This document shows, one piece after another, positions 1 to 64,000 of a DNA stretch of 64,000 bases. The DNA is taken from IMG/VR virus record IMGVR_UViG_3300021226_000189. One strand, given 5' to 3'. A program made the position numbers and the translations under genes. Under the pieces are notes generated by a model. That model was not told the DNA's origin. It did no database searches and was given only the letters and a program-made list of their open reading frames with translations. The stretch comes from a virus. The stretch's first letter is position 1. Each line of letters starts with the position of its first letter.

Positions 1-525
1 GAGCAAGATGCTCCTAACTTTGGATTATTTCAGAATCACAGCTCATTCTATTCCAAATCTAAACACGCTTTTGAAAATCTTTCCCAAGACTTGAAGGGAG
101 TTGTTTTGAGAATTAGAATGCCATTCGGTAAAGATTTCTCCAATAGAAATTATTTCACTAAAATTAAACAATATCCAAAATTGTTGAATTTGGTAAATTC
201 TAAGACATACATTCCCGATCTTTGTGTTTTTGTTGAGAAATTATTAGGTGAAGATTTCTATTTCTGGACTGATAGACAGATTTACAATGTGGTCAATCCT
301 GATGCTCTTAAAACTGAGGAGGTTTGTGAAATTCTTAAAAAGTATGGTTTACACAATTCTAATTGGAAATTTGTTGATAGATCAGAACTGAAAACTTACG
401 CTAATAGATCTAATTGTGTGTTGAATACGAGCAAATCAAGTGTCATTCATAATATGATGACGGAAAAACAAGCACTCGTAGATTATTGCGAATTTGTAGT
501 AAACTCTTCCAAAAATTATGAATAA
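1..525 (+). CDS. NRS/ER-like dTDP-4-dehydrorhamnose epimerase/reductase (RmlD-like), 5' part outside window
   Basis: Frame open from base 1; SDR YxxxK (YSKSK) and LRIRMPF..RNYFTKI..NSKT motifs; abuts rmlA. Confidence 0.7.
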   Translation, partial: EQDAPNFGLFQNHSSFYSKSKHAFENLSQDLKGVVLRIRMPFGKDFSNRNYFTKIKQYPKLLNLVNSKTYIPDLCVFVEKLLGEDFYFWTDRQIYNVVNPDALKTEEVCEILKKYGLHNSNWKFVDRSELKTYANRSNCVLNTSKSSVIHNMMTEKQALVDYCEFVVNSSKNYE

Positions 526-1261
526 CAGAAAAGCTATTTGTCTTGCAGGTGGAAAAGGAACTCGTCTCCATCCTTTGACGAAGACGAGTAGTAAACAACT
601 TTTACCGATTTATAAAAAACCAGTCATAGCATTCCCTCTTCAAACTTTGAAGGAAATGGGTTATGTTGACATTTTGATCATTAATGCTGATGAAGAGCAG
701 CAAATCCAATTTAAAAAATTATTAGGGAACGGTGAGAAGTTTGATTTGAATTTTTCATATATAATTCAAGATTCTCCTAGAGGACTTGCTGATGCGTTTA
801 TTGTTGGTGAGGAATTTATTAAGGATGCTGATGATATTTGTCTTATCCTTGGTGACAATATTATCATTGGTAATTCGCCAATCCACCCTCAACCAAACAC
901 TATCTTCACATACAAAGTCAAAGACCCATCTGCTTATGGTGTCGTGAAAACGGATGATAATGGGTGGATCAAACAAATTGTGGAGAAACCAAAAGAATTT
1001 ATTTCTGATGATGCTGTAATTGGTCTTTATATATTTTCCAATGAAGTGGTGGAAATGGCTAAAAAGGTCACTCCATCTGCGAGAGGGGAGCTTGAAATCG
1101 TAGATCTAATTCGCATGATGAATGATAAAGAAGGTGTCAATGTTGAAAAATTGGATGGATTTTGGTTCGATGTGGGTGATTATGATAGTCTATTAGACTG
1201 TGCAAATCTTGTCCGAACTATTGACAAACGATCAAACCATGCTATTGGTTTAGATGTATGA
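518..1261 (+). CDS. rmlA: Glucose-1-phosphate thymidylyltransferase
   Basis: LAGGKGTRLHPLT..SKQLLPIY.KP, Q.SPRGLADAF, PSARGELEI, WFDVG motifs. Confidence 0.93.
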   Translation: MNNRKAICLAGGKGTRLHPLTKTSSKQLLPIYKKPVIAFPLQTLKEMGYVDILIINADEEQQIQFKKLLGNGEKFDLNFSYIIQDSPRGLADAFIVGEEFIKDADDICLILGDNIIIGNSPIHPQPNTIFTYKVKDPSAYGVVKTDDNGWIKQIVEKPKEFISDDAVIGLYIFSNEVVEMAKKVTPSARGELEIVDLIRMMNDKEGVNVEKLDGFWFDVGDYDSLLDCANLVRTIDKRSNHAIGLDV

Positions 1262-2175
1262 GCGACTTATGGGTAGAACGGTATAGACCACAGACTTTAG
1301 ATGATTTGATGGTGGATGATAAAACAAAACAAATCATCCAGAACTTTGGTAAAGATATTCCGAATTTGTTACTAACTGGTGTTGCAGGAAGTGGTAAGAC
1401 GAGCCTTGCAAGAATCATTGCTAAAGATATTTTAGATTGTGATTATCTTTATATCAATGCTTCCGATGAAAACGGTGTAGATACGATTCGGGAGAAAGTT
1501 ATTGGGTTTGCTCAAACTATGAGCTTCGATGGTGGGTTAAAAATTGTAATTCTAGATGAAGCAGATGGTATCTCTAAACAGGCACAGGGAATTCTGCGTA
1601 ATGTCATGGAGTCCTATTCATCTACCACACGGTTTATCCTCACGGGTAATTACAAACACCGTATCATCCCTGCCCTACAATCCCGTTGCCAAAGTCTCAT
1701 TCTCCACACATCTCTAAAAGATGTTACTCGTCGATGTGTCGAAATTCTACGAAAAGAGAATATTGAGATTCCTGATGATCAGAAGAAGAATTTGGTGAAC
1801 TTGATCAAAAATCATTTTCCTGACATCAGGAAATGCATCAATGAGTTGGAGAAGTTCTCCAAGTCTGGCATTCTCGCTATTGAATCAAAAAAGGATACGA
1901 ATGAGACATTAGAATTAATTTATAATAATCTCAAGTCAGGTAAGACATTAGATACAAGAAAGTTTCTTATTGAGAATGAGGAATTATTTGATTCCGATCA
2001 TGAAGCTCTTTTGAAAGATTTGTTGAATTATTTTTATGATTTGCGAATCGATGACACTATAAAAAAACAAGCTATCCTGATTATTGCGGATAGCTTGTTC
2101 AAAATGATGTCTGTTACTGACAGAGAGATATGTTGTATCGCTTGTCTATTACAGTTGGAAGAATTATTGCTTTAA
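1258..2175 (+). CDS. Sliding clamp loader subunit (T4 gp44/RFC-like AAA+)
   Basis: LWVERYRPQTL, Walker A GVAGSGKT, NASDENG, Walker B ILDEAD, LQSRC. Confidence 0.92.
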   Translation: MSDLWVERYRPQTLDDLMVDDKTKQIIQNFGKDIPNLLLTGVAGSGKTSLARIIAKDILDCDYLYINASDENGVDTIREKVIGFAQTMSFDGGLKIVILDEADGISKQAQGILRNVMESYSSTTRFILTGNYKHRIIPALQSRCQSLILHTSLKDVTRRCVEILRKENIEIPDDQKKNLVNLIKNHFPDIRKCINELEKFSKSGILAIESKKDTNETLELIYNNLKSGKTLDTRKFLIENEELFDSDHEALLKDLLNYFYDLRIDDTIKKQAILIIADSLFKMMSVTDREICCIACLLQLEELLL

Positions 2176-2640
2176 ATTTTGCAAAACGTTTAATAAATGT
2201 TTTTTCAAACTCTTCGAAGCACCTGCGATAAGACCCTTTTTATTACCTGGAACTGGAATCCCCAGTTTAGACAAATCGTTGTTGATATCGTTCATAAGCT
2301 CTTCAACTTTTCTTTCGATTGTCTTAGAGTAAGAATCTAATTTGGCATTTGTGCTTTTATTACCACCAGCAGTAACATTTTCTTGACCTTTTGCTTGCAG
2401 TCCTTGTCCTTTTTGTGCTAACCCACCTTGAGAAGCATCGACACCTAGCATCTTACCTCCTAATTCAGCGGTTTTATTCAAAGCACCGCCATAAGCTTGT
2501 TGTGCTTTACCTTTTAATTGTTGTCCTGCCCCTTTTACTGCGCCCAATGCTTGTGCGCCACGAGCTTTGAAACGGTCCAAGAATTTTTCTTCTAAAAGTT
2601 CTTCCAAATTACGTTGATCTTCATTATTATATCTAGCCAT
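2164..2640 (-). CDS. Hypothetical Gly/Ala/Gln/Lys-rich protein, possible head-internal protein
   Basis: 158 aa ORF; TAAATA 5 nt upstream of ATG. Confidence 0.7.
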   Translation of the reverse strand: MARYNNEDQRNLEELLEEKFLDRFKARGAQALGAVKGAGQQLKGKAQQAYGGALNKTAELGGKMLGVDASQGGLAQKGQGLQAKGQENVTAGGNKSTNAKLDSYSKTIERKVEELMNDINNDLSKLGIPVPGNKKGLIAGASKSLKKHLLNVLQNLKQ

Positions 2641-2644
2641 GATA

Positions 2645-2908
2645 TTATTTATCTTTTTTATTCTTTTTTTCCCAACTTACTCTCTTAGAGCTTTTCTTTT
2701 TATACATTCTACCTTTAATACTTTTACAATCTGCCTTTGTAGCTCTACATGCAGGGTAAGAACCTTTTGATGTATCTTTTCTACCACAAGGTCCGCCTGT
2801 CTTACAGTTGATCCAACCTTTGAATTTTTTACCTTTCTTATCTACATGAGGAGCGAACCAATCATGTAAACTTTCCAGTATTTCTCTTTGAGACATCTGT
2901 TCCATCAC
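2645..2908 (-). CDS. Small basic Cys-containing phage protein
   Basis: 87 aa, GGPCGRK..YPACR; GTG start overlaps upstream stop. Confidence 0.65.
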   Translation of the reverse strand: MMEQMSQREILESLHDWFAPHVDKKGKKFKGWINCKTGGPCGRKDTSKGSYPACRATKADCKSIKGRMYKKKSSKRVSWEKKNKKDK

Positions 2909-3267
2909 TTTTTACTATTCCCCCAATTTTTTGCTCCCACTTTTCTACATTTAACTAATGCGCCAGAAGCATATGCACTAGGCCATACTTTATATCTAGA
3001 TTTTACTTTTTTATAACAAGCATCTTGTTCTTCTTCCTCACCGCAATCCTCATTATCTTCGTCTTCTTCTCTATCATCTCCGAAGATTTTTTCACCTATT
3101 TCTTCTTCCCAATCTTCTAATTTATTATTTTTATTTCTATCAGCTTTTTTGGGATCAAATTTTTCTCTTAATGTCTCCTCATAGATCATGGTCAATTCAT
3201 TCATGGACTCCCAATCTCTTGATGTATTTTGTTGATTATTCATATTATTATTTTTATTAGGACGCAT
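2905..3267 (-). CDS. Hypothetical protein, acidic middle and basic DACYKKVKSRYKVWPSAYASGALVKCRK tail
   Basis: 120 aa ORF coupled to neighbours; tail motif resembles small proteins of large myophages (from recall). Confidence 0.7.
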   Translation of the reverse strand: MRPNKNNNMNNQQNTSRDWESMNELTMIYEETLREKFDPKKADRNKNNKLEDWEEEIGEKIFGDDREEDEDNEDCGEEEEQDACYKKVKSRYKVWPSAYASGALVKCRKVGAKNWGNSKK

Positions 3268-4174
3268 AAGCTACGACTTCAAATGACGCATCTTCACCAG
3301 TTCCACCCAAGTTTTCCCAATTGAAACTGATTCTGCTATTTTCAATTTCAGGTTCTTCATTAAAGGGATCTTCACTCTCGTTTTTTCTACGGAATGTCAA
3401 TAGATTTTGACCTTTGAAACCACCATTTTCTGGAGTTCCATAATGAGCTTTAGATATTCTTTCATCAAATACTGAATCTAAGGAATATCCTAAATCATCT
3501 AATACTTCTACTAATTTACTGATAGCTTTACCAACAGTTGGAAATCTACCATTACCATCCAAACCAACTTCAGTCAAAGCTTGTGTAATAGCTTGTCTGT
3601 CACGATCCGTAATTGTATCAGAACCACGCATCATGCTTTCATAAAGCATTCCAAGTTCTTGTGTAGATTCCCAAGATTTTGACTCACCTGCCAATTTGAG
3701 GTTTGTTGGAGTATTTTTTCCATTCCCTTTGTCCGTCACATTAGTAATAAGATTTGGATCAATTTTTAATTTTTTGGGTTTAATGATGACAGTATCCTTT
3801 TTTCTAAATTGATCAGGAATGGGAATACCAGCACTGATGTCTGCGATATCCACCATATCGAGAGTTACAGGAACTCTACCATAGGTTCTACCACCACCAT
3901 GATCAGCAGCAATTGTCAATACAGCAGTAGATGCTGATTTGTATTGGTTTCCAGCAGAAAATCCAGATTGTTTATCACCAACTTGACAGACTTTAATATT
4001 CAACCCACAAGTAGCCAATTCATCAACAGCTTTTTGAAGATCTGTTGGCATATGTTTATAGGTTTCGGTGTTTTTATAACCACTGCGAAATTTTACATAA
4101 TCACCTGGAAGATAACCACCAGCTTCTGTTCTGGAGATAACTGTCTCGAAAATAGCATCAAATTTTTTTCCCAT
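3257..4174 (-). CDS. Hypothetical late protein, possible head-internal protein
   Basis: 305 aa; TAAATA-N5-ATG; MGKKFDAIFE N-terminus. Confidence 0.75.
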   Translation of the reverse strand: MGKKFDAIFETVISRTEAGGYLPGDYVKFRSGYKNTETYKHMPTDLQKAVDELATCGLNIKVCQVGDKQSGFSAGNQYKSASTAVLTIAADHGGGRTYGRVPVTLDMVDIADISAGIPIPDQFRKKDTVIIKPKKLKIDPNLITNVTDKGNGKNTPTNLKLAGESKSWESTQELGMLYESMMRGSDTITDRDRQAITQALTEVGLDGNGRFPTVGKAISKLVEVLDDLGYSLDSVFDERISKAHYGTPENGGFKGQNLLTFRRKNESEDPFNEEPEIENSRISFNWENLGGTGEDASFEVVAYAS

Positions 4175-4207
4175 AATGTTATTTAGTCAAAAATGCTAAA
4201 TAATAAT

Positions 4208-6349
4208 ATGAATTTTGATGATTTATATACATTGGCGTTGGAAGCAGCTAAAAATTTTGGAAGTCCGAAAAATATCGGTGGTGGTAGGTTGAATAGCGTA
4301 AAACTATCTCAAGGTCCTTCTGGTTTCGTTTCTAGTTCTGTCGGTAAAAATGATAACCATCAAGAAAGAGTTCCAATCGATCAAAAAAACAAAAAAGGTT
4401 TTGACCCGAAAAGATCTTATAAACAACAAAAATCACAAATCGAAATTTCCGATGATTCGGGTAACACTCAAGTTAGAAAAAAAACAGAAAACGAATTACA
4501 AAATGTTTTTGCGATTATTGGTGATCAGAAAAAAGCGTTATATAATTCTTTTGCTCTGTTGAATAACAGTGGATATTATAAACAAGAAATTGATAAAATT
4601 TTTGACATTTTTTCAAAAGTCCAATCTATTAAATTTGAGGATGAGAAAAAATTAAAAACCCTTAGATTTAATATCGATCAAAATAATAGTATTGCGACTA
4701 AAATGATTGATAAAATCCGTCAATACGAAACAGTTTATAATAATTATAACGATCCTGAAGAAGTTAAAATTCAAACTGCAAACGATCTAAAAGAAGCTGA
4801 AGCTTTGTATGATGTTAATTTTAAAAATTTGAAAAAAATTAAAGGTGGTTCTGGATTAGTAACAGTTTTGAATAATTTGGAGACATTGAATATGCGTAAG
4901 ACAGTTCTTTTGAAGAACTTCGCTTCTAAAACCGCGCCATATGAAATCGAGAAATTAAATTCTGAAATATTCAATGTTGAAAGAAAAATTAAAGAGATGG
5001 TTATGGAAAATCCGTCATATAGTCAATATGTCGAAAAATTTAAAAAATTGTCAAGGGATATAGAACGTCTCACTATCAAACATTCACACCACGAACTTAA
5101 AGCTTCGGATATCAGTGGTGTCGAGCGTAAATCCAAAGGTATTTTAAATATTTTAAGAGACAGTGAAGAAAAGTTAAAAGCTGTTGAAGCAAAGGCCAAA
5201 GAAGATAGTGAAGAGTATAATAATCTCGTTGATTACGTTTCAAAAATTTCCACACACAATGAAAACATTAATAATACATGTATTGAGAAATTTAAGAAAG
5301 CTGTTGTCACTGGTGCTGAAAATATTTTAAATTTAAAATTTGAAAATTTTAATCCTGAATCTTCGGAGGCTAAACAGATTAATTGGGATTCAGACGTGCC
5401 AACTAAAGGGGATGTTTACAAAATGCTGGTTGCTTTGACAACACCTAATAACCCAATTTTCCGACTTATTGATAAATTAGACATGCCTTTCTTAGATGAA
5501 AAAGAATCGGAAGATGAGACTAGAGGCGCAGTTCGTTATGACATCGGTAGAGCTATGAGCGATAATGAGAATATCACTAATGTCAGAGACATAAACGATT
5601 TACCTTTTTCTAAAATTGTAGTATATTTAAAAAATGTTGCCATCGCAACAATGCCTATTAAAGATGATCCTTTTAATGACGAATCTTTTAGAAAAGCTTA
5701 TCGTCAGTTCGCTGATATTTGCTTGAATGATGAAAATGGTGAAGAAGAATGGAATAATGTTTTAATTAAAGAGCGTTTGAAAAAATTGTTAGGTATCGAG
5801 TTACCTCCAAATTTTCAAACAAAGATTAAAGTTGACATGGGTAACGCATTAAAACCTGCTAGAAAATTTGAATATGAGAAAATAATCAATGGTCGATATG
5901 ATAATAGAGGCGTTGGATCTTTTAAAAAATTGTTATCTATGGTAGATGGAGATTTAAGAGGCGCATATCCTAGAAGGTTTGAAAGTATTAAAAATAAATT
6001 GAGAAAAGGTGAACCAATCAATGAATCCTTCGATCAATTGGCAGCTACATATGCATCTTCTTTCAATTTAGATATCAATGATTTTATGATCGACTTACAA
6101 GAGGTTCATTCTTTACTTGAAAAGAAATGCACGGGTCCGACAAAGAAAGCATCTAGTGATAGAAAAGGTAAAAAATGGACTAAATGCGCGAAACAACCAG
6201 ATGGTTCTTATAAAAGAATTCATTGGGGGCAAGCTGGCGTGAGAGTTGGTAAAGATAATCCGAAACGAAGAAAATCTTTTAGATCTAGACATAAATGTTC
6301 TTCTGCAAAACCAGGTTCACCCAAAGCAGCCGCTTGCAGTGATTGGTAG
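4208..6349 (+). CDS. Large coiled-coil late protein with basic Cys/His C-terminal module
   Basis: ORF track 4193-6349; ATG 4208 lies 5 nt after TAAATA; C-terminal KRRKSFRSRHKC..KAAACSDW. Confidence 0.75.
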   Translation: MNFDDLYTLALEAAKNFGSPKNIGGGRLNSVKLSQGPSGFVSSSVGKNDNHQERVPIDQKNKKGFDPKRSYKQQKSQIEISDDSGNTQVRKKTENELQNVFAIIGDQKKALYNSFALLNNSGYYKQEIDKIFDIFSKVQSIKFEDEKKLKTLRFNIDQNNSIATKMIDKIRQYETVYNNYNDPEEVKIQTANDLKEAEALYDVNFKNLKKIKGGSGLVTVLNNLETLNMRKTVLLKNFASKTAPYEIEKLNSEIFNVERKIKEMVMENPSYSQYVEKFKKLSRDIERLTIKHSHHELKASDISGVERKSKGILNILRDSEEKLKAVEAKAKEDSEEYNNLVDYVSKISTHNENINNTCIEKFKKAVVTGAENILNLKFENFNPESSEAKQINWDSDVPTKGDVYKMLVALTTPNNPIFRLIDKLDMPFLDEKESEDETRGAVRYDIGRAMSDNENITNVRDINDLPFSKIVVYLKNVAIATMPIKDDPFNDESFRKAYRQFADICLNDENGEEEWNNVLIKERLKKLLGIELPPNFQTKIKVDMGNALKPARKFEYEKIINGRYDNRGVGSFKKLLSMVDGDLRGAYPRRFESIKNKLRKGEPINESFDQLAATYASSFNLDINDFMIDLQEVHSLLEKKCTGPTKKASSDRKGKKWTKCAKQPDGSYKRIHWGQAGVRVGKDNPKRRKSFRSRHKCSSAKPGSPKAAACSDW

Positions 6350-6369
6350 TCGCCTGATTAAATAATTAG

Positions 6370-8319
6370 GTGAACACGGATCAAATATTATTAGATTTAC
6401 TTGACCACCTAAGAAAAACAGATGAACAAAAAGGTGTTCAGGGTGAAACATTGTCTGAGAAGAATATAATTCAAAATGACAACGCCGATCCTAATAAAAA
6501 AATCTCTTCAACTCTATCTTCAGTTGAAGAGAGAAGAACTATTTCGATAGCTAAAATCTTAGCTAAAACTTTTTTCGAAGTAAAGAAAAAAAATACCAAA
6601 GACACTGCCTTAAAAACTTCCTTTCAAAGAATAACACCTTCTTCTAAAACACCTTCTTCTAAAATAGAAAAAGTTAAAAATTTTGTTGATGAGAAAAAGG
6701 AACAATCCATATGGTGGTTACTTTTCGGTACTATAGGAACTCTTTTAACTGGATTAATAACCGATGGACCTTTCAAAGGTATTTTGAAAATTTTATCAAA
6801 AATGGGTTTTAAAATTCTTGGTGGTTTTACGAAAATAATTTCAAAAATTTTCGGTAAAATTACAAATTTTGGTAAAATCTTTAAAGGTGGTAAGATAGCT
6901 GATTTTTTTGGTGATATTGTTAAAAATTTTAGCGATGATTTCCTCAAAGGTTTTAAATCTGTTGCTTCAAAACCTTTTAGTAATATTGGAAAAATTTTCA
7001 AAGGTGGTGGTATGCTTGCTAAAATGGGTAAATTTTTGAAACCATTACTTCCCGCATTGAAAAAAGCACCATTGTTGGGTAATATCATTTCCATAGGATT
7101 TGCAATTTCAAGATTCATGCAAGGGGATATAACTGGTGGTGTTATCGACACTTTGAGCGCATTGAGTGGATTATTATACCCTGTTGCTCCACCATTGGCT
7201 TATGGTCTAGGTATTGGTCTTGATGTGTTGAATGCTTTTCTAGATGTGAAACAAGCATCTCCTGAAAATAAAGGAAAGGGTAAAGGACAAATTCTTTGGG
7301 AAATGACAAAATCATTGAGTTCTTACATATGGAAAAAATCTTATAATATTCCAATATTAGGTGGAGTTAGAAGATTTATGGATGCTTATGACATGTTCAA
7401 GTCTGGAAACATAGTAGGTGGTCTTAAAAAGATGGCAACTGGTATGATAGCTTTTACTGGTTTAGCACCTGTAGCAACTGGAATGGAAATGTTGGGAGAT
7501 TTTTTAGTAGGTAAAACACCAGAGGAGAAAGCAAATAGTAAAATAAAAAGCTTATGGGGAATGACTAAATCATTGGGTTCTTACATATGGAAAAAATCTT
7601 ATAATATTCCAATATTAGGTGGAGTTAGAAGATTTATGGATGCTTATGATCTTTTTAAATCTGGAGATATCGTAGGTGGTCTTAAAAAGATGGGAACTGG
7701 TATGATAGCTTTAACTGGTTTAGCACCTGTAGCAACTGGAATGGAAATGTTGGCTGGGATGTTTTCCAATAATGATAAAAAAGAAACTAAAATAAAACCA
7801 AATACTTCTTGGATTAAAAATGTTAAAAAATTTATTAAAGGGAAAATGAGCGAATTACCATACATTTTGAGAAAACCTTTGGAATGGATGGGTATTTTAG
7901 ATGGTAATGGAGCGGAGAATGAAAAAAATCTCAAAATGTTAAGTTCCCCTAAAAATAAATCTGGTGAATTTGCAAATGGAAAAATTCCTGTTAAAAAACA
8001 AGATATTCTTGTTAAAAAACAAGATATTAAAGTTACTAATGATAATCCTAAACCAATTGCTAATATATCAAATAATATTAAAGGTTTGGAAGAAATGACG
8101 GATGTGAATTATGGACAATTAAAAGTTTTAGAAGAATTACGCAATATCAACGCTCAAACTTTGAAAGTGATAGCTGACATTTCTAGACAAAATGGTAAAC
8201 CACAAAATGTCAATATCCCAAATCCTACATCTTCCGATAGAATTTCTAAAGGTGGTAATCCAGTGAAAATGAAAATTAGTAGAGATGATTATGGATATTC
8301 ACCATATGCTTTAGTTTAA
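6370..8319 (+). CDS. Tape-measure/baseplate-hub-like protein with amphipathic Gly/Lys-rich helices
   Basis: 649 aa; GTG 5 nt after TAAATA; hydrophobic segments and internal duplication; precedes baseplate-like genes. Confidence 0.5.
   Translation: MNTDQILLDLLDHLRKTDEQKGVQGETLSEKNIIQNDNADPNKKISSTLSSVEERRTISIAKILAKTFFEVKKKNTKDTALKTSFQRITPSSKTPSSKIEKVKNFVDEKKEQSIWWLLFGTIGTLLTGLITDGPFKGILKILSKMGFKILGGFTKIISKIFGKITNFGKIFKGGKIADFFGDIVKNFSDDFLKGFKSVASKPFSNIGKIFKGGGMLAKMGKFLKPLLPALKKAPLLGNIISIGFAISRFMQGDITGGVIDTLSALSGLLYPVAPPLAYGLGIGLDVLNAFLDVKQASPENKGKGKGQILWEMTKSLSSYIWKKSYNIPILGGVRRFMDAYDMFKSGNIVGGLKKMATGMIAFTGLAPVATGMEMLGDFLVGKTPEEKANSKIKSLWGMTKSLGSYIWKKSYNIPILGGVRRFMDAYDLFKSGDIVGGLKKMGTGMIALTGLAPVATGMEMLAGMFSNNDKKETKIKPNTSWIKNVKKFIKGKMSELPYILRKPLEWMGILDGNGAENEKNLKMLSSPKNKSGEFANGKIPVKKQDILVKKQDIKVTNDNPKPIANISNNIKGLEEMTDVNYGQLKVLEELRNINAQTLKVIADISRQNGKPQNVNIPNPTSSDRISKGGNPVKMKISRDDYGYSPYALV
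7303..7755 (+). repeat. Intragenic direct duplication, period 258 bp (86 codons)
   Basis: MTKSL.SYIWKKSYNIPILGGVRRFMDAYD..MEML at 7303 and 7561, near-identical DNA. Confidence 0.9.
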
Positions 8320-8335
8320 GTTAAATAATTTTATA

Positions 8336-9280
8336 ATGGCGATATACAATATACAAACCGATTACGATTGGACGAGCGTTCCTAGAAAAAGTCCTTATAG
8401 AGATATTGCGCCATATATAAAAATAAAAAGTTATAAGATAACCTCAAGTGCTGCGCTCAATAGAATTGCCAGTTACGCTAATTTATTGAATCAAAATGTG
8501 GAAGAATTTTATGATGAATTGTATTCGAATGCTATGATTGAAGATACATTTTTCATTCCTTATTTCGATGATAATGTTCGTAGCTTCTCGAATGAATTCG
8601 GTGATACCTTCCAACAGTCTATGTTCGGAGGTATTGATTCGACTCTAAACACATTAGCAAATGAAGCGGCGATTTTCGGCGAAATGAGAGTCGGTGATAA
8701 TTCGACAAAAATTGGTAAAGACATCGCAGGAATCGCGAATGCCGTAAAGACAGAAGGTTTTGGAGCAGCGAAGAATATTAACAATATTGGTAAAGGTGTA
8801 TCTACTGCCCCTGGTTCATACATCGAAACACCAAAACTTTATGCTTATGCTCAAAATGACTCAGCAATTGAAGTTGGGTTTCCATTATTCAATACTATCA
8901 ATCAGAATGCTTATATTGAAAATGCTAAATTGATTAAGCATTTGACAATTATTAATAGACCCAGAAGGTTGACACCTGTTACAATGGAACCACCTCGTTT
9001 GTACGAAATTGTTTTACCAGGGGTTCGTTACATGCGATGGGCTTTTTGTAGTTCATTTTCAGTAAGTTTTCTGGGTAGTAGAAGAATGGTTGACAACACG
9101 ATCATTCCAGATGGGTATCAAGTAAAAATGTCATTCACATCACTTGTCACTGAAGTTAATAACTTTTTGGATTCTTCGAAAATTTATTCTGATGGTGAAG
9201 GAATTCCAGATTGGGCTGAAATTGAAGTTCCTTTTGATACTGGTCCAACACAAATCCCAAATAACACTAGAATGGCTTAA
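8336..9280 (+). CDS. Probable baseplate/tail-tube-associated protein (gp48/gp54-like)
   Basis: 314 aa; position upstream of gp53-like gene; family assignment by context only. Confidence 0.4.
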   Translation: MAIYNIQTDYDWTSVPRKSPYRDIAPYIKIKSYKITSSAALNRIASYANLLNQNVEEFYDELYSNAMIEDTFFIPYFDDNVRSFSNEFGDTFQQSMFGGIDSTLNTLANEAAIFGEMRVGDNSTKIGKDIAGIANAVKTEGFGAAKNINNIGKGVSTAPGSYIETPKLYAYAQNDSAIEVGFPLFNTINQNAYIENAKLIKHLTIINRPRRLTPVTMEPPRLYEIVLPGVRYMRWAFCSSFSVSFLGSRRMVDNTIIPDGYQVKMSFTSLVTEVNNFLDSSKIYSDGEGIPDWAEIEVPFDTGPTQIPNNTRMA

Positions 9281-9290
9281 AATATAAATT

Positions 9291-9671
9291 ATGGATGATA
9301 CAGGAACATACCGCAAAGATTTGAAATCAGAAAATTACGATAGAATATTCAAAATGTATTCTGAAAAATTGGATGATAAAGAATTTCAATATTACAATAT
9401 TTTGAGAAAAATAGATATCTCAAATATAGATTCTGAATATTTGGATTTTTATAACGTAAAATCGAAAATACCGATGACAACTTTATCGTTTAATATCTAT
9501 GGTGATATTAAATTATGGTGGATTTTATATTTGGTCAATAAAGAAATTTTCAATGGACCACCGTTATGGGTTGAGGGTGGAAACACTATTAAATACATCA
9601 AAAAGTCTTACTTGAATTTATTGTATCAAGATATAAATAAAAATACTGTTCTTGGAGGAAGACACTATTAA
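9291..9671 (+). CDS. Baseplate wedge protein, T4 gp53-like (LysM-like)
   Basis: TTLSFNIYGDIKLWWILYLVN resembles gp53 core. Confidence 0.65.
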   Translation: MDDTGTYRKDLKSENYDRIFKMYSEKLDDKEFQYYNILRKIDISNIDSEYLDFYNVKSKIPMTTLSFNIYGDIKLWWILYLVNKEIFNGPPLWVEGGNTIKYIKKSYLNLLYQDINKNTVLGGRHY

Positions 9672-10984
9672 TGGAAAATATTTGTAAAATTAATGATGTT
9701 GAATACAGATACGAATATCTCTTCAAGAATTCTGATAATGAAGAGGTTCGTATGACGAGTTCTGCGGTGAGAAACCTGACTATCGTGGATAATATCTATA
9801 ATCCATTTTTGAGAGGTTCTGTGTCAATAGCAAACCCATATGATATTTTTGAAGAGAAGTATATTATCCGTGGTGATGGTAGAGACGAATTCAAAGTCTT
9901 TCTAAAACCAGTTGATGACATAGATGGTTTGAGCATCGATGAAACTTTTATATTATTAAAAGAAGAAAACATGGGGGATTTAGAAGTTCGTTCGGAAAAT
10001 ATGAAGAATTTTAAAATTCTTCATAAAGATATCTTACCTTTCCTAGACACTTTACCATACAATAAAAAATTTGAAGGAAAAGTCGGTGACATTTTGAAAG
10101 ATATTTTCATCGAATTGTTGGGTGAAGACAAAGTAGATTCTGATAATTGGGAAAGCGGTGATTTTGAAATAGAATACATCCCACCAGTCAATTTTAAATA
10201 TAGGGATTTGGTATATCATCTTTTGAAATTTTTCTTCGGTAAACATGACGACCTTTATGTGAAAGGTTTCATATTGAGAAATAGTGATAAAAAATACTAT
10301 CTTTCATACTTGTCGAATATATTTCAAAATAACGATTCCAATATGATGGACGTTTTTCTCGTTGCGGATTTAGCAGATGATAATATAGCGAACAATGAAA
10401 ATAATCCACAAGGTAATCACGAGTTGAAAAAATACGCTAATGGTGTGAAAAATTTTTGTTACGATACTCCTTCTTACGAACATAATAATAGTCATTTCAT
10501 CAACTCCATAGTACATGGATATGATAAATTTTCTGGAACTCATTGTATGAAAATTCTTAGAATTCAAGATATTGAAGATAAATGGAAAACCAAATTTGTG
10601 GATTCGTTTAAATGTTTATACAAAACACCAATTCCCTTCGTAATTAAGAATCAGAAAACGGCTAAAAAATTCAAACATTATAGATTACCATATGATATTG
10701 AAGATAGTGTCAAAATGGTGGAAGCTGAGATGTATAACATATTAACTTTTTATAATCTGAATTGTTCTTTCACCAATTTGGGAGATATTAAACGCTCTTC
10801 GGGAACCTTTATAGATTTGATAAAAATAGGCAACATAGAGTTCAAGGGTGATCAAAAAATGTTTGGTAGATGGTTCACGACTGAAGTGCGCCATGTCATT
10901 TCCAATGATTCATTTTACAACGATTTTAAATGTTGTAAAACTTATGTTGGACCGTCTAATACAACAAATAATGATGTAGAATAA
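9671..10984 (+). CDS. Probable baseplate hub protein
   Basis: 437 aa, coupled to gp53-like gene; size and context only. Confidence 0.4.
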   Translation: MENICKINDVEYRYEYLFKNSDNEEVRMTSSAVRNLTIVDNIYNPFLRGSVSIANPYDIFEEKYIIRGDGRDEFKVFLKPVDDIDGLSIDETFILLKEENMGDLEVRSENMKNFKILHKDILPFLDTLPYNKKFEGKVGDILKDIFIELLGEDKVDSDNWESGDFEIEYIPPVNFKYRDLVYHLLKFFFGKHDDLYVKGFILRNSDKKYYLSYLSNIFQNNDSNMMDVFLVADLADDNIANNENNPQGNHELKKYANGVKNFCYDTPSYEHNNSHFINSIVHGYDKFSGTHCMKILRIQDIEDKWKTKFVDSFKCLYKTPIPFVIKNQKTAKKFKHYRLPYDIEDSVKMVEAEMYNILTFYNLNCSFTNLGDIKRSSGTFIDLIKIGNIEFKGDQKMFGRWFTTEVRHVISNDSFYNDFKCCKTYVGPSNTTNNDVE

Positions 10985-12774
10985 TGAGAAACAGAATCGA
11001 AATATTAAGAGCAATTTGTTTCAGTAAGGAAGATATTAGCACCTACACTGATCTACCAGTTGATTTCACCGAAATTGAAATAGAATTCATGATCGAATTT
11101 AAAAAAGTTTATGAATTGGGAGTGAAACAGTTGGAAAAGTTTATGAAAAAATTGGATTCTGAGGGTTTTAACTTAGAACCATACGATATTCAATATTACG
11201 TCAAACAATTATTAAATGGTCCTTATTCAAAATATGTTAAAATATTAGGAAGAGATAAAAAATACTTTTCAAATACACCAGATTCGTTGGGTGTTTTATG
11301 TAATCATGAAGTAACCAACGCCAATACTACATTATATCAAGATGATGAGTATCCTGTGAATGTTCCTTCCGATGCTTACAATAAAGCTCCGTTGATGGTT
11401 AAAAATATTGTCGATATTTCAAATAAAACAGTTGAAGATATCTTCAGGTCATCTCTACATTCAAGCTTAATATACGATAACACCTTACCTATTGTCGATA
11501 AAAAGAGTCAGACTAGATATTCTGACGAGAGAACTGGTTCTTGGCAGCAACAAGCACACGGTAGCTACAATGTCAGAGATTCGTATTATCGCAAAAACAT
11601 GGAGAATGTGAGGGAGAAAGTCGTCGATGCTGTTAAAAATGATATCGGAGATGAGAATTTCCGCATTTATGGTGACAAAAAATTATATTCACCTTATGAT
11701 CCTTATGCTAATGACGCTAAGACGGAAAATTATGCTTTCAATAAGAGGTTGAAGTCTAAATCTAATAACTGGAATTCTGGTATTAGTATTGGTGTCGGTG
11801 GAAACATGGATTTTGGTATAAGAAATATCATGAGAAATACCGCCAACAATATTAATTACAGTATTAATAATAGCATCAACAATACTATCAACAATGTAAT
11901 AGCAAATGGTATAAGTTCCAATCTAAATCTTAGATTGAATAGTAATATAAGTTCTTTTATTAGTTCCACTGCAAATAGTAATATCAGCTTATTGTTAAAT
12001 GGGCAACTTAGTAACAACATAAACAGAGCTATTAATTTCGGTATTGGTTCGGGTGTTGGTCAGATTCTTAACGGAACTGTCGGCAACATAGTTAACAATA
12101 ATGCTATTAGTAACATCGTTACCACAGGTATAAGTAGTGTCGGTGGAGTGGTTAATAGAATTAGTGGATTTGTTGGAAATGGTGTGAATTCGATTAGTAA
12201 TGGAGTTAATAATGCTATAAATAGTGGTATTAAATTGATCAATCCTAATCTAAACGCTGTTCAACTCAATTCTATCAATGCGGGAGTTACCAATTTCATC
12301 AGCACTGGTGTTAATACATTGATAGGAGCTGGTATAGGTCGTGTGGTTGGTTCTCTATTCGGCTCAGGTTTCAAAAATTTCAACGGTGCTTTGAATGCGA
12401 GAGTTAATGCTGGTATTCAGAATGCTATAAGAAAAGGCGTTGGTTTTATTACAAATTCTGGGTTGAATAGTAATATCACATTTAATGTTCCAAATTTTAA
12501 TATTAGTAATAATTTTAATAATAGAGTGGGTGGTAATTTCAATTCTAGAGTCATTTCTCGAATTAATAACATTAATAGACCAAATAATACTTTAGCCACA
12601 CTGAACACTTCTCAATCGAATTTTGTTTTTGAAAGTGGATATGATTACGCTACCATACCTGAAGACATTTTTGGAAATGTTTTTGAACAGCAAAATGGAA
12701 TGGTGCAAATCAATAAAATTGACAAAAACCGTAGATATTCATTGAATAACAATCGCGGAAGATTAAATTCTTAA
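10984..12774 (+). CDS. Structural-module protein with long Asn/Gly/Ile/Ser low-complexity region
   Basis: 596 aa; coupled to upstream gene. Confidence 0.7.
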   Translation: MRNRIEILRAICFSKEDISTYTDLPVDFTEIEIEFMIEFKKVYELGVKQLEKFMKKLDSEGFNLEPYDIQYYVKQLLNGPYSKYVKILGRDKKYFSNTPDSLGVLCNHEVTNANTTLYQDDEYPVNVPSDAYNKAPLMVKNIVDISNKTVEDIFRSSLHSSLIYDNTLPIVDKKSQTRYSDERTGSWQQQAHGSYNVRDSYYRKNMENVREKVVDAVKNDIGDENFRIYGDKKLYSPYDPYANDAKTENYAFNKRLKSKSNNWNSGISIGVGGNMDFGIRNIMRNTANNINYSINNSINNTINNVIANGISSNLNLRLNSNISSFISSTANSNISLLLNGQLSNNINRAINFGIGSGVGQILNGTVGNIVNNNAISNIVTTGISSVGGVVNRISGFVGNGVNSISNGVNNAINSGIKLINPNLNAVQLNSINAGVTNFISTGVNTLIGAGIGRVVGSLFGSGFKNFNGALNARVNAGIQNAIRKGVGFITNSGLNSNITFNVPNFNISNNFNNRVGGNFNSRVISRINNINRPNNTLATLNTSQSNFVFESGYDYATIPEDIFGNVFEQQNGMVQINKIDKNRRYSLNNNRGRLNS

Positions 12775-13268
12775 ACGTCGATTGTTGGCGGTGTGTCTTT
12801 TTGATTCAACAATTTGATAATATCGTTTCTAGTGAAAGTTAATTTCGGAGTATTGTTTTCCTCCTCTTCCCTGATAATTTTGGCTTGGATATTCATCTGA
12901 GTGATTTCTTTCTGTGCCTTGATTTTATCTTCCGATATTTTTAACTTGGAGAGTGCATCAATTGCTGATGTGGTGGCTTTCACCAATTCTGACACAGATT
13001 CGATCAATTTGGAATCAGCACCAGCAAGAACTTCTAATTTGAGATTCTCAACCATTTCCAACGAATGATTCACAACTTTACCAGCGTTGGTGATGACAAA
13101 TTCTTCCAAATCTTCTTTCTTGAGATCTGGTTTATCTTTTGGTAATTGATTAACAATTTTTGATTGATTTTTAATTTGAGAAATAATATCATCTACCTCT
13201 GCATCCAAAAAATCATCATCTTCGTCGTGATCCATATTGATATTTATGCTTGACATTCTATAAATCAA
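12771..13268 (-). CDS. Helical protein, possibly terminase small subunit (gp16-like)
   Basis: 165 aa, acidic N-terminus and coiled-coil VSELVKATTSAIDALSKL; weak resemblance only. Confidence 0.3.
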   Translation of the reverse strand: MIYRMSSININMDHDEDDDFLDAEVDDIISQIKNQSKIVNQLPKDKPDLKKEDLEEFVITNAGKVVNHSLEMVENLKLEVLAGADSKLIESVSELVKATTSAIDALSKLKISEDKIKAQKEITQMNIQAKIIREEEENNTPKLTFTRNDIIKLLNQKDTPPTIDV

Positions 13269-13286
13269 CGATAAAGTAATGGAAAT

Positions 13287-14252
13287 ATGGTAGATTTAAC
13301 AAACAAAACGATACTTGTCACGGGTGGTGGTGGATTTATTGGTAGTAATTTTATTGAAATGGTGTTGAAAAAATATTACTACTGCAACGTCATAAACATT
13401 GACAAGCGTGGTATTGGTTCAAGGTCTTTGATAGACGAATCTTATAATTGGATTGGAACACAGCGAAGAAATCTATATTATGAATATATGGAAAACTTGA
13501 TGTATTTAGATTTATCCTTGAGTCGAACTAAACAATGGAAATTCGATTACATCTTCCATTTTGCTGCTGAATCCCATGTTGATCGTAGTATCAATTCCCC
13601 TGAAGCATTTATTGAAAACAATGTGATGGGTATGGTATCTCTATTGGAGTGGGTGCGAAAATATCAATCTCAAGCAAAGGTTATTAATATCTCTACGGAT
13701 GAAGTGTTTGGTCATTTGAATGCGAATGATCCTGCTTTCACTGAAGAATCACCATTTAATCCAAGAAGTCCTTACGCTGCATCCAAAGCATCCGCTGATC
13801 TGATTGCCAATGCTTACGTTACCACTTATGGTTTGGATATCACTACGACACATTGTTGTAACAATTTTGGCAAACACCAAGCAGATGAAAAATTTATCCC
13901 CACTGTAATCCGCTCTATTGTGAGGGGAGAACCTATCCCTGTCTATGGAACAGGTGAGAACATTCGGGAATGGATTCATGTCGAAGATCATAACAAATGG
14001 TTGCTTGAAATTGCTGGTAATCATCACTGTTCTACAAATATTGGGTCGGGGATTGAAAAAACAAACCTTGACATGATCAAAGATATTGGTAATATATTGG
14101 GAGTGGAACCCCAAATTAAATTCGTCGAAGATAGAAAAGGACATGACTTCCGTTATGCTATCGAATCTTATATTCCATTTGAATTGAGAAATCACGAAGA
14201 AGCTCTTAAAGAAACTGTTGAATTTTACAAAAACAAATACCAAGTGGTCTAA
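13287..14252 (+). CDS. rmlB: dTDP-glucose 4,6-dehydratase
   Basis: VTGGGGFIGSNF, HFAAESHVDRSI, ISTDEV, PRSPYAASKAS, DRKGHDFRY. Confidence 0.93.
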   Translation: MVDLTNKTILVTGGGGFIGSNFIEMVLKKYYYCNVINIDKRGIGSRSLIDESYNWIGTQRRNLYYEYMENLMYLDLSLSRTKQWKFDYIFHFAAESHVDRSINSPEAFIENNVMGMVSLLEWVRKYQSQAKVINISTDEVFGHLNANDPAFTEESPFNPRSPYAASKASADLIANAYVTTYGLDITTTHCCNNFGKHQADEKFIPTVIRSIVRGEPIPVYGTGENIREWIHVEDHNKWLLEIAGNHHCSTNIGSGIEKTNLDMIKDIGNILGVEPQIKFVEDRKGHDFRYAIESYIPFELRNHEEALKETVEFYKNKYQVV

Positions 14253-14279
14253 ATAAAGAAAGAATAACATATAAAAAAC

Positions 14280-15368
14280 ATGGATATCAAACAAGAAGTA
14301 ATCGACGCACGTATCAATAAAGGATGGACATTCTCCGCAATTTACGATACATATGGAGTCCCTAAGAGTACTGCTCAAGGATGGTTGAAAAAACACTTTG
14401 ACGAAAGCGTTGAAGAAGATGTTGTGGAAACCCCCACACCTTACCAAGAATATAAACAGGGTTATGTGGTGGAAACCATGCAGCGAGAAAAACCACAAAA
14501 ATTCAAAAAGACTGAAGATGAAGTCTTTGCTTTTCTTGAACAACTTGCTCCTATTAAAGTTGATGGTTTGAATAATAATTCTGTATCCTATGGTTTGAAT
14601 GAATATGCGGTTGTTGGGTCTGATTTCCATTTTGGTTGTCATGATGAATCAGCTATTAATATCTTCCTTGAAACGATTGCTGAATTACAACCAAAAACGA
14701 TTGTGTTGAACGGTGATACTATGGATATGCTCGCTATTTCCAAATATCCAAAAGATATTAAAAAGCATTGGAGTCTTTTGGATGAACGTAAAGCTTACCA
14801 CCAATTCTTGGACGATTTAATTTCGGTTTCGAATGGTGCTAAAATCTATGAGACTGTTTCTAATCACAGTGGACAATCCATTGATGGTAGATGGAGACGT
14901 TACCTCTCTGATCGTTTGGGGGAACTTGGTTGCCTTCCAGAGATTACTGATAAATTGAGTTACCAGAACGTGTTCATGGGTGACTATCAAAATCATGTAG
15001 AACATGTTGATTATGTAGACCTGAATGGATTGATCGTAACACACGGAACAACGGTGCGCGGTGCAGGAGGCGCATCTGCTAAAGGGGAGATTGAAAAGTG
15101 GCATACGAGTATCTTACATGGCCACACACATCGCTGTGGGCAGACTTTGAAACGTGTTCCAGCAATTGGTAATCGCGGTGAGAAGCAGATTGTAGGTATA
15201 GAATCGGGGTGTCTTTGCTCTCTCGATGCTGCATACGGTTCCGCTATGAATTGGAATCAGGGGTTTGGTATCGTTGCTTTGGGTAATGAATCTTTCGGAT
15301 ATGAGCAAGTATTTGTGAATAATGGCATTGCAAACGTGGCATCACTTGGAAAAACTATCAGAGGGTAG
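14280..15368 (+). CDS. HTH plus calcineurin-like metallophosphoesterase
   Basis: N-terminal HTH (YGVPKSTAQGW); SDFH, NGD..D, SNH, THG, HGHTH motifs. Confidence 0.8.
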   Translation: MDIKQEVIDARINKGWTFSAIYDTYGVPKSTAQGWLKKHFDESVEEDVVETPTPYQEYKQGYVVETMQREKPQKFKKTEDEVFAFLEQLAPIKVDGLNNNSVSYGLNEYAVVGSDFHFGCHDESAINIFLETIAELQPKTIVLNGDTMDMLAISKYPKDIKKHWSLLDERKAYHQFLDDLISVSNGAKIYETVSNHSGQSIDGRWRRYLSDRLGELGCLPEITDKLSYQNVFMGDYQNHVEHVDYVDLNGLIVTHGTTVRGAGGASAKGEIEKWHTSILHGHTHRCGQTLKRVPAIGNRGEKQIVGIESGCLCSLDAAYGSAMNWNQGFGIVALGNESFGYEQVFVNNGIANVASLGKTIRG

Positions 15369-15998
15369 AAACTCCCATTTATATCCTTTATGGGAATTCG
15401 TACAACCTCTACAAACATTTCCAACTTGTTTAGGTGTGAACCCACCTTCTTTTGTTGAAGCTACAGATTCCCATTTTTTCACAATTTCCCCATTTATGGT
15501 TTTCTGTAAAACTGGTTTATAAGAAACAATATTTTTCCTGCCGATATTAGATGATCTAATTTTTTCTACATGTTCTGGTGATAATTTTTTTCCTCTATGA
15601 GCGGCTGCGATTTTATCTTTGGTTTCTTGAGAAAGTTTTTTACCTATCATAGAAAGTCTTTGTTCTTCTTTCATTCTCCTTCCAATTATTCTACGTCCAC
15701 TTGTCCCTTCCCCGCCGTTAGTTAAATTCACCAATGTTCCTTCATTTAAATCTTTTCTACCATATAATTTTATAAATTCTTTTTCTTTTTTGAAAAGTTC
15801 ATCTTTGGATAATTCATCCATCAAGATCTCAACTTCAAATGGAGTATTTTTAATAACGTTTTTCCAAAACACGCTTCTTTTATAAGAATTATAAGCTCTT
15901 GAATATCTATGCCCATATTTCCTATGAATACCAATTCCAATATAAAATACTTCATTCGTGTCTAGCCTTACATGTCTATATAGATAACCTGTGGTCAT
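15342..15998 (-). CDS. GIY-YIG homing endonuclease with NUMOD3/NUMOD1-type repeats
   Basis: GYLY..VFYIGIG, LVNLTNGGEG, KKLSQETKDKI; TAAATA-N5-ATG. Confidence 0.85.
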   Translation of the reverse strand: MTTGYLYRHVRLDTNEVFYIGIGIHRKYGHRYSRAYNSYKRSVFWKNVIKNTPFEVEILMDELSKDELFKKEKEFIKLYGRKDLNEGTLVNLTNGGEGTSGRRIIGRRMKEEQRLSMIGKKLSQETKDKIAAAHRGKKLSPEHVEKIRSSNIGRKNIVSYKPVLQKTINGEIVKKWESVASTKEGGFTPKQVGNVCRGCTNSHKGYKWEFLPSDSFSK

Positions 15999-16091
15999 AT
16001 ATTTATTTAGTTAAAAATTCAAAAATAAACCAATTTACAAGAGTTCCATATTATGTGTTTACATTTTAACGATTTGTGGTTAAATAATCAC

Positions 16092-16961
16092 ATGGATTCT
16101 TTTGATATATTTTTTGAAAAACGTGAGAGAAATCGACTCCGTAAACAGGAGTTGGAAGATATTGGTAAAATCAATAATAAAGATTGGGTCGAGCAAGAAA
16201 AGAAAAATTTACCTCCTGTTGAATTGGAAAAAATTAAAAAAATGGAAGAACTACAAGTTCCTCCCGAATTAATTAATAAATTCAAAGAAGGTAAATTAAA
16301 AGAACATGAGAAAAAATTATCTTCCGAATATCTAATAGGAAAAGAGAATAAAGATCTTGTTTTTAGAGATAATTACAGAAATGTTAAAATTTATACTGAT
16401 CAATATGTGGTGAATGTGGATAAATCTGTGAAAAGAACTTTTTCGACCGTTTTTACTATGATGACTACTTTGAAAGACATAATGCCTACTAGAGGTTTCA
16501 GTGTCATAATTACCAATTCTGATAAAAACCCCAATTTTCCAAAGGTTAAAGCACTTGGAGATGGAAGTAAATCTCTTGCTTATTATACAAGAAATAAAAT
16601 TTATGTCGATGAATTAGACCCCATTGATGCTTCTACTTTATTACATGAATATGCACATTTATTGGCGGATAGAGTTCCTAAAAATGTTGAACGTATGATA
16701 AGACGTGAATACGAAAAAATGATAAACGGCTATTTTACCAGTGTTACGGGAAAAAGAAGTAGACGAAAAAATTTAGAAGGTAAAAGAAATGCGATTAATA
16801 GGGAAAAAGTAGCAGAAGCTTTGGGACTTCCAAACGATTATGCTGCGACAAATTTTGATGAATGGTTCGCTGTTTTAATCGAACATTGGAAACAAATGAG
16901 AAATAATATGCATACTTACAAATTTAAACAAATATTGAAAAAAGTGATTACGAGATTATGA
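16092..16961 (+). CDS. Zincin-like metallopeptidase (HExxH)
   Basis: LLHEYAH and YAATNFDEWFA; start moved from 16053 to the ATG 5 nt after TAAATA. Confidence 0.6.
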   Translation: MDSFDIFFEKRERNRLRKQELEDIGKINNKDWVEQEKKNLPPVELEKIKKMEELQVPPELINKFKEGKLKEHEKKLSSEYLIGKENKDLVFRDNYRNVKIYTDQYVVNVDKSVKRTFSTVFTMMTTLKDIMPTRGFSVIITNSDKNPNFPKVKALGDGSKSLAYYTRNKIYVDELDPIDASTLLHEYAHLLADRVPKNVERMIRREYEKMINGYFTSVTGKRSRRKNLEGKRNAINREKVAEALGLPNDYAATNFDEWFAVLIEHWKQMRNNMHTYKFKQILKKVITRL

Positions 16962-17127
16962 AAAAACAATTCGATTACGGGAATTATATCATTTCCTATA
17001 GAAAAGAAAAAGACGGTCTTCTCCATTTCTTAAAGAAGAACATCGCCACGTTGGATGACGCTTTGAAAGAGCATCATAAATTACAAGATTTAGGTTATCA
17101 TGATGTTTTGATTAAAAAATTTAGAAA

Positions 17128-17316
17128 ATGAAATACACAGGTAATATTAATAGCTACACCTTTATTATGAAGGAAGGTGATGATGTAATCGAGGTATGGT
17201 CAGATATGGATGCGGAATTTCCAGAATCATATATCTACCTAAAAGAGGGTGAAATTAAGAGTGAGCGTCATTTCCACATGGAGATATCGGATTGGTGGAT
17301 GCGAAATAAAAACTAG
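17128..17316 (+). CDS. Hypothetical protein
   Basis: 62 aa; ends KN* inside the promoter motif. Confidence 0.6.
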   Translation: MKYTGNINSYTFIMKEGDDVIEVWSDMDAEFPESYIYLKEGEIKSERHFHMEISDWWMRNKN

Positions 17317-17332
17317 CTTACAATCGGTTGCG

Positions 17333-17893
17333 ATGGACAAACATTACAAACACATCGTTGACGATACAAACGGTAAAAGCAGTGAAGAACTGAGAACTGA
17401 TATTTTAAAAGAAATTGACGAAGCTATTGTGGCCACCTCGGATGAAGAGTTGGCAGAATATTTCCAAATGAGAAAAGTTGATTACTCTATGAAAAAAGTG
17501 ATTTTGATTAGAGCAGTCAGCGGTGCTGGTAAATCAACTTTTGCTGAAATGCTTGCACCTGATTTTTATATCTGTTGTGCTGATGATTTCTTCACAGACG
17601 ACCAAGGTAATTACAATTTCGATGCTTCCAAGCTTGGACAGGCTCATAAAGCTTGTCAAGAAAAGTATCTCAAATTGGTGGATCATCCATATATAGATCT
17701 TATTGTTGTTTCAAACACGAACACGAAAGAATCTGATTATAAGTTTTATCTTGACGAAGCGGAAAAGCGTGGTATTATGGTTTTCTCGTTGGTGCTTGAG
17801 AATAGGCATGGTGGTAAAAACTTACATGGAGTACCTGACCATGTGCTTGAGCGTCAGGAACAGAATATTAAAAACAGCTTAAAATTGCGATGA
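17333..17893 (+). CDS. Polynucleotide kinase-like P-loop protein (AAA_33 type)
   Basis: VILIRAVSGAGKST, CADDFF, VSNTNT, HGVPD..LERQ; start set at first ATG after motif. Confidence 0.8.
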   Translation: MDKHYKHIVDDTNGKSSEELRTDILKEIDEAIVATSDEELAEYFQMRKVDYSMKKVILIRAVSGAGKSTFAEMLAPDFYICCADDFFTDDQGNYNFDASKLGQAHKACQEKYLKLVDHPYIDLIVVSNTNTKESDYKFYLDEAEKRGIMVFSLVLENRHGGKNLHGVPDHVLERQEQNIKNSLKLR

Positions 17894-18058
17894 ATAAGAA
17901 TCAACAACTCGTTCTTACTTGCCTTCAAATCAATTTGAAGAATGCTAAGACTCCTGCTATGCGTAAACACGTTCAAGACCAGATAACATCATTTAAATTA
18001 TATTGTAACCCAAAACCTAAACCACAACGTCCAGCTTGGTTGGACAAATTTTAACAAA

Positions 18059-18277
18059 ATGAGCGAACAACGATTAGATGACAAAGCAGAGCTTGAAAAG
18101 ACTCTCGTAACAAAGGGTGATATTGACTGGGATAAGCTTGTCATGACAAATAACATTTCACTAACCTACTCGTTTCTGGAAAGAAATAATCTTAGTATTG
18201 AGTTTGAAAATCGTGATGCTTTGCTCGAAGAGCTATGTCAAAAAGTTTTTGGCGCGAAACCAATTTATAAACAATAA
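18059..18277 (+). CDS. Hypothetical protein
   Basis: Co-oriented packed ORF. Confidence 0.6.
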   Translation: MSEQRLDDKAELEKTLVTKGDIDWDKLVMTNNISLTYSFLERNNLSIEFENRDALLEELCQKVFGAKPIYKQ

Positions 18278-18282
18278 AAAAT

Positions 18283-18570
18283 ATGGAATTCCTAAAACAA
18301 AACCTATCAGAAATCTGGCTACCAGTAATCGAGCAATTTCCGAAAATATTCCTCGAACCATCACCATACGTTCAAGGTCTTTATGAAAAATATTACAAAG
18401 ACGAAGGCATCAAGAAAGAAGACTTGGTGAACTTGCGTTATGGCTTTGAACACGGTGTCGGTTGGAAAGATATTGTTATCGGCTTTTGTGAAGATATGCA
18501 AGCTCTTGCTATTGGACCTCACTGGGATGAGGATTTTGTTGGAGTAACCGATCAATTAAAATTATTTTAA
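18283..18570 (+). CDS. Hypothetical protein
   Basis: Co-oriented packed ORF. Confidence 0.6.
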   Translation: MEFLKQNLSEIWLPVIEQFPKIFLEPSPYVQGLYEKYYKDEGIKKEDLVNLRYGFEHGVGWKDIVIGFCEDMQALAIGPHWDEDFVGVTDQLKLF

Positions 18571-18571
18571 T

Positions 18572-19153
18572 ATGGAAAACAAAGAAATCAACATTGCTAT
18601 TGCGAAAAAATCTGGATTCTCAGTGTTTACGCCAAAAATAATTTTGAGCGAGTATTTCCCAAATTATGGATACTCTATCAAAAATCATCAAGAAGTAGAT
18701 AAAGAAATCTGCTACATGCTGGCAAAATCAGGAATACATAAAGATTATTGGGGTGGGCGGAAAGTTGTAACTTTCTTACTAAAAGATGGTTTGATCTGCG
18801 TAAGTTCAGTAACTAGGAAAAACGAGCTGATTGCGCCAGGGAAAAACATCCCACCTTTCATGCGCTCCGAAATCCCAGTGCATATTAACAGAGATTTCAT
18901 CCGAAAAGAGGAGCATAAGAACGGATTCCAACTGGATGATTTCGCCGAGTATCTTCCAGATTACTGCTCTGATGCTAATGCCACACAAGACATTATTGAT
19001 TCATTTACACGCAAGCAAACAATAAGTTACATTTCCCACCTATACGATATTGTAGGCGGCACAATGGATGATGCTGTTGTGGCGAGTCGTAAAGACAAAG
19101 CACTAGCTATATGGAAAACACTAAAAGAAGAATATGAGAGAACTAAAATTTAA
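18572..19153 (+). CDS. Hypothetical protein
   Basis: 193 aa packed ORF. Confidence 0.65.
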   Translation: MENKEINIAIAKKSGFSVFTPKIILSEYFPNYGYSIKNHQEVDKEICYMLAKSGIHKDYWGGRKVVTFLLKDGLICVSSVTRKNELIAPGKNIPPFMRSEIPVHINRDFIRKEEHKNGFQLDDFAEYLPDYCSDANATQDIIDSFTRKQTISYISHLYDIVGGTMDDAVVASRKDKALAIWKTLKEEYERTKI

Positions 19154-19598
19154 AATTTGGGACAGACAAGCAAACAGATGGGCTGAGAATGATTGCTCAC
19201 TTCATTGTTGCAGTAACTGGCAGATTGACCCATTTACGGGGCAGTTAACTGATTTTGTCAGTGCATTGGATAGTGACGAGGTAACACGCTATAACGCAGA
19301 TCCTGCTCCTGATTATTATTGGAAAGATGGCAAGATCGTAAATGAGCCTCGATATGTATTGGTGCAATTTACGGGTATTAAAGACAAGAATGGAAAAGAG
19401 ATTTACGAAGGAGACATCTTAATTTTTCGACCAGCGTATGACGAATCATTGGGAGGTCAATTCGGCAATGCTATTTTCTCGGTGTCTTTTAAAGACGCTT
19501 CTTTTAGATTTGGTGATGAGTTGGCAGATCAGGAGGGTGCTAATTATTATGAAGTCATCGGCAACATCTTTGAAAATCCAGAACTATTAGAAGCATGA
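19134..19598 (+). CDS. YopX-family protein
   Basis: MRELKFKIWD, QFTGIKDKNGKEIYEGDI, VIGNIFENPELL. Confidence 0.85.
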   Translation: MRELKFKIWDRQANRWAENDCSLHCCSNWQIDPFTGQLTDFVSALDSDEVTRYNADPAPDYYWKDGKIVNEPRYVLVQFTGIKDKNGKEIYEGDILIFRPAYDESLGGQFGNAIFSVSFKDASFRFGDELADQEGANYYEVIGNIFENPELLEA

Positions 19599-20023
19599 AC
19601 AGAGAAATTAAATTTAGAGTTTGGTGTCCTACATCAAAACATTTTTCGACTCAGCCTTGGCTTAGTTGTGATGGTTTAATGCTTAAATGGGAGCATACTG
19701 GAGATGCACAGACTCTTACGGACATAAGATTTGATAATTATGTTATCCAACAATACACTGGCTTAAAAGACAAGAATGGTAAAGACATTTATGAGGGAGA
19801 TATTGTAAACATTTTAAAAGAGAATAAATGTTATCCCGTGAATTTCGGCAATTGCTACGCTTCTGCTGATGACAACTATTGTGGAACAGAGTGTTTTGGA
19901 TACCATATAGACGGACAAATTATGGGATCGCGCGAAAGAAATTGGGGAAATGGAGCATTAATCACTGAAAATATGGAAGTTGTTGGCAATATCTTTGAAA
20001 ATCCTGAACTATTGGAAAAATGA
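19595..20023 (+). CDS. YopX-family protein (tandem paralog)
   Basis: MNREIKFRVW, QYTGLKDKNGKDIYEGDI, VVGNIFENPELL. Confidence 0.85.
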   Translation: MNREIKFRVWCPTSKHFSTQPWLSCDGLMLKWEHTGDAQTLTDIRFDNYVIQQYTGLKDKNGKDIYEGDIVNILKENKCYPVNFGNCYASADDNYCGTECFGYHIDGQIMGSRERNWGNGALITENMEVVGNIFENPELLEK

Positions 20024-20077
20024 AAAATAGATAGCATTTCTTGTTGAAAGATATAAAAACTAGAGTATAATCCAATT

Positions 20078-20539
20078 ATGAAACTTTTAGGAAAAACAAA
20101 CGGTGAGAAATTCATCGCATCTTTGCATCATTATCATTGTGTTACTCATGGAGATCTGATGATGGATGGCGGTCAACCCCATACCAATTTTTATGGTGGT
20201 TACAATCGCTTTTCAATGGATGGTCAGACTGTATGGTTCGAATTCAACGCTGACTTCGCTGAAATCTACAACAGACACAAAGAAACCAGAGGTATTTGGG
20301 ATGTTAAACAAGGCAAAATCTTATCACCCGAAGAGTATCCAGATGTTAATGATATGAGTGTGAAAGCGGATAATTTCATTTGGGGGACTTCTGGTAAAGA
20401 TGGTAAATCCCCTTTGAAATACGTTCTTCTCAAGAATTGTGAGACCGATCATTTGCAAAATATTCTAGCAAATGTTAAACATATTCAACCAGAAACAAAA
20501 AGAGTAATTGAATACATTTTGAAAAACCGTGAATCATAA
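20078..20539 (+). CDS. Hypothetical protein
   Basis: Motif-N6-ATG upstream. Confidence 0.75.
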   Translation: MKLLGKTNGEKFIASLHHYHCVTHGDLMMDGGQPHTNFYGGYNRFSMDGQTVWFEFNADFAEIYNRHKETRGIWDVKQGKILSPEEYPDVNDMSVKADNFIWGTSGKDGKSPLKYVLLKNCETDHLQNILANVKHIQPETKRVIEYILKNRES

Positions 20540-20765
20540 ATTTTATTATTACAAATACTCTAACGATGGTGGAGAGACTTGGGTTCTTGGACATTATAGT
20601 CGTTATCTGATGGATATCATGAAATTGGTTCGTGAGATTCCATTTTACTATCGTTTTAGAATCTATAATCAAGATGGTGTTGAATTGAATAAAGAAGAGA
20701 TTAAAGAATCCTTTGATAAAATAGATTTGATGGATTCTATATTTGGAAAAGGAGGGTGGTTATGA
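20529..20765 (+). CDS. Hypothetical protein
   Basis: Overlapping packed ORF. Confidence 0.55.
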   Translation: MNHKFYYYKYSNDGGETWVLGHYSRYLMDIMKLVREIPFYYRFRIYNQDGVELNKEEIKESFDKIDLMDSIFGKGGWL

Positions 20766-21001
20766 GAGATCCAATTGCTAAAGAAATTTATAAAAAACAA
20801 TGGGATTTGGTGAAAAAACACGCTCAAGAACGTTCTGAGTTATTGAATGAAGCCTGTAAAAGATGGGCAGCGGAAGAAGCGGAACTGTATCAAGAGTGTC
20901 TAGAAAAGACAGGTCATAAATTTGTCGTCGTTCCTGATAGAAGTAGGAAATTGAACGGTGAATTGAGAGAGTGGTGTGAACACTGTGGGTTATCAAAATG
21001 A
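20756..21001 (+). CDS. Hypothetical protein
   Basis: Overlapping packed ORF. Confidence 0.55.
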   Translation: MVMRDPIAKEIYKKQWDLVKKHAQERSELLNEACKRWAAEEAELYQECLEKTGHKFVVVPDRSRKLNGELREWCEHCGLSK

Positions 21002-21237
21002 AGCGCGATCTAATATCTCCTAATAATGTTGTCCCTTACTTAAGGGACATGGGGTATAACTACTTTTGTAATGAACGTGGTGAACTCGTGTATTTGGGTA
21101 ATTTTGAAACTTTGAGTTTCTTTCATTATCATACGATGAGAGAAAATTGGTATTTTTGGCTTGAGGATGATAAGCTATGGTCGGAAAGTATCTGTGGATT
21201 TATGATCGTGTTTCCTCTTCGAAAATCGATTGCTTAA
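20998..21237 (+). CDS. Hypothetical protein
   Basis: ATGA-coupled; TAA stop is the start of a promoter motif. Confidence 0.6.
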   Translation: MKRDLISPNNVVPYLRDMGYNYFCNERGELVYLGNFETLSFFHYHTMRENWYFWLEDDKLWSESICGFMIVFPLRKSIA

Positions 21238-21331
21238 AAACTAGAATATGCTCAAAGCATGAAAGAACAACACAAACTACCAACATGGCTTGCTATTAGA
21301 ATCGTGGAAACATTAAACAAAAAATAATAAT

Positions 21332-22255
21332 ATGGGACTATCAAATCAAGAAAGATACAAAAAAATCGTATGGGCTATTCATCACATTGAAGACGAACTT
21401 CGTCATCTTCAAAACGATTACCAAACAGAAAGGCTGAAAAAATACGAAGGTAAGCTGTTTCCTGCGCTATTGAATCAAACAGGTGATCCTGGGTTTTGGA
21501 TTTATGGCGACAGCTTTGATAGCGACTCTTTTAATGGCTGCGCTCTGATTTCAACTGCTTTTGAAGCGCACATGGAAGATTTGCGTTTTGAAAAGCAAAA
21601 AAGAAAAGGACAAGATTATGTTTTTGAGCATAAACCTGATGTTTTAGAGAACGCCATTCAAATCGAAAATCTCATCTCGCATTCTGTTGTCAACGGAAGA
21701 GGAGTAGTTAATATTTGGAAGTGGGTTGAATCGTTTCTTTATGCCGCGAATCGGTATGCTGATGAAATGTCTGAAAGCTTAACTCCTGTCAAAAATGTTA
21801 TTTCTAACCTGCAAGGCGATTTGTTTGCTATTATTTCTAAAAATAATCAGTATATGAGCGCATATCTTATGAGCAGAATTCTCAACAAGTGCGTGGATAT
21901 TTATGATGATGAAGACATCCTTGTGAAAACAATTAGAAGCATGTATTTGCATCATAATTTCAATGTCGATGAAAGCACTAATGTTGAAGTTTTGATGGAT
22001 ATGTGGGTAGACATCCAATTCAAATGCAATTCAGACATCGAAACCAATACGAAAATCCTATATACTCTTCGTTGCATGGGGAGGAGAGTAGTTGATAGTA
22101 AAGAAGGGATTTTCAACGCTTTGAAAGATCATGTAGATCACGATTCTTTTGAGGAAGTATTCAAACAACTCACCAAAGAGAAGGAAGAATATGACGAGAA
22201 AAACAAATACGTTCCTCGCGATCATTGTGATTTGACTTGGAGATGGAAATACTAA
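21332..22255 (+). CDS. Hypothetical protein
   Basis: 307 aa ORF. Confidence 0.75.
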   Translation: MGLSNQERYKKIVWAIHHIEDELRHLQNDYQTERLKKYEGKLFPALLNQTGDPGFWIYGDSFDSDSFNGCALISTAFEAHMEDLRFEKQKRKGQDYVFEHKPDVLENAIQIENLISHSVVNGRGVVNIWKWVESFLYAANRYADEMSESLTPVKNVISNLQGDLFAIISKNNQYMSAYLMSRILNKCVDIYDDEDILVKTIRSMYLHHNFNVDESTNVEVLMDMWVDIQFKCNSDIETNTKILYTLRCMGRRVVDSKEGIFNALKDHVDHDSFEEVFKQLTKEKEEYDEKNKYVPRDHCDLTWRWKY

Positions 22256-22256
22256 T

Positions 22257-22511
22257 ATGCAAAAACTAATTTTGCGATACTTTTGGGATGATCAAGGTGC
22301 TTATTGTGGATACGAACATCTACCGTTTGAATACTCTAGTAAAGAGCAAGCTTTTGTTGATTTTTTTACACTCTATGAAAAAGAAGATCCTTTTTGCTTC
22401 CTTGGAGAAAAATTTGAAAAAGGTATGCTGTGTGATTATCCCGAAATTCTGACACTCGACGAGTGGTTTGAAAGCAACAAATTAAACAATAAAAATGAAC
22501 ATCCAATTTAA
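22257..22511 (+). CDS. Hypothetical protein
   Basis: Packed ORF. Confidence 0.6.
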   Translation: MQKLILRYFWDDQGAYCGYEHLPFEYSSKEQAFVDFFTLYEKEDPFCFLGEKFEKGMLCDYPEILTLDEWFESNKLNNKNEHPI

Positions 22512-22836
22512 ATCAACCAAACAAGAACTGCCTAAACACAAGCAGTATATCTTGTATATTAAAAGAGAACAGTCTATGTTTTACAAGGATTCACCATTAC
22601 CGACATTTACTAAATGTGAATGGTCTTGGCATGATGGTGACGGCTCTCAAATATGTCACAATAATAAATATTCAGTTGAAAAGCCACCAGAGGAATATCC
22701 ATTTCTTTTGATTCTTGATGGCGAGGGTTATACTATCTGGACAAACGAAACAAGTAAACATGATCCAGAAATCGAACATTTTTGGTGGATTGATCAAAAA
22801 GAGTTTGATAAAATCTGGGAAAATACTAAACATTAA
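22495..22836 (+). CDS. Hypothetical protein
   Basis: Packed ORF; stop inside motif. Confidence 0.6.
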   Translation: MNIQFKSTKQELPKHKQYILYIKREQSMFYKDSPLPTFTKCEWSWHDGDGSQICHNNKYSVEKPPEEYPFLLILDGEGYTIWTNETSKHDPEIEHFWWIDQKEFDKIWENTKH

Positions 22837-22858
22837 AAAACTAGACTACACTGAGCTT

Positions 22859-23293
22859 ATGAAAATTCAAATCTCAACAGAAGAGAGGCAAAAAATCCTT
22901 AGCTTTAAAATTGATTATAAACGAAAACTTGATCATGGAGAAGTCGATCCTCTTAGTAGCTCGATTAAGGTGAAGGATTTTGTTCTGGATTTTTTGAAAA
23001 ATCGCGGAATCAAAAGACCCAAAGTTTATGAGCAAGCGATTTATGCTTTTGAAAGCGTTGGAATGCATACTGATAATATCTCCCCAAAATCAGCAATGAC
23101 GCTCTGTTTAATGATTTCGGGAAGTGGTAAGCTTTTTGCATGGGATGGTAAAAAAGTGGATGGATGTTGGTTGAACAAAGGAGAAGGTGCTATTTTTGAT
23201 TTCAACCTCCCCCATTCATTCGAAACGAATAAAAAATGCCAAGCATTTCTAATTGACATTCCTAAAAAATATAAAAAAATATTTTACAATTAA
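22859..23293 (+). CDS. Cupin/2OG-Fe(II)-oxygenase-like protein
   Basis: GMHTD...FDFNLPHSF gives HxD..H; start moved to motif-N6-ATG. Confidence 0.5.
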   Translation: MKIQISTEERQKILSFKIDYKRKLDHGEVDPLSSSIKVKDFVLDFLKNRGIKRPKVYEQAIYAFESVGMHTDNISPKSAMTLCLMISGSGKLFAWDGKKVDGCWLNKGEGAIFDFNLPHSFETNKKCQAFLIDIPKKYKKIFYN

Positions 23294-23302
23294 TTATTTG
23301 AC

Positions 23303-23392
23303 ATGAAACTCCCAAGTACAGAAGAATTTAACTTCAAAGATTGCACCATCGCTGGCGATGAGTGCTGGCTTATCATGCGATTCATTTTTTAA
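23303..23392 (+). pseudogene. Stranded N-terminal fragment resembling the start of the RNA ligase gene at 24060
   Basis: LPSTEEFNFKDCTIAGDECWLI aligns by eye with LPEGFVAKRRTMFGKNMVLI; breaks off just before the GIY-YIG gene end. Confidence 0.5.
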
Positions 23393-24020
23393 ATTCCCAT
23401 CTAAAACCAAAAGCGGTTTTCATCCGAATCCCCTTAATTGCCTTTGATATATCACCAGTTCTATTTTTACCATTACTCAAAAAATTAGTAGCATCTTTTA
23501 TGGAATCCCATTCTGCAATAATTTCGTCGTTCGCAGGGTTTATTTGTAATATTGGTTTTTTAGTCTTTTTTCTTATTTTTTCTATTGATTCTTGTGATAT
23601 TTTTCTACCTTTGAAAATTTTAGATAACTTTTCTCTTGTTTTGGAGCTTACGACTTTTCCCCTATGGGTATCACCTATTTTTTTCTTGGATTCTTCTGTG
23701 TGTTTCATACCAGTCAAATCCAGCCCCCTTTTACAAACATTGTATCCGCTCGGAACTAGAGAATTAAATTTGATTATTAACTGCTCTTCTAAATTTAATA
23801 GATCAATTTTTTTAAAATTTGGTAAATATTCGACATAAACTTCAAAATTTTCATCCCCGTAACGATCCAAAGCTTTACCTATTACTTGATATCTCTCTTT
23901 TTTATAGCGGCGCAACCTTTTTTTAATACTTACAGATTCACCTACATAATATTTACCATTTACTAAGCATTTTATAACGTATATCCCAGGCACGTCTTCG
24001 AATTTATCAAATATCTTCAT
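23382..24020 (-). CDS. GIY-YIG homing endonuclease with NUMOD3/NUMOD1-type repeats
   Basis: PGIYVIKCLVNGKYYVGES, GYN, KHTEESKKKI; TAAATA 6 nt upstream. Confidence 0.9.
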   Translation of the reverse strand: MKIFDKFEDVPGIYVIKCLVNGKYYVGESVSIKKRLRRYKKERYQVIGKALDRYGDENFEVYVEYLPNFKKIDLLNLEEQLIIKFNSLVPSGYNVCKRGLDLTGMKHTEESKKKIGDTHRGKVVSSKTREKLSKIFKGRKISQESIEKIRKKTKKPILQINPANDEIIAEWDSIKDATNFLSNGKNRTGDISKAIKGIRMKTAFGFRWEFKK

Positions 24021-24059
24021 AAATATTATTTACACTTTTATCATAAAACTTCAATTAGA

Positions 24060-25157
24060 ATGAAAAATACTTTAAATTTTTATAGAAATCTTCCAGAAGG
24101 GTTTGTAGCGAAGAGGAGAACCATGTTCGGCAAGAATATGGTGCTAATCACCCCTACGGATATTAAGACAAAATGGTGCGAAAAAACTGAATTTTTTCGC
24201 AGTTGTCTATTTGACGAGGACACTGGTAAAATTTATAGCTTAGGTTTCAAAAAATTTAAAAATTGGGGCGAAGACCCAGAATTTCAACCGTGGGATCATT
24301 CTTGGGAGTTTGAGGCTCGTTACAAAGTAGATGGGTCACTGCTTTGTATATCAAAAATTGATGGTAATATCTTGATGCGAACAAGGGGTGTGTTTGACGC
24401 GAGAGAACATGAGACTGGTGACGAATTGGACGGATTTATTGAAAAGTATCCGCTTCTTTACGAAAACGAATTTATTAATTCTGAAAATTATACCATTTTA
24501 TGCGAACACACAACTCCGAAAAGAATTATCGTTTTGCGTGAAAGCGATGAACCAAAATTGACTCTTTTGGGCATTATTTGTCATAAGACAGGGCAATATG
24601 TCTCACAATGCGTTTTGGATGGTTTTGCGCAGCGAATTGGAATTGATCGACCTCAAAAATATATTTATAAAAATATCGCAGATTGTATTGCCGATGTTGA
24701 AGCGTGGAGAGGGAAGGAGGGGGTTGTTGCTTACTCTCCTGACGGTCAGACATTGAAAAAATTTAAAAGTAGTCATTATCTTTCACTCCATAAATTATCG
24801 TTTGGTTTGAGAGGGTTGGACAATGTTTTAGATTTGTTTGTCGAGTCTCCAAGATTTTTGGATTATCAAGATTTTTATAATTATGTGTTGGAGTCTCTGG
24901 ACTTCGAAATAGCAGAAAAAATTAAAGATGAAGCGCGTCAAATCACCGATGCTTATGCAAAATTTGTGAAAGGTGTTGAGAAAATGCGTGAACGGATGGA
25001 GTTCATTCGTAATTATGCTACTCGAAAAGAGCAAGCTGCGGCGATTCAAGAAGAGTTCACGGGATGGAAAACGTCGATTGCGTTCCTACTTCTTGACAAT
25101 CGAGAAATTGATGATAAAGTCGTGCGTAAGGCAATGGAGAAAATATTAGAATTATGA
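24060..25157 (+). CDS. RNA ligase, T4 Rnl1-like
   Basis: SLGFKKFKNWGE, motif I KVDGSL, RTRG, EGVV..K.KS..Y. Confidence 0.8.
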   Translation: MKNTLNFYRNLPEGFVAKRRTMFGKNMVLITPTDIKTKWCEKTEFFRSCLFDEDTGKIYSLGFKKFKNWGEDPEFQPWDHSWEFEARYKVDGSLLCISKIDGNILMRTRGVFDAREHETGDELDGFIEKYPLLYENEFINSENYTILCEHTTPKRIIVLRESDEPKLTLLGIICHKTGQYVSQCVLDGFAQRIGIDRPQKYIYKNIADCIADVEAWRGKEGVVAYSPDGQTLKKFKSSHYLSLHKLSFGLRGLDNVLDLFVESPRFLDYQDFYNYVLESLDFEIAEKIKDEARQITDAYAKFVKGVEKMRERMEFIRNYATRKEQAAAIQEEFTGWKTSIAFLLLDNREIDDKVVRKAMEKILEL

Positions 25158-25900
25158 TACTCATTAACAGTTATTTCGAAAACGAGCGAGAGCTTTGGGG
25201 TGAACATATCTTTTGTGAAGACTTGTGCCGCGATGAAGATATTCGGCGTAATGGTTTCACACCTATTGTAGCGCGAGGAAGCATTGCTTTCGACAATAGC
25301 GTAAAGTTTGCACTCAAGACTCTTGGACTGCCTGATTTGCGCTTTCCATTCAATAATGACCCACGATTCTATAATTACAGCCATTGGAAATCCCTGCCTG
25401 ATTTGTTAAACGCTGATTGTTGGTTCGATACATGGGGAGAAGTATCTGAATCTTTGGAGCATCGTGACAAGCTATGGATTCGCAGTGCTAGTGGTAATAA
25501 AAACTTTACTGGTGGCGTTTTCACGCGCAGTGAATTCATGAACGAAGTCGAATATTTAAAACAAATAAATAGCGACGATATTATGTTTGTGGTTGCTCAC
25601 CCAAAAACAATCAACCGCGAGTATCGCTTTGTGTTTGTTGGCGGCAAAGTAATCAGCAGCAGTCTTTACATGGAGAATGGTAATCCTAAACAAGGAGAAC
25701 ATGCACCTGATGATCTTGTTAAATTCGCGCAGAAATGGTTCGACAGTCAATGTCTTTTACCGAAACATGTGGTAGTGGACATTACCGACGATCAGAAGAT
25801 TATTGAAATCAATAATATCTTCACAAGCGGATGGTATAGTTGCGATCTGGAGAAAATTATCGCGGCAGTGAAGAAAGAGCTTGACATCCTTAAAAAATAG
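25154..25900 (+). CDS. ATP-grasp domain protein
   Basis: LWIRS.SGNK.FTG, INREYRFVFV, VVDI..KIIEINNIFTSGWY. Confidence 0.7.
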   Translation: MILINSYFENERELWGEHIFCEDLCRDEDIRRNGFTPIVARGSIAFDNSVKFALKTLGLPDLRFPFNNDPRFYNYSHWKSLPDLLNADCWFDTWGEVSESLEHRDKLWIRSASGNKNFTGGVFTRSEFMNEVEYLKQINSDDIMFVVAHPKTINREYRFVFVGGKVISSSLYMENGNPKQGEHAPDDLVKFAQKWFDSQCLLPKHVVVDITDDQKIIEINNIFTSGWYSCDLEKIIAAVKKELDILKK

Positions 25901-25915
25901 AATACACTGAAAAAC

Positions 25916-26719
25916 ATGGAAGTTAAATACACAACAGATGGAAAAAAAGTATCGGTAGTTGGCAAACTTAATAACACGGAAACAATTGTTCAGGAAATTT
26001 TTGTAACTGCGAATGGTGCTGAAATCCCAAGTGGAGAAAATTTTGTCGTTAAAGGTCTTCACGATCAACCAGTAGAAAGTTGGAAAGAGAAGCAATTGCG
26101 GGAACTAGAAGCTCGCTACTATCGTGAAAAAAATGAATGGGAAGGAAAAATCACGAATCAAAAAAGAAAACTTGAAAATGCGGTCGCTAAAGCTTCCTTA
26201 AAAGTAGATTCTCTTTTATATTTTGTCAATAATTCAAATGAATCACAACTCAAAACACTTAAATTGATGTTGAGTGGTAAAATCAATTATTTTTTCATCG
26301 ACGACACTTGGAATCCACGAATTTCCACTTGGGATGATGAAATGTATACGTCAGATGGTTATGATGATGGTAAAGTCAGAAATCTCAAATTATTGGTAGT
26401 CGCAGGGGCATCGAATGGTGATTTGCAATACGGTATTTCGCAATATTCTGATGGTTCTGGTAGTAAGAGCCGAGTCTATCCATTTGAAACGCGAGAAGAA
26501 GCCTTAGCGCATGCTCAAAAAGTTTTTGATGATATTTGTGAAGAATATTTAAATTGTAAAAATGTCACTACAATACATTATTGGCTTAAAAAACCAATTA
26601 AAGATTTGGTTATCCCTGATAAAGTTTGGGAAAAATATAAACAATCGCTAGAAGAAGAAAAGAACAAGCGAATCAAGAATCTCGAAGAGCAGATCGAGAA
26701 AATTCGCAACGAAGCTTAA
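25916..26719 (+). CDS. Hypothetical protein
   Basis: 267 aa; motif variant upstream. Confidence 0.75.
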   Translation: MEVKYTTDGKKVSVVGKLNNTETIVQEIFVTANGAEIPSGENFVVKGLHDQPVESWKEKQLRELEARYYREKNEWEGKITNQKRKLENAVAKASLKVDSLLYFVNNSNESQLKTLKLMLSGKINYFFIDDTWNPRISTWDDEMYTSDGYDDGKVRNLKLLVVAGASNGDLQYGISQYSDGSGSKSRVYPFETREEALAHAQKVFDDICEEYLNCKNVTTIHYWLKKPIKDLVIPDKVWEKYKQSLEEEKNKRIKNLEEQIEKIRNEA

Positions 26720-26792
26720 AAATTAGAGTGTATTCCCCGCGCAGCAGACGAAATTGAGAAGTTGAGAGAGGAAAACAAAAAATTGAAAAACT

Positions 26793-27116
26793 ATGAAATG
26801 TGAATCCGATAAATTACGTCCATCAGAAACTTTTTGGGATGGTAAATTATTTCAGTATCGCGAATTGAATGGCGAATATCAAATATATAGCCGAGGTCTT
26901 GAGCATATAGCTATGGTATCAAACGAGTCAATGGCAGAATTTATTACTAACTTACTAGAAGAACATTTTAAAAACGCAGTGATTGAAATCGCTGGAGGGG
27001 AAAACCAAGTAGAAGACTTCAAATTCTTCGCACCTGATATGAAAAATCCCGACGAGCTATTAAAAGCTGCAACACAAATGTTAAATGGAGAAGGAAAGGA
27101 ATTAAGAAAATGTTAA
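26793..27116 (+). CDS. Hypothetical protein
   Basis: Packed ORF. Confidence 0.6.
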   Translation: MKCESDKLRPSETFWDGKLFQYRELNGEYQIYSRGLEHIAMVSNESMAEFITNLLEEHFKNAVIEIAGGENQVEDFKFFAPDMKNPDELLKAATQMLNGEGKELRKC

Positions 27117-27547
27117 ACAATATTAAACAAGATACAATTCAAGCAATGCGTGACAAATCTCAAGTAGATTTGGGAGTGTTGCGTATGTTGCAAAGTGCAA
27201 TCACTAACGCTCAAATTGCTAAAAAAGGCGAACTGAGTGATGCAGAGATTATCAATCTAATCCGCAAACAGATTGCACAAAGACAAGACAGTGTTGATCA
27301 ATTTCGATCTGGCGGTCGAGAAGAACTCGCTGATAAAGAACTAGCTGAAATCAGTGTTTTGCAACGCTATCTACCTATTGAATGGTCGAATGCCGAATTG
27401 GAACAAAATGTGCAATTAGTTATTGACAATTTAGGTGCGTCGAGTAAAAAGGACATGGGTCGAGTGATTAAAGCAGTTGTTGAAGCTGCCAATGGTCAAT
27501 GCGATAACAAGAGAATTTCCCAAGCAGTGGGAGCAAAATTGAATTGA
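27110..27547 (+). CDS. GatB/YqeY domain protein
   Basis: LRML.SAI.N..I.K, Q..DSVDQF..GGR.ELADKE..E...L..YLP, KDMG.V. Confidence 0.88.
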   Translation: MLNNIKQDTIQAMRDKSQVDLGVLRMLQSAITNAQIAKKGELSDAEIINLIRKQIAQRQDSVDQFRSGGREELADKELAEISVLQRYLPIEWSNAELEQNVQLVIDNLGASSKKDMGRVIKAVVEAANGQCDNKRISQAVGAKLN

Positions 27548-27548
27548 T

Positions 27549-27821
27549 ATGAACTCAAAAGTAACAGTAAAAAAAGAATCAAAAGTAACCATCACCATCA
27601 ACGGTAAGGATTACGTATACACTGAAGAAGAGGCTCGCGATTTATACGAAGGATTGTCGAACATTTTTGCAACAGATAAATCACCAAGTCCATTGGAGGA
27701 ATTACAAAAGTATATTGACCAATATCGAGAAACCGATAACCAAAAATATAAAAAACATTATGGTGATTGGTGGGATATTCAACCTAATCCACCTTGGAAA
27801 CAGCCAGGTATTTGGTGTTAA
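27549..27821 (+). CDS. Hypothetical protein
   Basis: Packed ORF. Confidence 0.6.
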   Translation: MNSKVTVKKESKVTITINGKDYVYTEEEARDLYEGLSNIFATDKSPSPLEELQKYIDQYRETDNQKYKKHYGDWWDIQPNPPWKQPGIWC

Positions 27822-27827
27822 AAAATT

Positions 27828-28070
27828 ATGAAAAAAATACTAGCAACATCGGCGAGTTGTGGTCCCTGCCACATGCTCAAAGCAAAAATTGAAAAAATGG
27901 GTCTTACTGTTGATATTAAAAGCTACAATGATCCAGAAAACATTTCATGGTTTCGAGAGCATGGTATCAGAAGTGTCCCATGTCTTGTGATTGAGAAAGA
28001 TGATCACCCCCCTGAATACGTTCAAGGAATTGATGATATTATCAAAAAAATTCAAGAAGATGACACTTGA
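27828..28070 (+). CDS. Glutaredoxin/thioredoxin-like protein
   Basis: CGPC active site and IRSVP.L. Confidence 0.85.
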   Translation: MKKILATSASCGPCHMLKAKIEKMGLTVDIKSYNDPENISWFREHGIRSVPCLVIEKDDHPPEYVQGIDDIIKKIQEDDT

Positions 28071-28392
28071 TATTGACATACAATCTTTGTCACAAAAAGT
28101 AACTAAATCATGTCCAAATCATTTTTTTATCAGAGTGAAGACATGTTACTATAGTAGTAACAAAGGTATCCATTCGAGAAAGGACATCACCATTCTGAAA
28201 AGAAAAAGTAATCCAATGCAGGTTGATTTTTTCTTTGAAGATGTTAATATGTTTGGAGTGGAATATAAATTCCCATTCAAAGAATTCTTTGATTTGGAAG
28301 ATGGTGAATATCGTGTTAAAATTAGAACTTTCGGTCGGTCGTCATATTACGATGATGATTTTGATTGTGAATATGTGATTGAAAAAGTATGA
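28060..28392 (+). CDS. Hypothetical protein
   Basis: ORF track 27991-28392; internal ATG preferred. Confidence 0.55.
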   Translation: MTLDIDIQSLSQKVTKSCPNHFFIRVKTCYYSSNKGIHSRKDITILKRKSNPMQVDFFFEDVNMFGVEYKFPFKEFFDLEDGEYRVKIRTFGRSSYYDDDFDCEYVIEKV

Positions 28393-29039
28393 ATAAAATT
28401 ATTAAACATAAATGGGAAGATCGAAACAAAATCTTCTTTTCAAGCGATTGGCATAATTTCCATGATCCAAAATGGCCAACTCCCATTTGGCAGATGCGTG
28501 GTTATTCATCACCTCAAGAATCTTTGAATGATGTGGTGAGTAAAATCAATGCCAGAGTCAAAGAAGATGATTATTTGTATTATTGTGGTGATGGTTTTCT
28601 GAATGCTACAGATGAACAAGTCTTGGAATGGTTCACACGAATCAATTGTAAGAATATTAATTATCTCTTCGGAAATCACGAATCCAATATGTATCGTATC
28701 TATCGACAAGCTGTATCGTGGAAGTATAATGATCCCGATATTGAGGTTTATCCTATGAGAGTGGATAATGTGGTTTTCTTGGGTAATTATCAAGAACTCC
28801 AAGTTGGGAAGAAGAGCATTATTCTTCAACATTTCCCGATTCACTCTTGGAATCACATGCGTCACTCATCGTGGATGATCAGTGGACACCAACACAATAG
28901 CGACAAAACGAGAAATCCTGAACATCAACTCGGTAAGATGTTGGATGTCTCATGGGACTATAAAAAAGATGTGTGGTCTTGGGAAGAAGTCGAGGATGTG
29001 ATGTCTACGAAAGATATCTTAACAGTTGATCATCATTGA
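28389..29039 (+). CDS. Calcineurin-like metallophosphoesterase
   Basis: SDWH, GD, GNHES, HFP, GHQH motifs. Confidence 0.85.
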   Translation: MNKIIKHKWEDRNKIFFSSDWHNFHDPKWPTPIWQMRGYSSPQESLNDVVSKINARVKEDDYLYYCGDGFLNATDEQVLEWFTRINCKNINYLFGNHESNMYRIYRQAVSWKYNDPDIEVYPMRVDNVVFLGNYQELQVGKKSIILQHFPIHSWNHMRHSSWMISGHQHNSDKTRNPEHQLGKMLDVSWDYKKDVWSWEEVEDVMSTKDILTVDHH

Positions 29040-29079
29040 TGATTGACAAATAAAAAACAGTGATAATATAAAAAAGATT

Positions 29080-29334
29080 ATGGAAAACAACAAAACAACA
29101 AAAACAGTGAAAAACAACCGTAAGAATAAACAGTGGCTACGCAGCCGAGATCAACGCAAACATCCGAAACTTTTTTCGGTGGATATGGTGCAACTCAAAG
29201 ATGGTTCTTTCCATATTTTGGGTGGCGGTGCGAAAGTCGCGGTTAAACGCAACCAACACATTGCTGAATGGGCGAACGTTGATGTTCGGGATTTGGCGAC
29301 TGAAATTAGGATGAATGGCATTCGTTCATTCTAA
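29080..29334 (+). CDS. Hypothetical basic protein
   Basis: 84 aa; followed by terminator. Confidence 0.7.
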   Translation: MENNKTTKTVKNNRKNKQWLRSRDQRKHPKLFSVDMVQLKDGSFHILGGGAKVAVKRNQHIAEWANVDVRDLATEIRMNGIRSF

Positions 29335-29342
29335 TCCTACTG

Positions 29343-29375
29343 AAGATGCCCCTGAAATATGGGGCATCTTTTATT
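29343..29375 (+). terminator. Intrinsic terminator
   Basis: AAGATGCCCC-8 nt-GGGGCATCTT then TTATT. Confidence 0.8.
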
Positions 29376-29400
29376 AAAAAACTAGAATACAATTGCTACC

Positions 29401-29697
29401 ATGACAGAAGAAACATTAACATACTTACGCAAAGCCAAAGTATCGGAAAAGGAAATTGCTCGGTTACAATTTGAAGAGTTGTATGATCACTCCATGCAAA
29501 TTTTGCGCGATGTTTTGCAATGCTTAGGTAATAAAAAATACAACGATATTAAAAAAATGACATTCTTTTCTCCTGCTGGAGATGGATATGGTTTAGATAA
29601 TAGCTGTCTAAATTTTGGAACAATTGAAGAACCTATTGATATCTTTGAAATGGTTGAGACGCTACAAAATTTTGAAAAAATAATGAAACAAAAATAA
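29401..29697 (+). CDS. Hypothetical protein
   Basis: Motif upstream. Confidence 0.7.
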   Translation: MTEETLTYLRKAKVSEKEIARLQFEELYDHSMQILRDVLQCLGNKKYNDIKKMTFFSPAGDGYGLDNSCLNFGTIEEPIDIFEMVETLQNFEKIMKQK

Positions 29698-29704
29698 TAA
29701 ACAT

Positions 29705-29923
29705 ATGGAAATTGAAATTGGAGAAAATTTATCGTGGACATTACGAATTCTGACGATTGCAACTGCAATAGCTTTTATTGCTATCAAAGGATGTGTAGTA
29801 AGCGAAGAGAATAGACGCGAAACCGTAATCAAAGCAATGGAAAATGGGTATATCGAACAACCGAGTATAACACCAAGTAATATCGCAAATGGTAAAATTT
29901 GGGTGAAACCAGACAAACATTAA
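29705..29923 (+). CDS. Small membrane protein
   Basis: One hydrophobic segment. Confidence 0.6.
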   Translation: MEIEIGENLSWTLRILTIATAIAFIAIKGCVVSEENRRETVIKAMENGYIEQPSITPSNIANGKIWVKPDKH

Positions 29924-29975
29924 CTTGATTTATGACTAATATGTAAGAAATTAAAAACTAGAGTATACTCTACTC

Positions 29976-30491
29976 ATGAACATTTTCTCGACTTCTGAAT
30001 CTCCTGATCAATCCGCTAGATGGTTGGTGGACAAACATTGCTCCAAGATGGGCTTAGAATCTGTACAGCTTTTATGCACAGCTTATCATGAGCAAGGTAT
30101 CGAAGCTCCTTACAAGCCATCGCATCGAAAACACCCTTCATCTATTTGGACAAGAGCAAGTTATGACAACTTTCAATGGTTGATTGCCCATGCTCATGCC
30201 ATCTTTGATGAATACACAGCACGTTATGGTAAGATACACAAGTCTCAAGCAATATTAGAATGGTGTGAAGATCATACTCATCTATTGGGATTCGACTCTT
30301 GGGATTTGACACCATTTGCTATTGCTATTGCTGATGACTGTGAATGTCGTAAGCTGTCGAATTTTGATTCTTTGTCAGCGATTGACAAATACAAATCTTA
30401 CTATTTTTTCGATAAACAACATTTGGCACAATGGAAGCGTAACAAACCAGAATGGTATGATGGTAAGTATTTCGATCAATTATCATTTTGA
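29976..30491 (+). CDS. Pyrimidine-dimer DNA glycosylase-like (DenV-related) protein
   Basis: MNIF..A..L.DKH..KM.LE..QLL, HP...W, IH.S, Y..Y...K..LA.W. Confidence 0.65.
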   Translation: MNIFSTSESPDQSARWLVDKHCSKMGLESVQLLCTAYHEQGIEAPYKPSHRKHPSSIWTRASYDNFQWLIAHAHAIFDEYTARYGKIHKSQAILEWCEDHTHLLGFDSWDLTPFAIAIADDCECRKLSNFDSLSAIDKYKSYYFFDKQHLAQWKRNKPEWYDGKYFDQLSF

Positions 30492-30626
30492 AATATCAAA
30501 TCAAAGATATTTTTCTTTCTAGGTAAGAAAATTTCACAATCTTTATACATTAGATTGATCAAATGTTTGAAAGCCGCTGAAAAACGTTGGGAAGAATTAA
30601 ATTAAAAACTAGAATACAATCGGTGC

Positions 30627-31067
30627 ATGATTAATGCCAGTGGAGTAATCAAAGTAGAAAGAGATAAACAACGCATCGTCGTTGATACTTCTCCTGATAT
30701 TATTGATTATTACCATTGGTTCATCGAGCGTCATTTTTGGATTCGTTTACAGCGTCCCCTACACAACGCTCACGTTACGATTACTAACAAAAAACATCAT
30801 AACAATGTCAATTGGCAACGAGCTATGTATTACGATGGGAAGCGAGTGGATTTCCGATATGACCCGTATGTAATTCAAGGTGGCTATACCAAGGGATTCA
30901 TCATGTTTTATCTGAAAGTTTATTCGAAAGAACTTGACAATATGAAAAAAGACCTTAATATCGTGGAGAACGATGGATACCGTGGACTTCATATAACCAT
31001 TGGGTCATCTGGTAAGAGTGGATCAAATCATGTTTTATTTTGGCCTGAATTAATCACAATTAAATAA
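30627..31067 (+). CDS. Hypothetical protein, possible 2H-phosphodiesterase
   Basis: Two HxT motifs (AHVTI, LHITI); motif-N6-ATG. Confidence 0.5.
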   Translation: MINASGVIKVERDKQRIVVDTSPDIIDYYHWFIERHFWIRLQRPLHNAHVTITNKKHHNNVNWQRAMYYDGKRVDFRYDPYVIQGGYTKGFIMFYLKVYSKELDNMKKDLNIVENDGYRGLHITIGSSGKSGSNHVLFWPELITIK

Positions 31068-31068
31068 A

Positions 31069-31530
31069 ATGAAACAAAACGAAGAAATCAAACCTGAAAG
31101 ACGGAGACGAACCCACGGTAAAGATCGTCGTTCACAGAATGGCGACTTCTCTGATTACGAAGTTCGCTGTATGATGGCGAACTATTGCCGCGACATTACA
31201 GTTGGGATGACAGGTTGGGGCGTTCCCTTTACGGTTTGGGTGGAGCTAAAAGGGCTTGCTAAATTTGAGAAAGGTTCTCTTTACAAGCTTGACAAACCTA
31301 CATGTGAATGTGAGATGTGTGATGGACGCAGAGCAGCGCATGAAGAACTTGAGGAATGTCTTGACAATCTGCAAGTTGGTGATAGAGTCAAAGTTATCAA
31401 TCCTGATTACACACTGTCTCTTGGTAAAGAAGGTTTTATCAGTGAGATTATTAAGAGTGAAATTATGGTTGATTTCGCTGGTGGAATGAGAAGTTGGTTG
31501 ACTGAAAAAGACTTGGAAAAAATAAAATAA
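31069..31530 (+). CDS. Hypothetical protein with C-terminal SH3/KOW-like segment
   Basis: LQVGDRVKVI..G..G.I. Confidence 0.55.
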   Translation: MKQNEEIKPERRRRTHGKDRRSQNGDFSDYEVRCMMANYCRDITVGMTGWGVPFTVWVELKGLAKFEKGSLYKLDKPTCECEMCDGRRAAHEELEECLDNLQVGDRVKVINPDYTLSLGKEGFISEIIKSEIMVDFAGGMRSWLTEKDLEKIK

Positions 31531-31712
31531 TGATCACAGAAGAGCAACAAACACAAATCAAACTCAGTGTCAAAAACCTGATACCTTGTAGAGAAGAAGC
31601 TTACAAAAATAGTTCTGAATTGAGAATTGTTCACACTAATAACCGTTATTGGGATCTACTGAGCTTTTATCAAGGACAATGGCATTACATCGCAACATTA
31701 AAATTACAATAA
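31530..31712 (+). CDS. Hypothetical protein
   Basis: Coupled ORF. Confidence 0.55.
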   Translation: MITEEQQTQIKLSVKNLIPCREEAYKNSSELRIVHTNNRYWDLLSFYQGQWHYIATLKLQ

Positions 31713-31713
31713 T

Positions 31714-31953
31714 ATGGAAGAAAAACCACTAACAAAAAAACAACTAGAACAACTGGGCTTTACTGTCACAGAGAAAAAACTCAAAACAAAAACAAAAGTA
31801 GAGATTGAATATCAACCATTTATCGATAGCTATATTGATACATTTTATCATTATCCTTCTTTTCAAGAAATCGTGGATTGTATCATTAATAATGTTAGTC
31901 GAGAAGAGCGAAAAACAATCAAAGAAAAAATTACATACAACTTATTCCAATAA
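31714..31953 (+). CDS. Hypothetical protein
   Basis: Packed ORF. Confidence 0.6.
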   Translation: MEEKPLTKKQLEQLGFTVTEKKLKTKTKVEIEYQPFIDSYIDTFYHYPSFQEIVDCIINNVSREERKTIKEKITYNLFQ

Positions 31954-31956
31954 TAT

Positions 31957-32292
31957 ATGAATTACGATCCACAAACACACGACCATCGTTGTCTCTCTGA
32001 ATACTATCCAAAAGGATTCGACTGGGAAGAAGAAATGACACTTGAATATCTTATCGACGCACTACAAAAGACATTGGAAAATGCTTATGCGGATGGTATG
32101 CAAGTAGAAGACACTAGTTTCAAATGGCATAGAAATGATGGCTACATGGATATTGATGGCTCATTTCCATACACCGAAGAAGAAATTGAAGCTATCAGAA
32201 TTAGAGAAGAAGAACGTCAACAATGGAGAAAAGAATATCTCCTTAAAGAATTGGAAAAGCTGGAGAAGTCAGAGGGGAAAAAAGGAGAATAA
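31957..32292 (+). CDS. Hypothetical protein
   Basis: Packed ORF. Confidence 0.6.
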   Translation: MNYDPQTHDHRCLSEYYPKGFDWEEEMTLEYLIDALQKTLENAYADGMQVEDTSFKWHRNDGYMDIDGSFPYTEEEIEAIRIREEERQQWRKEYLLKELEKLEKSEGKKGE

Positions 32293-32293
32293 T

Positions 32294-32494
32294 ATGACAG
32301 AAGAAAAAACAGCAGCAATTATATTCTTAGCGAGCGTGGTATCTATGCTCACTCACTGGATCGCGTGGATAGCAGGTGACGAACGGGAAAATTCACCAGG
32401 TAGTGCTACTATCATTTTTATAGTTTTGTTGATTGTGCTTGCATCGACTATACTTTTGTCACTAGTCTTCTTACTCCTGAGTGCTTTTAATTGA
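32294..32494 (+). CDS. Small membrane protein
   Basis: Two hydrophobic segments; start moved from 32135. Confidence 0.55.
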   Translation: MTEEKTAAIIFLASVVSMLTHWIAWIAGDERENSPGSATIIFIVLLIVLASTILLSLVFLLLSAFN

Positions 32495-32520
32495 ATTATA
32501 ACAATCACAACATTAAAAAT

Positions 32521-32823
32521 ATGAAAACAAAACTATTAGCACTATTCGCAATTACGGCACTCGCAAGCTGCGGTGAAACTGAAAAGGTAGATCAGGCCAT
32601 TCATGAAGATGCTGGCAAATTGCCAGATGGTCGCAATGTAAAATATATTAAGAGATATCTAAACAGTGGTCTCGGTGGTACTTATCATCACATCTATTAT
32701 GTAGAAAATCCCGATGGCAGTCATAGCGTCACTACAAACTATAGAAGTGGTAAAGAAAGAAGAGTCACTGTCTTTATTGATGGTGATACTTACGAAGTCG
32801 TTGAAAAGAAAAATAAAAAATAA
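32521..32823 (+). CDS. Putative lipoprotein
   Basis: MKTKLLALFAITALASC lipobox-like signal. Confidence 0.65.
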   Translation: MKTKLLALFAITALASCGETEKVDQAIHEDAGKLPDGRNVKYIKRYLNSGLGGTYHHIYYVENPDGSHSVTTNYRSGKERRVTVFIDGDTYEVVEKKNKK

Positions 32824-32826
32824 ATT

Positions 32827-33141
32827 ATGGAAGAAGAATACGATTATTATGAAGTTGAGGTCGCTAAAAGATCTCATTCAACAGTCTACATCAAAGTTCC
32901 GAAAGGGGAAAAGGTGACATCGAAAAACACCAAAATCATTACTAATGCAGCAGTTGAAACGCTCGACGATGGAGATTGGGATGACTATGGTTGGAGTGAC
33001 GATCTGGAATCTTACGGTATTAAAAAAGTCTCGGAAAAAGAAGCAACCTCCTACGAGGTTTATGATGCGACAGAATATTTCCCAAAAAAAACACAACCTG
33101 AAGACCCAAATCAAATGACCCTTGACTTTGATGAAAAATAG
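32827..33141 (+). CDS. Hypothetical acidic protein
   Basis: Packed ORF; TAG inside motif variant. Confidence 0.65.
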   Translation: MEEEYDYYEVEVAKRSHSTVYIKVPKGEKVTSKNTKIITNAAVETLDDGDWDDYGWSDDLESYGIKKVSEKEATSYEVYDATEYFPKKTQPEDPNQMTLDFDEK

Positions 33142-33155
33142 AATACAATAAACAT

Positions 33156-33830
33156 ATGCCTAATCACGTAACAAACACAATTAAAAGCAATCCTGATGTA
33201 ATTGAAGCTATCATCCGTAAACAGGAGGATGAGTATGTAATTGATTTCAATCTAATCGTCCCTTGTCCGAATAGTCTCATTGATACTAATGCGGACGGTA
33301 GTGAATACTATGCGCGATATATTTCCGATCCTGAAAATAATGGTAGAGAAAAAATTATGTTCGATTCTTTCATTCAAAGAGGTGGGTTGTCATCTTATAC
33401 CGACACACAATTTGAAAATTTTATCAAGATGCTTAGGAATATTCGCGAATATAAACAAACTTCTTGGTATGATTGGAGTATCAAAAATTGGGGGACAAAA
33501 TGGAATGCTTATGCTTACCTTGTTACTGATGAAGATATTACTAATGGAGAAATCAAATTTGAGACTGCTTGGTCATCACCATCACCAGTGATTGTAGAAT
33601 TGTCTAAAAATTTTCCCGATCATGAAATTGAAGTGAAATATGCTGATGAGGATATCGGTAGTAATTATGGTCATTACATCATTAAGAATGGTGTTGTTGA
33701 ACATATTGAAATTGATGATGGTATTCTTTTTGGTATTAATTTGAACGGAGGGTTGGAAGAACGTCCTTGGTATCATTTGAATTCTGAAACTGGAAAATAC
33801 GAATATAACGAAAATTACGAAGAAGAATAA
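33156..33830 (+). CDS. YubB/DUF1281-like ferredoxin-fold protein
   Basis: MPNH, WYDW..KNWGTKWNA, FETAWS.P. Confidence 0.7.
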   Translation: MPNHVTNTIKSNPDVIEAIIRKQEDEYVIDFNLIVPCPNSLIDTNADGSEYYARYISDPENNGREKIMFDSFIQRGGLSSYTDTQFENFIKMLRNIREYKQTSWYDWSIKNWGTKWNAYAYLVTDEDITNGEIKFETAWSSPSPVIVELSKNFPDHEIEVKYADEDIGSNYGHYIIKNGVVEHIEIDDGILFGINLNGGLEERPWYHLNSETGKYEYNENYEEE

Positions 33831-33834
33831 TATT

Positions 33835-34188
33835 ATGGGATTAGATATGAGTTTATATTCCGCAAAGTGGAAAAATGATGAAATTGCTTACTGGAGAAAA
33901 TTCAACGCGCTGCATCAGTGGTTTGTTGAAAATTTGGAGGGTGTCGATAATTGTGAATACTCACCAGTATCCAAGGAAAAATTAGAAAAGTTGGTGAAAA
34001 CGTTGGAGGAATTACAAAAAACGAAAAACACGGAACTTTTTCCAACTCAGAGTGGCTTTTTCTTTGGTTCTACAGACTATGACGATTGGTATTGGGATAA
34101 TGTCGAAAGAACTACCCAAACTCTGAATCAAATTCTTAAAGACTTTGATTTTGAAAACGATCAATTACTTTATAGCGCAAATTGGTAA
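33835..34188 (+). CDS. Conserved phage hypothetical protein
   Basis: MGLDM.LY..YWRKFNALHQWF, LPTQSGFFFG-like motif. Confidence 0.75.
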   Translation: MGLDMSLYSAKWKNDEIAYWRKFNALHQWFVENLEGVDNCEYSPVSKEKLEKLVKTLEELQKTKNTELFPTQSGFFFGSTDYDDWYWDNVERTTQTLNQILKDFDFENDQLLYSANW

Positions 34189-34215
34189 AAATAAAAACTA
34201 GAATACAATGTACAC

Positions 34216-34485
34216 ATGGAAACAATGTTGATTAATTACATTAGAAACGAAAATCGGAAACCACACGGAGTTGTTGTGGCATTTAAACAAGACGGAAAAA
34301 TTCATTTTGGATACTCTCTTCATAATCCTATTGACAAATGGGATCGTGAGCTTGGTATCAAGATTGCAGTAGCTCGTGCTAATGCCGATGAATTTCAATT
34401 GCCTAAAGTGAAAGATCGCCTTGAAGTGGTGAGCGAAGCTTTTGAGCATATGAAAAAACGTGCTATCAGATACTTCAAACAGTAA
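34216..34485 (+). CDS. Hypothetical protein
   Basis: Motif-N6-ATG. Confidence 0.7.
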   Translation: METMLINYIRNENRKPHGVVVAFKQDGKIHFGYSLHNPIDKWDRELGIKIAVARANADEFQLPKVKDRLEVVSEAFEHMKKRAIRYFKQ

Positions 34486-34513
34486 CCTTTGTAACTTGAA
34501 AAAATAAAAAAAT

Positions 34514-34714
34514 ATGAAAATTGTGCAAAAAAATAATAATGGTAATGGGATTGGATTTGCAGGTCTTTTGACTGTGGCATTCATTGTCCTGAAATTGTGT
34601 GGTGTAATCACATGGTCTTGGTGGTGGGTGCTTTCCCCTATCTGGATTACCATCCTTTTGGTAATTGCTATTTTAGTAATTGTGGGGGTCATCGCCTATT
34701 ACACAACCAAATGA
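34514..34714 (+). CDS. Small phage membrane protein
   Basis: GIGFAGLLTVAFIVLKLCGVITWSWWWVLSPIW. Confidence 0.75.
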   Translation: MKIVQKNNNGNGIGFAGLLTVAFIVLKLCGVITWSWWWVLSPIWITILLVIAILVIVGVIAYYTTK

Positions 34715-35028
34715 TTCCAGAGAAGAAATTACCTATCCACGAACTCAAGTATTATCATAGTGATAATCTCGGGTTCGTGTTTATCGGAGCTGCAAAATCT
34801 TCCGATGGTGCTATCCAAAGATTGGCACAATTTTTGAAAGATATTGGAGTATCGAGAGAACTTCCAGAATTTTATCAGCGTGTAGCTACAAATGCTGTTG
34901 CATTTGTTTACAATGGTAATTCTGGATTTCAAAGCGGAGAATTTTATCGCGCTTCCAATAGAGTGAATTTTATGGGTATTTTTAAAATCGAAACTTTAGG
35001 GATTTACTTGGATGAATTACAAGCTTAA
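34711..35028 (+). CDS. Hypothetical protein
   Basis: ATGA-coupled start, moved from 34597. Confidence 0.6.
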   Translation: MIPEKKLPIHELKYYHSDNLGFVFIGAAKSSDGAIQRLAQFLKDIGVSRELPEFYQRVATNAVAFVYNGNSGFQSGEFYRASNRVNFMGIFKIETLGIYLDELQA

Positions 35029-35254
35029 CATGTTACCTTTGGAAGAAGGTGGGACGGCGGTTTTAGATTACGAACCATCGTTCCACTCTCTCATGGAAGA
35101 GACATTGATGCTGTGTGGTCGGGAAGATATTGTATTATGTTCTCGTTCATACATCAATGAAAATATGTTTTCCATGCATTTAATTAGTGATAAATATGAC
35201 TTGACAGATTGGTGGAAAGCTGTTAAGATAGTGAGTGAAAAATATGCAGAATGA
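35012..35254 (+). CDS. Hypothetical protein
   Basis: Packed ORF. Confidence 0.55.
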   Translation: MNYKLNMLPLEEGGTAVLDYEPSFHSLMEETLMLCGREDIVLCSRSYINENMFSMHLISDKYDLTDWWKAVKIVSEKYAE

Positions 35255-35684
35255 TATTACAATTCCCTTGGAACTTTTTGATGGTAGGTTTTCTTTGGAA
35301 GAGATTGCTACCGTGAGTATGCTTTTAGCGTCCCCTCATATGTCCTTAAAAACTAGAGAACAATGGGCTGACAATTCAACGTGTAATGAAATCACTAATA
35401 AATTGATTAAAGATCAGATTATTAAATTTCAAGGTGATAAATTAGAAATTGATATAACAGAAAAACAAGAAGAACCTATGAATATTCATCAACAAATCGA
35501 AGATATCCTCGGTAAATATGAGATCAACCCTGATGATAAAGCGAAGTTAAATGATCTATTAGAAACAATCGGTCATGAGTCATTCGGGGCTGGTTATGAT
35601 AGGGGTTACGAAGATGGTAGAATTGATTTCTCCGTCTGTGACTCGTCGTTTAATTCTTACGGTAAGAAAGAAGATTACCTATAA
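35235..35684 (+). CDS. Hypothetical protein (contains a decayed promoter motif at 35348)
   Basis: 149 aa packed ORF. Confidence 0.6.
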   Translation: MKNMQNDITIPLELFDGRFSLEEIATVSMLLASPHMSLKTREQWADNSTCNEITNKLIKDQIIKFQGDKLEIDITEKQEEPMNIHQQIEDILGKYEINPDDKAKLNDLLETIGHESFGAGYDRGYEDGRIDFSVCDSSFNSYGKKEDYL

Positions 35685-35698
35685 AGTGGAAAAATATC

Positions 35699-36142
35699 AT
35701 GACAATCGCACAACAATTAAAAATTAAAGAATTTCCTTTTGTAATCAAAGATTCCAATGGTAATGTGATTTACCATGAGGATTCCTCTGGACATTGGGTA
35801 AAACGTGAATGGGATGCCAATGGTAAAGTGATTTACTATGAGGCTTCCAAGGGATTTTGGATAAAATACGAATACGATGCCAATGGTGACGAGATTTACT
35901 GTGAGTCTTCCTCTGGATATTGGAGAAAACGTGAATGGGATGTCAATGGTAATCAGATTTACTATGAGACTTCCGATGGATATTGGTCAAAACACGAATA
36001 CGATGACAAGGGTAATGAGATTTACTATGAGAGTTCGAAGGGAGCAATCGAAGACAAACGTCCTAAAACAGAAGTTCAAAAGGCAATCGAACTCCTCACT
36101 AAAGAGGGATTGCTGGTGGATGGTAAGATTCTAAAAAACTAG
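35699..36142 (+). CDS. MTIAQQ repeat family copy 1 (4 repeat units, 147 aa)
   Basis: Constant caps plus 21-aa repeats. Confidence 0.9.
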   Translation: MTIAQQLKIKEFPFVIKDSNGNVIYHEDSSGHWVKREWDANGKVIYYEASKGFWIKYEYDANGDEIYCESSSGYWRKREWDVNGNQIYYETSDGYWSKHEYDDKGNEIYYESSKGAIEDKRPKTEVQKAIELLTKEGLLVDGKILKN

Positions 36143-36156
36143 AATACAATCACAAT

Positions 36157-36474
36157 ATGACAATCGCACAGCAATTAAAAATCAAAGACTTCCCGTTTGA
36201 AATCAAGGATGCCAATGGTAAAGAGATTTACTATGAGTTTTCCTCTGGATATTGGGAAAAACGTGAATACGATACCAATGGTAAATTGATTTACTATGAG
36301 GATTCCACTGGATATTGGGTAAAATATGAATACGATGACAAGGGTAATGAGATTTATTTTGAGAATTCCAAGGGAGTAATCGAAGACAATCGTCCTAAGA
36401 CTGATGTCCAACAAGCAATCGAACTCCTCACTAAAGAGGGATTGATTGCGGATGGTAAGATTCTAAAAAACTAG
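36157..36474 (+). CDS. MTIAQQ repeat family copy 2 (2 units, 105 aa)
   Basis: As above; motif-N6-ATG. Confidence 0.9.
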   Translation: MTIAQQLKIKDFPFEIKDANGKEIYYEFSSGYWEKREYDTNGKLIYYEDSTGYWVKYEYDDKGNEIYFENSKGVIEDNRPKTDVQQAIELLTKEGLIADGKILKN

Positions 36475-36488
36475 AATACAATCGTAGT

Positions 36489-36827
36489 ATGACAATCGCA
36501 CAGCAATTAAAAATCAAAGACTTCCCTTTTGAAATCAAGGATTCCAATGGTAAAGTGATTTACTTTGAGGATTCCACTGGATATTGGTCAAAACGTGAAT
36601 ACGATGCCAATGGTAATGTGATTTACTATGAGAATTCCAATGGATATTGGTCAAAACACGAATACGATTCCAATGGTGATTGGATTTACTATGAGGATTC
36701 CAATGGAGTAATCGTAGACAAACGTCCTAAGATAGAAGTTCAAAAGGCAATCGAACTCCTCACTAAAGAGGGATTGCTGGTGAATCTTGGTTGGATTCTG
36801 ATTATTAAAAAACTAAAATACAATTGA
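36489..36827 (+). CDS. MTIAQQ repeat family copy 3 (2 units, C-terminus replaced)
   Basis: Cap diverges after EGLLV. Confidence 0.85.
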   Translation: MTIAQQLKIKDFPFEIKDSNGKVIYFEDSTGYWSKREYDANGNVIYYENSNGYWSKHEYDSNGDWIYYEDSNGVIVDKRPKIEVQKAIELLTKEGLLVNLGWILIIKKLKYN

Positions 36828-36830
36828 GAC

Positions 36831-37007
36831 ATGAAAGCAAGCTATCGAAAAGTAAAGAACGGATTCTACCCTGTCATCATCTTCAATGACAAATCGAGAA
36901 TGACACATAGAACATTGTGCTGCACTAAAGAATTGGCTATCAATTTGGCACATAATATCATTCTAGGGATCGAGCAATACCGAGAAAAAGAATGTATTAT
37001 CCTATGA
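36831..37007 (+). CDS. Small hypothetical protein (58 aa, not in ORF track)
   Basis: Motif-N6-ATG; TGA overlaps next ATG. Confidence 0.55.
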   Translation: MKASYRKVKNGFYPVIIFNDKSRMTHRTLCCTKELAINLAHNIILGIEQYREKECIIL

Positions 37008-37273
37008 GAGATAAATTAAAAAGAAAAACAGTCTTCTTACCAATCATTGCGGAAATCGATGTTGAAGAGTGTATCTCTAACATGAGTTATGAGGAAGTCA
37101 TGGATCTCATTATCAAATTTGATTTGGCACAAGCGAATGCGGGATTCACTGAAGAATTGATTATCAAATTGGCTAAATCAATGAAAGATGATCTATCTGA
37201 AGAGGAATGGAAACCATACGAAAAATTCATCAAAGCAATCGAACAAGCCAATGAAACCTGCACAGATTCGTAA
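37004..37273 (+). CDS. Hypothetical protein
   Basis: ATGA-coupled. Confidence 0.6.
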   Translation: MRDKLKRKTVFLPIIAEIDVEECISNMSYEEVMDLIIKFDLAQANAGFTEELIIKLAKSMKDDLSEEEWKPYEKFIKAIEQANETCTDS

Positions 37274-37481
37274 GAAAGAAGATATGATGCTTGCTGAAAA
37301 AGCTTTACGTGAAAATAAGCAAGCACCATATGATGATTCTTTCAATCCTTGGGGCGATGATGAACCTTTGAGAAAAGATAGATTTAAAAGATATTACGAA
37401 GGCATCCATAAACGCTTTTGGAATTACGAACCAATCTTCAGGGATTTATGCGAAGTTTATGGATTAGAATTGAAAAATTAA
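37251..37481 (+). CDS. Hypothetical protein
   Basis: Packed ORF; stop begins the motif. Confidence 0.55.
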   Translation: MKPAQIRKKEDMMLAEKALRENKQAPYDDSFNPWGDDEPLRKDRFKRYYEGIHKRFWNYEPIFRDLCEVYGLELKN

Positions 37482-37506
37482 AAAACTAGAATACAATCGT
37501 AACACA

Positions 37507-38463
37507 ATGCAACTTAATACTCTCGAAACAAAATTCGCCAAATGCTCGTCTATTCAAATTCCAGATGCGTTCTACAATCGCATGTCTACTGGTAACGATG
37601 ATATCGATTTGATGTTCGGCACTGAGCAATTCAAAGGCTTTATGCCAGGTAGTGCTATCACCATCACTGGTACTCCAGGTGCTGGTAAATCCACTCTTCT
37701 CTGTCAGGTATCTCAGATGCTTACCACTCAAGGTAAACGTGCTGCTATCGCTTCTGGTGAAGAGTCTCATATTCAAATCGCTTATGCTTGCAAGCGTTTG
37801 GGTGTGACTGATGTGGATGTAGCTCATATCAAAGATGTGGAAGAAATCGCTGCTGCCATGCATCATTATGATTTCATGGTTGTGGATAGCTTTCAAGCTT
37901 TGCGTTCGAATAAGAACATGAAGAAGAGAGAGTTCAACCAATATGCTCAAGACTTACTCCTTTCCACTGCTAAAGAAACTGGTTGTGTTCTGGTGTTTGT
38001 TCTTCATATTACTGTTAGTGGTCTTCCTAAAGGTGGCACTGATGTCATCCATGCTGTCGATGTGAATATGCGTGTGACAGTGGACAAAGAAGACAATTCT
38101 ATGCGTCTGATTGATGTTTACAAGAATCGCTTTGGTGAAACTAAAACTCATATGGCTATGATGACTCCTAACGGTTTTGATTTCAAAGGTCTTTATGTTG
38201 CTCCTACTGAGGAAAACAAAGAAAAGCAACCCAAAGTTCCTGCAAATGAAAAGCGCAAAGAAGAGATTCTTTCCATGGATGAACCTCCTCACTTGACATT
38301 GGATCGTATCTGTGATAAGTTGGGTGTGTCAGGGCAAATTGCTGGTAGCATCCTACGCGAAATGGTTGGAGAAGGCAAGCTTCAGAAATTCGGTCGTGGT
38401 GCAAATGCTGTGTGGAAGATCGCACAAGAGTGTCAGAAACTTCATAAAGAATTGGTGAAATAA
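37507..38463 (+). CDS. RadA/Sms-like RecA-family ATPase with C-terminal winged-HTH-like segment
   Basis: GTPGAGKSTL, SGEES, VVDSFQ, H.VD, KNRFG. Confidence 0.8.
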   Translation: MQLNTLETKFAKCSSIQIPDAFYNRMSTGNDDIDLMFGTEQFKGFMPGSAITITGTPGAGKSTLLCQVSQMLTTQGKRAAIASGEESHIQIAYACKRLGVTDVDVAHIKDVEEIAAAMHHYDFMVVDSFQALRSNKNMKKREFNQYAQDLLLSTAKETGCVLVFVLHITVSGLPKGGTDVIHAVDVNMRVTVDKEDNSMRLIDVYKNRFGETKTHMAMMTPNGFDFKGLYVAPTEENKEKQPKVPANEKRKEEILSMDEPPHLTLDRICDKLGVSGQIAGSILREMVGEGKLQKFGRGANAVWKIAQECQKLHKELVK

Positions 38464-38464
38464 T

Positions 38465-38917
38465 ATGCAAACAACATACATCGGTGTCTATCTCAAAGTA
38501 GCTTATTCTAAATGTGAGCAAGAGACTATTACTTTGGTGAATTCCCAAGGGAAAGAATTTAAGAGTGGACAATTCGATCCAGATACAGGAGAGAAGTTGA
38601 TTGAAAAAGTATCTAAAACATACAAATGGGTGAAACCTGATATTGATATTGAAGATGAATATCTTGATGAGGATGAATTTCATTCACCTCTATGTATTGA
38701 TAGTAACACTCATGCTTATTTTCTAATTAATAGAAACACTAGATTTAGTACACATCTCGGAGAATATTCGATTTTCAAGGTCAGTGTGGATACCATTGAT
38801 ATTAAAGAAATCATCGAAGAATTCAAAAAAGAATACAGTGACTATCTACATTATTATACCACTGTTCGTGGATATGAAGTTGAAGTCAAATGGGGGGTTA
38901 TCAATTACGGGAATTAA
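38465..38917 (+). CDS. Hypothetical protein
   Basis: Packed ORF. Confidence 0.65.
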   Translation: MQTTYIGVYLKVAYSKCEQETITLVNSQGKEFKSGQFDPDTGEKLIEKVSKTYKWVKPDIDIEDEYLDEDEFHSPLCIDSNTHAYFLINRNTRFSTHLGEYSIFKVSVDTIDIKEIIEEFKKEYSDYLHYYTTVRGYEVEVKWGVINYGN

Positions 38918-38920
38918 TAT

Positions 38921-39136
38921 ATGAAACAAGAACTTAAATTAGGAATGGCAGCATTATCAAATGATGTGTTTGCAGGTTATCTTTGTAAAGACGGTAGAAC
39001 TTGGAAACAAGGTAAACACAATGTGACAAGTGATTTCTTACAAACGATGATCCAATATGTTGGTATTGGTAAATCTTTGGAAATTAATGTTGGAGGTAAA
39101 CCGAAGTATAAAGTCACGGTGGAGGAAATTGCTTAA
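38921..39136 (+). CDS. Hypothetical protein
   Basis: Packed ORF; stop begins motif variant. Confidence 0.65.
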   Translation: MKQELKLGMAALSNDVFAGYLCKDGRTWKQGKHNVTSDFLQTMIQYVGIGKSLEINVGGKPKYKVTVEEIA

Positions 39137-39221
39137 AAAATAGAATATACTGATTCTATAGGGTTGACAAAAAACGGAAATAGAGTAAAAAGAAATAGTG
39201 AAACAAACAATACAGTGAACG

Positions 39222-40232
39222 ATGAAACATTATACATTCCCAAAGATTAAACAATATCATCAAGTTCTTCGTGATATTAAATTGCGGATATCTTATATTG
39301 GAAAGGACGAAAATGATGAAGTAATTTATAAAGAGCCTGATACTTGGCCTATTATCAAATTCATAGGAAGAATTAAGCTACATGGCACTAATGCTGCTAT
39401 CGTTTTTAATTCAGATGGATCATTTTATTGTCAATCGAGAGAAAATATCATCAACGAAATTCAAGATAATGCTGGTTTTGCTCATTGGGTTAATAAAGAT
39501 GGGAAGGTTATTCGGAATGAAATCAGCACATCTTTCAAAGACGGTGTGAAACATATAATTTTGTTTGGTGAATGGTGCGGTGGTTCTATTCAAAAAGGTG
39601 TCGCACTAAATCAATTAAGTAAAAGGTTTGTCATATTCGGTATGAAAGCGGTGTTTGAAGACGATACTACTGAATGGTTGGATTCATCTGGTATTCGGAA
39701 TCATTCTATCAACGTGTATAATATTGACGATTATCGTAAATACGAAATCGATATCGATTTGAATCGTCCTGACAATGCTATTGAACAAATGACACAATGG
39801 ACTGGCGAAATTGGGGATGAATGTCCATTTTCCAAAGAGTTTGGAGTGTTAGGTGTGGGAGAGGGAATCGTGTGGAGAATGGAAAATGAATGGGGATACT
39901 CAACATCATTCAAAACAAAAGATGAAAAACATACTATTTCCAAAATTAAAAAGCTCCCTACGGTTGACGTGCAAAAATTAGACTCTATCCAAGAAGCCGT
40001 CGATACTCATTGTCATGAAGATAGATTACAACAAATTTACGATAAAATCGTTCTAACAGAAGCCGATAAAGTTCCTCAAAAGATCGGAGATTTTGTGCGT
40101 TTGGTGATTGAAGATTGTTGGGAAGAAGAAGGCGATTCTATCAGAGCATCAGATATTTCCAGAAAAGAATTCGGTGCTGCTTGTTCTAAAAAAATAGCCA
40201 AATGGTTTCAAAATAAAATTTCACAACTATGA
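39222..40232 (+). CDS. RNA ligase, Rnl2-like
   Basis: Motif I KLHGTN, LFGEWCG, F..F, GEGIV, K.K..K. Confidence 0.8.
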   Translation: MKHYTFPKIKQYHQVLRDIKLRISYIGKDENDEVIYKEPDTWPIIKFIGRIKLHGTNAAIVFNSDGSFYCQSRENIINEIQDNAGFAHWVNKDGKVIRNEISTSFKDGVKHIILFGEWCGGSIQKGVALNQLSKRFVIFGMKAVFEDDTTEWLDSSGIRNHSINVYNIDDYRKYEIDIDLNRPDNAIEQMTQWTGEIGDECPFSKEFGVLGVGEGIVWRMENEWGYSTSFKTKDEKHTISKIKKLPTVDVQKLDSIQEAVDTHCHEDRLQQIYDKIVLTEADKVPQKIGDFVRLVIEDCWEEEGDSIRASDISRKEFGAACSKKIAKWFQNKISQL

Positions 40233-40798
40233 AATTACTAATCGTACGCCATGGAGAATCGGAGGGGAACGTTGACAAATCGGTGTATTTCAAAATGCCT
40301 GACTGGTCAGTTCCTCTAACGGAAAAAGGTAAAGAACAAGCTAAAAAGGTTGGGAAAGTAATCTCAAAACATCTTGAAGAAGAGGATGAATGTTTCTTGG
40401 TTTACAGCCCTTATGTTAGAGCGAAGCATACGATGGAAATTATCAGTGAATGTATTACTCATCATATTCCATTATATAAAAAAGAACAAGTAATTACCAA
40501 AGAACGTGAATGGGGAAACCTTAGAGAAGAATACGAATCATTCAGAACCAGAGAAGAACGTAATCATTTATTCGATTTCTATCGTCGTCCTGTTGGTGGT
40601 GAGTCCTTTGCTGATTGTTATCAAAGAGCATTGATTTTTTTGAATTGGTTAAAAGAGTTGGAAACTGGAAACGCTATCATTGTATCACATGGGGAATTTA
40701 TCAAAACATTGCTGATGATCATTGATAATGTGAAGGTGGAAGACTTCGATAAAATTCCTCGCGTTAAGAACTGTGAATTGATTATCAGACATTACTAA
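40229..40798 (+). CDS. Histidine phosphatase (phosphoglycerate mutase family)
   Basis: VRHGESEGN, SPY.RA, GGES, VSHG. Confidence 0.9.
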   Translation: MKLLIVRHGESEGNVDKSVYFKMPDWSVPLTEKGKEQAKKVGKVISKHLEEEDECFLVYSPYVRAKHTMEIISECITHHIPLYKKEQVITKEREWGNLREEYESFRTREERNHLFDFYRRPVGGESFADCYQRALIFLNWLKELETGNAIIVSHGEFIKTLLMIIDNVKVEDFDKIPRVKNCELIIRHY

Positions 40799-40820
40799 AA
40801 AACTAGAATATACTTTTTAC

Positions 40821-41018
40821 ATGGTGACGAAATTAAATAAACAATACGATCCTGATGAAGTTCTGTCTTCCATTCAGAAAATTGACGAGAAGCTTTCTAT
40901 TCTGAGAGAGTCTTGGCAAGATGCTGATGAGAAGAAGAAAGACAAATGGATGAAAATGATTAACGAACAACTCGATCAACGTTTGACATTGATGAGCATT
41001 CGTGATAAAATGGGATGA
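40821..41018 (+). CDS. Hypothetical protein
   Basis: Motif-N6-ATG; stop overlaps tRNA-Ser 5' end. Confidence 0.65.
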   Translation: MVTKLNKQYDPDEVLSSIQKIDEKLSILRESWQDADEKKKDKWMKMINEQLDQRLTLMSIRDKMG

Positions 41019-41098
41019 TGCCAGAGTGGTAATGGTCTGGTCTTGAAAACCAGAGACAACCCTGACAGGTTGCGGAGGTTCGATCCCTTCTCATCTCG
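41012..41098 (+). tRNA. tRNA-Ser(TGA)
   Basis: Acceptor GGGATGA/TCATCTC, anticodon arm CTGGT-CTTGAAA-ACCAG, long variable arm, TTCGATC T-loop, G73. Confidence 0.88.
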
Positions 41099-41140
41099 CT
41101 CAAAAAACTTGACTTAATCGTTTGAAGTGTTAAATTAGAT

Positions 41141-41494
41141 ATGATGAAAGTAATCGCATTATTATGTATTTTATGTAACTTTTGTTATTCTGCTGAATAT
41201 GGGGTAGCATCCTTTTATTCAATCAGGACAAATGGTGGCACGAAAACTGCTAGCGGTGAACCTCTTTGTAACGATAAATTCACCGTTGCTCATAAAAAAA
41301 TCCCACTAGGGACGATGGTTAAAGTGACAAATCTATCTAATGGTAAACATGTTTATGCAAAAGTAACTGATAGAGGTCCTTATGTTAAAGGGCGAGTTAT
41401 TGACGTTTCCGATGCGTGTGCAGACGTTTTAAGATTTCGTCATAAAGGTTTGACAAAAGTAAAAATTGAAGTAATTAAAAGAACAAAAAAATGA
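41141..41494 (+). CDS. RlpA-like double-psi beta-barrel protein with signal peptide
   Basis: G.ASFY, TASGE, T.AHK..PLGT.VKVTN..NG, V.DRGPY..GR.IDVS. Confidence 0.88.
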   Translation: MMKVIALLCILCNFCYSAEYGVASFYSIRTNGGTKTASGEPLCNDKFTVAHKKIPLGTMVKVTNLSNGKHVYAKVTDRGPYVKGRVIDVSDACADVLRFRHKGLTKVKIEVIKRTKK

Positions 41495-42051
41495 AATATC
41501 GAATAAACATCAACGGCACTTGCTGCGAAAACAAATACTTTGCAGTATCTAAAGAAGCAAAAGAATTTTGGAAAGAAAAAGTAGACAGTTATGATCACGA
41601 TCTTCTAAACGAATATGTTTGGGATGAAGCTGATCTTGATGAAATTCCTGAGTCTGCTAGATTCTTAGACGACAATGACTTCCCCATGGAATACACTGTA
41701 GTTGATTTGGACTTCTGTGAAGTGTGGCTCCAGAATATCGACAAACCAGAACAAGAGTCTGTTGTGTTTCTGATTGAAGATGAAAACATCGTTAAATTTG
41801 ATGACGAAGAATTTGATAAAGATGACTATCTAGTGATTTCCGAATTCATGAAAGGCACTGTTTATGGCGGCGAAATTGAATTGAAAGAAGGTGAAACTTT
41901 CGATGCTTCAAAACTTAAAATCTATTTGTCGGAAGACCTTGATGGACTTACTATTCTAACAAGTGTGTATTATGATGAAGAAGAAATCGAAAACCCGGAG
42001 ATTTCTTTGATGGGAAAAGGTCGCACTGTTTATTTTGTATCAAAAGAGTAA
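41491..42051 (+). CDS. Hypothetical acidic protein
   Basis: 186 aa, coupled. Confidence 0.7.
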   Translation: MKYRININGTCCENKYFAVSKEAKEFWKEKVDSYDHDLLNEYVWDEADLDEIPESARFLDDNDFPMEYTVVDLDFCEVWLQNIDKPEQESVVFLIEDENIVKFDDEEFDKDDYLVISEFMKGTVYGGEIELKEGETFDASKLKIYLSEDLDGLTILTSVYYDEEEIENPEISLMGKGRTVYFVSKE

Positions 42052-42072
42052 AACGATAACAACTTTAAAAAT

Positions 42073-42300
42073 ATGAAAAAATTAAGAATCGTTGAAAAGC
42101 TATATAGTGATGGGTCAGTTCGCTTTGAAATCCAACGGAGAGGATTATTAGGTTCGTGGGTAAATGCAGTGCATGAAGATGCATGGACTCACGACTTTGA
42201 TAGTCTCGATAAAGCAAAAGCACAGTTGGATTATTATGCTGATCCTAGCTCTTGGCCACGAAAGAAAATTGTCTTTCAAAACTATGAAGATGAAAATTAA
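42073..42300 (+). CDS. Hypothetical protein
   Basis: Packed ORF. Confidence 0.6.
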   Translation: MKKLRIVEKLYSDGSVRFEIQRRGLLGSWVNAVHEDAWTHDFDSLDKAKAQLDYYADPSSWPRKKIVFQNYEDEN

Positions 42301-42308
42301 ATAATAAA

Positions 42309-42779
42309 ATGAAGAAACTACTCCTCCTATTGCTTAGTGCAATTACATGTCAGGCAGCTACAATCGCAACAAATGTTGTGCATAGCAGCGTAAGTCTCGG
42401 ATCAGATGGTCTGTATAGTTATAGCTATCAAATTCGACCGAGTGATGTTGATCGTCGTGATCTTTCATATTTTGAGGTTTTTCATTGCGAAGAGGCTCAA
42501 ATTATGAATCCAGAAGCGACAGTTCGTTTCAAACTTGAAGAAAAGTCATATAGCATTAAATGGGATTCCATTCAGGGCAATAATAATAACCAGCTTATTA
42601 CATTCACTCTTAAATCAAATATGATGCCAAGCGAAAATGGTAGACTTGAGTTTAAGATTGCAAATAAAACATGGACTCAAAATAATGTGATCACTCCTGG
42701 ATGCACTGCAATTCCAGAAACGAGTTCTGTATTGCTTGGTTTAATTGGTTGCGGCGTATTTCTTAGACGCAGACGATGA
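42309..42779 (+). CDS. PEP-CTERM-type sorting-signal protein
   Basis: N-terminal signal peptide; C-terminal IPETSS + hydrophobic helix + RRRR; TAAATA-N5-ATG. Confidence 0.8.
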   Translation: MKKLLLLLLSAITCQAATIATNVVHSSVSLGSDGLYSYSYQIRPSDVDRRDLSYFEVFHCEEAQIMNPEATVRFKLEEKSYSIKWDSIQGNNNNQLITFTLKSNMMPSENGRLEFKIANKTWTQNNVITPGCTAIPETSSVLLGLIGCGVFLRRRR

Positions 42780-43057
42780 CACCGTTCTTAAAAATCTTTA
42801 AAGCATTGTTTACAATCTTTTATTTGCAGAACTTTCCGCTTGATGAGCAAGAGATTGTTCACGACTATAGCGCAAAGTCTGCAAAAGATTGTGAACTTAT
42901 TATTGATCCAAAAGACGCTATCTATTTAGAGGCACCTGACTTTATGAATAGACAGGATGCCTTTATACTCCCTCCTACTTATGTCCCAACTCATGTCCCT
43001 ACGTCAGACATATCCCCTGCGACAGCCAATCGTATCAAACAAAGGATTAATCATTAA
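42776..43057 (+). CDS. Hypothetical protein
   Basis: ATGA-coupled to the PEP-CTERM gene. Confidence 0.5.
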   Translation: MTPFLKIFKALFTIFYLQNFPLDEQEIVHDYSAKSAKDCELIIDPKDAIYLEAPDFMNRQDAFILPPTYVPTHVPTSDISPATANRIKQRINH

Positions 43058-43295
43058 AGTTATTTCTGAAAAACTGCATCTATCTCAAATAAATGAAAAC
43101 GATTCTTTAGATTCTTTGGGTGTAGATAGTCTTGATGTCGTAGAAATACAGTTATCGCTTGAATATTTCTTTGGAAATTTTATTGACAACATAAATCTTT
43201 CTGATACAGTTAACGACATCGAAAGCAAAATATATGAACGAACTACAAACAAAAGTAATAGCATGGCTGGAAAGTGCAGCACAGAAGATTGGTGA
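42957..43295 (+). CDS. Acyl carrier protein-like ORF (start uncertain)
   Basis: IIKVISEKL..DSLGVDSLDVVEIQLSLE..FG matches ACP helix II with the phosphopantetheine Ser. Confidence 0.6.
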   Translation: MPLYSLLLMSQLMSLRQTYPLRQPIVSNKGLIIKVISEKLHLSQINENDSLDSLGVDSLDVVEIQLSLEYFFGNFIDNINLSDTVNDIESKIYERTTNKSNSMAGKCSTEDW

Positions 43296-43614
43296 ATTTG
43301 CCTCGAAAGAAGTGCCGCCATTTATCCACGAATATTTGCAATGGAAATTCTTTGAAGCATGCTACAATGCAACACTGCCAATTATCGCTTTGCTTATTAG
43401 CTCTTATGTGTTGAACATAGGCATTAAGCTTATGAAATCTGAAAAAAATCACGGCGGCGTTGAAATAATTCCACTTACACTTGGCATCGCGGGAACTATA
43501 ATTTCACTTATGGCTGTATTTACCGTATCATTCACCAGTATCAAAACAGCGGTGCAAATTAAAATCGCACCAAAAGTATACCTCATCGAACGAGCTTCTG
43601 AACTTATCAAATAA
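43234..43614 (+). CDS. Membrane protein
   Basis: Two hydrophobic segments; stop begins motif. Confidence 0.7.
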   Translation: MNELQTKVIAWLESAAQKIGEFASKEVPPFIHEYLQWKFFEACYNATLPIIALLISSYVLNIGIKLMKSEKNHGGVEIIPLTLGIAGTIISLMAVFTVSFTSIKTAVQIKIAPKVYLIERASELIK

Positions 43615-43637
43615 AAAACTAGAATACAATAACACAT

Positions 43638-43808
43638 ATGGCAAACAAAAACACACGACAAGCTAAAGCTGCGGGATTCGCAAGTAAGAAAGACCAAAAC
43701 AACAACGGCACTCGTATTTTCGAGGGTAAAGTATGTGATACCTCTTGGGATGCACCTGAGAGTAAACACAAAAAGCGCAAGGTGTATCAGCGCATCAAGC
43801 CTGAGTAA
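43638..43808 (+). CDS. Small basic protein (56 aa, not in ORF track)
   Basis: Motif-N7-ATG; MANKNTRQAKAAGF..QRIKPE. Confidence 0.65.
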   Translation: MANKNTRQAKAAGFASKKDQNNNGTRIFEGKVCDTSWDAPESKHKKRKVYQRIKPE

Positions 43809-43814
43809 AAAGCT

Positions 43815-44001
43815 TTCGCTTCGGCAGTATCAAAACGCTTGCCAGACCCCCGCTCTACTATTCACTTAGCATCGGGACTGGCGGGATCGAGACATGGAGC
43901 CTTCGGGTGCGCGGATAAAGTCAGTAATGACAGGCAGTAATTCCATTCTCCCTAGAAACTCGGATATTGAAAAGGTAGTGCGCAGACCGTTCCGAAGCGA
44001 A
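43815..44001 (+). ncRNA. Candidate structured ncRNA (187 nt)
   Basis: GC-rich intergenic stretch closed by TTCGCTTCGG/CCGAAGCGAA; cUUCGg and GUAA tetraloop hairpins. Confidence 0.55.
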
Positions 44002-44037
44002 TTTTTAATCAATAAAAAACTAGAATACAATCGAGAC

Positions 44038-44244
44038 ATGCAAAAATACACAATCATTTGGGAAGATCGTTGGATGCGAGGCTCACACCAGCATTGCATC
44101 ACAAAAAGAACATGGGTGGAAGCTGAGAATATTCATGATGTGATGGTAGAGTATGGTGAATACGCTCGCTTCATCTTCGAAGGTCATCAATTGTCGATTG
44201 GTGAAGAATTGCGTCCAGAAGAAATCGAAATTATTAAAAAATAA
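44038..44244 (+). CDS. Hypothetical protein
   Basis: Motif-N6-ATG (start moved from 43894). Confidence 0.7.
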   Translation: MQKYTIIWEDRWMRGSHQHCITKRTWVEAENIHDVMVEYGEYARFIFEGHQLSIGEELRPEEIEIIKK

Positions 44245-44246
44245 TT

Positions 44247-44459
44247 ATGCAAATCAGCAAAGAAATTGAAATAATTCCTGATCGTTATTACGGATATTCT
44301 GTGGCAGATTGGAATAAAGAGGCTGGTTGTGATGGCATTACCATTCAAACCTTCAATATCTCCAAGACTGGTAGGGAAAATTCTCATCATATCACCATGA
44401 ACAAAGAAGTCGCTATCGCTATTGCCAATGCTATCTTTGAACTTTGTAACGAAAAATAA
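44247..44459 (+). CDS. Hypothetical protein
   Basis: Packed ORF. Confidence 0.6.
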   Translation: MQISKEIEIIPDRYYGYSVADWNKEAGCDGITIQTFNISKTGRENSHHITMNKEVAIAIANAIFELCNEK

Positions 44460-44461
44460 TT

Positions 44462-44734
44462 ATGGGAGATTGGGTACATATTACAGGTGGTAGATTCTCT
44501 ATCTATAAAAAAGATAAAGTATCTCCTGAAAAGGTTTTCGAAGAAATCGTAGGTGATAATTCAATCGAAATTGAAAAATTGGATGGTGGTGATCGTTGGC
44601 AATACCGAATTAACGAGATTGCATTGCGAACAGACGGTAACACTTTCATGAAATATTATCCAAAATTATTGAAAAATCTTAAACCGATTAAAAATTCTCT
44701 ATCTTTTGAGATCGAATTCAGCTTACACGAATAA
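44462..44734 (+). CDS. Hypothetical protein
   Basis: Packed ORF; stop begins motif. Confidence 0.65.
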   Translation: MGDWVHITGGRFSIYKKDKVSPEKVFEEIVGDNSIEIEKLDGGDRWQYRINEIALRTDGNTFMKYYPKLLKNLKPIKNSLSFEIEFSLHE

Positions 44735-44756
44735 AAAACTAGAATACACTTATAAC

Positions 44757-44927
44757 ATGCTTATCAACAACATTATTTATTATATCATTTGTTTTGTGAT
44801 CGGTGGTCTCGCAGGTAAATTTATTAAAAATAAATACTATGCTCTTGCAATCGCTCCCATAGTATCAGTAATTCTCGGGATGATTTTACAACATTTCGGG
44901 CTAATCGGTTATGGATTTCTTAAATAA
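44757..44927 (+). CDS. Small membrane protein
   Basis: Motif-N6-ATG; hydrophobic. Confidence 0.6.
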   Translation: MLINNIIYYIICFVIGGLAGKFIKNKYYALAIAPIVSVILGMILQHFGLIGYGFLK

Positions 44928-45219
44928 TATGTTCAATATACCTAGAATTGTAATTGGGTTTTTCTTATTCAATCTTGGATTTCTCATTCCAGTAGTAGGG
45001 ATATTCCCTATGCTCATTGGTGGATATTTCCTGTCACGATTGATTGCGGAAGAATACGGTATTGCCATATTCTTTTTCATTGGAGTATCACTACTGATAC
45101 CGTCATACTACATGATAGTTCCAGTATTTGAACAAATTGGATGGGAATATGGTAAAGTGATCAGATATACGATGTGTTTGATCGCATCAGTTATGACATG
45201 GCTATCAGTTGGAAAATAA
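44911..45219 (+). CDS. Membrane protein
   Basis: Several hydrophobic segments. Confidence 0.65.
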   Translation: MDFLNNMFNIPRIVIGFFLFNLGFLIPVVGIFPMLIGGYFLSRLIAEEYGIAIFFFIGVSLLIPSYYMIVPVFEQIGWEYGKVIRYTMCLIASVMTWLSVGK

Positions 45220-45233
45220 TTACTAAATTAAAT

Positions 45234-45740
45234 ATGACAATCGCACAACAATTAAAAATTAAAGACTTCCCTTTTGAAATCAAAGATTCCAATGGTAATT
45301 GTATTTACTATGAGAATTCCCATGGATATTGGGAAAAACATGAATACGATGCCAATGGTAAATTGATTTACTCTGAAACTTCTGATGGACATTGGGAAAA
45401 ACGTGAATACGATATCTATAATAATCTGATTTACTTTGAGAATTCCTTTGGACATTGGGAAAAACGTGAATGGGATGCCAATGGTAATCGGATTTACTTT
45501 GAGGATTCCTCTGGATATTGGCTAAAACAAGAATACGATATCTATAATAATCTGATTTACTTTGAGAATTCCTTTGGACATTGGGAAAAACGTGAATGGG
45601 ATGCCAATGGTAATCGGATTTACTATGAGAACTCTAGGGGAATAATTATAGACAATCGCCCTAAGACAGAAGTTCAGAAAGCAATCGAACTCCTCACTAA
45701 AGAGGGATTGATTGCGGATGGTAAGATTCTAAAAAACTAA
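45234..45740 (+). CDS. MTIAQQ repeat family copy 4 (5 units, 168 aa)
   Basis: Start moved from 45174 to the family ATG. Confidence 0.9.
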   Translation: MTIAQQLKIKDFPFEIKDSNGNCIYYENSHGYWEKHEYDANGKLIYSETSDGHWEKREYDIYNNLIYFENSFGHWEKREWDANGNRIYFEDSSGYWLKQEYDIYNNLIYFENSFGHWEKREWDANGNRIYYENSRGIIIDNRPKTEVQKAIELLTKEGLIADGKILKN

Positions 45741-45754
45741 AATACCATCATAAC

Positions 45755-46198
45755 ATGACAATCGCACAACAATTAAAAATTAAAGAATTTCCTTTTGCAA
45801 TCGATGATAAAAATGGTAGAGAGATTTACTATGAGGATTCCTCTGGATTTTGGGAAAAATATGAATACGATATCTATAATAATCTGATTTACTTTGAGGA
45901 TTCCTCTGGATATTGGGAAAAACGTGAATACGATACCAATGGTAATCGGATTTACTTTGAGGATTCCTCTGGATATTGGAGAAAACGTGAATACGATACC
46001 AATGGTAATTGTATTTACTATGAGAATTCCAATGGATATTGGGTAAAACGTGAATGGAATGCCAATGGTAATTGTATTTACTTTGAGGATTCCTCTGGAG
46101 CAACCGAAGACAATCGCCCTAAGACAGAAGTTCAGAAAGCAATCGAACTCCTCACGAAAGAGGGATTGATTGCGGATGGTAAGATCCTAAAAAACTAG
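45755..46198 (+). CDS. MTIAQQ repeat family copy 5 (4 units, 147 aa)
   Basis: Caps plus repeats. Confidence 0.9.
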   Translation: MTIAQQLKIKEFPFAIDDKNGREIYYEDSSGFWEKYEYDIYNNLIYFEDSSGYWEKREYDTNGNRIYFEDSSGYWRKREYDTNGNCIYYENSNGYWVKREWNANGNCIYFEDSSGATEDNRPKTEVQKAIELLTKEGLIADGKILKN

Positions 46199-46212
46199 AA
46201 TACAATCACAAT

Positions 46213-46485
46213 ATGACAATTGCACAGCAATTAAAAATTAAAGACTTTCCTTTTGTAATCAAAGATACCAATGGTAGAGAGATTTACTGTGAGAATTCCA
46301 ATGGATATTGGGAAAAAGGTGAATACAATACCAATGGTAAAGTGATTTACTATGAGAATTCCAATGGATTTTGGGTAAAATGTGAATACGATGCCAATGG
46401 TAATTGTATTTACTTTGAGGATTCGAAGGGACAATCATTGACAATCGTCCTAAGACTGATGTCCAACAAGCAATTGAGATCCTAA
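46213..46485 (+). pseudogene. MTIAQQ repeat family copy 6 (2 units), frameshifted with a C-cap deletion
   Basis: GGA-CAATC lacks one base versus siblings; LLTKEGLIxDGK segment deleted. Confidence 0.8.
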
Positions 46486-46501
46486 AAAACTAAAACACAA
46501 T

Positions 46502-46945
46502 ATGACAATCGCACAACAATTAAAAATTAAAGACTTCCCTTTTGAAATCAAGGATTCCAATGGTAAATTGATTTACTATGAGGCTTTCGATGGATATTGG
46601 GTAAAATATGAATACGATGCCAATGGTAAATTGATTTACTATGAGGCTTCCCATGGATATTGGGAAAAACGTGAATACGATGCCAATGGCGAAGAGATTT
46701 ACTGTGAAAATTCTGATGGATATTGGGAAAAACGTGAATACGATGCCAATGGTAATCGGATTTACTTTGAGACTTCCTCTGGATATTGGTCAAAACGTGA
46801 ATGGGATACCAACGGTAATCGGATTTACTATGAGAATTCCAATGGAGTAATCGAAGACAATCGCCCTAAGACTGATGTCCAACAAGCAATCGAACTCCTC
46901 ACGAAAGAGGGATTGATTGTGGATGGTAAGATCCTAAAAAACTAG
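46502..46945 (+). CDS. MTIAQQ repeat family copy 7 (4 units, 147 aa)
   Basis: Caps plus repeats; upstream motif truncated. Confidence 0.9.
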   Translation: MTIAQQLKIKDFPFEIKDSNGKLIYYEAFDGYWVKYEYDANGKLIYYEASHGYWEKREYDANGEEIYCENSDGYWEKREYDANGNRIYFETSSGYWSKREWDTNGNRIYYENSNGVIEDNRPKTDVQQAIELLTKEGLIVDGKILKN

Positions 46946-46959
46946 AATACAATCGTAGT

Positions 46960-47187
46960 ATGACCAGAACATTTGAAGTGGAAGTAGATAATCAGATTTA
47001 CGAATCGGAAGTCGATATCGTTCGTGTTTACAGTGATTGGGAATACGGTTATGACGACGAGATTTGCCCATGTGGTGATGTGATTGATTGGGAGATCGAG
47101 ATTCTTGATGACACTCTCCCCCAAGCAGTTACACGAGAATTAACTGATGTTGCCAAAGAATGGGCGGCTGAACATATGAAATACTAA
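46960..47187 (+). CDS. Hypothetical acidic protein
   Basis: Motif-N6-ATG. Confidence 0.7.
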   Translation: MTRTFEVEVDNQIYESEVDIVRVYSDWEYGYDDEICPCGDVIDWEIEILDDTLPQAVTRELTDVAKEWAAEHMKY

Positions 47188-47188
47188 A

Positions 47189-47677
47189 ATGCACGAAATA
47201 TATAACCCTATTAATTTATTAGGAAAAGAATTGGAAGTCTCTTATCATGTCGATGATGAGGGAGAAGATGCCAAGGTGGTAGAACTTGAAGCAGTGAATG
47301 GTGAGAGACGATTTGAAATCGTATTTACAAAATTACCAGAAACAGAGGATGATGAACGATTTTTTTGGGTGGATCAAGAACCATATGAGATTGTTGGTGA
47401 TAAAGCAGCTTTCTCTGATATTGGACACATGCGAAGAATCTACTTGACAATTAAAAAACTAGAATATACTGAAGAAGTAACAAACAACGAAACAAATATG
47501 AAAACAACTGTTAAAGAATTGAGTGATAAATTGGGTGTGGATGTAGTTTATGTGAATGGATTCATTCAAACACTGGTTAAGATTGGTAAAGCTGAAGCGG
47601 TGGGTAAGGTTGAAAAACCTGCTGGTGCGCGTGGTAAACCATCTATCATTTATCAAATCGCAGAAGGGATTCTGTAA
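47189..47677 (+). CDS. Apparent in-frame fusion of two genes across a promoter motif (second start 47498, HTH-like)
   Basis: Motif read as KKLEY at 47453; MKTTVKELSDKLGVD..FIQTLVKIG follows an A/C-rich leader. Confidence 0.55.
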   Translation: MHEIYNPINLLGKELEVSYHVDDEGEDAKVVELEAVNGERRFEIVFTKLPETEDDERFFWVDQEPYEIVGDKAAFSDIGHMRRIYLTIKKLEYTEEVTNNETNMKTTVKELSDKLGVDVVYVNGFIQTLVKIGKAEAVGKVEKPAGARGKPSIIYQIAEGIL

Positions 47678-47687
47678 ACAATTTCAA

Positions 47688-47785
47688 TGTTCTGCGGCTG
47701 AAAAGCAAAGATACCCTCTACCCGATTAGACGTAATCTAATCCGCTATGGTTGATGCTTCACAATGCCGATCATGACAGGACACC
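47688..47785 (+). ncRNA. Candidate multi-stem RNA element
   Basis: TGTTCTG/CAGGACA closing stem; GCT-GAAA-AGC, GATTAGA/TCTAATC and ATGGTTG/CGATCAT helices. Confidence 0.4.
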
Positions 47786-47903
47786 TTTTTAACAACAGCT
47801 TTGGTTGGGATATATGCTCGGTTCGTCGTATATCACAAAAAACCATCCATGTGGATTCCAAATCCAACAGAAAGTCAACGAACCGCCAATTTCAAAAAAT
47901 AAT

Positions 47904-48113
47904 ATGAAAGCATTATACGACGAAAATTTTCAACTCACTGATGAAGGGATTGCTATCTCTAATGAATGGGATAGTATCGTTAGACCATTTTTTGAAAAAT
48001 ATAAATTACAATTCGATCCTATTCATTTTCAGTGTTTAGCTGACGAAGGAATTCAATTGTTGAAATGTGGTTATTATCTCGATACAGTAGAATCAAAGCT
48101 CTCGGAAGAATAA
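47904..48113 (+). CDS. Hypothetical protein
   Basis: Start moved from 47805; stop begins motif. Confidence 0.55.
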   Translation: MKALYDENFQLTDEGIAISNEWDSIVRPFFEKYKLQFDPIHFQCLADEGIQLLKCGYYLDTVESKLSEE

Positions 48114-48135
48114 AAAACTAGAATACACTCATAAC

Positions 48136-48516
48136 ATGACAATCGCACAGCAATTAAAAATCAAAGACTTCCCGTTTAAAATCAAAGATTCCAATGGTAA
48201 AGAGATTTACTATGAGAGTTCCAAGGGCTATTGGGTAAAATATGAACACGATGCCAATGGTAAAGAGATTTACTTTGAGACTTCCAATGGATATTGGGAA
48301 AAACGTGAATACGATGCCAATGGTAATCAGATTTACTGTGAGTCTTCCTCTGGATATTGGTCAAAACGCGAATACGATACCAATAATAATCTGATTTACT
48401 TTGAGGATTCCTATGGAGAAATCATCGACAAACGTCCTAAGACAGAAGTTCAGAAAGCAATTGAACTCCTCACGAAAGAGGGATTGATTGTGGATGGAAA
48501 GATTCTAAAAAACTAA
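48136..48516 (+). CDS. MTIAQQ repeat family copy 8 (3 units, 126 aa)
   Basis: Caps plus repeats. Confidence 0.9.
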   Translation: MTIAQQLKIKDFPFKIKDSNGKEIYYESSKGYWVKYEHDANGKEIYFETSNGYWEKREYDANGNQIYCESSSGYWSKREYDTNNNLIYFEDSYGEIIDKRPKTEVQKAIELLTKEGLIVDGKILKN

Positions 48517-48530
48517 GATGTAATAATGAC

Positions 48531-48887
48531 ATGCTTAAAGAAACTCTATTTGAACTTTTTGGTGATTTTGATACAATCCATGATGAGGATCAATGTGGTT
48601 ATTCATCATTCGCTACCGATGATTTTACAATTCGAGTTTGCAGATACAGTTGCTTTTATCTTGTGTCGGTGGATTTGATTGAGACTTTTAATAAAGAATC
48701 ACAATGCCCTATCCACTTCGAATTGTCAGATTACAAACCATTGTCTAAGCGTAAGAAAGATCGTATTCGGGAAGCTATGCGATTCTTGATTAAGAATCGG
48801 AAAGATGCTGGTAGTTTCCTTGGATGTATGGATGGGTTCGATGATTTGAGTTCTGACATCCGACGAGCATTTTATCAAACAATCTAA
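48531..48887 (+). CDS. Hypothetical protein
   Basis: Follows motif variant. Confidence 0.65.
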   Translation: MLKETLFELFGDFDTIHDEDQCGYSSFATDDFTIRVCRYSCFYLVSVDLIETFNKESQCPIHFELSDYKPLSKRKKDRIREAMRFLIKNRKDAGSFLGCMDGFDDLSSDIRRAFYQTI

Positions 48888-48893
48888 CAATTT

Positions 48894-48963
48894 TGGTGGG
48901 GAGGTGGGGATACCATGAGTGTGGTTATTCTGTCATCATTTTTGCTTATGCTCCTCCCCACCA
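48894..48963. repeat. 11-bp GC-rich inverted repeat
   Basis: TGGTGGGGAGG ... CCTCCCCACCA, intergenic. Confidence 0.7.
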
Positions 48964-48978
48964 TCAATTTTCAAATAT

Positions 48979-49212
48979 ATGGAACTGATTCCTACAGAAT
49001 ATAAAATAAAACACGATTTCAACGAATATGTTTATTATATCGTATTGAAAATCAGCACTATTGGTAATAAAAAATGGTTTATTACTATGTATGATCGTAA
49101 TACTCATTTAAATCATATTGATAAAACATGGTCGGATTGGGTTGTGGATTGGTATGGGTTTGATACACCTGAAGAAGCTTTGGAAGCTTTTGAAAAATAT
49201 CTTAAAAACTAG
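48979..49212 (+). CDS. Hypothetical protein
   Basis: Ends KN* in motif; start moved from 48919. Confidence 0.6.
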   Translation: MELIPTEYKIKHDFNEYVYYIVLKISTIGNKKWFITMYDRNTHLNHIDKTWSDWVVDWYGFDTPEEALEAFEKYLKN

Positions 49213-49226
49213 AATACGATCGACTC

Positions 49227-49493
49227 ATGCAGAAACGTTATTACATGTATCTCCCAATGAATATCGACAAAGAAAAGAATACTCGCTTTGTCGTGGAAAC
49301 CGATGGCATCCCTCAAAGTGATTTGTTCACTGGTAGAGTCGTCGCACGTAATTCCAAAGCTTATTTCCATCTTGGTCGTGAAATGAATGAGTGGGTCAAT
49401 CCCATGGCAGACTTGCGAAATGGTATGCAACCATCCTTTATTCCTATCAGTCTATCAGAGGTCAAAGAGAAATTTGAACAACACATTTTATAA
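49227..49493 (+). CDS. Hypothetical protein
   Basis: Motif-N6-ATG. Confidence 0.7.
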   Translation: MQKRYYMYLPMNIDKEKNTRFVVETDGIPQSDLFTGRVVARNSKAYFHLGREMNEWVNPMADLRNGMQPSFIPISLSEVKEKFEQHIL

Positions 49494-49495
49494 TT

Positions 49496-49774
49496 ATGAA
49501 AAAAGAAATCGCAGAACTTATTGTTGAAAATAGCTACGACATGGACATTCGTGAGGATTACAGTGGTCGAGGAATGTTTGGGAATACCACTACTGGTATC
49601 GTGTGTGATAGTGAGAAAGATTTTTATAACGCCATTTGTGAACTTTACATGGAAATGATCAAAGATGCTATGGTTGAAGCTGAATATTATGATATGGAGC
49701 CAGCACAAGAACTAACAGAAACAATCGGTCGAATTCGCGTTGATAACATGGGATATCGTTATATTTTTTACTGA
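49496..49774 (+). CDS. Hypothetical protein
   Basis: DYSGRGMFG motif; packed. Confidence 0.7.
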   Translation: MKKEIAELIVENSYDMDIREDYSGRGMFGNTTTGIVCDSEKDFYNAICELYMEMIKDAMVEAEYYDMEPAQELTETIGRIRVDNMGYRYIFY

Positions 49775-49797
49775 TTATTACAAAAATAACAAACAGT

Positions 49798-49983
49798 ATG
49801 GTTTTACTTACGGAGGAAATGGAAAAAGGATCGAATAAAGTCTTGGAAGATGATTACTATCAAGACTTGGTTAAGCGGTATGAACGAGTAAGAATCGAAG
49901 CTCAAAAGGCGAAATCCGAAGAAGTAAAGCTTTGGGAAGAAATCCTGAAATACGAAAATGAAAAATTTGGATATCACTCATAA
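49798..49983 (+). CDS. Hypothetical protein
   Basis: Stop begins motif. Confidence 0.55.
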   Translation: MVLLTEEMEKGSNKVLEDDYYQDLVKRYERVRIEAQKAKSEEVKLWEEILKYENEKFGYHS

Positions 49984-50034
49984 AAAACTAGAATACACTC
50001 GTAGCACAACAACGAACCAACAGAATAATACATT

Positions 50035-51063
50035 ATGGCACACGAAATTGAAATCGGAACTGATCGGGTAATCACATTTGGCGAACGCGCATGGCATCGT
50101 CTCGATGAGAATCACCAGACTCCTCTTACTAAAGAGATTATCAATCCTTTGTTCATTCCTTATCTGGAAGGGCAAGCTAACGTCAACATCGATGGGGTAG
50201 AAGTACCTCTTGAGGGTTGGAAGACTATTGTTGCTGATCTTCGTAACAGTGACATTGAAGGGGATTTCCGTCCTGTTCATGTTGCGTCTGATCGCTATGA
50301 GATTCTCCAAAATGAAGTCTTGTTCGATGCACTGCAAGAGGCACTGCGTGGAATCAATTACAATATCGTATCTGCTGGCACACTGGCAGGTCTGAAGAAC
50401 TTCTTCGTATCGGTGGAATTCGATGGTGAATCCAATATCAATCTTCCTGATGGTAGTGAGTGCAAAGCGTTCTTTTCACTCTTTACTTCTCACGATGGCA
50501 CGAAGAATGCTTCTTACTACGATACCACACATCGCACTGTTTGTATGAACACAGTTCGTTCTTCCTACGAAGCTCGTGGTAATCAAGGGTTCAACATCGC
50601 TCACACCAAAAACGCAAGTGTGCGCATCATGAATATGGCTCAAATCTTCAATGAAATTCTCCGTGGTCGTCGTGTCTTCGAAGACAGAATGGCTGAATTG
50701 TATTCTATCGAATGCGATTTGTCCAAAGCGGAACGATTTGTTGCTGGTTTCTTGGCAGATAAAACGAAAGCGGAAGAGAAACTCTCCACACGTTCTTTCA
50801 ATCAGATGACAGAGATTGTTTCTCTTGCTTGGAATGGTGCTGGCAATCGTGGTGGTAATTTGTTTTACCTTGCTCAAGGTGCTACTGAGTATTGGACTCG
50901 TGGTAATGGCACTGGTGGTGCAAATAAAGACATCGGTCGCAAAGCATTCTCCTCCGAGTTCGGTCTTGGTATGGATAACAAGTGCAACTTCCTTACTGCT
51001 CTTAGCAATCCATCGCAACGTGAAAAATTCATCAAGCGTGGGGATTTGGTTCTTAGTAACTGA
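50035..51063 (+). CDS. DUF932-family phage protein
   Basis: MAHEI, AWH.L, Y.ILQN, SHDG, R.VCMNT, HT.N, ..ATEY. Confidence 0.8.
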   Translation: MAHEIEIGTDRVITFGERAWHRLDENHQTPLTKEIINPLFIPYLEGQANVNIDGVEVPLEGWKTIVADLRNSDIEGDFRPVHVASDRYEILQNEVLFDALQEALRGINYNIVSAGTLAGLKNFFVSVEFDGESNINLPDGSECKAFFSLFTSHDGTKNASYYDTTHRTVCMNTVRSSYEARGNQGFNIAHTKNASVRIMNMAQIFNEILRGRRVFEDRMAELYSIECDLSKAERFVAGFLADKTKAEEKLSTRSFNQMTEIVSLAWNGAGNRGGNLFYLAQGATEYWTRGNGTGGANKDIGRKAFSSEFGLGMDNKCNFLTALSNPSQREKFIKRGDLVLSN

Positions 51064-51111
51064 TCCCTCCGCTCCTCCCCCCCAATTAAAAAACTAGAAT
51101 AAAATAAACAC

Positions 51112-51504
51112 ATGAATGGATTACGAATGTATTTCTTTGTTATGTATAACCTTTCAGGTATTCAAAAAGGTATCCAAGCAGCTCACGCTGCTGTTGAATA
51201 TAGCCTGAAATATGGTAAAACAAAACATTACAAGGATTTTGCGACTAACCACAAGACATTCATTCTATTGGATGGTGGTGGGTCAGAAGATATGAAATCG
51301 CGCATGATTGAATTGGAATATTTCAAAGTTGATCATGCACCATTTTATGAGCCTGATCTGAACAATTCTTTGAGCGCAATCGCATTCATTGTTCCTGAAA
51401 ATATCTATGGTATGGATATTAAAGCAATGGGTGATCTTCTCTTTGTTACTAGAGATGAAGAATACGCTCGTTATCTCAAATCCTTTCGACTCGCAAGTAA
51501 CTAA
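51112..51504 (+). CDS. Peptidyl-tRNA hydrolase (PTH2)-like protein
   Basis: MY.FV..LS.IQKGIQAAHA, F.EPDL. Confidence 0.6.
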   Translation: MNGLRMYFFVMYNLSGIQKGIQAAHAAVEYSLKYGKTKHYKDFATNHKTFILLDGGGSEDMKSRMIELEYFKVDHAPFYEPDLNNSLSAIAFIVPENIYGMDIKAMGDLLFVTRDEEYARYLKSFRLASN

Positions 51505-51512
51505 AAAATAAA

Positions 51513-51779
51513 ATGAACGTAAAAACAGAATTAAAAAAAATCGGTGGAGAAAAATTTTTAAATGAAAAAGATTTAAAAGATTTTGGCAAAGCAGAGAAAA
51601 AAATATACGATTTTATGTCTGATCTTGAATGGCATTCTGCCACTGAAATCATCAGTGTAAGCGGACAAAGAGAAGGACTACGAAGACTTCGAAAACTTAG
51701 AGATAAAGGATTGATCATAGAAACTAAAAGAGAATCTGGAAGTAGAGAATTCTTGTATAAAATGTCCTCCAAACTTTAA
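51513..51779 (+). CDS. Winged-HTH protein
   Basis: EWHSATEI..GLRRLRKLRDKGL.I. Confidence 0.55.
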   Translation: MNVKTELKKIGGEKFLNEKDLKDFGKAEKKIYDFMSDLEWHSATEIISVSGQREGLRRLRKLRDKGLIIETKRESGSREFLYKMSSKL

Positions 51780-51816
51780 AATAAATCGTATTAAAAAACT
51801 AGAATAAACTGAACAC

Positions 51817-52329
51817 ATGTCCAACACAACCAAAACACAATCACTGACTGCTGATCAAATCCTTGAACGCATTCTCAATGCTAAAGGTAATTTCGTGAAA
51901 GCAGTCTGGAAATCGAATCCGACTCCTGCTGCTGCTCACAAGAAAGCAGGTATCATTCTGGAGAAACATACAAGTGCGGTATGCCGTGCTGGTATCAATT
52001 TCGCCAATCTGTCATCGGTGCAACAAGGTATCGCAGAAGGTACCCGTGGTGAAGTGCAAGAACTTCCATTCGGGACTTGGCTCAAATTCCCTTATCTTAT
52101 CACACATACACCAAAAGGTAGTGAGCAAGAGCAAATCTATGTTCGCTTGTATCCAACCGATTCTCGTTCCAATACTCTTTATTTCGTGAATGGTGAGCAA
52201 GTGGAGAAAGATGTTTTCTCGCAATATCTGACTCCATCCGAAGCTGCGAAAATGTCCTCTGGTGAAAAACCTGAATGCTTCACGATCAAGAAAGATAACA
52301 TTCTCTCCACTGAAGACTTCGGTGGCTAG
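51817..52329 (+). CDS. Hypothetical protein
   Basis: Motif-N6-ATG. Confidence 0.75.
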   Translation: MSNTTKTQSLTADQILERILNAKGNFVKAVWKSNPTPAAAHKKAGIILEKHTSAVCRAGINFANLSSVQQGIAEGTRGEVQELPFGTWLKFPYLITHTPKGSEQEQIYVRLYPTDSRSNTLYFVNGEQVEKDVFSQYLTPSEAAKMSSGEKPECFTIKKDNILSTEDFGG

Positions 52330-52338
52330 TCTGTAGGT

Positions 52339-52394
52339 CTTGGCTCGATTCCCTCTCTCCCATAGCCAAGGGGAATGCATGTCAGAGAGGGAAT
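52339..52394 (+). other. Intergenic interlocked inverted repeats (pseudoknot-like)
   Basis: CTTGGCT/AGCCAAG interleaved with ATTCCCTCTCT/AGAGAGGGAAT. Confidence 0.5.
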
Positions 52395-52424
52395 TCATTA
52401 AAAAACTAGAATACAATTGAAACC

Positions 52425-52607
52425 ATGAAAGAGACATTCACAAGAGAAGAACTACTTCGAGCAATCAACGAATTGGAAGGGAAAATTGGTATCGAATCTT
52501 ACTCAAGAGTATTGGATTGGAAAGAAAGTCTTGGATTTGGACGAGATGAAGAATACGATGATGGTAAAATGTCTGAATGGGATCGTTACAAAATTTGGGA
52601 TGCTTGA
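52425..52607 (+). CDS. Hypothetical protein
   Basis: Motif upstream. Confidence 0.65.
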   Translation: MKETFTREELLRAINELEGKIGIESYSRVLDWKESLGFGRDEEYDDGKMSEWDRYKIWDA

Positions 52608-52628
52608 AAACTAGAATACACTCTACTC

Positions 52629-52958
52629 ATGAACGTTGCCGAAGCTATCAAACATCTTAAAAAAGTCAAACCTTACATTCACACCATCGAGCCGATTGGT
52701 AAGAATCTGTATAAAGTTAAATATGCGGCATGGGTCATTGATGAAGAAAATAGGACTGCTCGTGAACTGATCAAATGGGCAAAAGCCTATAGTTCGGAGA
52801 ACAATCAGAACACCATAATCAGACGTATTGTTAAAAATGCTGATAAAAAAATGAATCGTCGGGAAACCAAAAAAGCTATCAAATCCGAAGACTTTGATAA
52901 GATTCCCCAACATGGTAAAGTTGCCATGGAAGACTCTGGATTGACACAAGATTTATGA
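52629..52958 (+). CDS. Hypothetical basic protein
   Basis: Motif-N6-ATG. Confidence 0.7.
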   Translation: MNVAEAIKHLKKVKPYIHTIEPIGKNLYKVKYAAWVIDEENRTARELIKWAKAYSSENNQNTIIRRIVKNADKKMNRRETKKAIKSEDFDKIPQHGKVAMEDSGLTQDL

Positions 52959-53152
52959 ACATTGATTTTCAAAACGTGAAACCTATCGACGAAATGAGCG
53001 AATGGGAACGCATAAAAGCAATTGGTTCCGCTCGTTACATTTTGGAAGATGTGTCAGCGGAAGAGATTAGTAAAGCCTCTGGTTTGCCTGTGGGAGTAAT
53101 TACCGCTGCATTTGCCAACATCTTCGTATCGAAAGATGCGGTAGAAGATTAA
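52955..53152 (+). CDS. Hypothetical protein
   Basis: Coupled; stop begins motif. Confidence 0.6.
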   Translation: MNIDFQNVKPIDEMSEWERIKAIGSARYILEDVSAEEISKASGLPVGVITAAFANIFVSKDAVED

Positions 53153-53174
53153 AAAACTAGAATAGAATTGAGAC

Positions 53175-53930
53175 ATGAACAACAACCTCGCTACAATCGC
53201 CAAAGCATTCCGTCATAACACTGGTAAACACTTCCTTGATAGTGGAGACTACTATGGTCGTCACTATGAAAAACCTCCGATTACTGATGAAACTCCCTTA
53301 GTATCTATTGATGTATGGGGGACTGATGTCAGTGCCACAATCGACACTGCTCGCTTTCTGGCTGAAACCTGTGAAGTCGATACTGATATTCAGAAACAAT
53401 TCGAAGAATGGGCTGAACTGGAAGAGAATTCCGATTTGAATTGGTTCGAAGCAGGTGAGAAATTTGCCACAGAAGTGTTAGGTCTAACACAATTGGCAAG
53501 AGACAATACTTACAACAGTGAATGTGACTTGTCTCAAACGTATGTTTGGGAAGTCTATGGAGAAGATACTGGTGATTGGATTTACAATGACGATGCTCTG
53601 ATGGTCGTCTATGCTCACACTGGTTGCGATGTTCGTGGTGGTTATGCTTACCCTCTGTTCCTACGCTGTCAAGGGGATTATTCGATTCCGATGGATTTGG
53701 TAGCTGAATTCTTTATTGTCGATGGTCGTCGTGATGGGGAAGAACTTGATCGTGATGAGTGTCAACAATTGGATGAGGAATGGCAATGTGGTTATTCGTC
53801 CAATCCATCGTATCATATGTCTAAAAATATCGAACGTGTATTTGGATTCACCAAGACTACAAACACGGTGGTCGTGAAGCTGAAGAGTGGAGAGATTGTG
53901 AAGATTGCAGCACAAGCAAGAACCTACTAA
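53175..53930 (+). CDS. Conserved phage hypothetical protein
   Basis: NTGKHFLDSGDYYGR, NTYN.E..LSQ, HTGCDVRGGY. Confidence 0.8.
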   Translation: MNNNLATIAKAFRHNTGKHFLDSGDYYGRHYEKPPITDETPLVSIDVWGTDVSATIDTARFLAETCEVDTDIQKQFEEWAELEENSDLNWFEAGEKFATEVLGLTQLARDNTYNSECDLSQTYVWEVYGEDTGDWIYNDDALMVVYAHTGCDVRGGYAYPLFLRCQGDYSIPMDLVAEFFIVDGRRDGEELDRDECQQLDEEWQCGYSSNPSYHMSKNIERVFGFTKTTNTVVVKLKSGEIVKIAAQARTY

Positions 53931-53952
53931 AAAACTAGAATACAATTACATT

Positions 53953-54186
53953 ATGCAACGACGAACTATTACTACCGCTTCAGACGGTCGCACCTACACT
54001 TGGGATGCAGATGACAATGCTTATCTTGGAATAGAGACTACTTGTGGATGTTATGGAGCTGCTCTACGCGAAGATGGTCGCTGGTCTCCTGCTCATAACG
54101 ACGATGGCTTCTTTCAATTATGGGATGATGAATCGTATGACACTCCAGAAGAAGCGTGCATACGCTCACATAACATCTACACCTGA
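53953..54186 (+). CDS. Hypothetical protein
   Basis: Motif-N6-ATG (start moved from 53905). Confidence 0.65.
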   Translation: MQRRTITTASDGRTYTWDADDNAYLGIETTCGCYGAALREDGRWSPAHNDDGFFQLWDDESYDTPEEACIRSHNIYT

Positions 54187-54231
54187 ATAACTTTCATCAA
54201 CTAAACGAACTCTATTACAATCACACACATT

Positions 54232-54561
54232 ATGGATATTTTAGAAGTAATCAAAAATCTCGAAGATCGTCTCTGGTCACAATATGGCAATCCTCTCGCC
54301 AATTATAAGCAATCACAACATGATGTTAATATGAGTTACTATGTTGGCAAGCTTATGGAAGAGCTTGGACATAAATGGATTGCACCTGAAAGGATTAAAG
54401 GTGATCGTGAAGATCGTGCTTACTACTCCGAGAAAGCATTGCACGATGCCTTTCTGGCTGGTCAATTGCTCGCACGTGCTGACAACAAGAAACTACGAGC
54501 ATCGATTATCTCTGAGCTGAGAACCGAATTGCATGACGCAATCGACAATATGGAACTTTGA
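54232..54561 (+). CDS. Hypothetical protein
   Basis: 109 aa ORF. Confidence 0.65.
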   Translation: MDILEVIKNLEDRLWSQYGNPLANYKQSQHDVNMSYYVGKLMEELGHKWIAPERIKGDREDRAYYSEKALHDAFLAGQLLARADNKKLRASIISELRTELHDAIDNMEL

Positions 54562-54664
54562 TATAATATGATACCGTTAATCATGATAATACTAATCTGC
54601 TCGATTGCGGCTTATATATGTTCTTTACCTCACGATAATTAAAAAACTAGAATACACTTGAGGC

Positions 54665-54862
54665 ATGATGAAGATCGTCAAACTCGACATGGAGCATGTC
54701 AACAAGGGAACTCCCACACATGAACTTCCTGTTATCTTCAAGGGTAGCAGAAAGCAATGCGAGGGATTGCTCAAACGCTATCAATTTGTAAAAGAAAGTA
54801 ATCTCTATGGGGGTTACTGGAACGACGAAGACAAAAACAGTTATTTTATTTTACCAGCATGA
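54665..54862 (+). CDS. Hypothetical protein
   Basis: Motif-N6-ATG. Confidence 0.65.
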   Translation: MMKIVKLDMEHVNKGTPTHELPVIFKGSRKQCEGLLKRYQFVKESNLYGGYWNDEDKNSYFILPA

Positions 54863-55057
54863 AAAGACTTACTAAAGAAGAAATCGAACGATTTGTCACT
54901 GCTTCCACAAATAAGGATGCTGTATGGAATTTCCTTGGCACTGTTCACCATTGCGGTAATTATGTCAATGCTCTTGCCAATCTGTTAGACGATGCGGCAT
55001 TGTATGATTGGAATCATGACACTGTGATGGCAATCTATGAGGGATTGAAATACGCAA
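54859..55057 (+). pseudogene. Small gene interrupted near its 3' end by TnpB element 1
   Basis: Joining 55057 to 56314 gives ..GLKYASKW* (69 aa). Confidence 0.55.
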
Positions 55058-56279
55058 GTGAATTACCCACAGCACGAGGCTGTGGCTTCAGTCTAACTAA
55101 CTTAGACTTCTTTTTAGACGCTTCACAGACAGCAGTTTCGCAAGAAGTATTACTACCTCCTACCAGAGCTTCCATCTCCACATCTGTAATCGCCAATCCC
55201 TGACGATGAATATTCTTTGCGGCATTAACATCCCTTTGGTGATGAGAACCACACTTAGGACATTTCCAATGCCTCACTGACAAAGGTAGCTTATCAATAA
55301 TATAATCACAAGAAGAGCATGTTTTGGATGATGGATAGAATCTATCTATCTTTATCACTTTCTTACCATACCATTGCGCTTTATATTCTAGCATAGATAC
55401 AAAAGAACTCCAAGAACTATCAGATATACTATAAGATAATTTACTATTTCTTACCATATTCTTGACAGCCAAAGATTCCAAAGAAATCATATCATACCGA
55501 TTGATAAGATCAGTGGATAGCTTGTGTTGGAAATCCTTACGAGAATTGGTTATCTTCTCATGGATTCTTGCTATCTTATTTCTTTGTCTTTTGTATCTAT
55601 TACTACCTTTCGTTTTCCTACTTAAATGTTTTTGAGCTTTTGAGAGCTTCTGTTTGAGATTTCTATTAAAATTAGGATTCTTTACTTTCCCACCATCTGA
55701 AGTTACTATGAAATCGTTAATACCTAAATCAATACCTACTGTCTTGCCTGTCTTCTCTTTGATCTTCTTAGGAACTTCCATTAAGATACTGGCAAAATAT
55801 TTATTAGTGGGTGTTTTAGAAATTGTTACGGATTTAATCTCGCCTTCTAACTTACGATGTAATATAATGGGAATACCATCTTTAAACTTTGGAATGTGAA
55901 TCCTATTATCTTTTAAGGATATGTGTTGGGGGACTCTAAAAGATTGGTTTTCTGATTTCTTTTTAAACTTTGGAAATTTAGATTTCTTACGGAAGAAATT
56001 TCCATAAGCAGTCTCAAGATTCATAAGAGATTGTTGTAAGGTTTGGGAATTGACTTCTTTAAGCCATTGGTAATCACCCTTTTTCATGGCAATCACATTA
56101 CCAGCGCATTGATTATAATTCAATGTCTTTCCATTGTTTAAATAATGATTTTGTTTTTCTTTTAGAAAATGATTATATATGAATCGGGAGCATCCAAAGT
56201 GCTTTCCAAGCAATTCCTTTTGAGAATCCAAAGGATAGATTCTGAATTTGAAGGCTTGATATGTAATTTCTTGTTCTAT
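55035..56279 (-). CDS. tnpB: TnpB RNA-guided nuclease (copy 1)
   Basis: AFKFRIYP HTH, RuvC GIDLG / LESL / RDVNAAKNI, CxxC-CxxC; start extended to ATA 56279. Confidence 0.92.
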   Translation of the reverse strand: MEQEITYQAFKFRIYPLDSQKELLGKHFGCSRFIYNHFLKEKQNHYLNNGKTLNYNQCAGNVIAMKKGDYQWLKEVNSQTLQQSLMNLETAYGNFFRKKSKFPKFKKKSENQSFRVPQHISLKDNRIHIPKFKDGIPIILHRKLEGEIKSVTISKTPTNKYFASILMEVPKKIKEKTGKTVGIDLGINDFIVTSDGGKVKNPNFNRNLKQKLSKAQKHLSRKTKGSNRYKRQRNKIARIHEKITNSRKDFQHKLSTDLINRYDMISLESLAVKNMVRNSKLSYSISDSSWSSFVSMLEYKAQWYGKKVIKIDRFYPSSKTCSSCDYIIDKLPLSVRHWKCPKCGSHHQRDVNAAKNIHRQGLAITDVEMEALVGGSNTSCETAVCEASKKKSKLVRLKPQPRAVGNSLAYFNPS

Positions 56280-56313
56280 ATTATTATTTAGTCTAAAGAT
56301 GAATATTTTTTGA
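55058..56313 (-). mobile_element. tnpB-only IS200/IS605-derived element 1
   Basis: Right end GAAG-CCACAGC..GCTGTGG-GTAATTCAC; TTTAC on the minus strand at 56314-56318; no left hairpin seen. Confidence 0.75.
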
Positions 56314-56368
56314 GTAAATGGTAAAAATACTTTATTGACTTTTTTAAAAACTAGATTACATTTGGGAC

Positions 56369-56560
56369 ATGAAACACCGCATTGGAATCACAGAAGATAA
56401 AAATGGTTTTTATTCCATTCAGTTAAACGGTAGAATCATTTCTTACGGATTAACCAAAGATAAAGCTTTTTTTCTTTATCGTGGTATTGCATGGGGCATC
56501 GACGAAGCAGGTGATGAAGTTATTCTGGAAGATTCAATTTTTGAAATTTTCAAAGATTAA
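56369..56560 (+). CDS. Hypothetical protein
   Basis: Motif-N6-ATG. Confidence 0.65.
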   Translation: MKHRIGITEDKNGFYSIQLNGRIISYGLTKDKAFFLYRGIAWGIDEAGDEVILEDSIFEIFKD

Positions 56561-56582
56561 AAAACTAGATTACATTTGGGAC

Positions 56583-56729
56583 ATGACAATTCAACGCAAT
56601 CCGATCAACGGTAGTATCACCATCACAACAATCAAATTCAAACGATTGATTACAAGGACTTTTTACGATTACACAGTGGATGAAGCTTTGGGATCGTTTA
56701 AGGAATATCTCAAGACTCTGAAAAAATGA
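56583..56729 (+). CDS. Small hypothetical protein
   Basis: Motif-N6-ATG (start moved from 56481). Confidence 0.55.
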   Translation: MTIQRNPINGSITITTIKFKRLITRTFYDYTVDEALGSFKEYLKTLKK

Positions 56730-56793
56730 CATTTACAAGAATGTATGAGAGAAAGCCACGGGGTCTTTAGCCCCGTGGATGAATCGAATAATA

Positions 56794-57189
56794 TCATCCT
56801 TGGGATTCTATATATTTTTTAATGGTTTCTATAGATGCATCACCACATGAGCATACAAAATATCCATCAGACCATAGGGTTCTCTCTTTCCAATAATTTT
56901 CTTTCATTTTCTTAGGATATCTTTTCCACATTTCTTTAGTTGATAATGATTTTAATGTTCTCACGATTGTCAAAGGGGATAATTTCGGAACTGAATTGAT
57001 AAGGATGTGAATATGATCCTCATCAGTTTCCAAGATATCTATATTAAAATCGTATTCTTCTGATATATTAACCATGATTTCTTTCAAAGTCAAATCAAAA
57101 TCACCTCTCAACAATCGTTTTCTATACTTTGTTGAGAAAATTATATGGTATTTCAATAGAAATTTCGAGTGATTTTTAGATACATACAA
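56794..57189 (-). CDS. tnpA: IS200/IS605 Y1 HUH transposase
   Basis: YHIIFSTKYRK, DHIHIL, LWSDGYF, IKKYIESQ. Confidence 0.95.
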   Translation of the reverse strand: MYVSKNHSKFLLKYHIIFSTKYRKRLLRGDFDLTLKEIMVNISEEYDFNIDILETDEDHIHILINSVPKLSPLTIVRTLKSLSTKEMWKRYPKKMKENYWKERTLWSDGYFVCSCGDASIETIKKYIESQG

Positions 57190-57249
57190 ATTATTTAGAT
57201 TATTTTTATTATTTTCTAAATAATTATCACCTTTAGACTAAATAATAAC

Positions 57250-58479
57250 ATAGAACAGGAAATTACATATCAAGCCTTCAAATTTAGAATATATCCTTTG
57301 GATTCTCAAAAGGAATTGCTTGAGAAGCATTTCGGATGTTCAAGATTCATTTATAATCATTTTTTGAAAGAGAAACAAGAAGAATATCTATCTTCTGGTA
57401 AGGGATTAACATATAGTAAGTGTTGTAAGATTCTAAAGGAATTAAAAGATAATGAATTAGAATGGTTGAAAGAAGTCAATTCACAGACCTTACAACAATC
57501 AATTCAAAATCTTGAGACTGCTTATGGAAACTTCTTTCGTAAGAAATCCAAATTTCCAAAGTTTAAAAAGAAATCAGAAAACCAATCCTTTAGGGTTCCC
57601 CAACACATTTCTTTGAAAGACAATAGACTCTTCATTCCAAAATTCAAAGATGGAATACCCATTGTATCACATCGTAAGTTAGAAGGTGAGATAAAGAGTG
57701 TTACGATTTCTAAAACACCTACTGATAAATATTTTGCTAGTATCTTAATGGAAGTTCCTAAAAAGTCTAAATCAAAGACTGGCAAGACCGTAGGAATTGA
57801 TTTAGGTATTATAGATTTCATAGTAACAAGCGATGGGGAGAAAATCAAGAATCCAAATTTTTCAAGATCATTAAAAGATAAATTAAAGACTCATCAAAAA
57901 CATTTAAGTAGGAAAACGAAAGGTAGTAATAGATACAAAAGACAAAGAAAGAAAGTGGTAAGAATCCATGAGAAGATAACCAATTCTCGAAAGGATTTTC
58001 AACACAAATTAAGCACTCGTTTGATTAATGAGTATGATATGATTTCTTTGGAATCTTTAGCTGTTAAGAATATGATACGGAATAGGTGCTTATCCTATTC
58101 CATATCTGATAGCTCTTGGAGTTCTTTTGTATCCATGTTGGAATATAAAGCCAGTTGGTATGGGAAGGAGATTAAGAAAATCGATAGATGGTATCCTAGT
58201 TCCAAGACATGCTCAAGCTGTGATTATATTATTGATAAGCTACCTTTGTCAGTGCGTAAGTGGCAATGTCCCGAGTGTGGTTCTCATCACCAAAGGGATG
58301 TCAATGCTGCTAAAAATATACATCGTCAGGGATTGACGATTACAGATGTGGAGATGGAAGCTCTGGTAAGAGGTAGTAATACTTCTCACGAAACTACTGT
58401 CTGTGAAGCGTCTAAAAAGAAGTCTATATCAGATCGAAAGATTTATAGACTGAAGCCGCTGGGTCTTGCCCAGCGGTAG
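57250..58479 (+). CDS. tnpB: TnpB RNA-guided nuclease (copy 2)
   Basis: Same intact motifs as copy 1; start extended to ATA 57250. Confidence 0.92.
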   Translation: MEQEITYQAFKFRIYPLDSQKELLEKHFGCSRFIYNHFLKEKQEEYLSSGKGLTYSKCCKILKELKDNELEWLKEVNSQTLQQSIQNLETAYGNFFRKKSKFPKFKKKSENQSFRVPQHISLKDNRLFIPKFKDGIPIVSHRKLEGEIKSVTISKTPTDKYFASILMEVPKKSKSKTGKTVGIDLGIIDFIVTSDGEKIKNPNFSRSLKDKLKTHQKHLSRKTKGSNRYKRQRKKVVRIHEKITNSRKDFQHKLSTRLINEYDMISLESLAVKNMIRNRCLSYSISDSSWSSFVSMLEYKASWYGKEIKKIDRWYPSSKTCSSCDYIIDKLPLSVRKWQCPECGSHHQRDVNAAKNIHRQGLTITDVEMEALVRGSNTSHETTVCEASKKKSISDRKIYRLKPLGLAQR

Positions 58480-58484
58480 TTCAC

Positions 58485-58665
58485 AATTGAACAAGTGAGA
58501 GAATATGTGGAAGGTCATCTTTTCACATGTTCTAACAAGCAAGAGCTATCCATGAACGAAATTCTTGCCATGCTGAAAAATGCTTTGGCATGTATCGAAG
58601 ATGGTGACGATGGTTTGGAAGCTTATCTTGATCGTATGGAATACTACAAAAAATTAAAAAACTAG
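58485..58665 (+). pseudogene. 3' part of a 63-aa gene split by the IS605 element
   Basis: ATGACATTTAC (56726-56736) + AATTGAACAAGTG.. reads MTFTIEQVREYVEG..KLKN*. Confidence 0.8.
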
Positions 58666-58679
58666 AATACACTTGGGAT

Positions 58680-58847
58680 ATGACGAGAGACGAATTACTA
58701 CCAATCATGGAAGCGATGGAAACCTACGGTGGTGGGTTTGTGAAAAAGCTGGTGCAAGCTATGCAAGTGGCTGATAACCACAATCTGGAACGCATCGTGA
58801 CAGCATTTCCCGAAATCATCGAACGATACAAACAATTTTTGAAATAA
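58680..58847 (+). CDS. Small hypothetical protein (55 aa, not in ORF track)
   Basis: Motif-N6-ATG; YGGGFVKKL..AD..N..RI..AFP. Confidence 0.65.
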   Translation: MTRDELLPIMEAMETYGGGFVKKLVQAMQVADNHNLERIVTAFPEIIERYKQFLK

Positions 58848-58848
58848 C

Positions 58849-59166
58849 ATGACAATCGCACAGCAATTAAAAATTAAAGACTTCCCTTTTACAATCAATG
58901 ATAAAAATGGTAATCAGATTTACTGGGAGACTTCCAATGGATATTGGTCAAAACGCGAATACAATACCAATGGTAATGTGATTTACTTTGAGACTTCCGA
59001 TGGATATTGGTTAAAACGTGAATACGATACCAATGGTAAATTGATTTACTTTGAGAATTCCTATGGAACAATCAAAGACAATCGCCCTAAAACAGATGTT
59101 CAAAAGGCAATCGAACTTCTTGAGAAAGAAGGATTGATTGTGGATGGAAAGATTCTAAAAAACTAG
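58849..59166 (+). CDS. MTIAQQ repeat family copy 9 (2 units, 105 aa)
   Basis: Caps plus repeats. Confidence 0.9.
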   Translation: MTIAQQLKIKDFPFTINDKNGNQIYWETSNGYWSKREYNTNGNVIYFETSDGYWLKREYDTNGKLIYFENSYGTIKDNRPKTDVQKAIELLEKEGLIVDGKILKN

Positions 59167-59182
59167 AATACAATCAACACAT

Positions 59183-59587
59183 ATGGGACGCTCAATTAGC
59201 ACACATCGAAACGCTTACACTACTTTCTTCACCACGTTTGATTATGATGATGATGAAGATTATTCACAATACGCATGGGATAGTTTTGTGAATTGTGTGC
59301 GGGACATTCTCTCAAAAAAATACAAATCTTTACAAAACGCTGATCGTTGGGTTGATCGTGAAGATCACATCATTCTCGAAAACAGCGTAGCAGAGATTTC
59401 CATTTCAGAATATTGTGGCGGCGTTGCTATCTGTCTCGCCCCTAGAGACACTGACAATCCCTTGCATGAGGGTTGGTGTGGTCAAATCTATAAAGGATTT
59501 CATGACATTTTGAATAAATGTTTTCAGGGTTATCACAAGATCGGATGCTTCTCCAATGGTGAGGGAGTGTATGAAAAAATCGCTTAA
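59183..59587 (+). CDS. Hypothetical protein
   Basis: Motif upstream; stop begins motif. Confidence 0.7.
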   Translation: MGRSISTHRNAYTTFFTTFDYDDDEDYSQYAWDSFVNCVRDILSKKYKSLQNADRWVDREDHIILENSVAEISISEYCGGVAICLAPRDTDNPLHEGWCGQIYKGFHDILNKCFQGYHKIGCFSNGEGVYEKIA

Positions 59588-59997
59588 AAACTAAAATACA
59601 ATTAACACATGAAAAAATATATCTATCGAATTTGGAATTACTTTCGCCCTTTCCCAAAACCAGAGTATGGTTGGAAAATCTTTCAACAAACGTCTTGGTT
59701 GAATAAGCAGATCCAAGAAGAACTCTTGAAACGTAAAGAAGATTGATGTTGGAAGTTATTTGTTTCTACACTATTATTATTACTCTTGGTGCTAGGTTAC
59801 ATTTAATATGCGCAATTTTTTCAATCCTATTGATTTATTTATTAAAAAACTAGAGTAATATTAAGACATGCTTAAGATTAAATTCATACTTGACACGAAC
59901 AAAGCTAAAGGTCTTCCATTCTCTGAAAAGAATCGTAAACGTTCTTGGTGAAGTAAGCTGTTGACTTTTCGGCTCTGTGAGTAAATAGAATAGTAAT

Positions 59998-60072
59998 GTG
60001 TCGTTCGTCTAACGGATAAGACTTGGGGATTCTACCCCCACAATACGGGTTCGATTCCTGTACGGCACACCA
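59998..60072 (+). tRNA. tRNA-Arg(TCT)
   Basis: GTGTCGT/ACGGCAC acceptor, GTCT/AGAC D-stem, TGGGG-ATTCTAC-CCCCA, encoded CCA. Confidence 0.85.
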
Positions 60073-60073
60073 T

Positions 60074-61132
60074 TTATTTTTTATTAAAATAACCTCTTGG
60101 TGGATAATCTGTGATGTCATATGATTTGCACCATTTTCTAACAGCATTATCAGACACTCCATATTTTTCACCCAATCTAGTGAAAGGTAATTCCCATAAC
60201 ATTTTTTCAAGTTCTTCCTTTTCAGGTCTATCTATAACTTTTCTGCGTCCAATTCTAAAACATGTCATACATTGCTTTGCGTCCGAGTCTTTGATATTAC
60301 CGCATTTACATAACTCTTTCATTTTTACCGTTTCTTTTTTAACATGTTTAAGTATGATGTTATGAATAATTTTCTGTGGTTTTTCTTTCCGTGGTTTTTC
60401 TTTCCGTGGTTTTTCTTTCTGACGTTTTTCGGCTTTCATATTGGAATAATTCAATGAACAAGGTCTACATCTGATAGCTCTTTTATCTATATGTTTACCG
60501 CAATCAACACAATATTTTAATTTCTTCATTTTCGGAACATAATTGAAATAATCAAATTCAACTTTAACATTTGCGTTTGATAACTCATCTATAAAATCAC
60601 TCCATTTATTTAAATTGAAACATGCTGAATAATGAATCTCGTATACATCCCATCCATTAGCTTCTAACAAATCATGTCTTTCTTGATAGTAAGATTTCAA
60701 TGTTCCGTCTCTTTCATAATGCTGATTACCATTGATTTCTAAAGCTATCATCTTATCAGGTAATGCAATGTCAATTGAAAACGATCTACCATCAATTTCT
60801 GGTTGATACTCTTCAATGAATGGAATATTTAATTGTGTTAGAAATTCTTTCACTTTCTCACAAGGTTTTGATTTAAATTTATCTTTATTTCTCCAAGGAT
60901 GTTTATCAGGATTATCTTTCAACCATTGCTTTCTCTTTTCTGATAGATTCTTTTTCGTTTCCTCTGTATGTATTACTGGTTTTGATTTATTGATTTTTAT
61001 ATTATTGTTTTTAAGAGTCTTTCTTACCAGACAATCAGACACGTTCAAATGATTTGCAATCTCCATCACGGTCAATCCTTTATCAGATAGCTCTTGTAAT
61101 TTTTCAATACTAAGATAAATTTTCTTCGGCAT
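60074..61132 (-). CDS. Vsr/DUF559-like PD-(D/E)xK endonuclease with HTH and Zn-finger modules, probable homing endonuclease
   Basis: DIALPDKMIALEINGNQH, CxxC..CxxC clusters, terminal HTHs; TAAATA-N5-ATG. Confidence 0.75.
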   Translation of the reverse strand: MPKKIYLSIEKLQELSDKGLTVMEIANHLNVSDCLVRKTLKNNNIKINKSKPVIHTEETKKNLSEKRKQWLKDNPDKHPWRNKDKFKSKPCEKVKEFLTQLNIPFIEEYQPEIDGRSFSIDIALPDKMIALEINGNQHYERDGTLKSYYQERHDLLEANGWDVYEIHYSACFNLNKWSDFIDELSNANVKVEFDYFNYVPKMKKLKYCVDCGKHIDKRAIRCRPCSLNYSNMKAEKRQKEKPRKEKPRKEKPQKIIHNIILKHVKKETVKMKELCKCGNIKDSDAKQCMTCFRIGRRKVIDRPEKEELEKMLWELPFTRLGEKYGVSDNAVRKWCKSYDITDYPPRGYFNKK

Positions 61133-61216
61133 ATAAGTATTTAACAGAATAACCTTACTTTACAAATAAGACTAATCTGATAAATAAAAACTAGAATACA
61201 TTACTTTACATACAAT

Positions 61217-61292
61217 GCGCTGATAGCTCAGTGGTTAGAGCAGGGTGCTCATAACGCCTTGGTCGTGGGTTCGAATCCCTCTCAGCGTACCA
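61217..61292 (+). tRNA. tRNA with CAT anticodon (elongator Met or lysidine Ile2)
   Basis: GCGCTGA/TCAGCGT acceptor, loop CTCATAA, CCA encoded; lacks initiator features. Confidence 0.88.
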
Positions 61293-61323
61293 ATTCTCTA
61301 AAAAACTAGAATACAATCACAAT

Positions 61324-61704
61324 ATGACAATTGCACAACAATTAAAAATTAAAGACTTCCCTTTTACAATCAATGATTCCAATGGTAAAGAGATTTACTA
61401 TGAAGCTTCCAATGGATATTGGCAAAAACGTGAATACGATACCAATGGTAATCGGATTTACTTTGAGACTTCCAATGGAACTTGGGTAAAACGCGAATAC
61501 GATACCAACGGTAAAGAGATTTACTTTGTGGATTCCGATGGATATTGGGCAAAACGTGAATGGGATACCAATGGTAATGAGATTTACTTTGAGAATTCCG
61601 ATGGAGAAATCATTGACAATCGTCCTAAGACTGATATTCAGAAAGCAATTGAATTTCTTGAGAAAGAGGGATTGATTGTGGATGGTAAGATCCTAAAAAA
61701 CTAG
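61324..61704 (+). CDS. MTIAQQ repeat family copy 10 (3 units, 126 aa)
   Basis: Caps plus repeats. Confidence 0.9.
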   Translation: MTIAQQLKIKDFPFTINDSNGKEIYYEASNGYWQKREYDTNGNRIYFETSNGTWVKREYDTNGKEIYFVDSDGYWAKREWDTNGNEIYFENSDGEIIDNRPKTDIQKAIEFLEKEGLIVDGKILKN

Positions 61705-61718
61705 AATACAATCACAAT

Positions 61719-62036
61719 ATGACAATCGCACAGCAATTAAAAATCAAAGACTTCCCTTTTACAATCAATGATTCCAATGGTAAATTGATTTACTATGAGA
61801 ATTCCAATGGATATTGGAGAAAATATGAATACGATGCCAATGGTAATGTGATTTACTTTGAGAATTCCACTGGACATTGGGAAAAACGTGAATGGAATTC
61901 CAATGGTATTCGGATTTACTTTGAGACTTCCTATGGAACAATCGTAGACAATCGTCCTAAGACAGAAGTTCAGAAAGCAATCGAACTCCTCACGAAAGAG
62001 GGATTGATTGTGGATGGAAAGATTCTTAAAAACTAG
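61719..62036 (+). CDS. MTIAQQ repeat family copy 11 (2 units, 105 aa)
   Basis: Caps plus repeats. Confidence 0.9.
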   Translation: MTIAQQLKIKDFPFTINDSNGKLIYYENSNGYWRKYEYDANGNVIYFENSTGHWEKREWNSNGIRIYFETSYGTIVDNRPKTEVQKAIELLTKEGLIVDGKILKN

Positions 62037-62050
62037 AATACACTCATAAC

Positions 62051-62431
62051 ATGACAATCGCACAGCAATTAAAAATTAAAGACTTCCCTTTTGAAATCAA
62101 GGATTCCAATGGTAAAGTGATTTACCTTGAGGATTCCAATGGATATTGGTCAAAACATGAATACGATGCCAATGGTAATCAGATTTACTGGGAAAATTCC
62201 AATGGATCTTGGTCAAAGCGTGAATACGATTCCAATCGTATTCGGATTTACTTTGAGACTTCCGATGGATATTGGTTAAAACGTGAATACGATACCAATT
62301 GTAATTGTATTTACTATGAGAATTCCGATAGAACAATCATTGACAATCGTCCTAAGACAGAAGTTCAAAAGGCAATCGAACTTCTTACGAAAGAGGGATT
62401 ACTGGTGGATGGAAAGATTCTAAAAAACTAG
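62051..62431 (+). CDS. MTIAQQ repeat family copy 12 (3 units, 126 aa)
   Basis: Caps plus repeats. Confidence 0.9.
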   Translation: MTIAQQLKIKDFPFEIKDSNGKVIYLEDSNGYWSKHEYDANGNQIYWENSNGSWSKREYDSNRIRIYFETSDGYWLKREYDTNCNCIYYENSDRTIIDNRPKTEVQKAIELLTKEGLLVDGKILKN

Positions 62432-62445
62432 AATACAATCGTAGT

Positions 62446-62634
62446 ATGACAACACAAGAAATTAACGATCTGGAAAGCCAATTCGATACTGTAGCAATCG
62501 AGATTCTTGATGCTCTAAAAAGCAATCCAAAATACATACAAATCAAAGCAAAATTCGATTTGTTGCAATCCATGATGCAAAACGCTATCGGTGAAGAATT
62601 TCCTGATAGTTGGATGGCAGAATTAAAAAACTAA
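62446..62634 (+). CDS. Hypothetical protein
   Basis: Motif-N6-ATG; ends KN* in the next motif. Confidence 0.7.
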   Translation: MTTQEINDLESQFDTVAIEILDALKSNPKYIQIKAKFDLLQSMMQNAIGEEFPDSWMAELKN

Positions 62635-62648
62635 AATAAAATATTTTT

Positions 62649-62731
62649 CGGAGTGTGTCCAAATTGGTAAAGGAGATCGACTTAAAATCGATTGGCACTG
62701 CGCCTTATGGGTTCGAGTCCCATCACTCCGA
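62649..62731 (+). tRNA. tRNA-Leu(TAA)
   Basis: CGGAGTG/CACTCCG acceptor, ATCGA-CTTAAAA-TCGAT, long variable arm, ATGGG-TTCGAGT-CCCAT; CCA not encoded. Confidence 0.9.
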
Positions 62732-62774
62732 CTTTCTTCCACCCATAATTAAAAAACTAGAATACAATTGATCT

Positions 62775-62969
62775 ATGGAATACATTAAACGATATAATTG
62801 GACAATCCGCAATACTGTAACTGGTCAAACGGCTGGGTATAATTGTTGGAATGGTGCTTGTGATGAAGATCATGTTCGCAATAGTCCATCTGTTCAAGCT
62901 TGGGCAAATGGTGATGAAATCGAAGTGATTGCAGAAACGTTTGAAGACTATGATGATCTTCAAGGTTAA
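62775..62969 (+). CDS. Hypothetical protein
   Basis: Motif-N6-ATG. Confidence 0.65.
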   Translation: MEYIKRYNWTIRNTVTGQTAGYNCWNGACDEDHVRNSPSVQAWANGDEIEVIAETFEDYDDLQG

Positions 62970-62991
62970 AAAACTAGAATACAATTGAGCC

Positions 62992-63666
62992 ATGACAAAA
63001 ACATACGATACCTTTCTCCCTATCTTCTCTGGATTCTACAATACCATTTGGGATGAATCCGAATCTTGGATGGAATGTGAACTTGATAGTGAAGAGTGTT
63101 TCCGTGAACACTATCCTGAATTCGATGGTATTCCTTTCGATTTCATTAGAGACAATTTTTGGGATATTGTCGATTGTCGCCAAGGTTTTGAGGGTGTGCT
63201 TGATTACATCGTGAGCGTGTTTCCTCGGTGGTTCAATGGTGAAGTGGGTTCTGATATTATCAAAAACGTCACTTTACAAAAGATCGTTTCCCCTCGTGAA
63301 TACAATTTCTGTAACGATTCTGCTGATGTTTCCATTGAAGTTGATACGGATTTGATTGCCAAGTATCTGCAAGAAAACGGTCATGCTTTCTCTGAGTATC
63401 TGAAAAAACGATACACTTCTCGTGATGGGTTCATCTCTCATTATTCTAACGATATTTCAGAATGGGCTGAAGACACTAACGATTTCACCGACTTCTCTGT
63501 CAATGGTCATTACTTGGGCGCGATTCTGGAATTTATTGTGAACGATTCCATTGATGATGCGGAAATGTCATTGTTCTATTCTGCAAATACTCATGAGGGA
63601 TTCTCTAACAGCGTGGGAGTCGATACTGCACGATTGGTGGAAAAATGGGAAGCATCGAAAGATTAA
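62992..63666 (+). CDS. Hypothetical acidic protein
   Basis: Motif-N6-ATG; FSGFYNTIW, SPREYNF.ND, YTSRDGFIS. Confidence 0.8.
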   Translation: MTKTYDTFLPIFSGFYNTIWDESESWMECELDSEECFREHYPEFDGIPFDFIRDNFWDIVDCRQGFEGVLDYIVSVFPRWFNGEVGSDIIKNVTLQKIVSPREYNFCNDSADVSIEVDTDLIAKYLQENGHAFSEYLKKRYTSRDGFISHYSNDISEWAEDTNDFTDFSVNGHYLGAILEFIVNDSIDDAEMSLFYSANTHEGFSNSVGVDTARLVEKWEASKD

Positions 63667-63688
63667 AAAACTAGAATACACTCATAAC

Positions 63689-64000
63689 ATGACAATCGCA
63701 CAGCAATTAAAAATTAAAGAATTTCCTTTCGGAATCAAGGATAAGAATAGTAATCAGATTTACTATGAGAATTCCACTGGATATTGGATAAAACGTGAAT
63801 GGGATGCCAATGGTAATCGGATTTACTTTGAGGATTCCAATGGATATTGGACAAAACATGAATACGATACCAATGGTAATTGGATTTACTATGAGAATTC
63901 CGAAGGAACAATCGAAGACAAACGTCCCAAGACTGATGTCCAAAAGGCAATCGAACTCCTCACGAAAGAGGGATCGATTGTGGATGGTAAGATTCTAAAA
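63689..64000 (+). CDS. MTIAQQ repeat family copy 13 (2 units; last codon and stop beyond window)
   Basis: 104 codons read to the window edge ending KILK; absent from ORF track. Confidence 0.9.
   Translation, partial: MTIAQQLKIKEFPFGIKDKNSNQIYYENSTGYWIKREWDANGNRIYFEDSNGYWTKHEYDTNGNWIYYENSEGTIEDKRPKTDVQKAIELLTKEGSIVDGKILK

Follow-up and report, generated by a model that had tools for sequence, protein, structure and literature searches.

A repeat of about 25 bases, present in 49 copies on the + strand of the window (the whole 64,000-nt stretch of viral DNA analysed here), is likely a class of leaderless promoters that is read by a σ70-type host RNA polymerase with its +1 at or near the ATG. 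Copy number, strand bias, geometry, conservation, use at tRNA genes and presence in a clade of relatives are directly observed in the sequence. A -10 box located 6-8 nt ahead of the start codon is an accepted hallmark of leaderless genes in bacteria (PMC6028130), and this signature was validated experimentally in Deinococcus (PMC4007540, PMC12340547).

The sequence AAAAAACTAGAA, exact or with one mismatch, was matched 41 times, always on the + strand, compared to 2.1 matches expected. With a weight matrix spanning positions -1 to +17 and a cut-off of 10 bits, 49 copies were detected on the + strand; the - strand had no match. Forty-eight of them scored at least 16 bits, while shuffled sequence topped out at approx. 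13 bits. An additional degenerate copy at 48507 lies outside the 49 matrix matches. The first-pass annotation had counted about 52 copies over 17308-63691, which is right within the threshold used; the copies extend from 17307 to 63691. Its number of 35 copies with exactly 6 nt between hexamer and ATG was reproduced by the matrix scan (N6 in 35 of 49 copies, followed by N7 in four, N8 in two and N9 in one). By chance, 35 of the 49 copies would share a single offset with a probability of about 1e-48, a value inflated by approx. twelve paralogous copies that belong to one tandem family and are hence non-independent; the flanks of over 30 copies, however, are unrelated. Nearly all ATGs at N6 spacing are the first in-frame start of an ORF of at least 45 aa. 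Altogether, some 50 small genes are preceded by a copy, as are two tRNAs. Copies and related sites are given below with coordinates, strand, hexamer, gap and ATG.

17307..17335, + strand: weak copy (ATAAAAACTAGCT); TACAAT, N8, ATG 17333 (186 aa)
20054..20080, + strand: copy; TATAAT, N6, ATG 20078 (153 aa); TTGAAA, 16-nt spacer
21235..21261, + strand: copy; TATGCT, N6, ATG 21259 (22 aa only)
22835..22861, + strand: copy; TACACT, N6, ATG 22859 (144 aa)
25881..25918, + strand: copy with TTGACA -35 (spacer 16); TACACT, N7, ATG 25916 (267 aa)
29376..29403, + strand: copy; TACAAT, N7, ATG 29401 (98 aa); among the few with a terminator-like hairpin ahead (29350-29364)
29952..29978, + strand: copy; TATACT, N6, ATG 29976 (171 aa; weak DenV-like match from residue 1)
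30603..30629, + strand: copy; TACAAT, N6, ATG 30627 (146 aa)
33122..33158, + strand: block-less canonical promoter, TTGACT-N16-TACAAT-N6-ATG, also of leaderless geometry; gene 33156-33830, DUF1281_C
34192..34218, + strand: copy; TACAAT, N6, ATG 34216 (89 aa)
35347..35364, + strand: copy with no ORF behind; hexamer AACAAT
36133..36159, + strand: copy; TACAAT, N6, ATG 36157 (105 aa, MTIAQQLKI paralogue)
36465..36491, + strand: copy; TACAAT, N6, ATG 36489 (112 aa, paralogue)
36807..36833, + strand: copy (CTAAAA); TACAAT, N6, ATG 36831 (58 aa)
37480..37509, + strand: copy; TACAAT, N9, ATG 37507 (318 aa, RecA/KaiC-type ATPase); 7th nt after the hexamer is A, predicted 3-nt leader
39134..39151, + strand: copy (AATAGAA); TATACT, ~65-nt leader to RNA ligase gene 39222
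40797..40823, + strand: copy; TATACT, N6, ATG 40821 (65 aa), running into tRNA-Ser 41012
43613..43640, + strand: copy; TACAAT, N7, ATG 43638 (56 aa)
44014..44040, + strand: copy; TACAAT, N6, ATG 44038 (68 aa)
44733..44759, + strand: copy; TACACT, N6, ATG 44757 (56 aa)
45731..45757, + strand: copy (CTAAAA); TACCAT, N6, ATG 45755 (147 aa, paralogue)
46189..46215, + strand: copy; TACAAT, N6, ATG 46213 (90 aa, paralogue)
46484..46504, + strand: decayed copy, hexamer deleted; CACAAT abuts ATG 46502 (147 aa, paralogue)
46936..46962, + strand: copy; TACAAT, N6, ATG 46960 (75 aa)
47444..47500, + strand: copy with TTGACA (spacer 15); TATACT, A-rich leader of at least 27 nt, conserved in relative G004; start uncertain
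48112..48138, + strand: copy; TACACT, N6, ATG 48136 (126 aa, paralogue)
48507..48533, + strand: degenerate copy (AAAAAACTAAGA, TGTAAT), under the matrix threshold; N6, ATG 48531 (118 aa)
49203..49229, + strand: copy; TACGAT, N6, ATG 49227 (88 aa)
49982..50037, + strand: copy; TACACT, 35-nt leader, ATG 50035 (342 aa, DUF932)
51088..51114, + strand: copy; TAAAAT, N6, ATG 51112 (130 aa)
51793..51819, + strand: copy; TAAACT, N6, ATG 51817 (170 aa)
52400..52427, + strand: copy; TACAAT, N7, ATG 52425 (60 aa)
52605..52631, + strand: copy (TGAAAACTAGAA); TACACT, N6, ATG 52629 (109 aa)
53151..53177, + strand: copy; TAGAAT, N6, ATG 53175 (251 aa)
53929..53955, + strand: copy; TACAAT, N6, ATG 53953 (77 aa)
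54641..54667, + strand: copy; TACACT, N6, ATG 54665 (65 aa)
56335..56371, + strand: copy with TTGACT (spacer 16); TACATT, N6, ATG 56369 (63 aa)
56559..56585, + strand: copy (CTAGAT); TACATT, N6, ATG 56583 (48 aa)
58656..58682, + strand: copy; TACACT, N6, ATG 58680 (55 aa)
59157..59185, + strand: copy; TACAAT, N8, ATG 59183 (134 aa); 7th nt after the hexamer is A, predicted 2-nt leader
59585..59611, + strand: copy (CTAAAA); TACAAT, N6, ATG 59609 (45 aa)
59844..59870, + strand: copy (CTAGAG); TAATAT, N6, ATG 59868 (27 aa), upstream of tRNA-Arg 59998
61185..61217, + strand: copy, no ORF; TACATT; heads tRNA-Met (61217), predicted leader ~8 nt
61300..61326, + strand: copy; TACAAT, N6, ATG 61324 (126 aa, paralogue)
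61695..61721, + strand: copy; TACAAT, N6, ATG 61719 (105 aa, paralogue)
62027..62053, + strand: copy; TACACT, N6, ATG 62051 (126 aa, paralogue)
62422..62448, + strand: copy; TACAAT, N6, ATG 62446 (62 aa)
62625..62649, + strand: copy (CTAAAA), no ORF; TAAAAT; 7th nt past the hexamer is the first base of tRNA-Leu (62649)
62751..62777, + strand: copy; TACAAT, N6, ATG 62775 (64 aa)
62968..62994, + strand: copy; TACAAT, N6, ATG 62992 (224 aa)
63665..63691, + strand: copy; TACACT, N6, ATG 63689 (paralogue; continues past the window end)

The repeat has the layout T(-25)-AAAAAACTAGAA(-24..-13)-TAcAaT(-12..-7)-N5-Y(-1)-A(+1)TG. Conservation was tallied per position in 41 copies without imposing the hexamer. 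A-11 was found in 41/41, T-7 in 40/41 and T-12 in 39/41 copies, while positions -10, -9 and -8 were variable. Position -1 is a pyrimidine in 37/41 copies and +1 is A. The -35 region carried zero information in this tally, and a -35 box is missing in 46 of the 49 copies; the three TTGAC boxes already noticed at 25881, 47444 and 56335 are all present with spacers of 15-16 nt. Upstream of the ATG, there is neither space for nor trace of a Shine-Dalgarno sequence, as had been proposed. Most other genes of the window likewise lack one and have A/T-rich upstream regions. Every sequence test that was run, such as those on A-11/T-7 and the pyrimidine at -1, fits the earlier placement of the putative +1 on the A of the ATG.

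The motif is common to a clade of uncultured phages with genomes of approx. 180-200 kb, and was found in 84-113 copies in relative G001 and 75-96 copies in G004. Where the ATG is shifted by 1-3 nt, nt 6/7 after the hexamer still form a pyrimidine-purine step in 23/26 cases in G001 and 18/19 in G004 (background 0.23), which argues that the constrained point is the start site and not only the ATG. Comparison of orthologous junctions gave 94% identity for the block and 88% for the hexamer, but 63% for N5; the flanking coding sequence is 80-83% identical, with 0.90/0.85/0.74 for codon positions 1/2/3 downstream of the ATG. Thus, the block is more conserved than coding sequence, while N5 is unconstrained in sequence and fixed in length. 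The conservation of the CTAGAA block described before holds within the window; clade-wide, the sole invariant stretch is AAAAACTA (-23..-16). In 31/49 copies, the T at -1 and the block's TAG (+7..+9) also serve as stop codons of the upstream gene, a duty which contributes to their conservation.

The two tRNA genes that had been reported behind the motif are tRNA-Met (copy 61185) and tRNA-Leu (copy 62625), and hence the element acts on RNAs that are never translated. The 7th nt after the hexamer is the exact start of tRNA-Leu in the window and of tRNA-Ile in G004, and tRNA-Met begins 8 nt beyond it. At tRNA-Leu, this nucleotide is a C, a poor initiating base that counts against the predicted +1.

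Other promoter classes share the layout. A few block-less canonical promoters (TTGACA-N16-TANNNT-N6-ATG) occur in the window and in both relatives; they carry the same -10 and spacing, both of which are therefore also used with an ordinary -35. Late promoters (TAAATA-N5-ATG) have leaderless geometry likewise.

Under the leaderless promoter reading, the host σ70-type polymerase would take TAcAaT as -10 and start 7 nt downstream. In about 70% of the copies this position would be the A of the ATG, so that the mRNA leader would be absent or just 1-3 nt long, and such an mRNA would be translated via direct ribosome binding to its 5'-terminal AUG. From its position and conservation, we infer that the block (AAAAAACTAGAA here, AAAAACTA clade-wide) may replace the missing -35 contact. 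To our knowledge, no factor reads a sequence-specific element at -23..-16. As its reader, the host polymerase, either alone or altered by a virion-delivered modifier, is slightly favoured over a phage protein; among the readers suggested by the first-pass annotation, a phage sigma is the least likely, as a gp55-type late sigma was the only one detected in the relatives.

It is possible, though doubtful, that the repeat is a middle-type promoter, in which AAAAACTA binds a phage-encoded or virion-delivered activator that steers the host polymerase off -35-dependent promoters, as with MotA/AsiA of T4 and gp39 of Thermus phage P23-45. The 46 copies without a -35 and the restriction of the block to related contigs are consistent with this, and the small separate canonical class could express the activator first. 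Phages with switches to -35-independent promoters are documented (PMC4124052). However, the genes behind the canonical promoters do not look like regulators but resemble a methyltransferase, a glycosyltransferase and ORFans, and no homologues of AsiA or the MotA C-terminal domain were matched in a complete relative, a weak absence given that the searches had no working positive control. Moreover, the block class drives an ORFan-rich region that is immediate-early in T4, and the box is positioned at -23..-16, not at -30.

An RNA-level element is improbable, be it a non-Shine-Dalgarno enhancer of translation initiation that works on polycistronic read-through mRNA, or a processing site by which 5' ends would arise at the ATG. 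The A-rich block would be unstructured as RNA, and the window's other genes with their A/T-rich upstream regions mostly lack Shine-Dalgarno sequences too. The units are packed without terminators, the preceding stop codon lying mostly within the block and only 14-22 nt before the next ATG. Since terminators were not enriched, read-through transcripts carrying the motif must exist, and the repeat may have a secondary role on them. On the other hand, copies head tRNAs without an ORF, some lie 27, 35 or ~65 nt from the next start, variable and invariant positions (A-11, T-7) are distributed exactly as in -10 hexamers, and elsewhere a canonical -35 accompanies this hexamer at identical spacing. 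The tRNA-heading copies, the long-leader genes and a pyrimidine-purine step that stays when the ATG shifts agree with the earlier view that the motif is not a ribosome-binding site and fit a promoter.

Even less probable is that the promoter serves a polymerase encoded by the phage, or an additional phage sigma, instead of the host housekeeping holoenzyme. The conserved stretch is long, contiguous (~20 bp) and clade-specific as in such promoters, but the single sigma-like gene of the relatives is of the gp55 type and fits the TAAATA late class. A search for a T7-type polymerase gave no match, again a weak absence without a working positive control. No constraint is seen on the 5 nt ahead of +1, unlike in promoters of single-subunit polymerases, and A-11/T-7 with the fixed 6-nt discriminator is the pattern of σ70 region 2.

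It is very unlikely that the overlapping upstream hexamer (C-TAGAAT) is the -10 and that transcripts start ~5 nt before the ATG. This TAGAAT conforms to the TANNNT pattern, and its final T is also part of the second hexamer; yet G004 often has TACACC there, without a T at -7, and the second hexamer keeps N6-ATG. All three -35 boxes have a spacer of 15-16 nt to the second hexamer, whereas the first is just ~10 nt away from them, and in contig L010 no ORF starts at the ATG that would match the first hexamer. A 5-nt leader, were this reading true, would still be functionally leaderless.

Equally slim is the chance of a recombination or gene-boundary module, a shared linker for cassette exchange with built-in stops (inside the block in 31/49 copies) and an incidental promoter look: ends of homology blocks between window and relatives fall on the junctions in 21-29% versus 4.8% at random, and the PeSL repeats of RB49/phi1 mediate similar shuffling (PMC2839356), but gene ends of any kind confound the boundary test, A-11/T-7, the fixed 6-nt free spacer, the pyrimidine-purine step and the tRNA geometry are left unexplained, and PeSLs are real promoters with shuffling as a by-product, which makes a recombination role likelier an added consequence than a rival.

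For T4-type phages, no description was found of a leaderless-promoter layout repeated across ~50 genes. Judged from sequence, the leaderless repeat is probably the main non-late promoter class of this uncultured T4-like phage and early in timing.

Allowing up to one mismatch, the 12-mer AAAAAACTAGAA has 41 matches in the window against 2.1 expected, and all of them are on the plus strand. A weight matrix was derived from those 41 copies (motif positions -1 to +17) and applied with a threshold of 10 bits. It retrieved 49 plus-strand copies and no minus-strand copy in the window; 48 of the 49 scored at least 16 bits, while the maximum in shuffled sequence was approx. 13 bits. The 49 copies are confined to 17–64 kb, and one additional degenerate copy is located at position 48507. 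These numbers bear out the approximately 52 copies claimed in the first-pass annotation, and its 35 copies with exactly six nucleotides between the -10-like hexamer and ATG were reproduced by the matrix scan. The gap measured seven nucleotides in four further copies, eight in two and nine in one. Nearly all of these ATGs open ORFs of at least 45 codons and are the earliest possible in-frame starts; a -10 box 6–8 nt before AUG without a ribosome-binding site was observed for 42/49 copies. About 12 copies stand in a tandem array of small paralogous genes and are not independent, because both flanks are shared; the flanks of more than 30 copies are unrelated. The repeat is a genuine, strongly non-random feature and is conserved in the phage clade.

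The anatomy of the repeat was studied with a profile of copies chosen on the upstream block alone (n = 41). It reads, in order, T at -25, AAAAAACTAGAA at -24 to -13, the hexamer, five unconstrained positions, a pyrimidine at -1 (37/41 copies) and the ATG with its A at +1. Within the hexamer, T-12 was kept in 39, A-11 in all 41 and T-7 in 40 of these block-selected copies, and positions -10, -9 and -8 were variable, being mostly C, A and A/C. The invariant A-11 and T-7 would be the positions that are read by sigma70 region 2, and the variable positions those that vary in -10 hexamers. No information content was detected from -35 to -30 in the profile of the 41 copies. TTGAC(A/T) occurs in only three copies with a 15–16-nt spacer to the -10 hexamer, which confirms the few cases reported before at this spacing. 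The extended -10 element TGn is absent from -15 to -13, where the window copies read GAA and those of the related phage contig G004 vary (CAC, CAA, CGA, GAA), and the window copies leave no space for a Shine-Dalgarno sequence. In 31 of the 49 copies the block contains the stop codon of the preceding gene, either TAA at T(-25)AA or TAG within CTAGAA, and intergenic distances are therefore just 14–22 nt. Intrinsic-terminator-like hairpins were not enriched on the plus strand of the array. The overlapping upstream hexamer C-TAGAAT was rejected as the -10 box on the copies of G004 and of L010, a contig of a further lineage. An inverted repeat around the block was rejected as well, as it is present in paralogue copies only and the matrix gives no support for it.

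In the relatives, a second spacing class with nine nucleotides between hexamer and ATG is common. Within their classes of seven to nine nucleotides, the sixth and seventh nucleotide after the hexamer are still a pyrimidine-purine step, mostly CA, which was kept in 23/26 copies of G001, another large related contig, and in 18/19 copies of G004 at a background of 0.23. The fixed point is thus located 7 nt after the hexamer, and the ATG appears to be placed on it or 3 nt behind it. Some copies are 27, 35 or approx. 65 nt away from the next start, so that the motif, unlike a ribosome-binding site, keeps no set distance from the start codon. This and the copies heading tRNAs uphold the earlier claim that it is not such a site. 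Conservation was tested on 27 alignments of orthologous, non-paralogous junctions, in which identity was 94% in the block, 88% in the hexamer and 63% in the five-base discriminator, with 80–83% in the coding flanks; codon positions 1, 2 and 3 on the 3' side of ATG scored 0.90, 0.85 and 0.74. Such a gradient is apparently the pattern of recognition elements kept apart by a spacer whose length is fixed while its sequence is free.

A handful of canonical promoters without the block was found in the window and in both large relatives. They consist of TTGACA, exact or nearly so, followed by 16 nt, TANNNT, six nucleotides and ATG.

Canonical promoters without the block
33122-33158, window: canonical promoter without block
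112229, G001: canonical promoter without block
133520, G001: canonical promoter without block; further ones besides those listed

The genes behind them encode a DUF1281_C protein, a DNA methyltransferase-like and a glycosyltransferase-like protein as well as ORFans. As these promoters share the geometry of the repeat, the same -10 box and leaderless spacing is also used with an ordinary -35 box. This argues for a standard sigma70-type holoenzyme as the enzyme and for the block as an alternative to -35. Judged from the sequence, the repeat is best read as a promoter composed of block and -10 box without -35, which probably yields leaderless mRNAs. Bacterial leaderless genes are recognised by a -10 box that precedes the start by 6–8 nt (PMC6028130), and in Deinococcus this signature was validated via 5'-end mapping and mutagenesis (PMC4007540; PMC12340547).

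The promoter element apparently also serves untranslated RNAs. In the window, tRNA-Leu (62649; supported by both ARAGORN and Infernal) begins on the seventh nucleotide after the hexamer 62637-62642, and its predicted +1 is a C, a poor initiating nucleotide. For tRNA-Ile(UAU) on the minus strand of G004 (approx. 1471-1491), the first base is again the seventh nucleotide after the hexamer, in this case G. Given that the predicted +1 is the mature first base, both tRNAs may be made without a 5' leader and need no trimming by RNase P. tRNA-Met (61217) begins 8 nt after the predicted +1. A 65-codon ORF (40821-41018) driven by a promoter copy enters the 5' end of tRNA-Ser (41012-41099) and is conserved with 86–88% in relatives. 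The promoter copy at 35347-35364 has no ORF directly behind it and no downstream gene call, and the one at 39134-39221 is located approx. 65 nt before an RNA ligase gene. Either copy may belong to a small RNA or a regulatory leader; there was no match to an Rfam family.

For any particular reader of the block, our confidence is lower than for the promoter reading overall. AAAAACTA at -23 to -16 could be read by a contact of the host RNA polymerase that is not yet described as sequence-specific, or by a phage protein that may enter the cell together with the DNA. Possible leads are the contacts that the beta-prime zipper and sigma region 3 make with the spacer at about -17 to -22, and the proposal of a spacer element recognised by the core enzyme. 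Direct reading by the host polymerase is favoured by the search for sigma factors in the relatives, where a 146-aa gp55 homologue (phrog_234) was the sole sigma-like gene found. Moreover, the block class drives the ORFan-rich region, which is immediate-early in T4, and searches for AsiA, MotA and a T7-type polymerase were empty in the complete relative, these three being run without a positive control. PF09010 and PF09158 (AsiA/MotA) had no match in five relatives, one of them complete, neither search having a positive control that responded, and PF00940 (T7-type polymerase) had none in the relatives in a search without a working control. Reading by a phage factor is in turn suggested by the position of the element at -23 to -16, where no sequence-specific contact of the sigma70 holoenzyme is established, and by its occurrence only in this phage clade among the matches listed. 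The small canonical promoter class could express such a factor first, but the genes behind these promoters do not resemble regulators, and no activator candidate was found among them. A promoter of a single-subunit phage RNA polymerase, in which conservation would run contiguously through -1/+1, is unlikely, as the five nucleotides before +1 are unconstrained (63% identity) and PF00940 gave no match in the relatives, in a search without a working control.

The closest known system to the block-plus-(-10) promoter is the promoter-early stem-loop (PeSL) cassette, described for the T4-type coliphages RB49 and phi1 (Arbiol et al. 2010, PMC2839356). These are approx. 50 near-identical early-promoter repeats per genome, which are located in hyperplastic regions before small ORFans, overlap the upstream stop and mark the boundaries of indels or replacements and of cassette exchange between related phages (PMC2839356). 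Similarly, about 50 copies are located here before ORFans, over upstream stops and at the ends of homology blocks. Of such ends, 21–29% were found at the junctions versus 4.8% at random, a difference that is confounded by gene ends in general. The PeSL unit of approx. 100 bp combines consensus sigma70 -35 and -10 boxes with AT-rich sequence upstream, a terminator in the form of a G/C stem-loop and a Shine-Dalgarno sequence (PMC2839356), whereas the unit described here measures approx. 25 bp, lacks -35, stem-loop and Shine-Dalgarno sequence, and has its block at -24 to -13 and the start codon at +1. A PeSL-type stem-loop cassette was rejected because the defining -35, terminator and Shine-Dalgarno sequence are absent.

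The same geometry with a -10 hexamer, approx. 6 nt and AUG without a ribosome-binding site is known for leaderless genes of Deinococcus-Thermus and Actinobacteria (PMC6028130, PMC4007540, PMC12340547), and in Deinococcus the TANNNT geometry gives transcripts starting on the start codon (PMC4007540, PMC12340547). Those are host genes without a shared block, while here a T4-like phage carries the geometry attached to one highly conserved 12-nt element in 50–110 copies. According to a summary of the original work, middle and late mRNAs of the Thermus thermophilus myophage phiYS40 are mostly leaderless (Sevostyanova et al. 2007, via PMC3594737). As far as that summary goes, it is likewise a large lytic phage with whole temporal classes lacking leaders and translated via leaderless initiation; it differs in not being T4-like, in having a thermophilic host already rich in leaderless genes and in showing the trait in the middle and late classes. 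T4 MotA/AsiA and P23-45 gp39 (PMC4124052) also keep the sigma70 -10 box and dispense with -35. The MotA box of T4 is located at -30 and extended -10 promoters carry TGn at -15/-14, whereas here the element is located at -23 to -16 and positions -15 to -13 vary across the clade. A T4 middle promoter dependent on MotA/AsiA finds no support, as there is no conservation at -30 and the searches of five relatives, neither with a responding positive control, gave no homologue of AsiA or MotA. In the literature, no T4-type phage was found to be described with a leaderless promoter class, and the feature is a variant on T4-type early-promoter cassettes and bacterial leaderless genes.

The window belongs to a T4-like phage. 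It encodes a clamp loader (phrog_168), two RNA ligases, a RecA/KaiC-type ATPase, four tRNAs and two TnpB proteins, and most products of the promoter-headed genes match no family. No near match was obtained by megablast among 50,697 cultured-phage records. The clamp loader shares 41% identity with its best cultured relative, and identity is approx. 33% between cyanophage gp23 and the closest relative's major capsid protein. IMG/VR relatives contain patches that are 70–90% identical to the window. G001 (184 kb) carries 84–113 motif copies on one strand, G004 (L174; 197.7 kb, complete with terminal repeats) 75–96, and three related fragments 7–21 exact copies each, always on a single strand. The lineage of L010, L049 and L051 also carries this promoter, with genes that show practically no similarity at the nucleotide level. 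What is invariant across the relatives is confined to (T)AAAAACTA; three variable bases follow it (GAA, GAT, CAC, CAA or CGA), and the hexamer of G004 is often CAAAAT. A degenerate motif scan of IMG/VR gave multi-copy contigs among the matches listed, the full-length ones measuring 172–207 kb. In bacterial genomes, the 18-mer had single, chance-level matches only. Of the host markers, no WhiB or psbA genes were found, and the relatives of TnpB are scattered over many phyla and give no pointer to the host. The G+C content of the phage is approx. 35%.

The two full-length TnpB genes (IS605 OrfB/Cas12f-like) are located in the early region in opposite orientations at 55035-56231 (minus strand) and 57298-58479 (plus strand), with relatives of approx. 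50% identity in cyanobacterial, methylotroph and other metagenome-assembled genomes. An ORF of 352 aa (60074-61132, minus strand) between tRNA-Arg and tRNA-Met showed weak HTH_23 and RAP-domain matches and is possibly a homing-endonuclease-like insertion in this tRNA region. The RNA ligase genes (24060-25157 and 39222-40232; RNA_lig_T4_1 and RNA_ligase families) are located in the tRNA-bearing early region, and such a pair near tRNAs resembles the tRNA-repair set of T4. The MTIAQQLKI family, named after the first residues of its products, comprises at least ten paralogous small genes with internal repeats of approx. 63 bp and a promoter copy each. The next promoter block supplies their final codons (..L K N stop), and no Pfam matches were obtained.

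MTIAQQLKI paralogues in the window
36157-36827: MTIAQQLKI paralogues
45755-46945: MTIAQQLKI paralogues
48136-48516: MTIAQQLKI paralogues
58849-59166: MTIAQQLKI paralogues
61324-62431: MTIAQQLKI paralogues
63689-64000: MTIAQQLKI paralogues

The block repeat is no T4 late promoter, as it differs from the TATAAATA-type -10 box that is read by gp55. In G001, an ATG stands exactly 5 nt behind 20 of 44 CTAAATA boxes and 47 of 216 TAAATA boxes (p ~1e-22), and the capsid gene begins at CAAATA-N5-ATG. With this box exactly 5 nt before ATG, the late genes also look leaderless. In the window, a (C)TAAATA late-type box was observed at the minus-strand starts 4174 and 15998 and at the plus-strand start 8336. 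Genes without a promoter of their own mostly have no Shine-Dalgarno sequence either; they are A/T-rich upstream and often overlap the previous stop. On these findings, the leaderless layout apparently belongs to the whole phage and not just to the block repeat. It would imply that 5'-terminal AUGs are translated well in the host, either of itself or as the result of a takeover. Genes for ribosomal protein S21 and IF3 were searched as possible aids to leaderless translation and none were found. It is conceivable, if rather doubtful as a whole, that the block, canonical and gp55-late promoter classes all put +1 on the start codon, that even transcripts of some tRNAs begin at the mature 5' end, that the AAAAACTA block at -23 to -16 is a new basal element, and that the phage depends almost totally on leaderless translation.

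T4 serves as the textbook example of how phages control transcription, and the large phages most abundant in water include its relatives. In the clade described here, a 12-nt block beside a -10 box and a start codon at +1 would take the place of -35 and Shine-Dalgarno sequence for 50–110 genes per genome, and late and canonical promoters seem to obey the same start-codon rule. The promoter allows gene starts to be called in these phages. If confirmed, it would be a very compact, portable module of promoter and start as well as a defined DNA element for seeking a new polymerase contact or activator. The phage would then be the first of the T4 type known to run on leaderless mRNAs, which would point to a host, or a host takeover, favouring 70S-type initiation.

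Follow-up and report, generated by a model that had tools for sequence, protein, structure and literature searches.

Proteins of the Rhs/YD kind (T6SS Rhs effectors, e.g. RhsA 7q97 and 8qja; TcB–TcC; and the teneurins) are built from beta-hairpin repeats of ~21 residues with a Y-D-x-x-G turn. Rhs proteins proper are ~1,000 aa or more in length and form a closed cocoon; they comprise an Rhs core, a C-terminal aspartyl-protease motif and a polymorphic toxin domain. Smaller proteins that also consist of hairpin repeats include DUF3836 (4r8o, 4r03), BF3112 (3msw) and the YwqK/MORN-variant antitoxins. YwqK-type proteins neutralise polymorphic toxins, and carbohydrate binding has been proposed for the hairpin repeats of RHS, glucan-binding and choline-binding proteins. 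In lamprey VLR LRRs, ankyrin repeats and OspA-type single-layer sheets, repeat number varies, the framework is fixed, and hypervariable positions recur in each repeat. Binders diversified by DGRs (e.g. Mtd of a Bordetella phage) are phage-encoded and keep a fixed scaffold, in which variation is limited to bases one and two of a few codons; DGR targets are recognized by adenine-specific variation relative to a template repeat, a nearby reverse transcriptase (RT), and variation between close genomes. The hyperplastic regions of T4-like phages, finally, consist of small ORFan genes behind repeated, promoter-bearing ‘PeSL’ motifs, and among related T4-like phages whole cassettes are inserted or deleted (Arbiol et al. 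2010, PMC2839356; Comeau et al. 2014, PMC4122927).

Here we describe an apparently phage-specific multigene family with 11 intact and two decayed genes (copies 3 and 6) in a 64-kb stretch of DNA, referred to as the window. An earlier note on this DNA had reported 13 copies in six loci, each with a conserved head and tail around 63-bp units, in lengths of 105, 126, 147 or 168 aa and with no identical pair. All 13 open reading frames (ORFs) lie where that note placed them, in six loci and on the + strand, with the parts it described, and the lengths hold for the intact copies (Table 1). Each copy begins with an 18-aa head, MTIAQQLKIK[D/E]FPFxI[K/N/D]D. Two to five full 21-aa units follow, then a partial capping unit ending in DNRPK or DKRPK, and a 24-aa tail, TEVQKAIELLTKEGLxVDGKILKN; intact copies are 63+21n aa long, and all 13 differ from one another in sequence. 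The deletions in copy 6 make it a pseudogene or a truncated form. A tblastn search over the window found no family copies beyond the 13; a weak match at 11497–11700, a low-complexity, N-rich stretch inside an unrelated 596-aa ORF, was rejected as a member. Antisense ORFs overlap the repeats, and we treat these as by-products of stop-free periodic sequence. No signal peptide or membrane anchor was found on inspection of the family sequences, and the products are predicted to be small cytoplasmic proteins. Their aromatic content is 13–18%, their pI 4.6–6.6 and their net charge 0 to −9; on the last two values we reject a reading as DNA mimics.

Table 1. Family copies and the promoter-like motif in the 64-kb window
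Feature	Position	Strand	Description
Copy 1	35699..36142	+	147 aa, 4 full units; opens trio syntenic with 10001–11108 of relative L001
Copy 2	36157..36474	+	105 aa, 2 full units; exact promoter-like motif upstream
Copy 3	36489..36827	+	112 aa, 2 full units; indels alter C-tail, which reads ...LLVNLGWILIIKKLKYN
Copy 4	45234..45740	+	168 aa, 5 full units; AlphaFold2 model made
Copy 5	45755..46198	+	147 aa; unusual IYNNLIYFE unit common to copies 4 and 5
Copy 6	46213..46485	+	90 aa, decayed; 1-nt deletion follows S-K-G of last unit, ~39-nt deletion in tail
Copy 7	46502..46945	+	147 aa, 4 full units
Copy 8	48136..48516	+	126 aa, solitary; modelled, pLDDT 92.8
Copy 9	58849..59166	+	105 aa, solitary; start abuts stop of upstream ORF
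Copy 10	61324..61704	+	126 aa; directly 3' of tRNA-Met (61217–61292) and a motif copy
Copy 11	61719..62036	+	105 aa
Copy 12	62051..62431	+	126 aa
Copy 13	63689..64000	+	105-aa type; 104 residues visible, window end cuts gene
Promoter-like motif, TAAAAAAC-TAGAATACAaT-N5/6-ATG	37 copies, span 21237..63678	+	Bounds most small genes

For both copies modelled, AlphaFold2 predicts one antiparallel sheet, with nine strands in the 126-aa copy 8 and 13 in the 168-aa copy 4 (pLDDT 92.5); strand number rises with unit number, as would be expected of the sheet of adjustable length proposed earlier. The predicted parts are an N-cap (a helix and the FPF strand), the hairpin sheet, a capping half-unit (GxIxDNRPK) and a helix-hairpin tail of 24 residues. 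Since the proteins are only 105–168 aa long, they would form an open strip of 7–13 strands and no closed cocoon. A homodimer prediction for two copies scored 0.01, and counts neither for nor against a dimer.

Both its sequence profile and its predicted structure relate the repeat to Rhs/YD shells, which upholds its initial description as YD/RHS-like. A profile of the 13 copies run against PDB sequences matches RhsA (7q97) at E 9.6e-7 and Tse5 at E 9e-4, aligned to Rhs in the YD register (eYDanG vs hDahG/YDaaG). VIA-align wide returns nine Rhs/TcC chains (Z 12.1–10.5, rmsd 2.0–3.9 Å over 87–94 residues), the best Rhs core superposition having an rmsd of 2.1 Å over 87 residues at Z 12.1. Foldseek matches RhsA at E 2e-5 (TMq 0.59), and OspA mutants are also among its fold matches. 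Pfam, PHROGs and NCBIfam give no match to the copies at curated thresholds: PF05593 (RHS_repeat) reaches E 0.3 and 12 bits, under its cut-off of 22, and TIGR01643 (YD_repeat_2x) E 0.21 and 12.1 bits, under 15.8. No Rhs core was found: NF041261 RHS_core scores 20.9 bits, its cut-off being 2000. P0128, a relative in which the family's repeat is part of a fusion, does pass PF05593 (33.2 bits), and in some Atlas clusters nearby that domain is present in 20–52% of the members. Unlike Rhs proteins, the family has no aspartyl-protease motif, plug or toxin domain; it has its own N-cap and C-tail, many copies per phage, and hypervariable positions. In being short, cytoplasmic and made purely of beta-hairpin repeats, it resembles DUF3836, BF3112 and the YwqK/MORN-variant antitoxins, and structural matches of the DUF3836/BF3112 type are moderate (Z 5.8–7.3, rmsd 4–8 Å). 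The repeat motif and spacing are unlike those of the YwqK/MORN-variant and DUF3836 repeats, however, and Pfam MORN_2 gives no match to the copies at an E of 1 or below. The neutralisation of toxins by YwqK-type proteins sets a precedent for a function in binding and blocking.

In the window, an ORFan-rich region also contains tRNAs, RNA ligases and a clamp loader like T4 gp44. These genes support the view, already taken in the earlier note, that the element is phage-encoded; its carrier is an uncultured T4-like phage. The genes adjoining family copies are ORFans throughout, and so the genomic context offers no functional hint. A promoter-like motif, AAAAMTAGAATA, occurs 37 times in the window, always on the + strand, against 0.19 occurrences expected, and mostly 10–13 nt ahead of an ATG. 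It had been described as a ‘leaderless motif’ behind which most copies start and inside the next of which they end. That much stands: the exact motif is present upstream of eight copies and a variant upstream of two (copies 5 and 7), with none at three (copies 1, 4 and 9), and the tails of intact copies run into the motif that follows. It is not specific to the family, however, for it also lies ahead of numerous unrelated small genes, from 21.2 to 63.7 kb. As in PeSL cassettes, a repeated promoter-like motif lies at gene boundaries and whole blocks are gained or lost between related phages; the block 35685–37478, for example, is missing from two syntenic relatives (L008 and L005). PeSL cassettes are marked, besides, by a stem-loop terminator joined to the promoter and by indel end points at the motifs. 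Unlike in PeSL regions, a single family has been amplified to 13 copies within the region, and the motif also encodes the last codons and stop of the family's genes, its A-tract and TAG/TAA specifying ILKN-stop in intact copies.

Units grow and swap in register, as whole 63-bp blocks. Copy 4 contains an exact 94-nt duplication at an offset of 126 nt (45405–45498 = 45531–45624), and for 36 of the 38 units the nearest unit sits in a different gene. Whole genes, too, are gained, lost and decayed in this cassette-like, promoter-studded plastic region. At syntenic sites the window has three, four and one copies vs none, two and none in relatives, and other contigs carry 7 to 11 family copies. Static arrays across relatives had been named as an outcome that would speak against diversification, and here the evidence divides: copy number differs at syntenic sites, but near-identical strains carry the same array. 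Two contigs from different samples (L001 and L049) differ by 1 nt in 20,219, seven family genes included, and their arrays, 99.995% identical over 20 kb at the level of the contigs, are the same; diversification thus appears slow, without sign of rapid ongoing change. That the family is a recombination-driven combinatorial library, an evolvable pool of binding surfaces shared by the phage population, is conceivable but, in our view, unlikely. Scaffold codons would then stay near-identical in nucleotides, within a genome and between co-circulating phages, and this near-identity would permit the duplication and exchange of 63-bp units, in register, among paralogs and co-infecting genomes. In function such a library would compare with VLR or antigenic-variation cassettes, but it would be viral, and on a YD-hairpin scaffold.

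The scaffold of the unit comprises I6, Y7, E9, S11, G13, W15, K17, E19 and D21. Positions 5, 8, 10, 12 and 16 are hypervariable family-wide, and positions 2, 4, 14, 18 and 20 less so; among 33 homologues, entropy is 2.1–2.8 bits at the first five vs at most 0.3 bits at the scaffold. Variation is concentrated, then, at fixed positions of the unit, as had been claimed, and dN exceeds dS there. Over 703 unit pairs, the variable codons have a dN of 0.58 and a dS of 0.11, a ratio (5.5) inflated by the abnormal conservation of synonymous sites in the scaffold; for scaffold codons the ratio is 0.3. Repeat dS is 0.09–0.26, abnormally low vs 0.5–0.7 in head and tail and 0.23–0.71 in neighbouring genes, and with head-and-tail dS from within the genome as denominator, the variable-codon ratio comes to only ~1.3–2. 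In comparisons between genomes, saturation of the variable codons brings it below 1. Among genes of the same length, pN/pS is 1.9 in the repeats, 0.22 in the head and 0.26 in the tail. Strand alternation and turn types, rather than atomic coordinates, would place positions 8, 10, 14, 16 and 18, and loop residue 12, mostly on one face or its adjoining loop edge, with a conserved Y/E/W/K/E ladder on the opposite face holding the single-layer sheet together; an alternative strand register would place variable residues on both faces. Mutual information among variable positions reveals local linkage only (7 of 45 pairs at p<0.05), and fits recombination and recurrent mutation alike.

A near-length homologue search yielded 1,540 clusters at 90% identity, and a profile search 6,500 representative clusters, the latter including unrelated long proteins with only the repeat in common. 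Neighbours in the Atlas and BFVD are nearly all from uncultured Uroviricota, and 185,579 prokaryote genomes gave five hits, all on short MAG or SAG contigs; to judge from these searches, the family is apparently restricted to phages. Megablast of 20 kb against a phage collection gave no match, and tblastn found there only ORF42 of Verrucomicrobia phage P8625 (43% identity, annotated hypothetical) and a weak match in a Streptococcus phage. The repeat also occurs elsewhere in fusions, with SET, F-box-like, HAD_SAK_1 and other domains as partners, a pattern that suits a binding module, and in relatives other short modules replace the tail. A literature search found no paper describing this mini YD-repeat family, although a Pfam entry for it may already exist: in the protein database, two close homologues carry PF27963. 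The family is large and without a name or a published description that we could find, and it belongs to the known YD-hairpin kind.

The interpretation in the earlier note is upheld in part. We give an even chance to the reading that takes all of this together: a capped YD-hairpin phage family, variable on one face, that serves as diversified binders. The proteins would be made during infection as candidate binders of variable host or competitor proteins, most likely to neutralise defence or toxin proteins, and separate paralogs would cover separate targets. The likeness to VLR, ankyrin and OspA repertoires lies in variable repeat number, fixed framework and recurring hypervariable positions; the YD-hairpin fold and the viral context differ. 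The same data might instead describe a proliferating, largely dispensable cassette with no diversified function, its variable sites an unconstrained, saturated surface and its scaffold homogenised by gene conversion or nucleotide-level constraint. Variable codons have a pN of 0.41 within genomes vs 0.40–0.45 between them, which points to saturation; the conserved scaffold synonymous sites, the decay of two copies in 13 and the absence of copies from relatives' syntenic sites are consistent with such a cassette as well. Homogenisation, however, should erase neutral non-synonymous variation along with synonymous, whereas pN is four times pS in the same variable codons, and 120 of the 123 four-fold third positions within them are unchanged. 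The same positions vary over >1,500 clusters, head, scaffold and tail are under purifying selection, and 11 of the 13 copies retain intact frames, and we consider a dispensable cassette unlikely.

Quite unlikely, in our view, is a place in the virion, as internal head, decoration or adhesion proteins with the constant head as a targeting signal. The T4 internal head proteins IPI–III are injected along with the DNA, T-even internal proteins have an N-terminal leader that directs them to the prohead and is cleaved off, and the T4 prohead protease cleaves in an (L/I)-x-E context, which the KIKE-F in most homologues' heads resembles. A strictly conserved head on variable bodies, the same kind of polymorphism at T-even IP loci, and minor tail proteins among the weak fold matches would all suit packaged proteins. 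Against this, the head motif recurs internally, before each repeat block, in multi-module relatives (P0130, P0166) and is modelled at pLDDT ~90 as a sheet cap, which makes it part of the fold and not a leader peptide; nine of the 13 window copies have D, not E, at the position in question, and the genes lie among small ORFan cassettes and tRNAs, not structural genes. Binding of carbohydrate or cell-envelope material, rather than of proteins, is less probable again. The aromatic content would suit it, as would weak profile matches to glucansucrase glucan-binding repeats and TIGR04035 (E 0.03–0.35) and to an endolysin PHROG (E 0.008), but none of these profile matches reaches a threshold, Rhs shells give far stronger matches in structure, and the sequences have no export signal or anchor. 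Targeted mutagenesis of the repeats, by a DGR or similar, we reject, leaving it only the slightest chance. Only the first and second positions of particular codons vary, the third being fixed, and this superficially recalls the AAY-to-NNY pattern; yet 19 A columns are fully invariant across the 38 units, three of them at third codon positions (GAA, NNA), the variable columns are not A-derived, and near-identical genomes from different samples carry identical arrays. Unlike in DGR binders, there is no adenine-specific pattern and no template repeat seen in the window, nor an RT among its ORFs of at least 300 aa (64 kb of a ~198-kb genome).

If the binder reading is true, these genes would represent a very abundant, so far unnamed class of phage proteins, and would show how large aquatic phages deploy numerous small, tunable modules to recognise host factors that vary. 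The family would then be a candidate source of proteins that counter defence or neutralise toxins. It is also of interest for protein engineering, as a minimal, naturally occurring scaffold of capped YD hairpins that is adjustable in length and whose framework and variable positions are defined, and its unusually conserved scaffold synonymous sites pose a testable question: how repeat families stay able to recombine.

The 13 small repeat proteins encoded in this window form a family of stand-alone, capped and hypervariable YD-repeat proteins that have been amplified in a phage. All 13 open reading frames (ORFs) that the earlier note had reported are present at precisely the positions it gave, each on the + strand, and tblastn of the window found no copies beyond these. 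That note's observation of the family is confirmed, and its interpretation is partly supported. Each copy begins with an 18-residue head, MTIAQQLKIK[D/E]FPFxI[K/N/D]D. This is followed by two to five complete units of 21 residues, x-N-G-x-x-I-Y-x-E-x-S-x-G-x-W-x-K-x-E-Y/W-D, then by a capping half-unit ending in D[N/K]RPK and, finally, by a 24-residue tail, TEVQKAIELLTKEGLxVDGKILKN. Intact copies are 105, 126, 147 or 168 amino acids (aa) long. In the copy that starts at 46213, a 1-nt deletion shifts the frame and ~39 nt of the tail have been lost; the tail of copy 36489 carries indels, and copy 63689 runs off the end of the window.

AlphaFold2 yields confident models for a 126-aa copy (pLDDT 92.8) and a 168-aa copy (pLDDT 92.5). 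In both, a short N-terminal helix is predicted to precede 9 or 13 strands, which are followed by a helix and a small hairpin. The modelled hairpin strands are regular, at unit positions 5–10 and 15–20, and the predicted sheet gains two strands per unit between the two models, in line with the adjustable length proposed for it earlier. The same proposal likened the repeat to YD/RHS hairpins, and this has held up. In an exhaustive structural search, Rhs cores rank first (8qja, Z 12.1, rmsd 2.1 Å over 87 residues; 7q97, Z 11.7), TcB/TcC and teneurins rank after them, and Z is 5.8–7.3 for BF3112 and DUF3836, which are small hairpin proteins of Bacteroides; Foldseek is concordant. The family profile matches RhsA (E 9.6e-7) in the YD register. 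The window's copies fall below the threshold of the curated RHS/YD models, and a fused relative bearing the same repeat passes Pfam RHS_repeat. Together, the structural matches, the profile match and the fused relative identify the family repeat as a diverged YD/RHS repeat. The proteins themselves are not Rhs proteins, as they lack a cocoon, an Rhs core and a toxin. The D-x-N-G and S-x-G turns are compatible with canonical hairpin loops, of two residues (type I') and three residues (G1-bulge). Given those registers, Y7, E9, S11, W15, K17, E19 and D21 would line up on one face as a conserved ladder across the strands. The opposite face would comprise I6, x8, x10, x14, x16, x18 and Y/W20, with x12 at the adjoining loop edge; these faces are assigned from turn types rather than coordinates, and an alternative register would mix the two.

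The variable codons are those at unit positions 1, 4, 5, 8, 10, 12, 14, 16, 18 and 20. Among 33 homologues from many samples, positions 5, 8, 10, 12 and 16 are hypervariable as in the window, at an entropy of 2.1–2.8 bits. Over the 38 complete units of the window, third codon positions are nearly fixed, variable codons included (NCC, NNG, TNT, NNT, NNT, NNA), and the four-fold third positions of variable codons have the majority base in 120 of 123 cases. At synonymous sites, scaffold codons have diverged far less than the heads and tails of their own genes. For copies inside the window, pS is 0.09 for the scaffold, 0.24 for the head and 0.34 for the tail; against related contigs it is 0.13–0.26 for the scaffold and 0.53–0.69 for head and tail. 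For the orthologous trio of genes at 35699, 36157 and 36489, dS is 0.11 (scaffold), 0.82 (head) and 1.41 (tail). Single-copy neighbour genes have a pS of 0.23–0.71. Scaffold synonymous divergence is 3–10 times below that of heads, tails and neighbour genes, both within and between genomes (window 35699–64000 versus contigs L001, L004, L008 and L009). A second clade of contigs has different scaffold codons, so the constraint is not universal.

This low scaffold dS reflects either homogenization of units, within and between co-circulating phages, or selection on the nucleotide sequence itself. Over the 703 unit pairs, dN/dS is 0.3 for scaffold codons and 5.5 for variable codons (dN 0.583; dS 0.106), and under either cause the latter ratio overstates positive selection; it is about 1.3–2 when dS is instead taken from the heads and tails within the genome. 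In same-length gene pairs, pN/pS is 1.9 for the repeats, 0.22 for the head and 0.26 for the tail. When distinct codons are counted conservatively, the repeats show 61 non-synonymous and 13 synonymous events (omega-like ratio ~1.0), and the omega-like ratio for head and tail is 0.24–0.25. Homogenization alone cannot account for non-synonymous differences that survive while adjacent synonymous ones vanish. Diversifying selection, or a yet unknown mechanism, remains needed to explain the unit variation.

The units behave as modules. For 36 of the 38, the nearest relative lies in another gene; ordinal position is not fixed, and linkage among variable positions is local only. Copy 45234 contains an exact 94-nt duplication, at an offset of 126 nt. 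Nor are the arrays static: copy content differs at syntenic sites of relatives that are 75–90% identical at the nucleotide level. The trio is missing from L008, L005 and L030, and is kept, with identical lengths, in L001 and L049. L030, L022 and L031 have two copies in place of the four at 45234, and lack the solitary copy 48136. On other contigs there are as many as 11 copies within 20 kb, or 9 copies in tandem. From these array differences and the conserved trio, we conclude that the family evolves by gene birth and death over evolutionary time, and not by rapid switching.

The window comes from a T4-like phage that is large and uncultured. Its proteins are assigned to a 198,244-bp contig in the protein database, and the clamp loader that it encodes, of the gp44 type, is at best 41% identical to those of cultured phages. 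The window also encodes RNA ligases, a KaiC/DnaB-like ATPase, DUF932, TnpB proteins and tRNAs; the genes adjoining the family arrays are ORFans. The sequence AAAAMTAGAATA occurs 37 times, on the + strand only, against 0.19 occurrences expected. It marks a promoter-like motif with neither a conserved -35 element nor a Shine–Dalgarno sequence, from which leaderless or near-leaderless mRNAs may arise. The motif stands ahead of many small genes unrelated to the family, and most small genes, along with some tRNAs, are bounded by it. The 'leaderless motif' noted earlier before most copies is therefore real, but it is a property of the region and not of the family. The A-tract of the following motif supplies the final codons of the family genes together with their stop (ILKN-TAG/TAA). 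PeSL cassettes in the hyperplastic regions of T4-like phages (PMC2839356, PMC4122927) are the closest precedent for such a motif-studded region, and the motif resembles PeSL-type cassette junctions.

Features of the window, with coordinates and strand
Feature	Position	Strand	Remarks
Family copies (starts)	35699, 36157, 36489, 45234, 45755, 46213, 46502, 48136, 58849, 61324, 61719, 62051, 63689	+	13 ORFs
Promoter-like motif	21237-63678	+	37 copies; full form TAAAAAAC-TAGAATACAaT-N5/6-ATG
TnpB (OrfB_IS605 / Cas12f-like TNB)	55035-56231; 57298-58479	-; +	Divergent pair within plastic region
RNA ligases	24060-25157; 39222-40232	+; +	One T4 Rnl1-type, one RNA_ligase/Rnl2-type
tRNA genes Ser, Arg, Met, Leu	41012, 59998, 61217, 62649		
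352-aa ORF	60074-61132	-	Between tRNA-Arg and tRNA-Met, on the opposite strand; weak HTH_23 and RAP-domain matches; may be a homing-endonuclease-like insertion
Block of large unassigned ORFs	4193-12774		May be structural genes; includes the 596-aa protein
596-aa protein	10984-12774	+	Long low-complexity stretch rich in N/S/G/I; no family match
NAD-dependent epimerase/dehydratase	13287-14252	+	Phage-encoded; GDP-mannose 4,6-dehydratase family, E 2e-55

Relatives are abundant. A near-length search returned 1,540 clusters at 90% identity, and a profile search 6,500 representative clusters (2,105 below 1e-10), a figure that also takes in proteins of 200 to >7,000 aa with the same repeat beside other domains (SET, F-box-like, HAD_SAK_1 and Cu_amine_oxidN1). 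The small capped form appears to be viral. Its Atlas and BFVD neighbours are 'hypothetical proteins', nearly all from uncultured Uroviricota, and a lone copy was found in a cultured phage, P8625. Among 185,579 prokaryote genomes there are only five matches, each on a short MAG or SAG contig: two Marinimicrobia SAGs (L052, L054), an alphaproteobacterial SAG (L053), a Saprospirales MAG (L051) and a Bacteroidetes MAG (L055). Infected cells may be the source of this DNA, which would then be of phage origin and could give a clue to hosts. Some relatives (e.g. P0171, P0184, P0230, P0239 and P0139) keep the head and repeats and replace the tail with other short modules: an HTH-like one (...VELTLDEIAKKLGIDVNLLKIKK) similar to the head motif, a hairpin (...GKVVEIDGKKYKLTEL), Cys-rich tails or helical tails. 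The head motif reappears internally in multi-module relatives, which argues that it is a structural cap rather than a leader peptide. PF27963 is assigned to two homologues in the protein database; a literature search found no paper describing the family.

The family proteins have no signal peptide and a mildly acidic pI, which points to a cytoplasmic location. The framework is fixed, hypervariability is specific to certain positions, length is adjustable, paralogs are many, and the repeat is also appended to enzymes and adaptor domains, all of which points to target recognition. The candidate function that we favour, at about even chances, is binding inside the cell: these would be diversified binders of variable proteins of the host or of competitors, with the neutralization of defence or toxin proteins as the likeliest task. 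It is unlikely that they are cassettes that proliferate without any function, and quite unlikely that they are packaged or virion proteins; that they bind carbohydrates is improbable. Targeted mutagenesis is scarcely credible. A DGR, in particular, was rejected: 19 adenine columns, of which three are third codon positions, show no change at all; there is no RT among the window's large ORFs; and contigs from different samples differ by a single nucleotide over 20,219 nt in which seven family genes lie. The family is notable for having no published description that we found, for its abundance and for its unusual evolutionary signature.

Follow-up and report, generated by a model that had tools for sequence, protein, structure and literature searches.

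A hypervariable 63-bp repeat in the virus record IMGVR_UViG_3300021226_000189: probable lineage-specific expansion of a phage gene family encoding mini YD-type beta-hairpin repeat proteins

Organization of the repeat genes

The window, i.e., the whole stretch of DNA analysed, comprises 64,000 nucleotides of the virus record IMGVR_UViG_3300021226_000189, a large uncultured phage. A preliminary description had reported a hypervariable 63-bp repeat between positions 35699 and 64000. The pattern is present there and lies far beyond chance, not as a single array but as 13 paralogous small genes on the plus strand, located in six clusters. Each gene consists of a constant head, two to five full units of 21 amino acids, one partial unit and a constant tail. 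Altogether the window contains 51 units (38 full and 13 partial). Among the full units 37 of 38 are distinct haplotypes, so that derivation from only two or three ancestral unit types, the alternative named in the preliminary description, fails.

Gene 1 (35699..36142, 147 aa) has the head, four full units, the partial unit and the tail. Two full units and a partial unit are found in gene 2 (36157..36474, 105 aa) and in gene 3 (36489..36827, 112 aa); the last ~12 residues of the tail of gene 3 are changed by small indels. Gene 4 (45234..45740, 168 aa) has five full units and a partial unit. Two of its units, 3 and 5, have the same DNA sequence as the result of a recent, exact internal duplication of 126 bp. 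Gene 5 (45755..46198, 147 aa) and gene 7 (46502..46945, 147 aa) have four full units and a partial unit each. Gene 6 (46213..46485, 90 aa), with two full units and a partial unit, is probably a pseudogene, because its tail is frameshifted and partly deleted. Three full units and a partial unit occur in gene 8 (48136..48516, 126 aa), gene 10 (61324..61704, 126 aa), the protein of which was used for structure prediction, and gene 12 (62051..62431, 126 aa). Gene 9 (58849..59166, 105 aa) and gene 11 (61719..62036, 105 aa) have two full units and a partial unit, as does gene 13 (63689..64000, at least 104 aa), which is cut by the end of the window.

The 13 copies appear to be separately expressed genes. 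The same promoter-like motif, exact or with one or two bases changed, precedes 11 of them. The head and tail DNA of each of the 11 window genes whose tail is intact is closest to that of other window genes. An assembly artefact was rejected, since many independent assemblies show the same architecture, as does an isolate, phage P8625, which has one copy.

Variability at codon level

The five codons listed as variable in the preliminary description (unit codons 2, 6, 11, 13 and 17, hereafter the HV codons) are all hypervariable. That list was incomplete: codons 5 (N/K), 9 (at position 2), 15, 19 and 21 (Y/W) vary as well. An alignment of the units confirmed that third-position variation at the HV codons is far below that at the first two positions, with mean nucleotide diversities of 0.635, 0.542 and 0.116 at codon positions 1, 2 and 3; the values for the remaining 16 unit codons are 0.087, 0.129 and 0.120. 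All 38 full units have an NNA triplet as codon 17, with 10 different triplets in use. The third base is not constant throughout: codon 6 is TGT five times, codon 13 is AAG five times, and codon 2 is AAA or AAG three times. The sets of residues are restricted at each position, e.g., to small residues at codon 2 and mostly to aromatic ones at codon 9.

Pooled Nei-Gojobori estimates for the five HV codons (dN 0.93, dS 0.066) agree with the earlier statement that the pattern is the opposite of neutral drift; for the scaffold codons dN is 0.028 and dS 0.096. The resulting dN/dS of 14 at the HV codons is not a rate ratio; it exaggerates the excess, since homogenisation also depresses dS within the repeats (0.07-0.10, vs 0.33-0.41 in the termini of the same genes). 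When gene termini or the genes flanking positional orthologs serve as independent clocks, the excess amounts to ~2-5 fold, a range which in part includes imported recombination tracts. Silent diversity is 0.052 in the units and 0.17-0.22 in the gene termini, a difference resting on few sites (Mann-Whitney p=0.09). Event counts gave at least 133 changes at the 16 HV first and second positions, compared with 13 third-position changes over 8 HV sites and 15 over 13 other sites; the tree was made from the same sites as were counted, which renders the counts conservative. Positive selection is assessed here from ratios only, by pooled Nei-Gojobori estimates and parsimony counts.

Which synonymous codon is used depends on the place within the unit and not on the encoded residue (0.895 observed, while shuffled data had a mean of 0.663 and did not exceed 0.714; permutation, p<=2e-4). 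Serine is encoded by TCC, TCT and TCA at codons 2, 13 and 17, valine by GTC, GTG and GTA at codons 2, 6 and 17, and glutamate by GAG at codon 10 but by GAA at codon 20. Codon-usage bias was rejected as the source of the fixed third bases, since one amino acid has different fixed codons depending on unit position.

Predicted structure and family membership

The AF2 model of the gene 10 protein (pLDDT 93.4) consists of a nine-strand antiparallel sheet and a C-terminal helix. In a Foldseek search its top matches, at a probability of 1.0, were RhsA, Tse15, teneurins and Tc BC; Rhs and teneurin YD shells matched with an E of 3e-5 and an rmsd of 1.4-1.9 A over 82 residues. The single-layer sheet of OspA was also matched. 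The predicted fold of the family is a YD beta-hairpin repeat of the Rhs/teneurin type. Matches to the Pfam family RHS_repeat stayed below the cut-off (E 0.24-0.3 for the window proteins; 20.8 bits for the best homolog vs a cut-off of 22 bits), and one homolog is named 'YD repeat-containing protein' in one source. The window proteins lack a long, shell-closing array with a C-terminal toxin and Rhs core motifs.

The family is widespread, with 2,492 close homologs found. A profile search at E<=1e-10 yielded 3,353 representatives, including much longer multi-repeat YD-type proteins. Annotation of the family is viral only. It has no match in Pfam or PHROGs, the BFVD viral structure library returned uncharacterised homologs only, and a literature search found no description of it. 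Longer or fused relatives show, in Pfam, scattered fusions to SET, HAD_SAK_1 and DUF5661, and otherwise no functional lead. Near-identical relatives of the window phage were absent from GenBank phages; the closest relatives reach ~80-88% nucleotide identity at best in IMG/VR and 83-88% amino acid identity at best in JGI metagenomes. An exact look-up of two window proteins matched no contigs.

Comparison across phage lineages

The same pattern, at the same variable positions, occurs in ten phage lineages, in which the frozen third bases depend on the lineage. Codon 6 is NNG in the window phage and in lineage L002 and NNA in seven others, the same E/V/R/L/Q repertoire being rebuilt on either background. 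Between lineages isoleucine is ATT or ATC, tyrosine TAC or TAT, and glycine 14 GGA, GGC or GGT. Over the ten lineages, units of one genome differ at silent sites by 0.05-0.35 and units of different genomes by ~0.45-0.65, while HV positions 1 and 2 differ by 0.40-0.52 within genomes and ~0.5-0.6 between them. By these distances silent sites are homogeneous within a genome and saturated between genomes; repeats are closer to each other at silent sites within than between genomes, as concerted evolution predicts. Related phages carry anything from a single copy to at least 13, and tail modules are interchangeable between lineages.

Recombination footprints and strain comparison

Direct footprints of exchange between copies are present as a shared tract, as mosaic positional orthologs and as gene gain or loss. 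In record G001 an identical tract of ~124 nt is common to two paralogs located 17 kb apart, the flanks of which are diverged. Positional orthologs with a flank pS of 0.03-0.06 have a pS of 0.22-0.47 in the gene termini and contain patches with 2-3 changed bases per HV codon; their HV pN is 2-5 fold above flank pS, imported tracts in part included. Linkage is confined to neighbouring HV codons. Its decay with distance is weak and reaches significance in only two of six lineages (p=0.04 in the window phage, p=0.009 in L002). A unit-by-unit donor search of L002 vs G001 gave qualitative signs of mosaicism only, in a comparison blurred by full vs partial units.

The stability of the genes was assessed in the strain pair L002/L003 (~99% ANI), a sister lineage at ~79% ANI from the window phage. 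One family gene was gained or lost between the two strains. The seven family genes compared (~2.5 kb) contain 0 differences, vs 31 in ~3.3 kb of flanks; there is no strain-level hypermutation in this pair.

Origin of the variability

In this region a phage gene family encoding mini YD-type beta-hairpin repeat proteins has probably undergone lineage-specific expansion, to at least 13 copies. Its variability is probably best explained by concerted evolution through ectopic recombination among cassettes, combined with diversifying selection on the mini YD-repeat sheet. All cassettes of one genome would be kept descended from a recent common cassette by slippage or unequal crossing-over in the 63-bp register, by short-tract ectopic exchange between paralogs, and by gene gain and gene loss. 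This would account for the near-uniform silent sites of each genome, among them the third bases of the variable codons. On the protein, diversifying selection would act on about eight fixed hairpin positions, namely alternate residues of both strands and both turns; it would keep first- and second-position changes at the variable codons, and recombination would reshuffle these among cassettes. No dedicated mutator would take part. Selection plus gene conversion was one of two options that the preliminary description had left standing, and it is favoured by the silent homogeneity within genomes, the mosaic tracts, the lack of a reverse transcriptase (RT) and template in the searches given below, and the invariant strains.

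The codon ratios suggest that selection, not mutation bias, is behind the excess. The variable residues are inferred to make up a binding surface, and the proteins a diversified repertoire of binders belonging to the early or middle gene region; a diversified binder is the likely function of the family. If the proteins are binders, the family would be a site at which large uncultured phages and their hosts engage in an arms race, and its naturally diversified small scaffold could be put to use. Each member is predicted to be an open YD-repeat sheet that stands alone, hypervariable at a defined set of positions. A further step, by analogy and rather unlikely, is that the identical scaffold is kept as homology for frequent cassette shuffling. 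The family would then be a recombination-based, RT-independent generator of diversity, providing a combinatorial repertoire of small binders against variable host targets such as defence proteins.

It is improbable that the variable codons are neutral and the high dN/dS an artefact of silent sites held down by homogenisation or by selection on DNA or RNA. The lowered dS of the repeats relative to the termini does inflate the ratio of 14. However, homogenisation in contiguous tracts would erase neutral variation at positions 1 and 2 just as at the third base, whereas the diversities differ about ten-fold. HV dN also exceeds the dS of the termini, HV pN exceeds flank pS in positional orthologs, and the allowed residues are restricted and position-specific. 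A general constraint at the DNA level is opposed by the silent sites, because these differ freely between lineages.

Somewhat more improbable still is an RT-independent mechanism of an unknown kind that targets the cassettes, e.g., programmed micro-conversion, for which the frozen scaffold would supply the homology arms, or error-prone synthesis directed to these sites, with selection acting only as a filter. It would fit the changes of 2-3 bases in HV codons between positional orthologs next to unchanged silent sites, the unusually uniform scaffold and an HV diversity near saturation. Donor and recipient have the same scaffold, however, so that ordinary conversion tracts mimic such codon-restricted multi-base changes, and real tracts are visible where silent markers exist. 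Furthermore, the variable positions follow the protein structure in lineages with differing scaffold DNA, the family genes of the ~99% ANI strains are identical, and no candidate enzyme was found in the window ORFs or the related records.

A diversity-generating retroelement (DGR), which would rewrite codons via adenine mutagenesis of AAY/AAG template codons, was considered because NNC, NNT and NNG codons varying at their first two bases look like DGR output and AAT is the most frequent codon at unit positions 11 and 13. The preliminary description had already judged a classic DGR unlikely given fixed adenines, and such adenines do adjoin the variable sites: the third A of codon 17 (38 of 38 units), AAT at codon 3 and AAA at codon 18 are invariant, and seven other lineages have the fixed A of NNA at codon 6. 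The search for an RT and a template that it had proposed found no RT among the 20 window ORFs of at least 200 aa, no RVT_1 in five related family-bearing phage records (four estimated to be 100% complete, four with terminal repeats), and, on both strands of the 64-kb window, no unit-like copy other than those in the 13 genes. As a DGR would moreover require 51 targets in 13 genes and the L002/L003 pair is without variation in the family genes, this origin can practically be dismissed. A DGR-like codon signature is hence possible without a retroelement, concerted evolution and diversifying selection in a repeat family being sufficient, which calls for caution in scans that flag NNY/NNG codons.

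Comparison with known systems

The family resembles Rhs/YD-repeat proteins and teneurin shells (PDB 7q97, 8qja, 6fb3) in its beta-hairpin repeat of ~21 residues with a Y-D-x-x-G-x-x-I core. Whereas those proteins form a closed shell of ~1000 aa or more, the members of the family have two to five repeats in a predicted open single sheet of 105-168 aa. They differ from Rhs proteins also in having a helical tail of 32 aa and no encapsulated toxin domain, Rhs core or cleavage motifs, and in being multi-copy in phage genomes with hypervariable positions.

DGR target proteins, of which Mtd of Bordetella phage is an example, are likewise phage proteins in which codon bases 1 and 2 vary and the third is fixed. 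Unlike these, the family has a different fold and is without RT, template repeat, adenine specificity and variation between near-identical genomes.

Repeat-variable diresidues are known from the repeats of TAL effectors, and families of leucine-rich repeats include the lamprey VLRs and plant NLRs. The likeness to these is one of analogy only: tandem repeats are kept near-identical by recombination, a few specificity positions per repeat are hypervariable, and the number of whole units changes. The fold and host of the family are unrelated to theirs, and about eight positions vary per 21-aa unit; there is no sign of a code in which one repeat reads one ligand unit.

Cassette-based antigenic variation such as the vls system of Borrelia (PMC3828179) shares with the family a pool of similar cassettes, conserved frameworks, variable patches with dN > dS, and cassette exchange. 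In the family, all copies appear to be separately expressed, with no division into an expression site and silent donors and no sign of programmed switching. If the scaffold does serve cassette shuffling, VLR or vls systems would offer the analogy for a combinatorial small-binder repertoire of large phages.

The repeat family

The hypervariable 63-bp repeat is real and striking. Its units do not form a single array but are distributed over 13 paralogous genes on the plus strand, which make up six clusters within 35.7-64.0 kb (genes are named here by start coordinate). Each gene codes for a constant head of 17 aa (MTIAQQLKIK...), two to five full units of 21 aa (D-x-N-G-x-x-I-Y-x-E-x-S-x-G-x-W-x-K-x-E-Y), one partial unit of 13 aa and a constant tail of 32 aa ending in DGKILKN. 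Intact proteins have 105, 126, 147 or 168 aa, so the genes differ by exact steps of 63 bp. The window contains 38 full and 13 partial units. The tail is frameshifted in gene 46213 and altered in gene 36489, gene 45234 contains an exact internal duplication of 126 bp, and gene 63689 is incomplete because the window ends inside it.

A promoter-like motif with the consensus AAAAAACTAGAATACAAT was identified at 25894-63668, ending about 6-9 nt upstream of the ATG. Counted with a looser pattern, it occurs 32 times on the plus strand and not once on the minus strand of the window. It lies upstream of 11 of the 13 family genes, exact or with one or two base changes, and also of many small genes; where a family gene lies upstream, its stop codon falls inside the motif. 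From this placement and strandedness, we take each family gene to be expressed on its own, as part of an early or middle small-gene block.

Variation by codon position

Per-column statistics bear out the codons first listed as variable (2, 6, 11, 13 and 17 of the unit; HV codons); codons 5, 9, 15, 19 and 21, absent from that list, vary too. Mean diversity at codon positions 1, 2 and 3 is 0.635, 0.542 and 0.116 for the HV codons and 0.087, 0.129 and 0.120 for all remaining codons. The claim that dN far exceeds dS was also confirmed: pooled Nei-Gojobori estimates are dN 0.93 and dS 0.066 at the five HV codons (ratio 14) and dN 0.028 and dS 0.096 in the scaffold. On a tree built from the very sites being counted, at least 133 changes are required over 16 HV first and second positions, versus 13 over their 8 third positions. 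A few ancestral unit types cannot account for the variation, since the 38 full units comprise 37 different sequences.

Most telling of all is the position-dependence of the synonymous codon. The third base is set by unit position and not by amino acid, with Ser, Val, Arg, Leu, Glu, Thr and Ala all differing between positions. The match to the positional third base is 0.895, versus 0.663 (maximum 0.714, p<=2e-4) when synonymous codons are permuted within amino acids. This excludes codon bias as the cause of the fixed third bases, and indicates that the alleles at each HV codon come from one ancestral codon with its first two bases replaced.

Search for a mutator

Five tests say no to a mutator behind this pattern. 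No reverse transcriptase was found among the 20 window ORFs of at least 200 aa, nor in five family-bearing phage records (four estimated to be 100% complete, four with terminal repeats). On both strands of the window, unit-like sequence is limited to the 13 genes, and hence there is no template copy. Fixed adenines had been cited against a classic diversity-generating retroelement (DGR), rightly so: invariant adenines adjoin the variable sites. All 38 full units retain the third A of codon 17, and seven other lineages have NNA at codon 6, where the A does not change. A DGR, or a mutator active in every infection cycle, would make the family regions the most variable. Two strains of one sister lineage (L002 and L003; about 99% ANI to each other, about 79% to the window) show 0 differences in seven family genes (about 2.5 kb) and 31 in about 3.3 kb of flanks; their sole family change is one gene gained or lost by recombination between paralogs. 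The system is not a DGR.

Recombination and concerted evolution

Footprints of recombination were found in related phages. In record G001, an identical tract of about 124 nt that includes several variable codons is common to two paralogs separated by 17 kb; the flanks of the tract are diverged. In positional orthologs of three records (L045, L050, L046), pS is 0.03-0.06 in flanking genes and 0.22-0.47 in the family-gene termini; patches of neighbouring variable codons are altered by 2-3 bases each, some with a silent change in between. Because donor and recipient have a common scaffold, such tracts are detectable at variable codons only, and so mimic codon-targeted mutation. In the window, the 126-bp duplication within gene 45234 is a further such trace. 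Linkage is confined to adjacent variable codons.

Across ten phage lineages, each with 10 units or more, the same structural positions are hypervariable, while the fixed silent bases vary by lineage. Codon 6 is NNG in the window and L002 and NNA elsewhere, with the same E/V/R/L/Q repertoire formed anew on each of these backgrounds; codon 11 has NNT in some lineages and NNC in others, and scaffold codons for Ile, Tyr, Gly, Ser, Lys and Glu switch. Between units, silent sites differ by 0.05-0.35 within genomes (window 0.05, the lowest) and about 0.45-0.65 between genomes; the values for HV positions 1-2 are 0.40-0.52 and about 0.5-0.6. This contrast is the classical signature of concerted evolution plus site-specific diversification. 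In head and tail DNA, each window gene has another window gene as its nearest match. Copy number is 1-7 in relatives versus at least 13 in the window. The four-gene array at 45.2-46.9 kb is missing in several relatives of about 75-82% nucleotide identity (L042, L043, L047, L048 and L049, compared with window 44240-46930), in which the conserved gene at 47189 adjoins the array site; arrays are thus gained or lost there as blocks.

Close homologs number 2,492, and a profile search (E<=1e-10) yielded 3,353 representatives, including much longer multi-repeat proteins. Family clusters of known source are viral, and isolate phage P8625 carries one copy. Homologs 61-70% identical occur on short single-cell genome contigs (L054, L055, L056, L066) from two Marinimicrobia (SAR406) cells and one alphaproteobacterium; they possibly hint at marine hosts, or are co-sorted phage DNA.

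Strength of the proposed selection

The ratio of 14 is overstated because homogenisation lowers dS in the units. With the dS of head and tail of the same genes (0.33-0.41), the HV excess is about 2.3-2.8; with flank pS in positional orthologs as the clock it is about 2-5, inflated in part by imported tracts. If the variable sites were neutral, homogenisation would level them together with the third base of the same codon; this is not observed, and the permitted residues are specific to each position. From the third-base contrast and these position-specific residues, we infer that diversifying selection acts on the HV codons.

Other features of the window

The window, a phage-like stretch with 31-41% G+C, forms the terminal part of a contig of 198,244 bp. 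It codes for a clamp loader (closest isolates only about 41% identical), DUF932, two distinct RNA ligases (RNA_lig_T4_1, 24060-25157; RNA_ligase, 39222-40232), a histidine phosphatase (40229-40798) and a DPBB_1 protein (RlpA-like lytic transglycosylase, 41141-41494) with a signal-peptide-like N-terminus; the RNA ligase, phosphatase and DPBB_1 genes sit amid small genes. The four tRNA genes are Ser(tga), 41012-41099; Arg(tct), 59998-60072; Met(cat), 61217-61292; and Leu(taa), 62649-62732. Three of them decode A-ending codons (TCA, AGA, TTA) that are among the alleles of the NNA HV codon 17, probably a chance effect of AT-rich codon usage. An IS200/IS605-type element lies within the phage (55035-58479), with all three genes confirmed by Pfam: TnpB (55035-56231, minus strand), Y1 TnpA (56794-57189, minus strand) and a second, diverged TnpB (57298-58479, plus strand). 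Between two tRNA genes, a 352-aa ORF (60074-61132, minus strand) has weak HTH_23 and RAP-domain matches and four copies of a 15-bp tandem repeat (60371-60430) encoding a short basic peptide repeat; the ORF may represent an insert resembling homing endonucleases.

Predicted fold and function

AlphaFold2, with a 71-sequence alignment, predicted a short helix followed by nine antiparallel strands and, at the C-terminus, a second helix (pLDDT 93.4). Foldseek aligned the sheet over 82 residues to the YD shells of Rhs, Tc-BC and teneurin proteins (E 3e-5, rmsd 1.4-1.9 A) and, more weakly, to the OspA single-layer sheet; Pfam RHS_repeat scores slightly under threshold. According to the model, the proteins are stand-alone, open mini YD-repeat sheets; Rhs/YD is the closest known fold, from which the family differs in being an open sheet with no shell. 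Variable positions 6, 9 and 11 are assigned to predicted strand A, 15, 17 and 19 to strand B, and 2 and 13 to two turns, compatible with a variable face (9, 11, 15, 17, 19) and a conserved face (Y8, E10, W16, K18, E20).

Tail modules vary by lineage on the same repeat body (L053:1060-2802, L011, L019; proteins P0040, P0108, P0029, P0065), and one reads like a helix-turn-helix resembling the family's own head. Certain proteins are two complete modules joined head to tail, and fusions to unrelated enzymes exist. The swapped tails and fusions fit a putative portable binding module, and the most economical guess at the family's role is a repertoire of diversified binders.

Comparison with known systems

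Most probably an already known evolutionary mechanism is at work here, in a phage family not characterised before. TALE, LRR/VLR and vls cassettes are repeat families with hypervariable specificity positions whose register is kept by recombination, and it is these that the present family resembles most closely in its behaviour.
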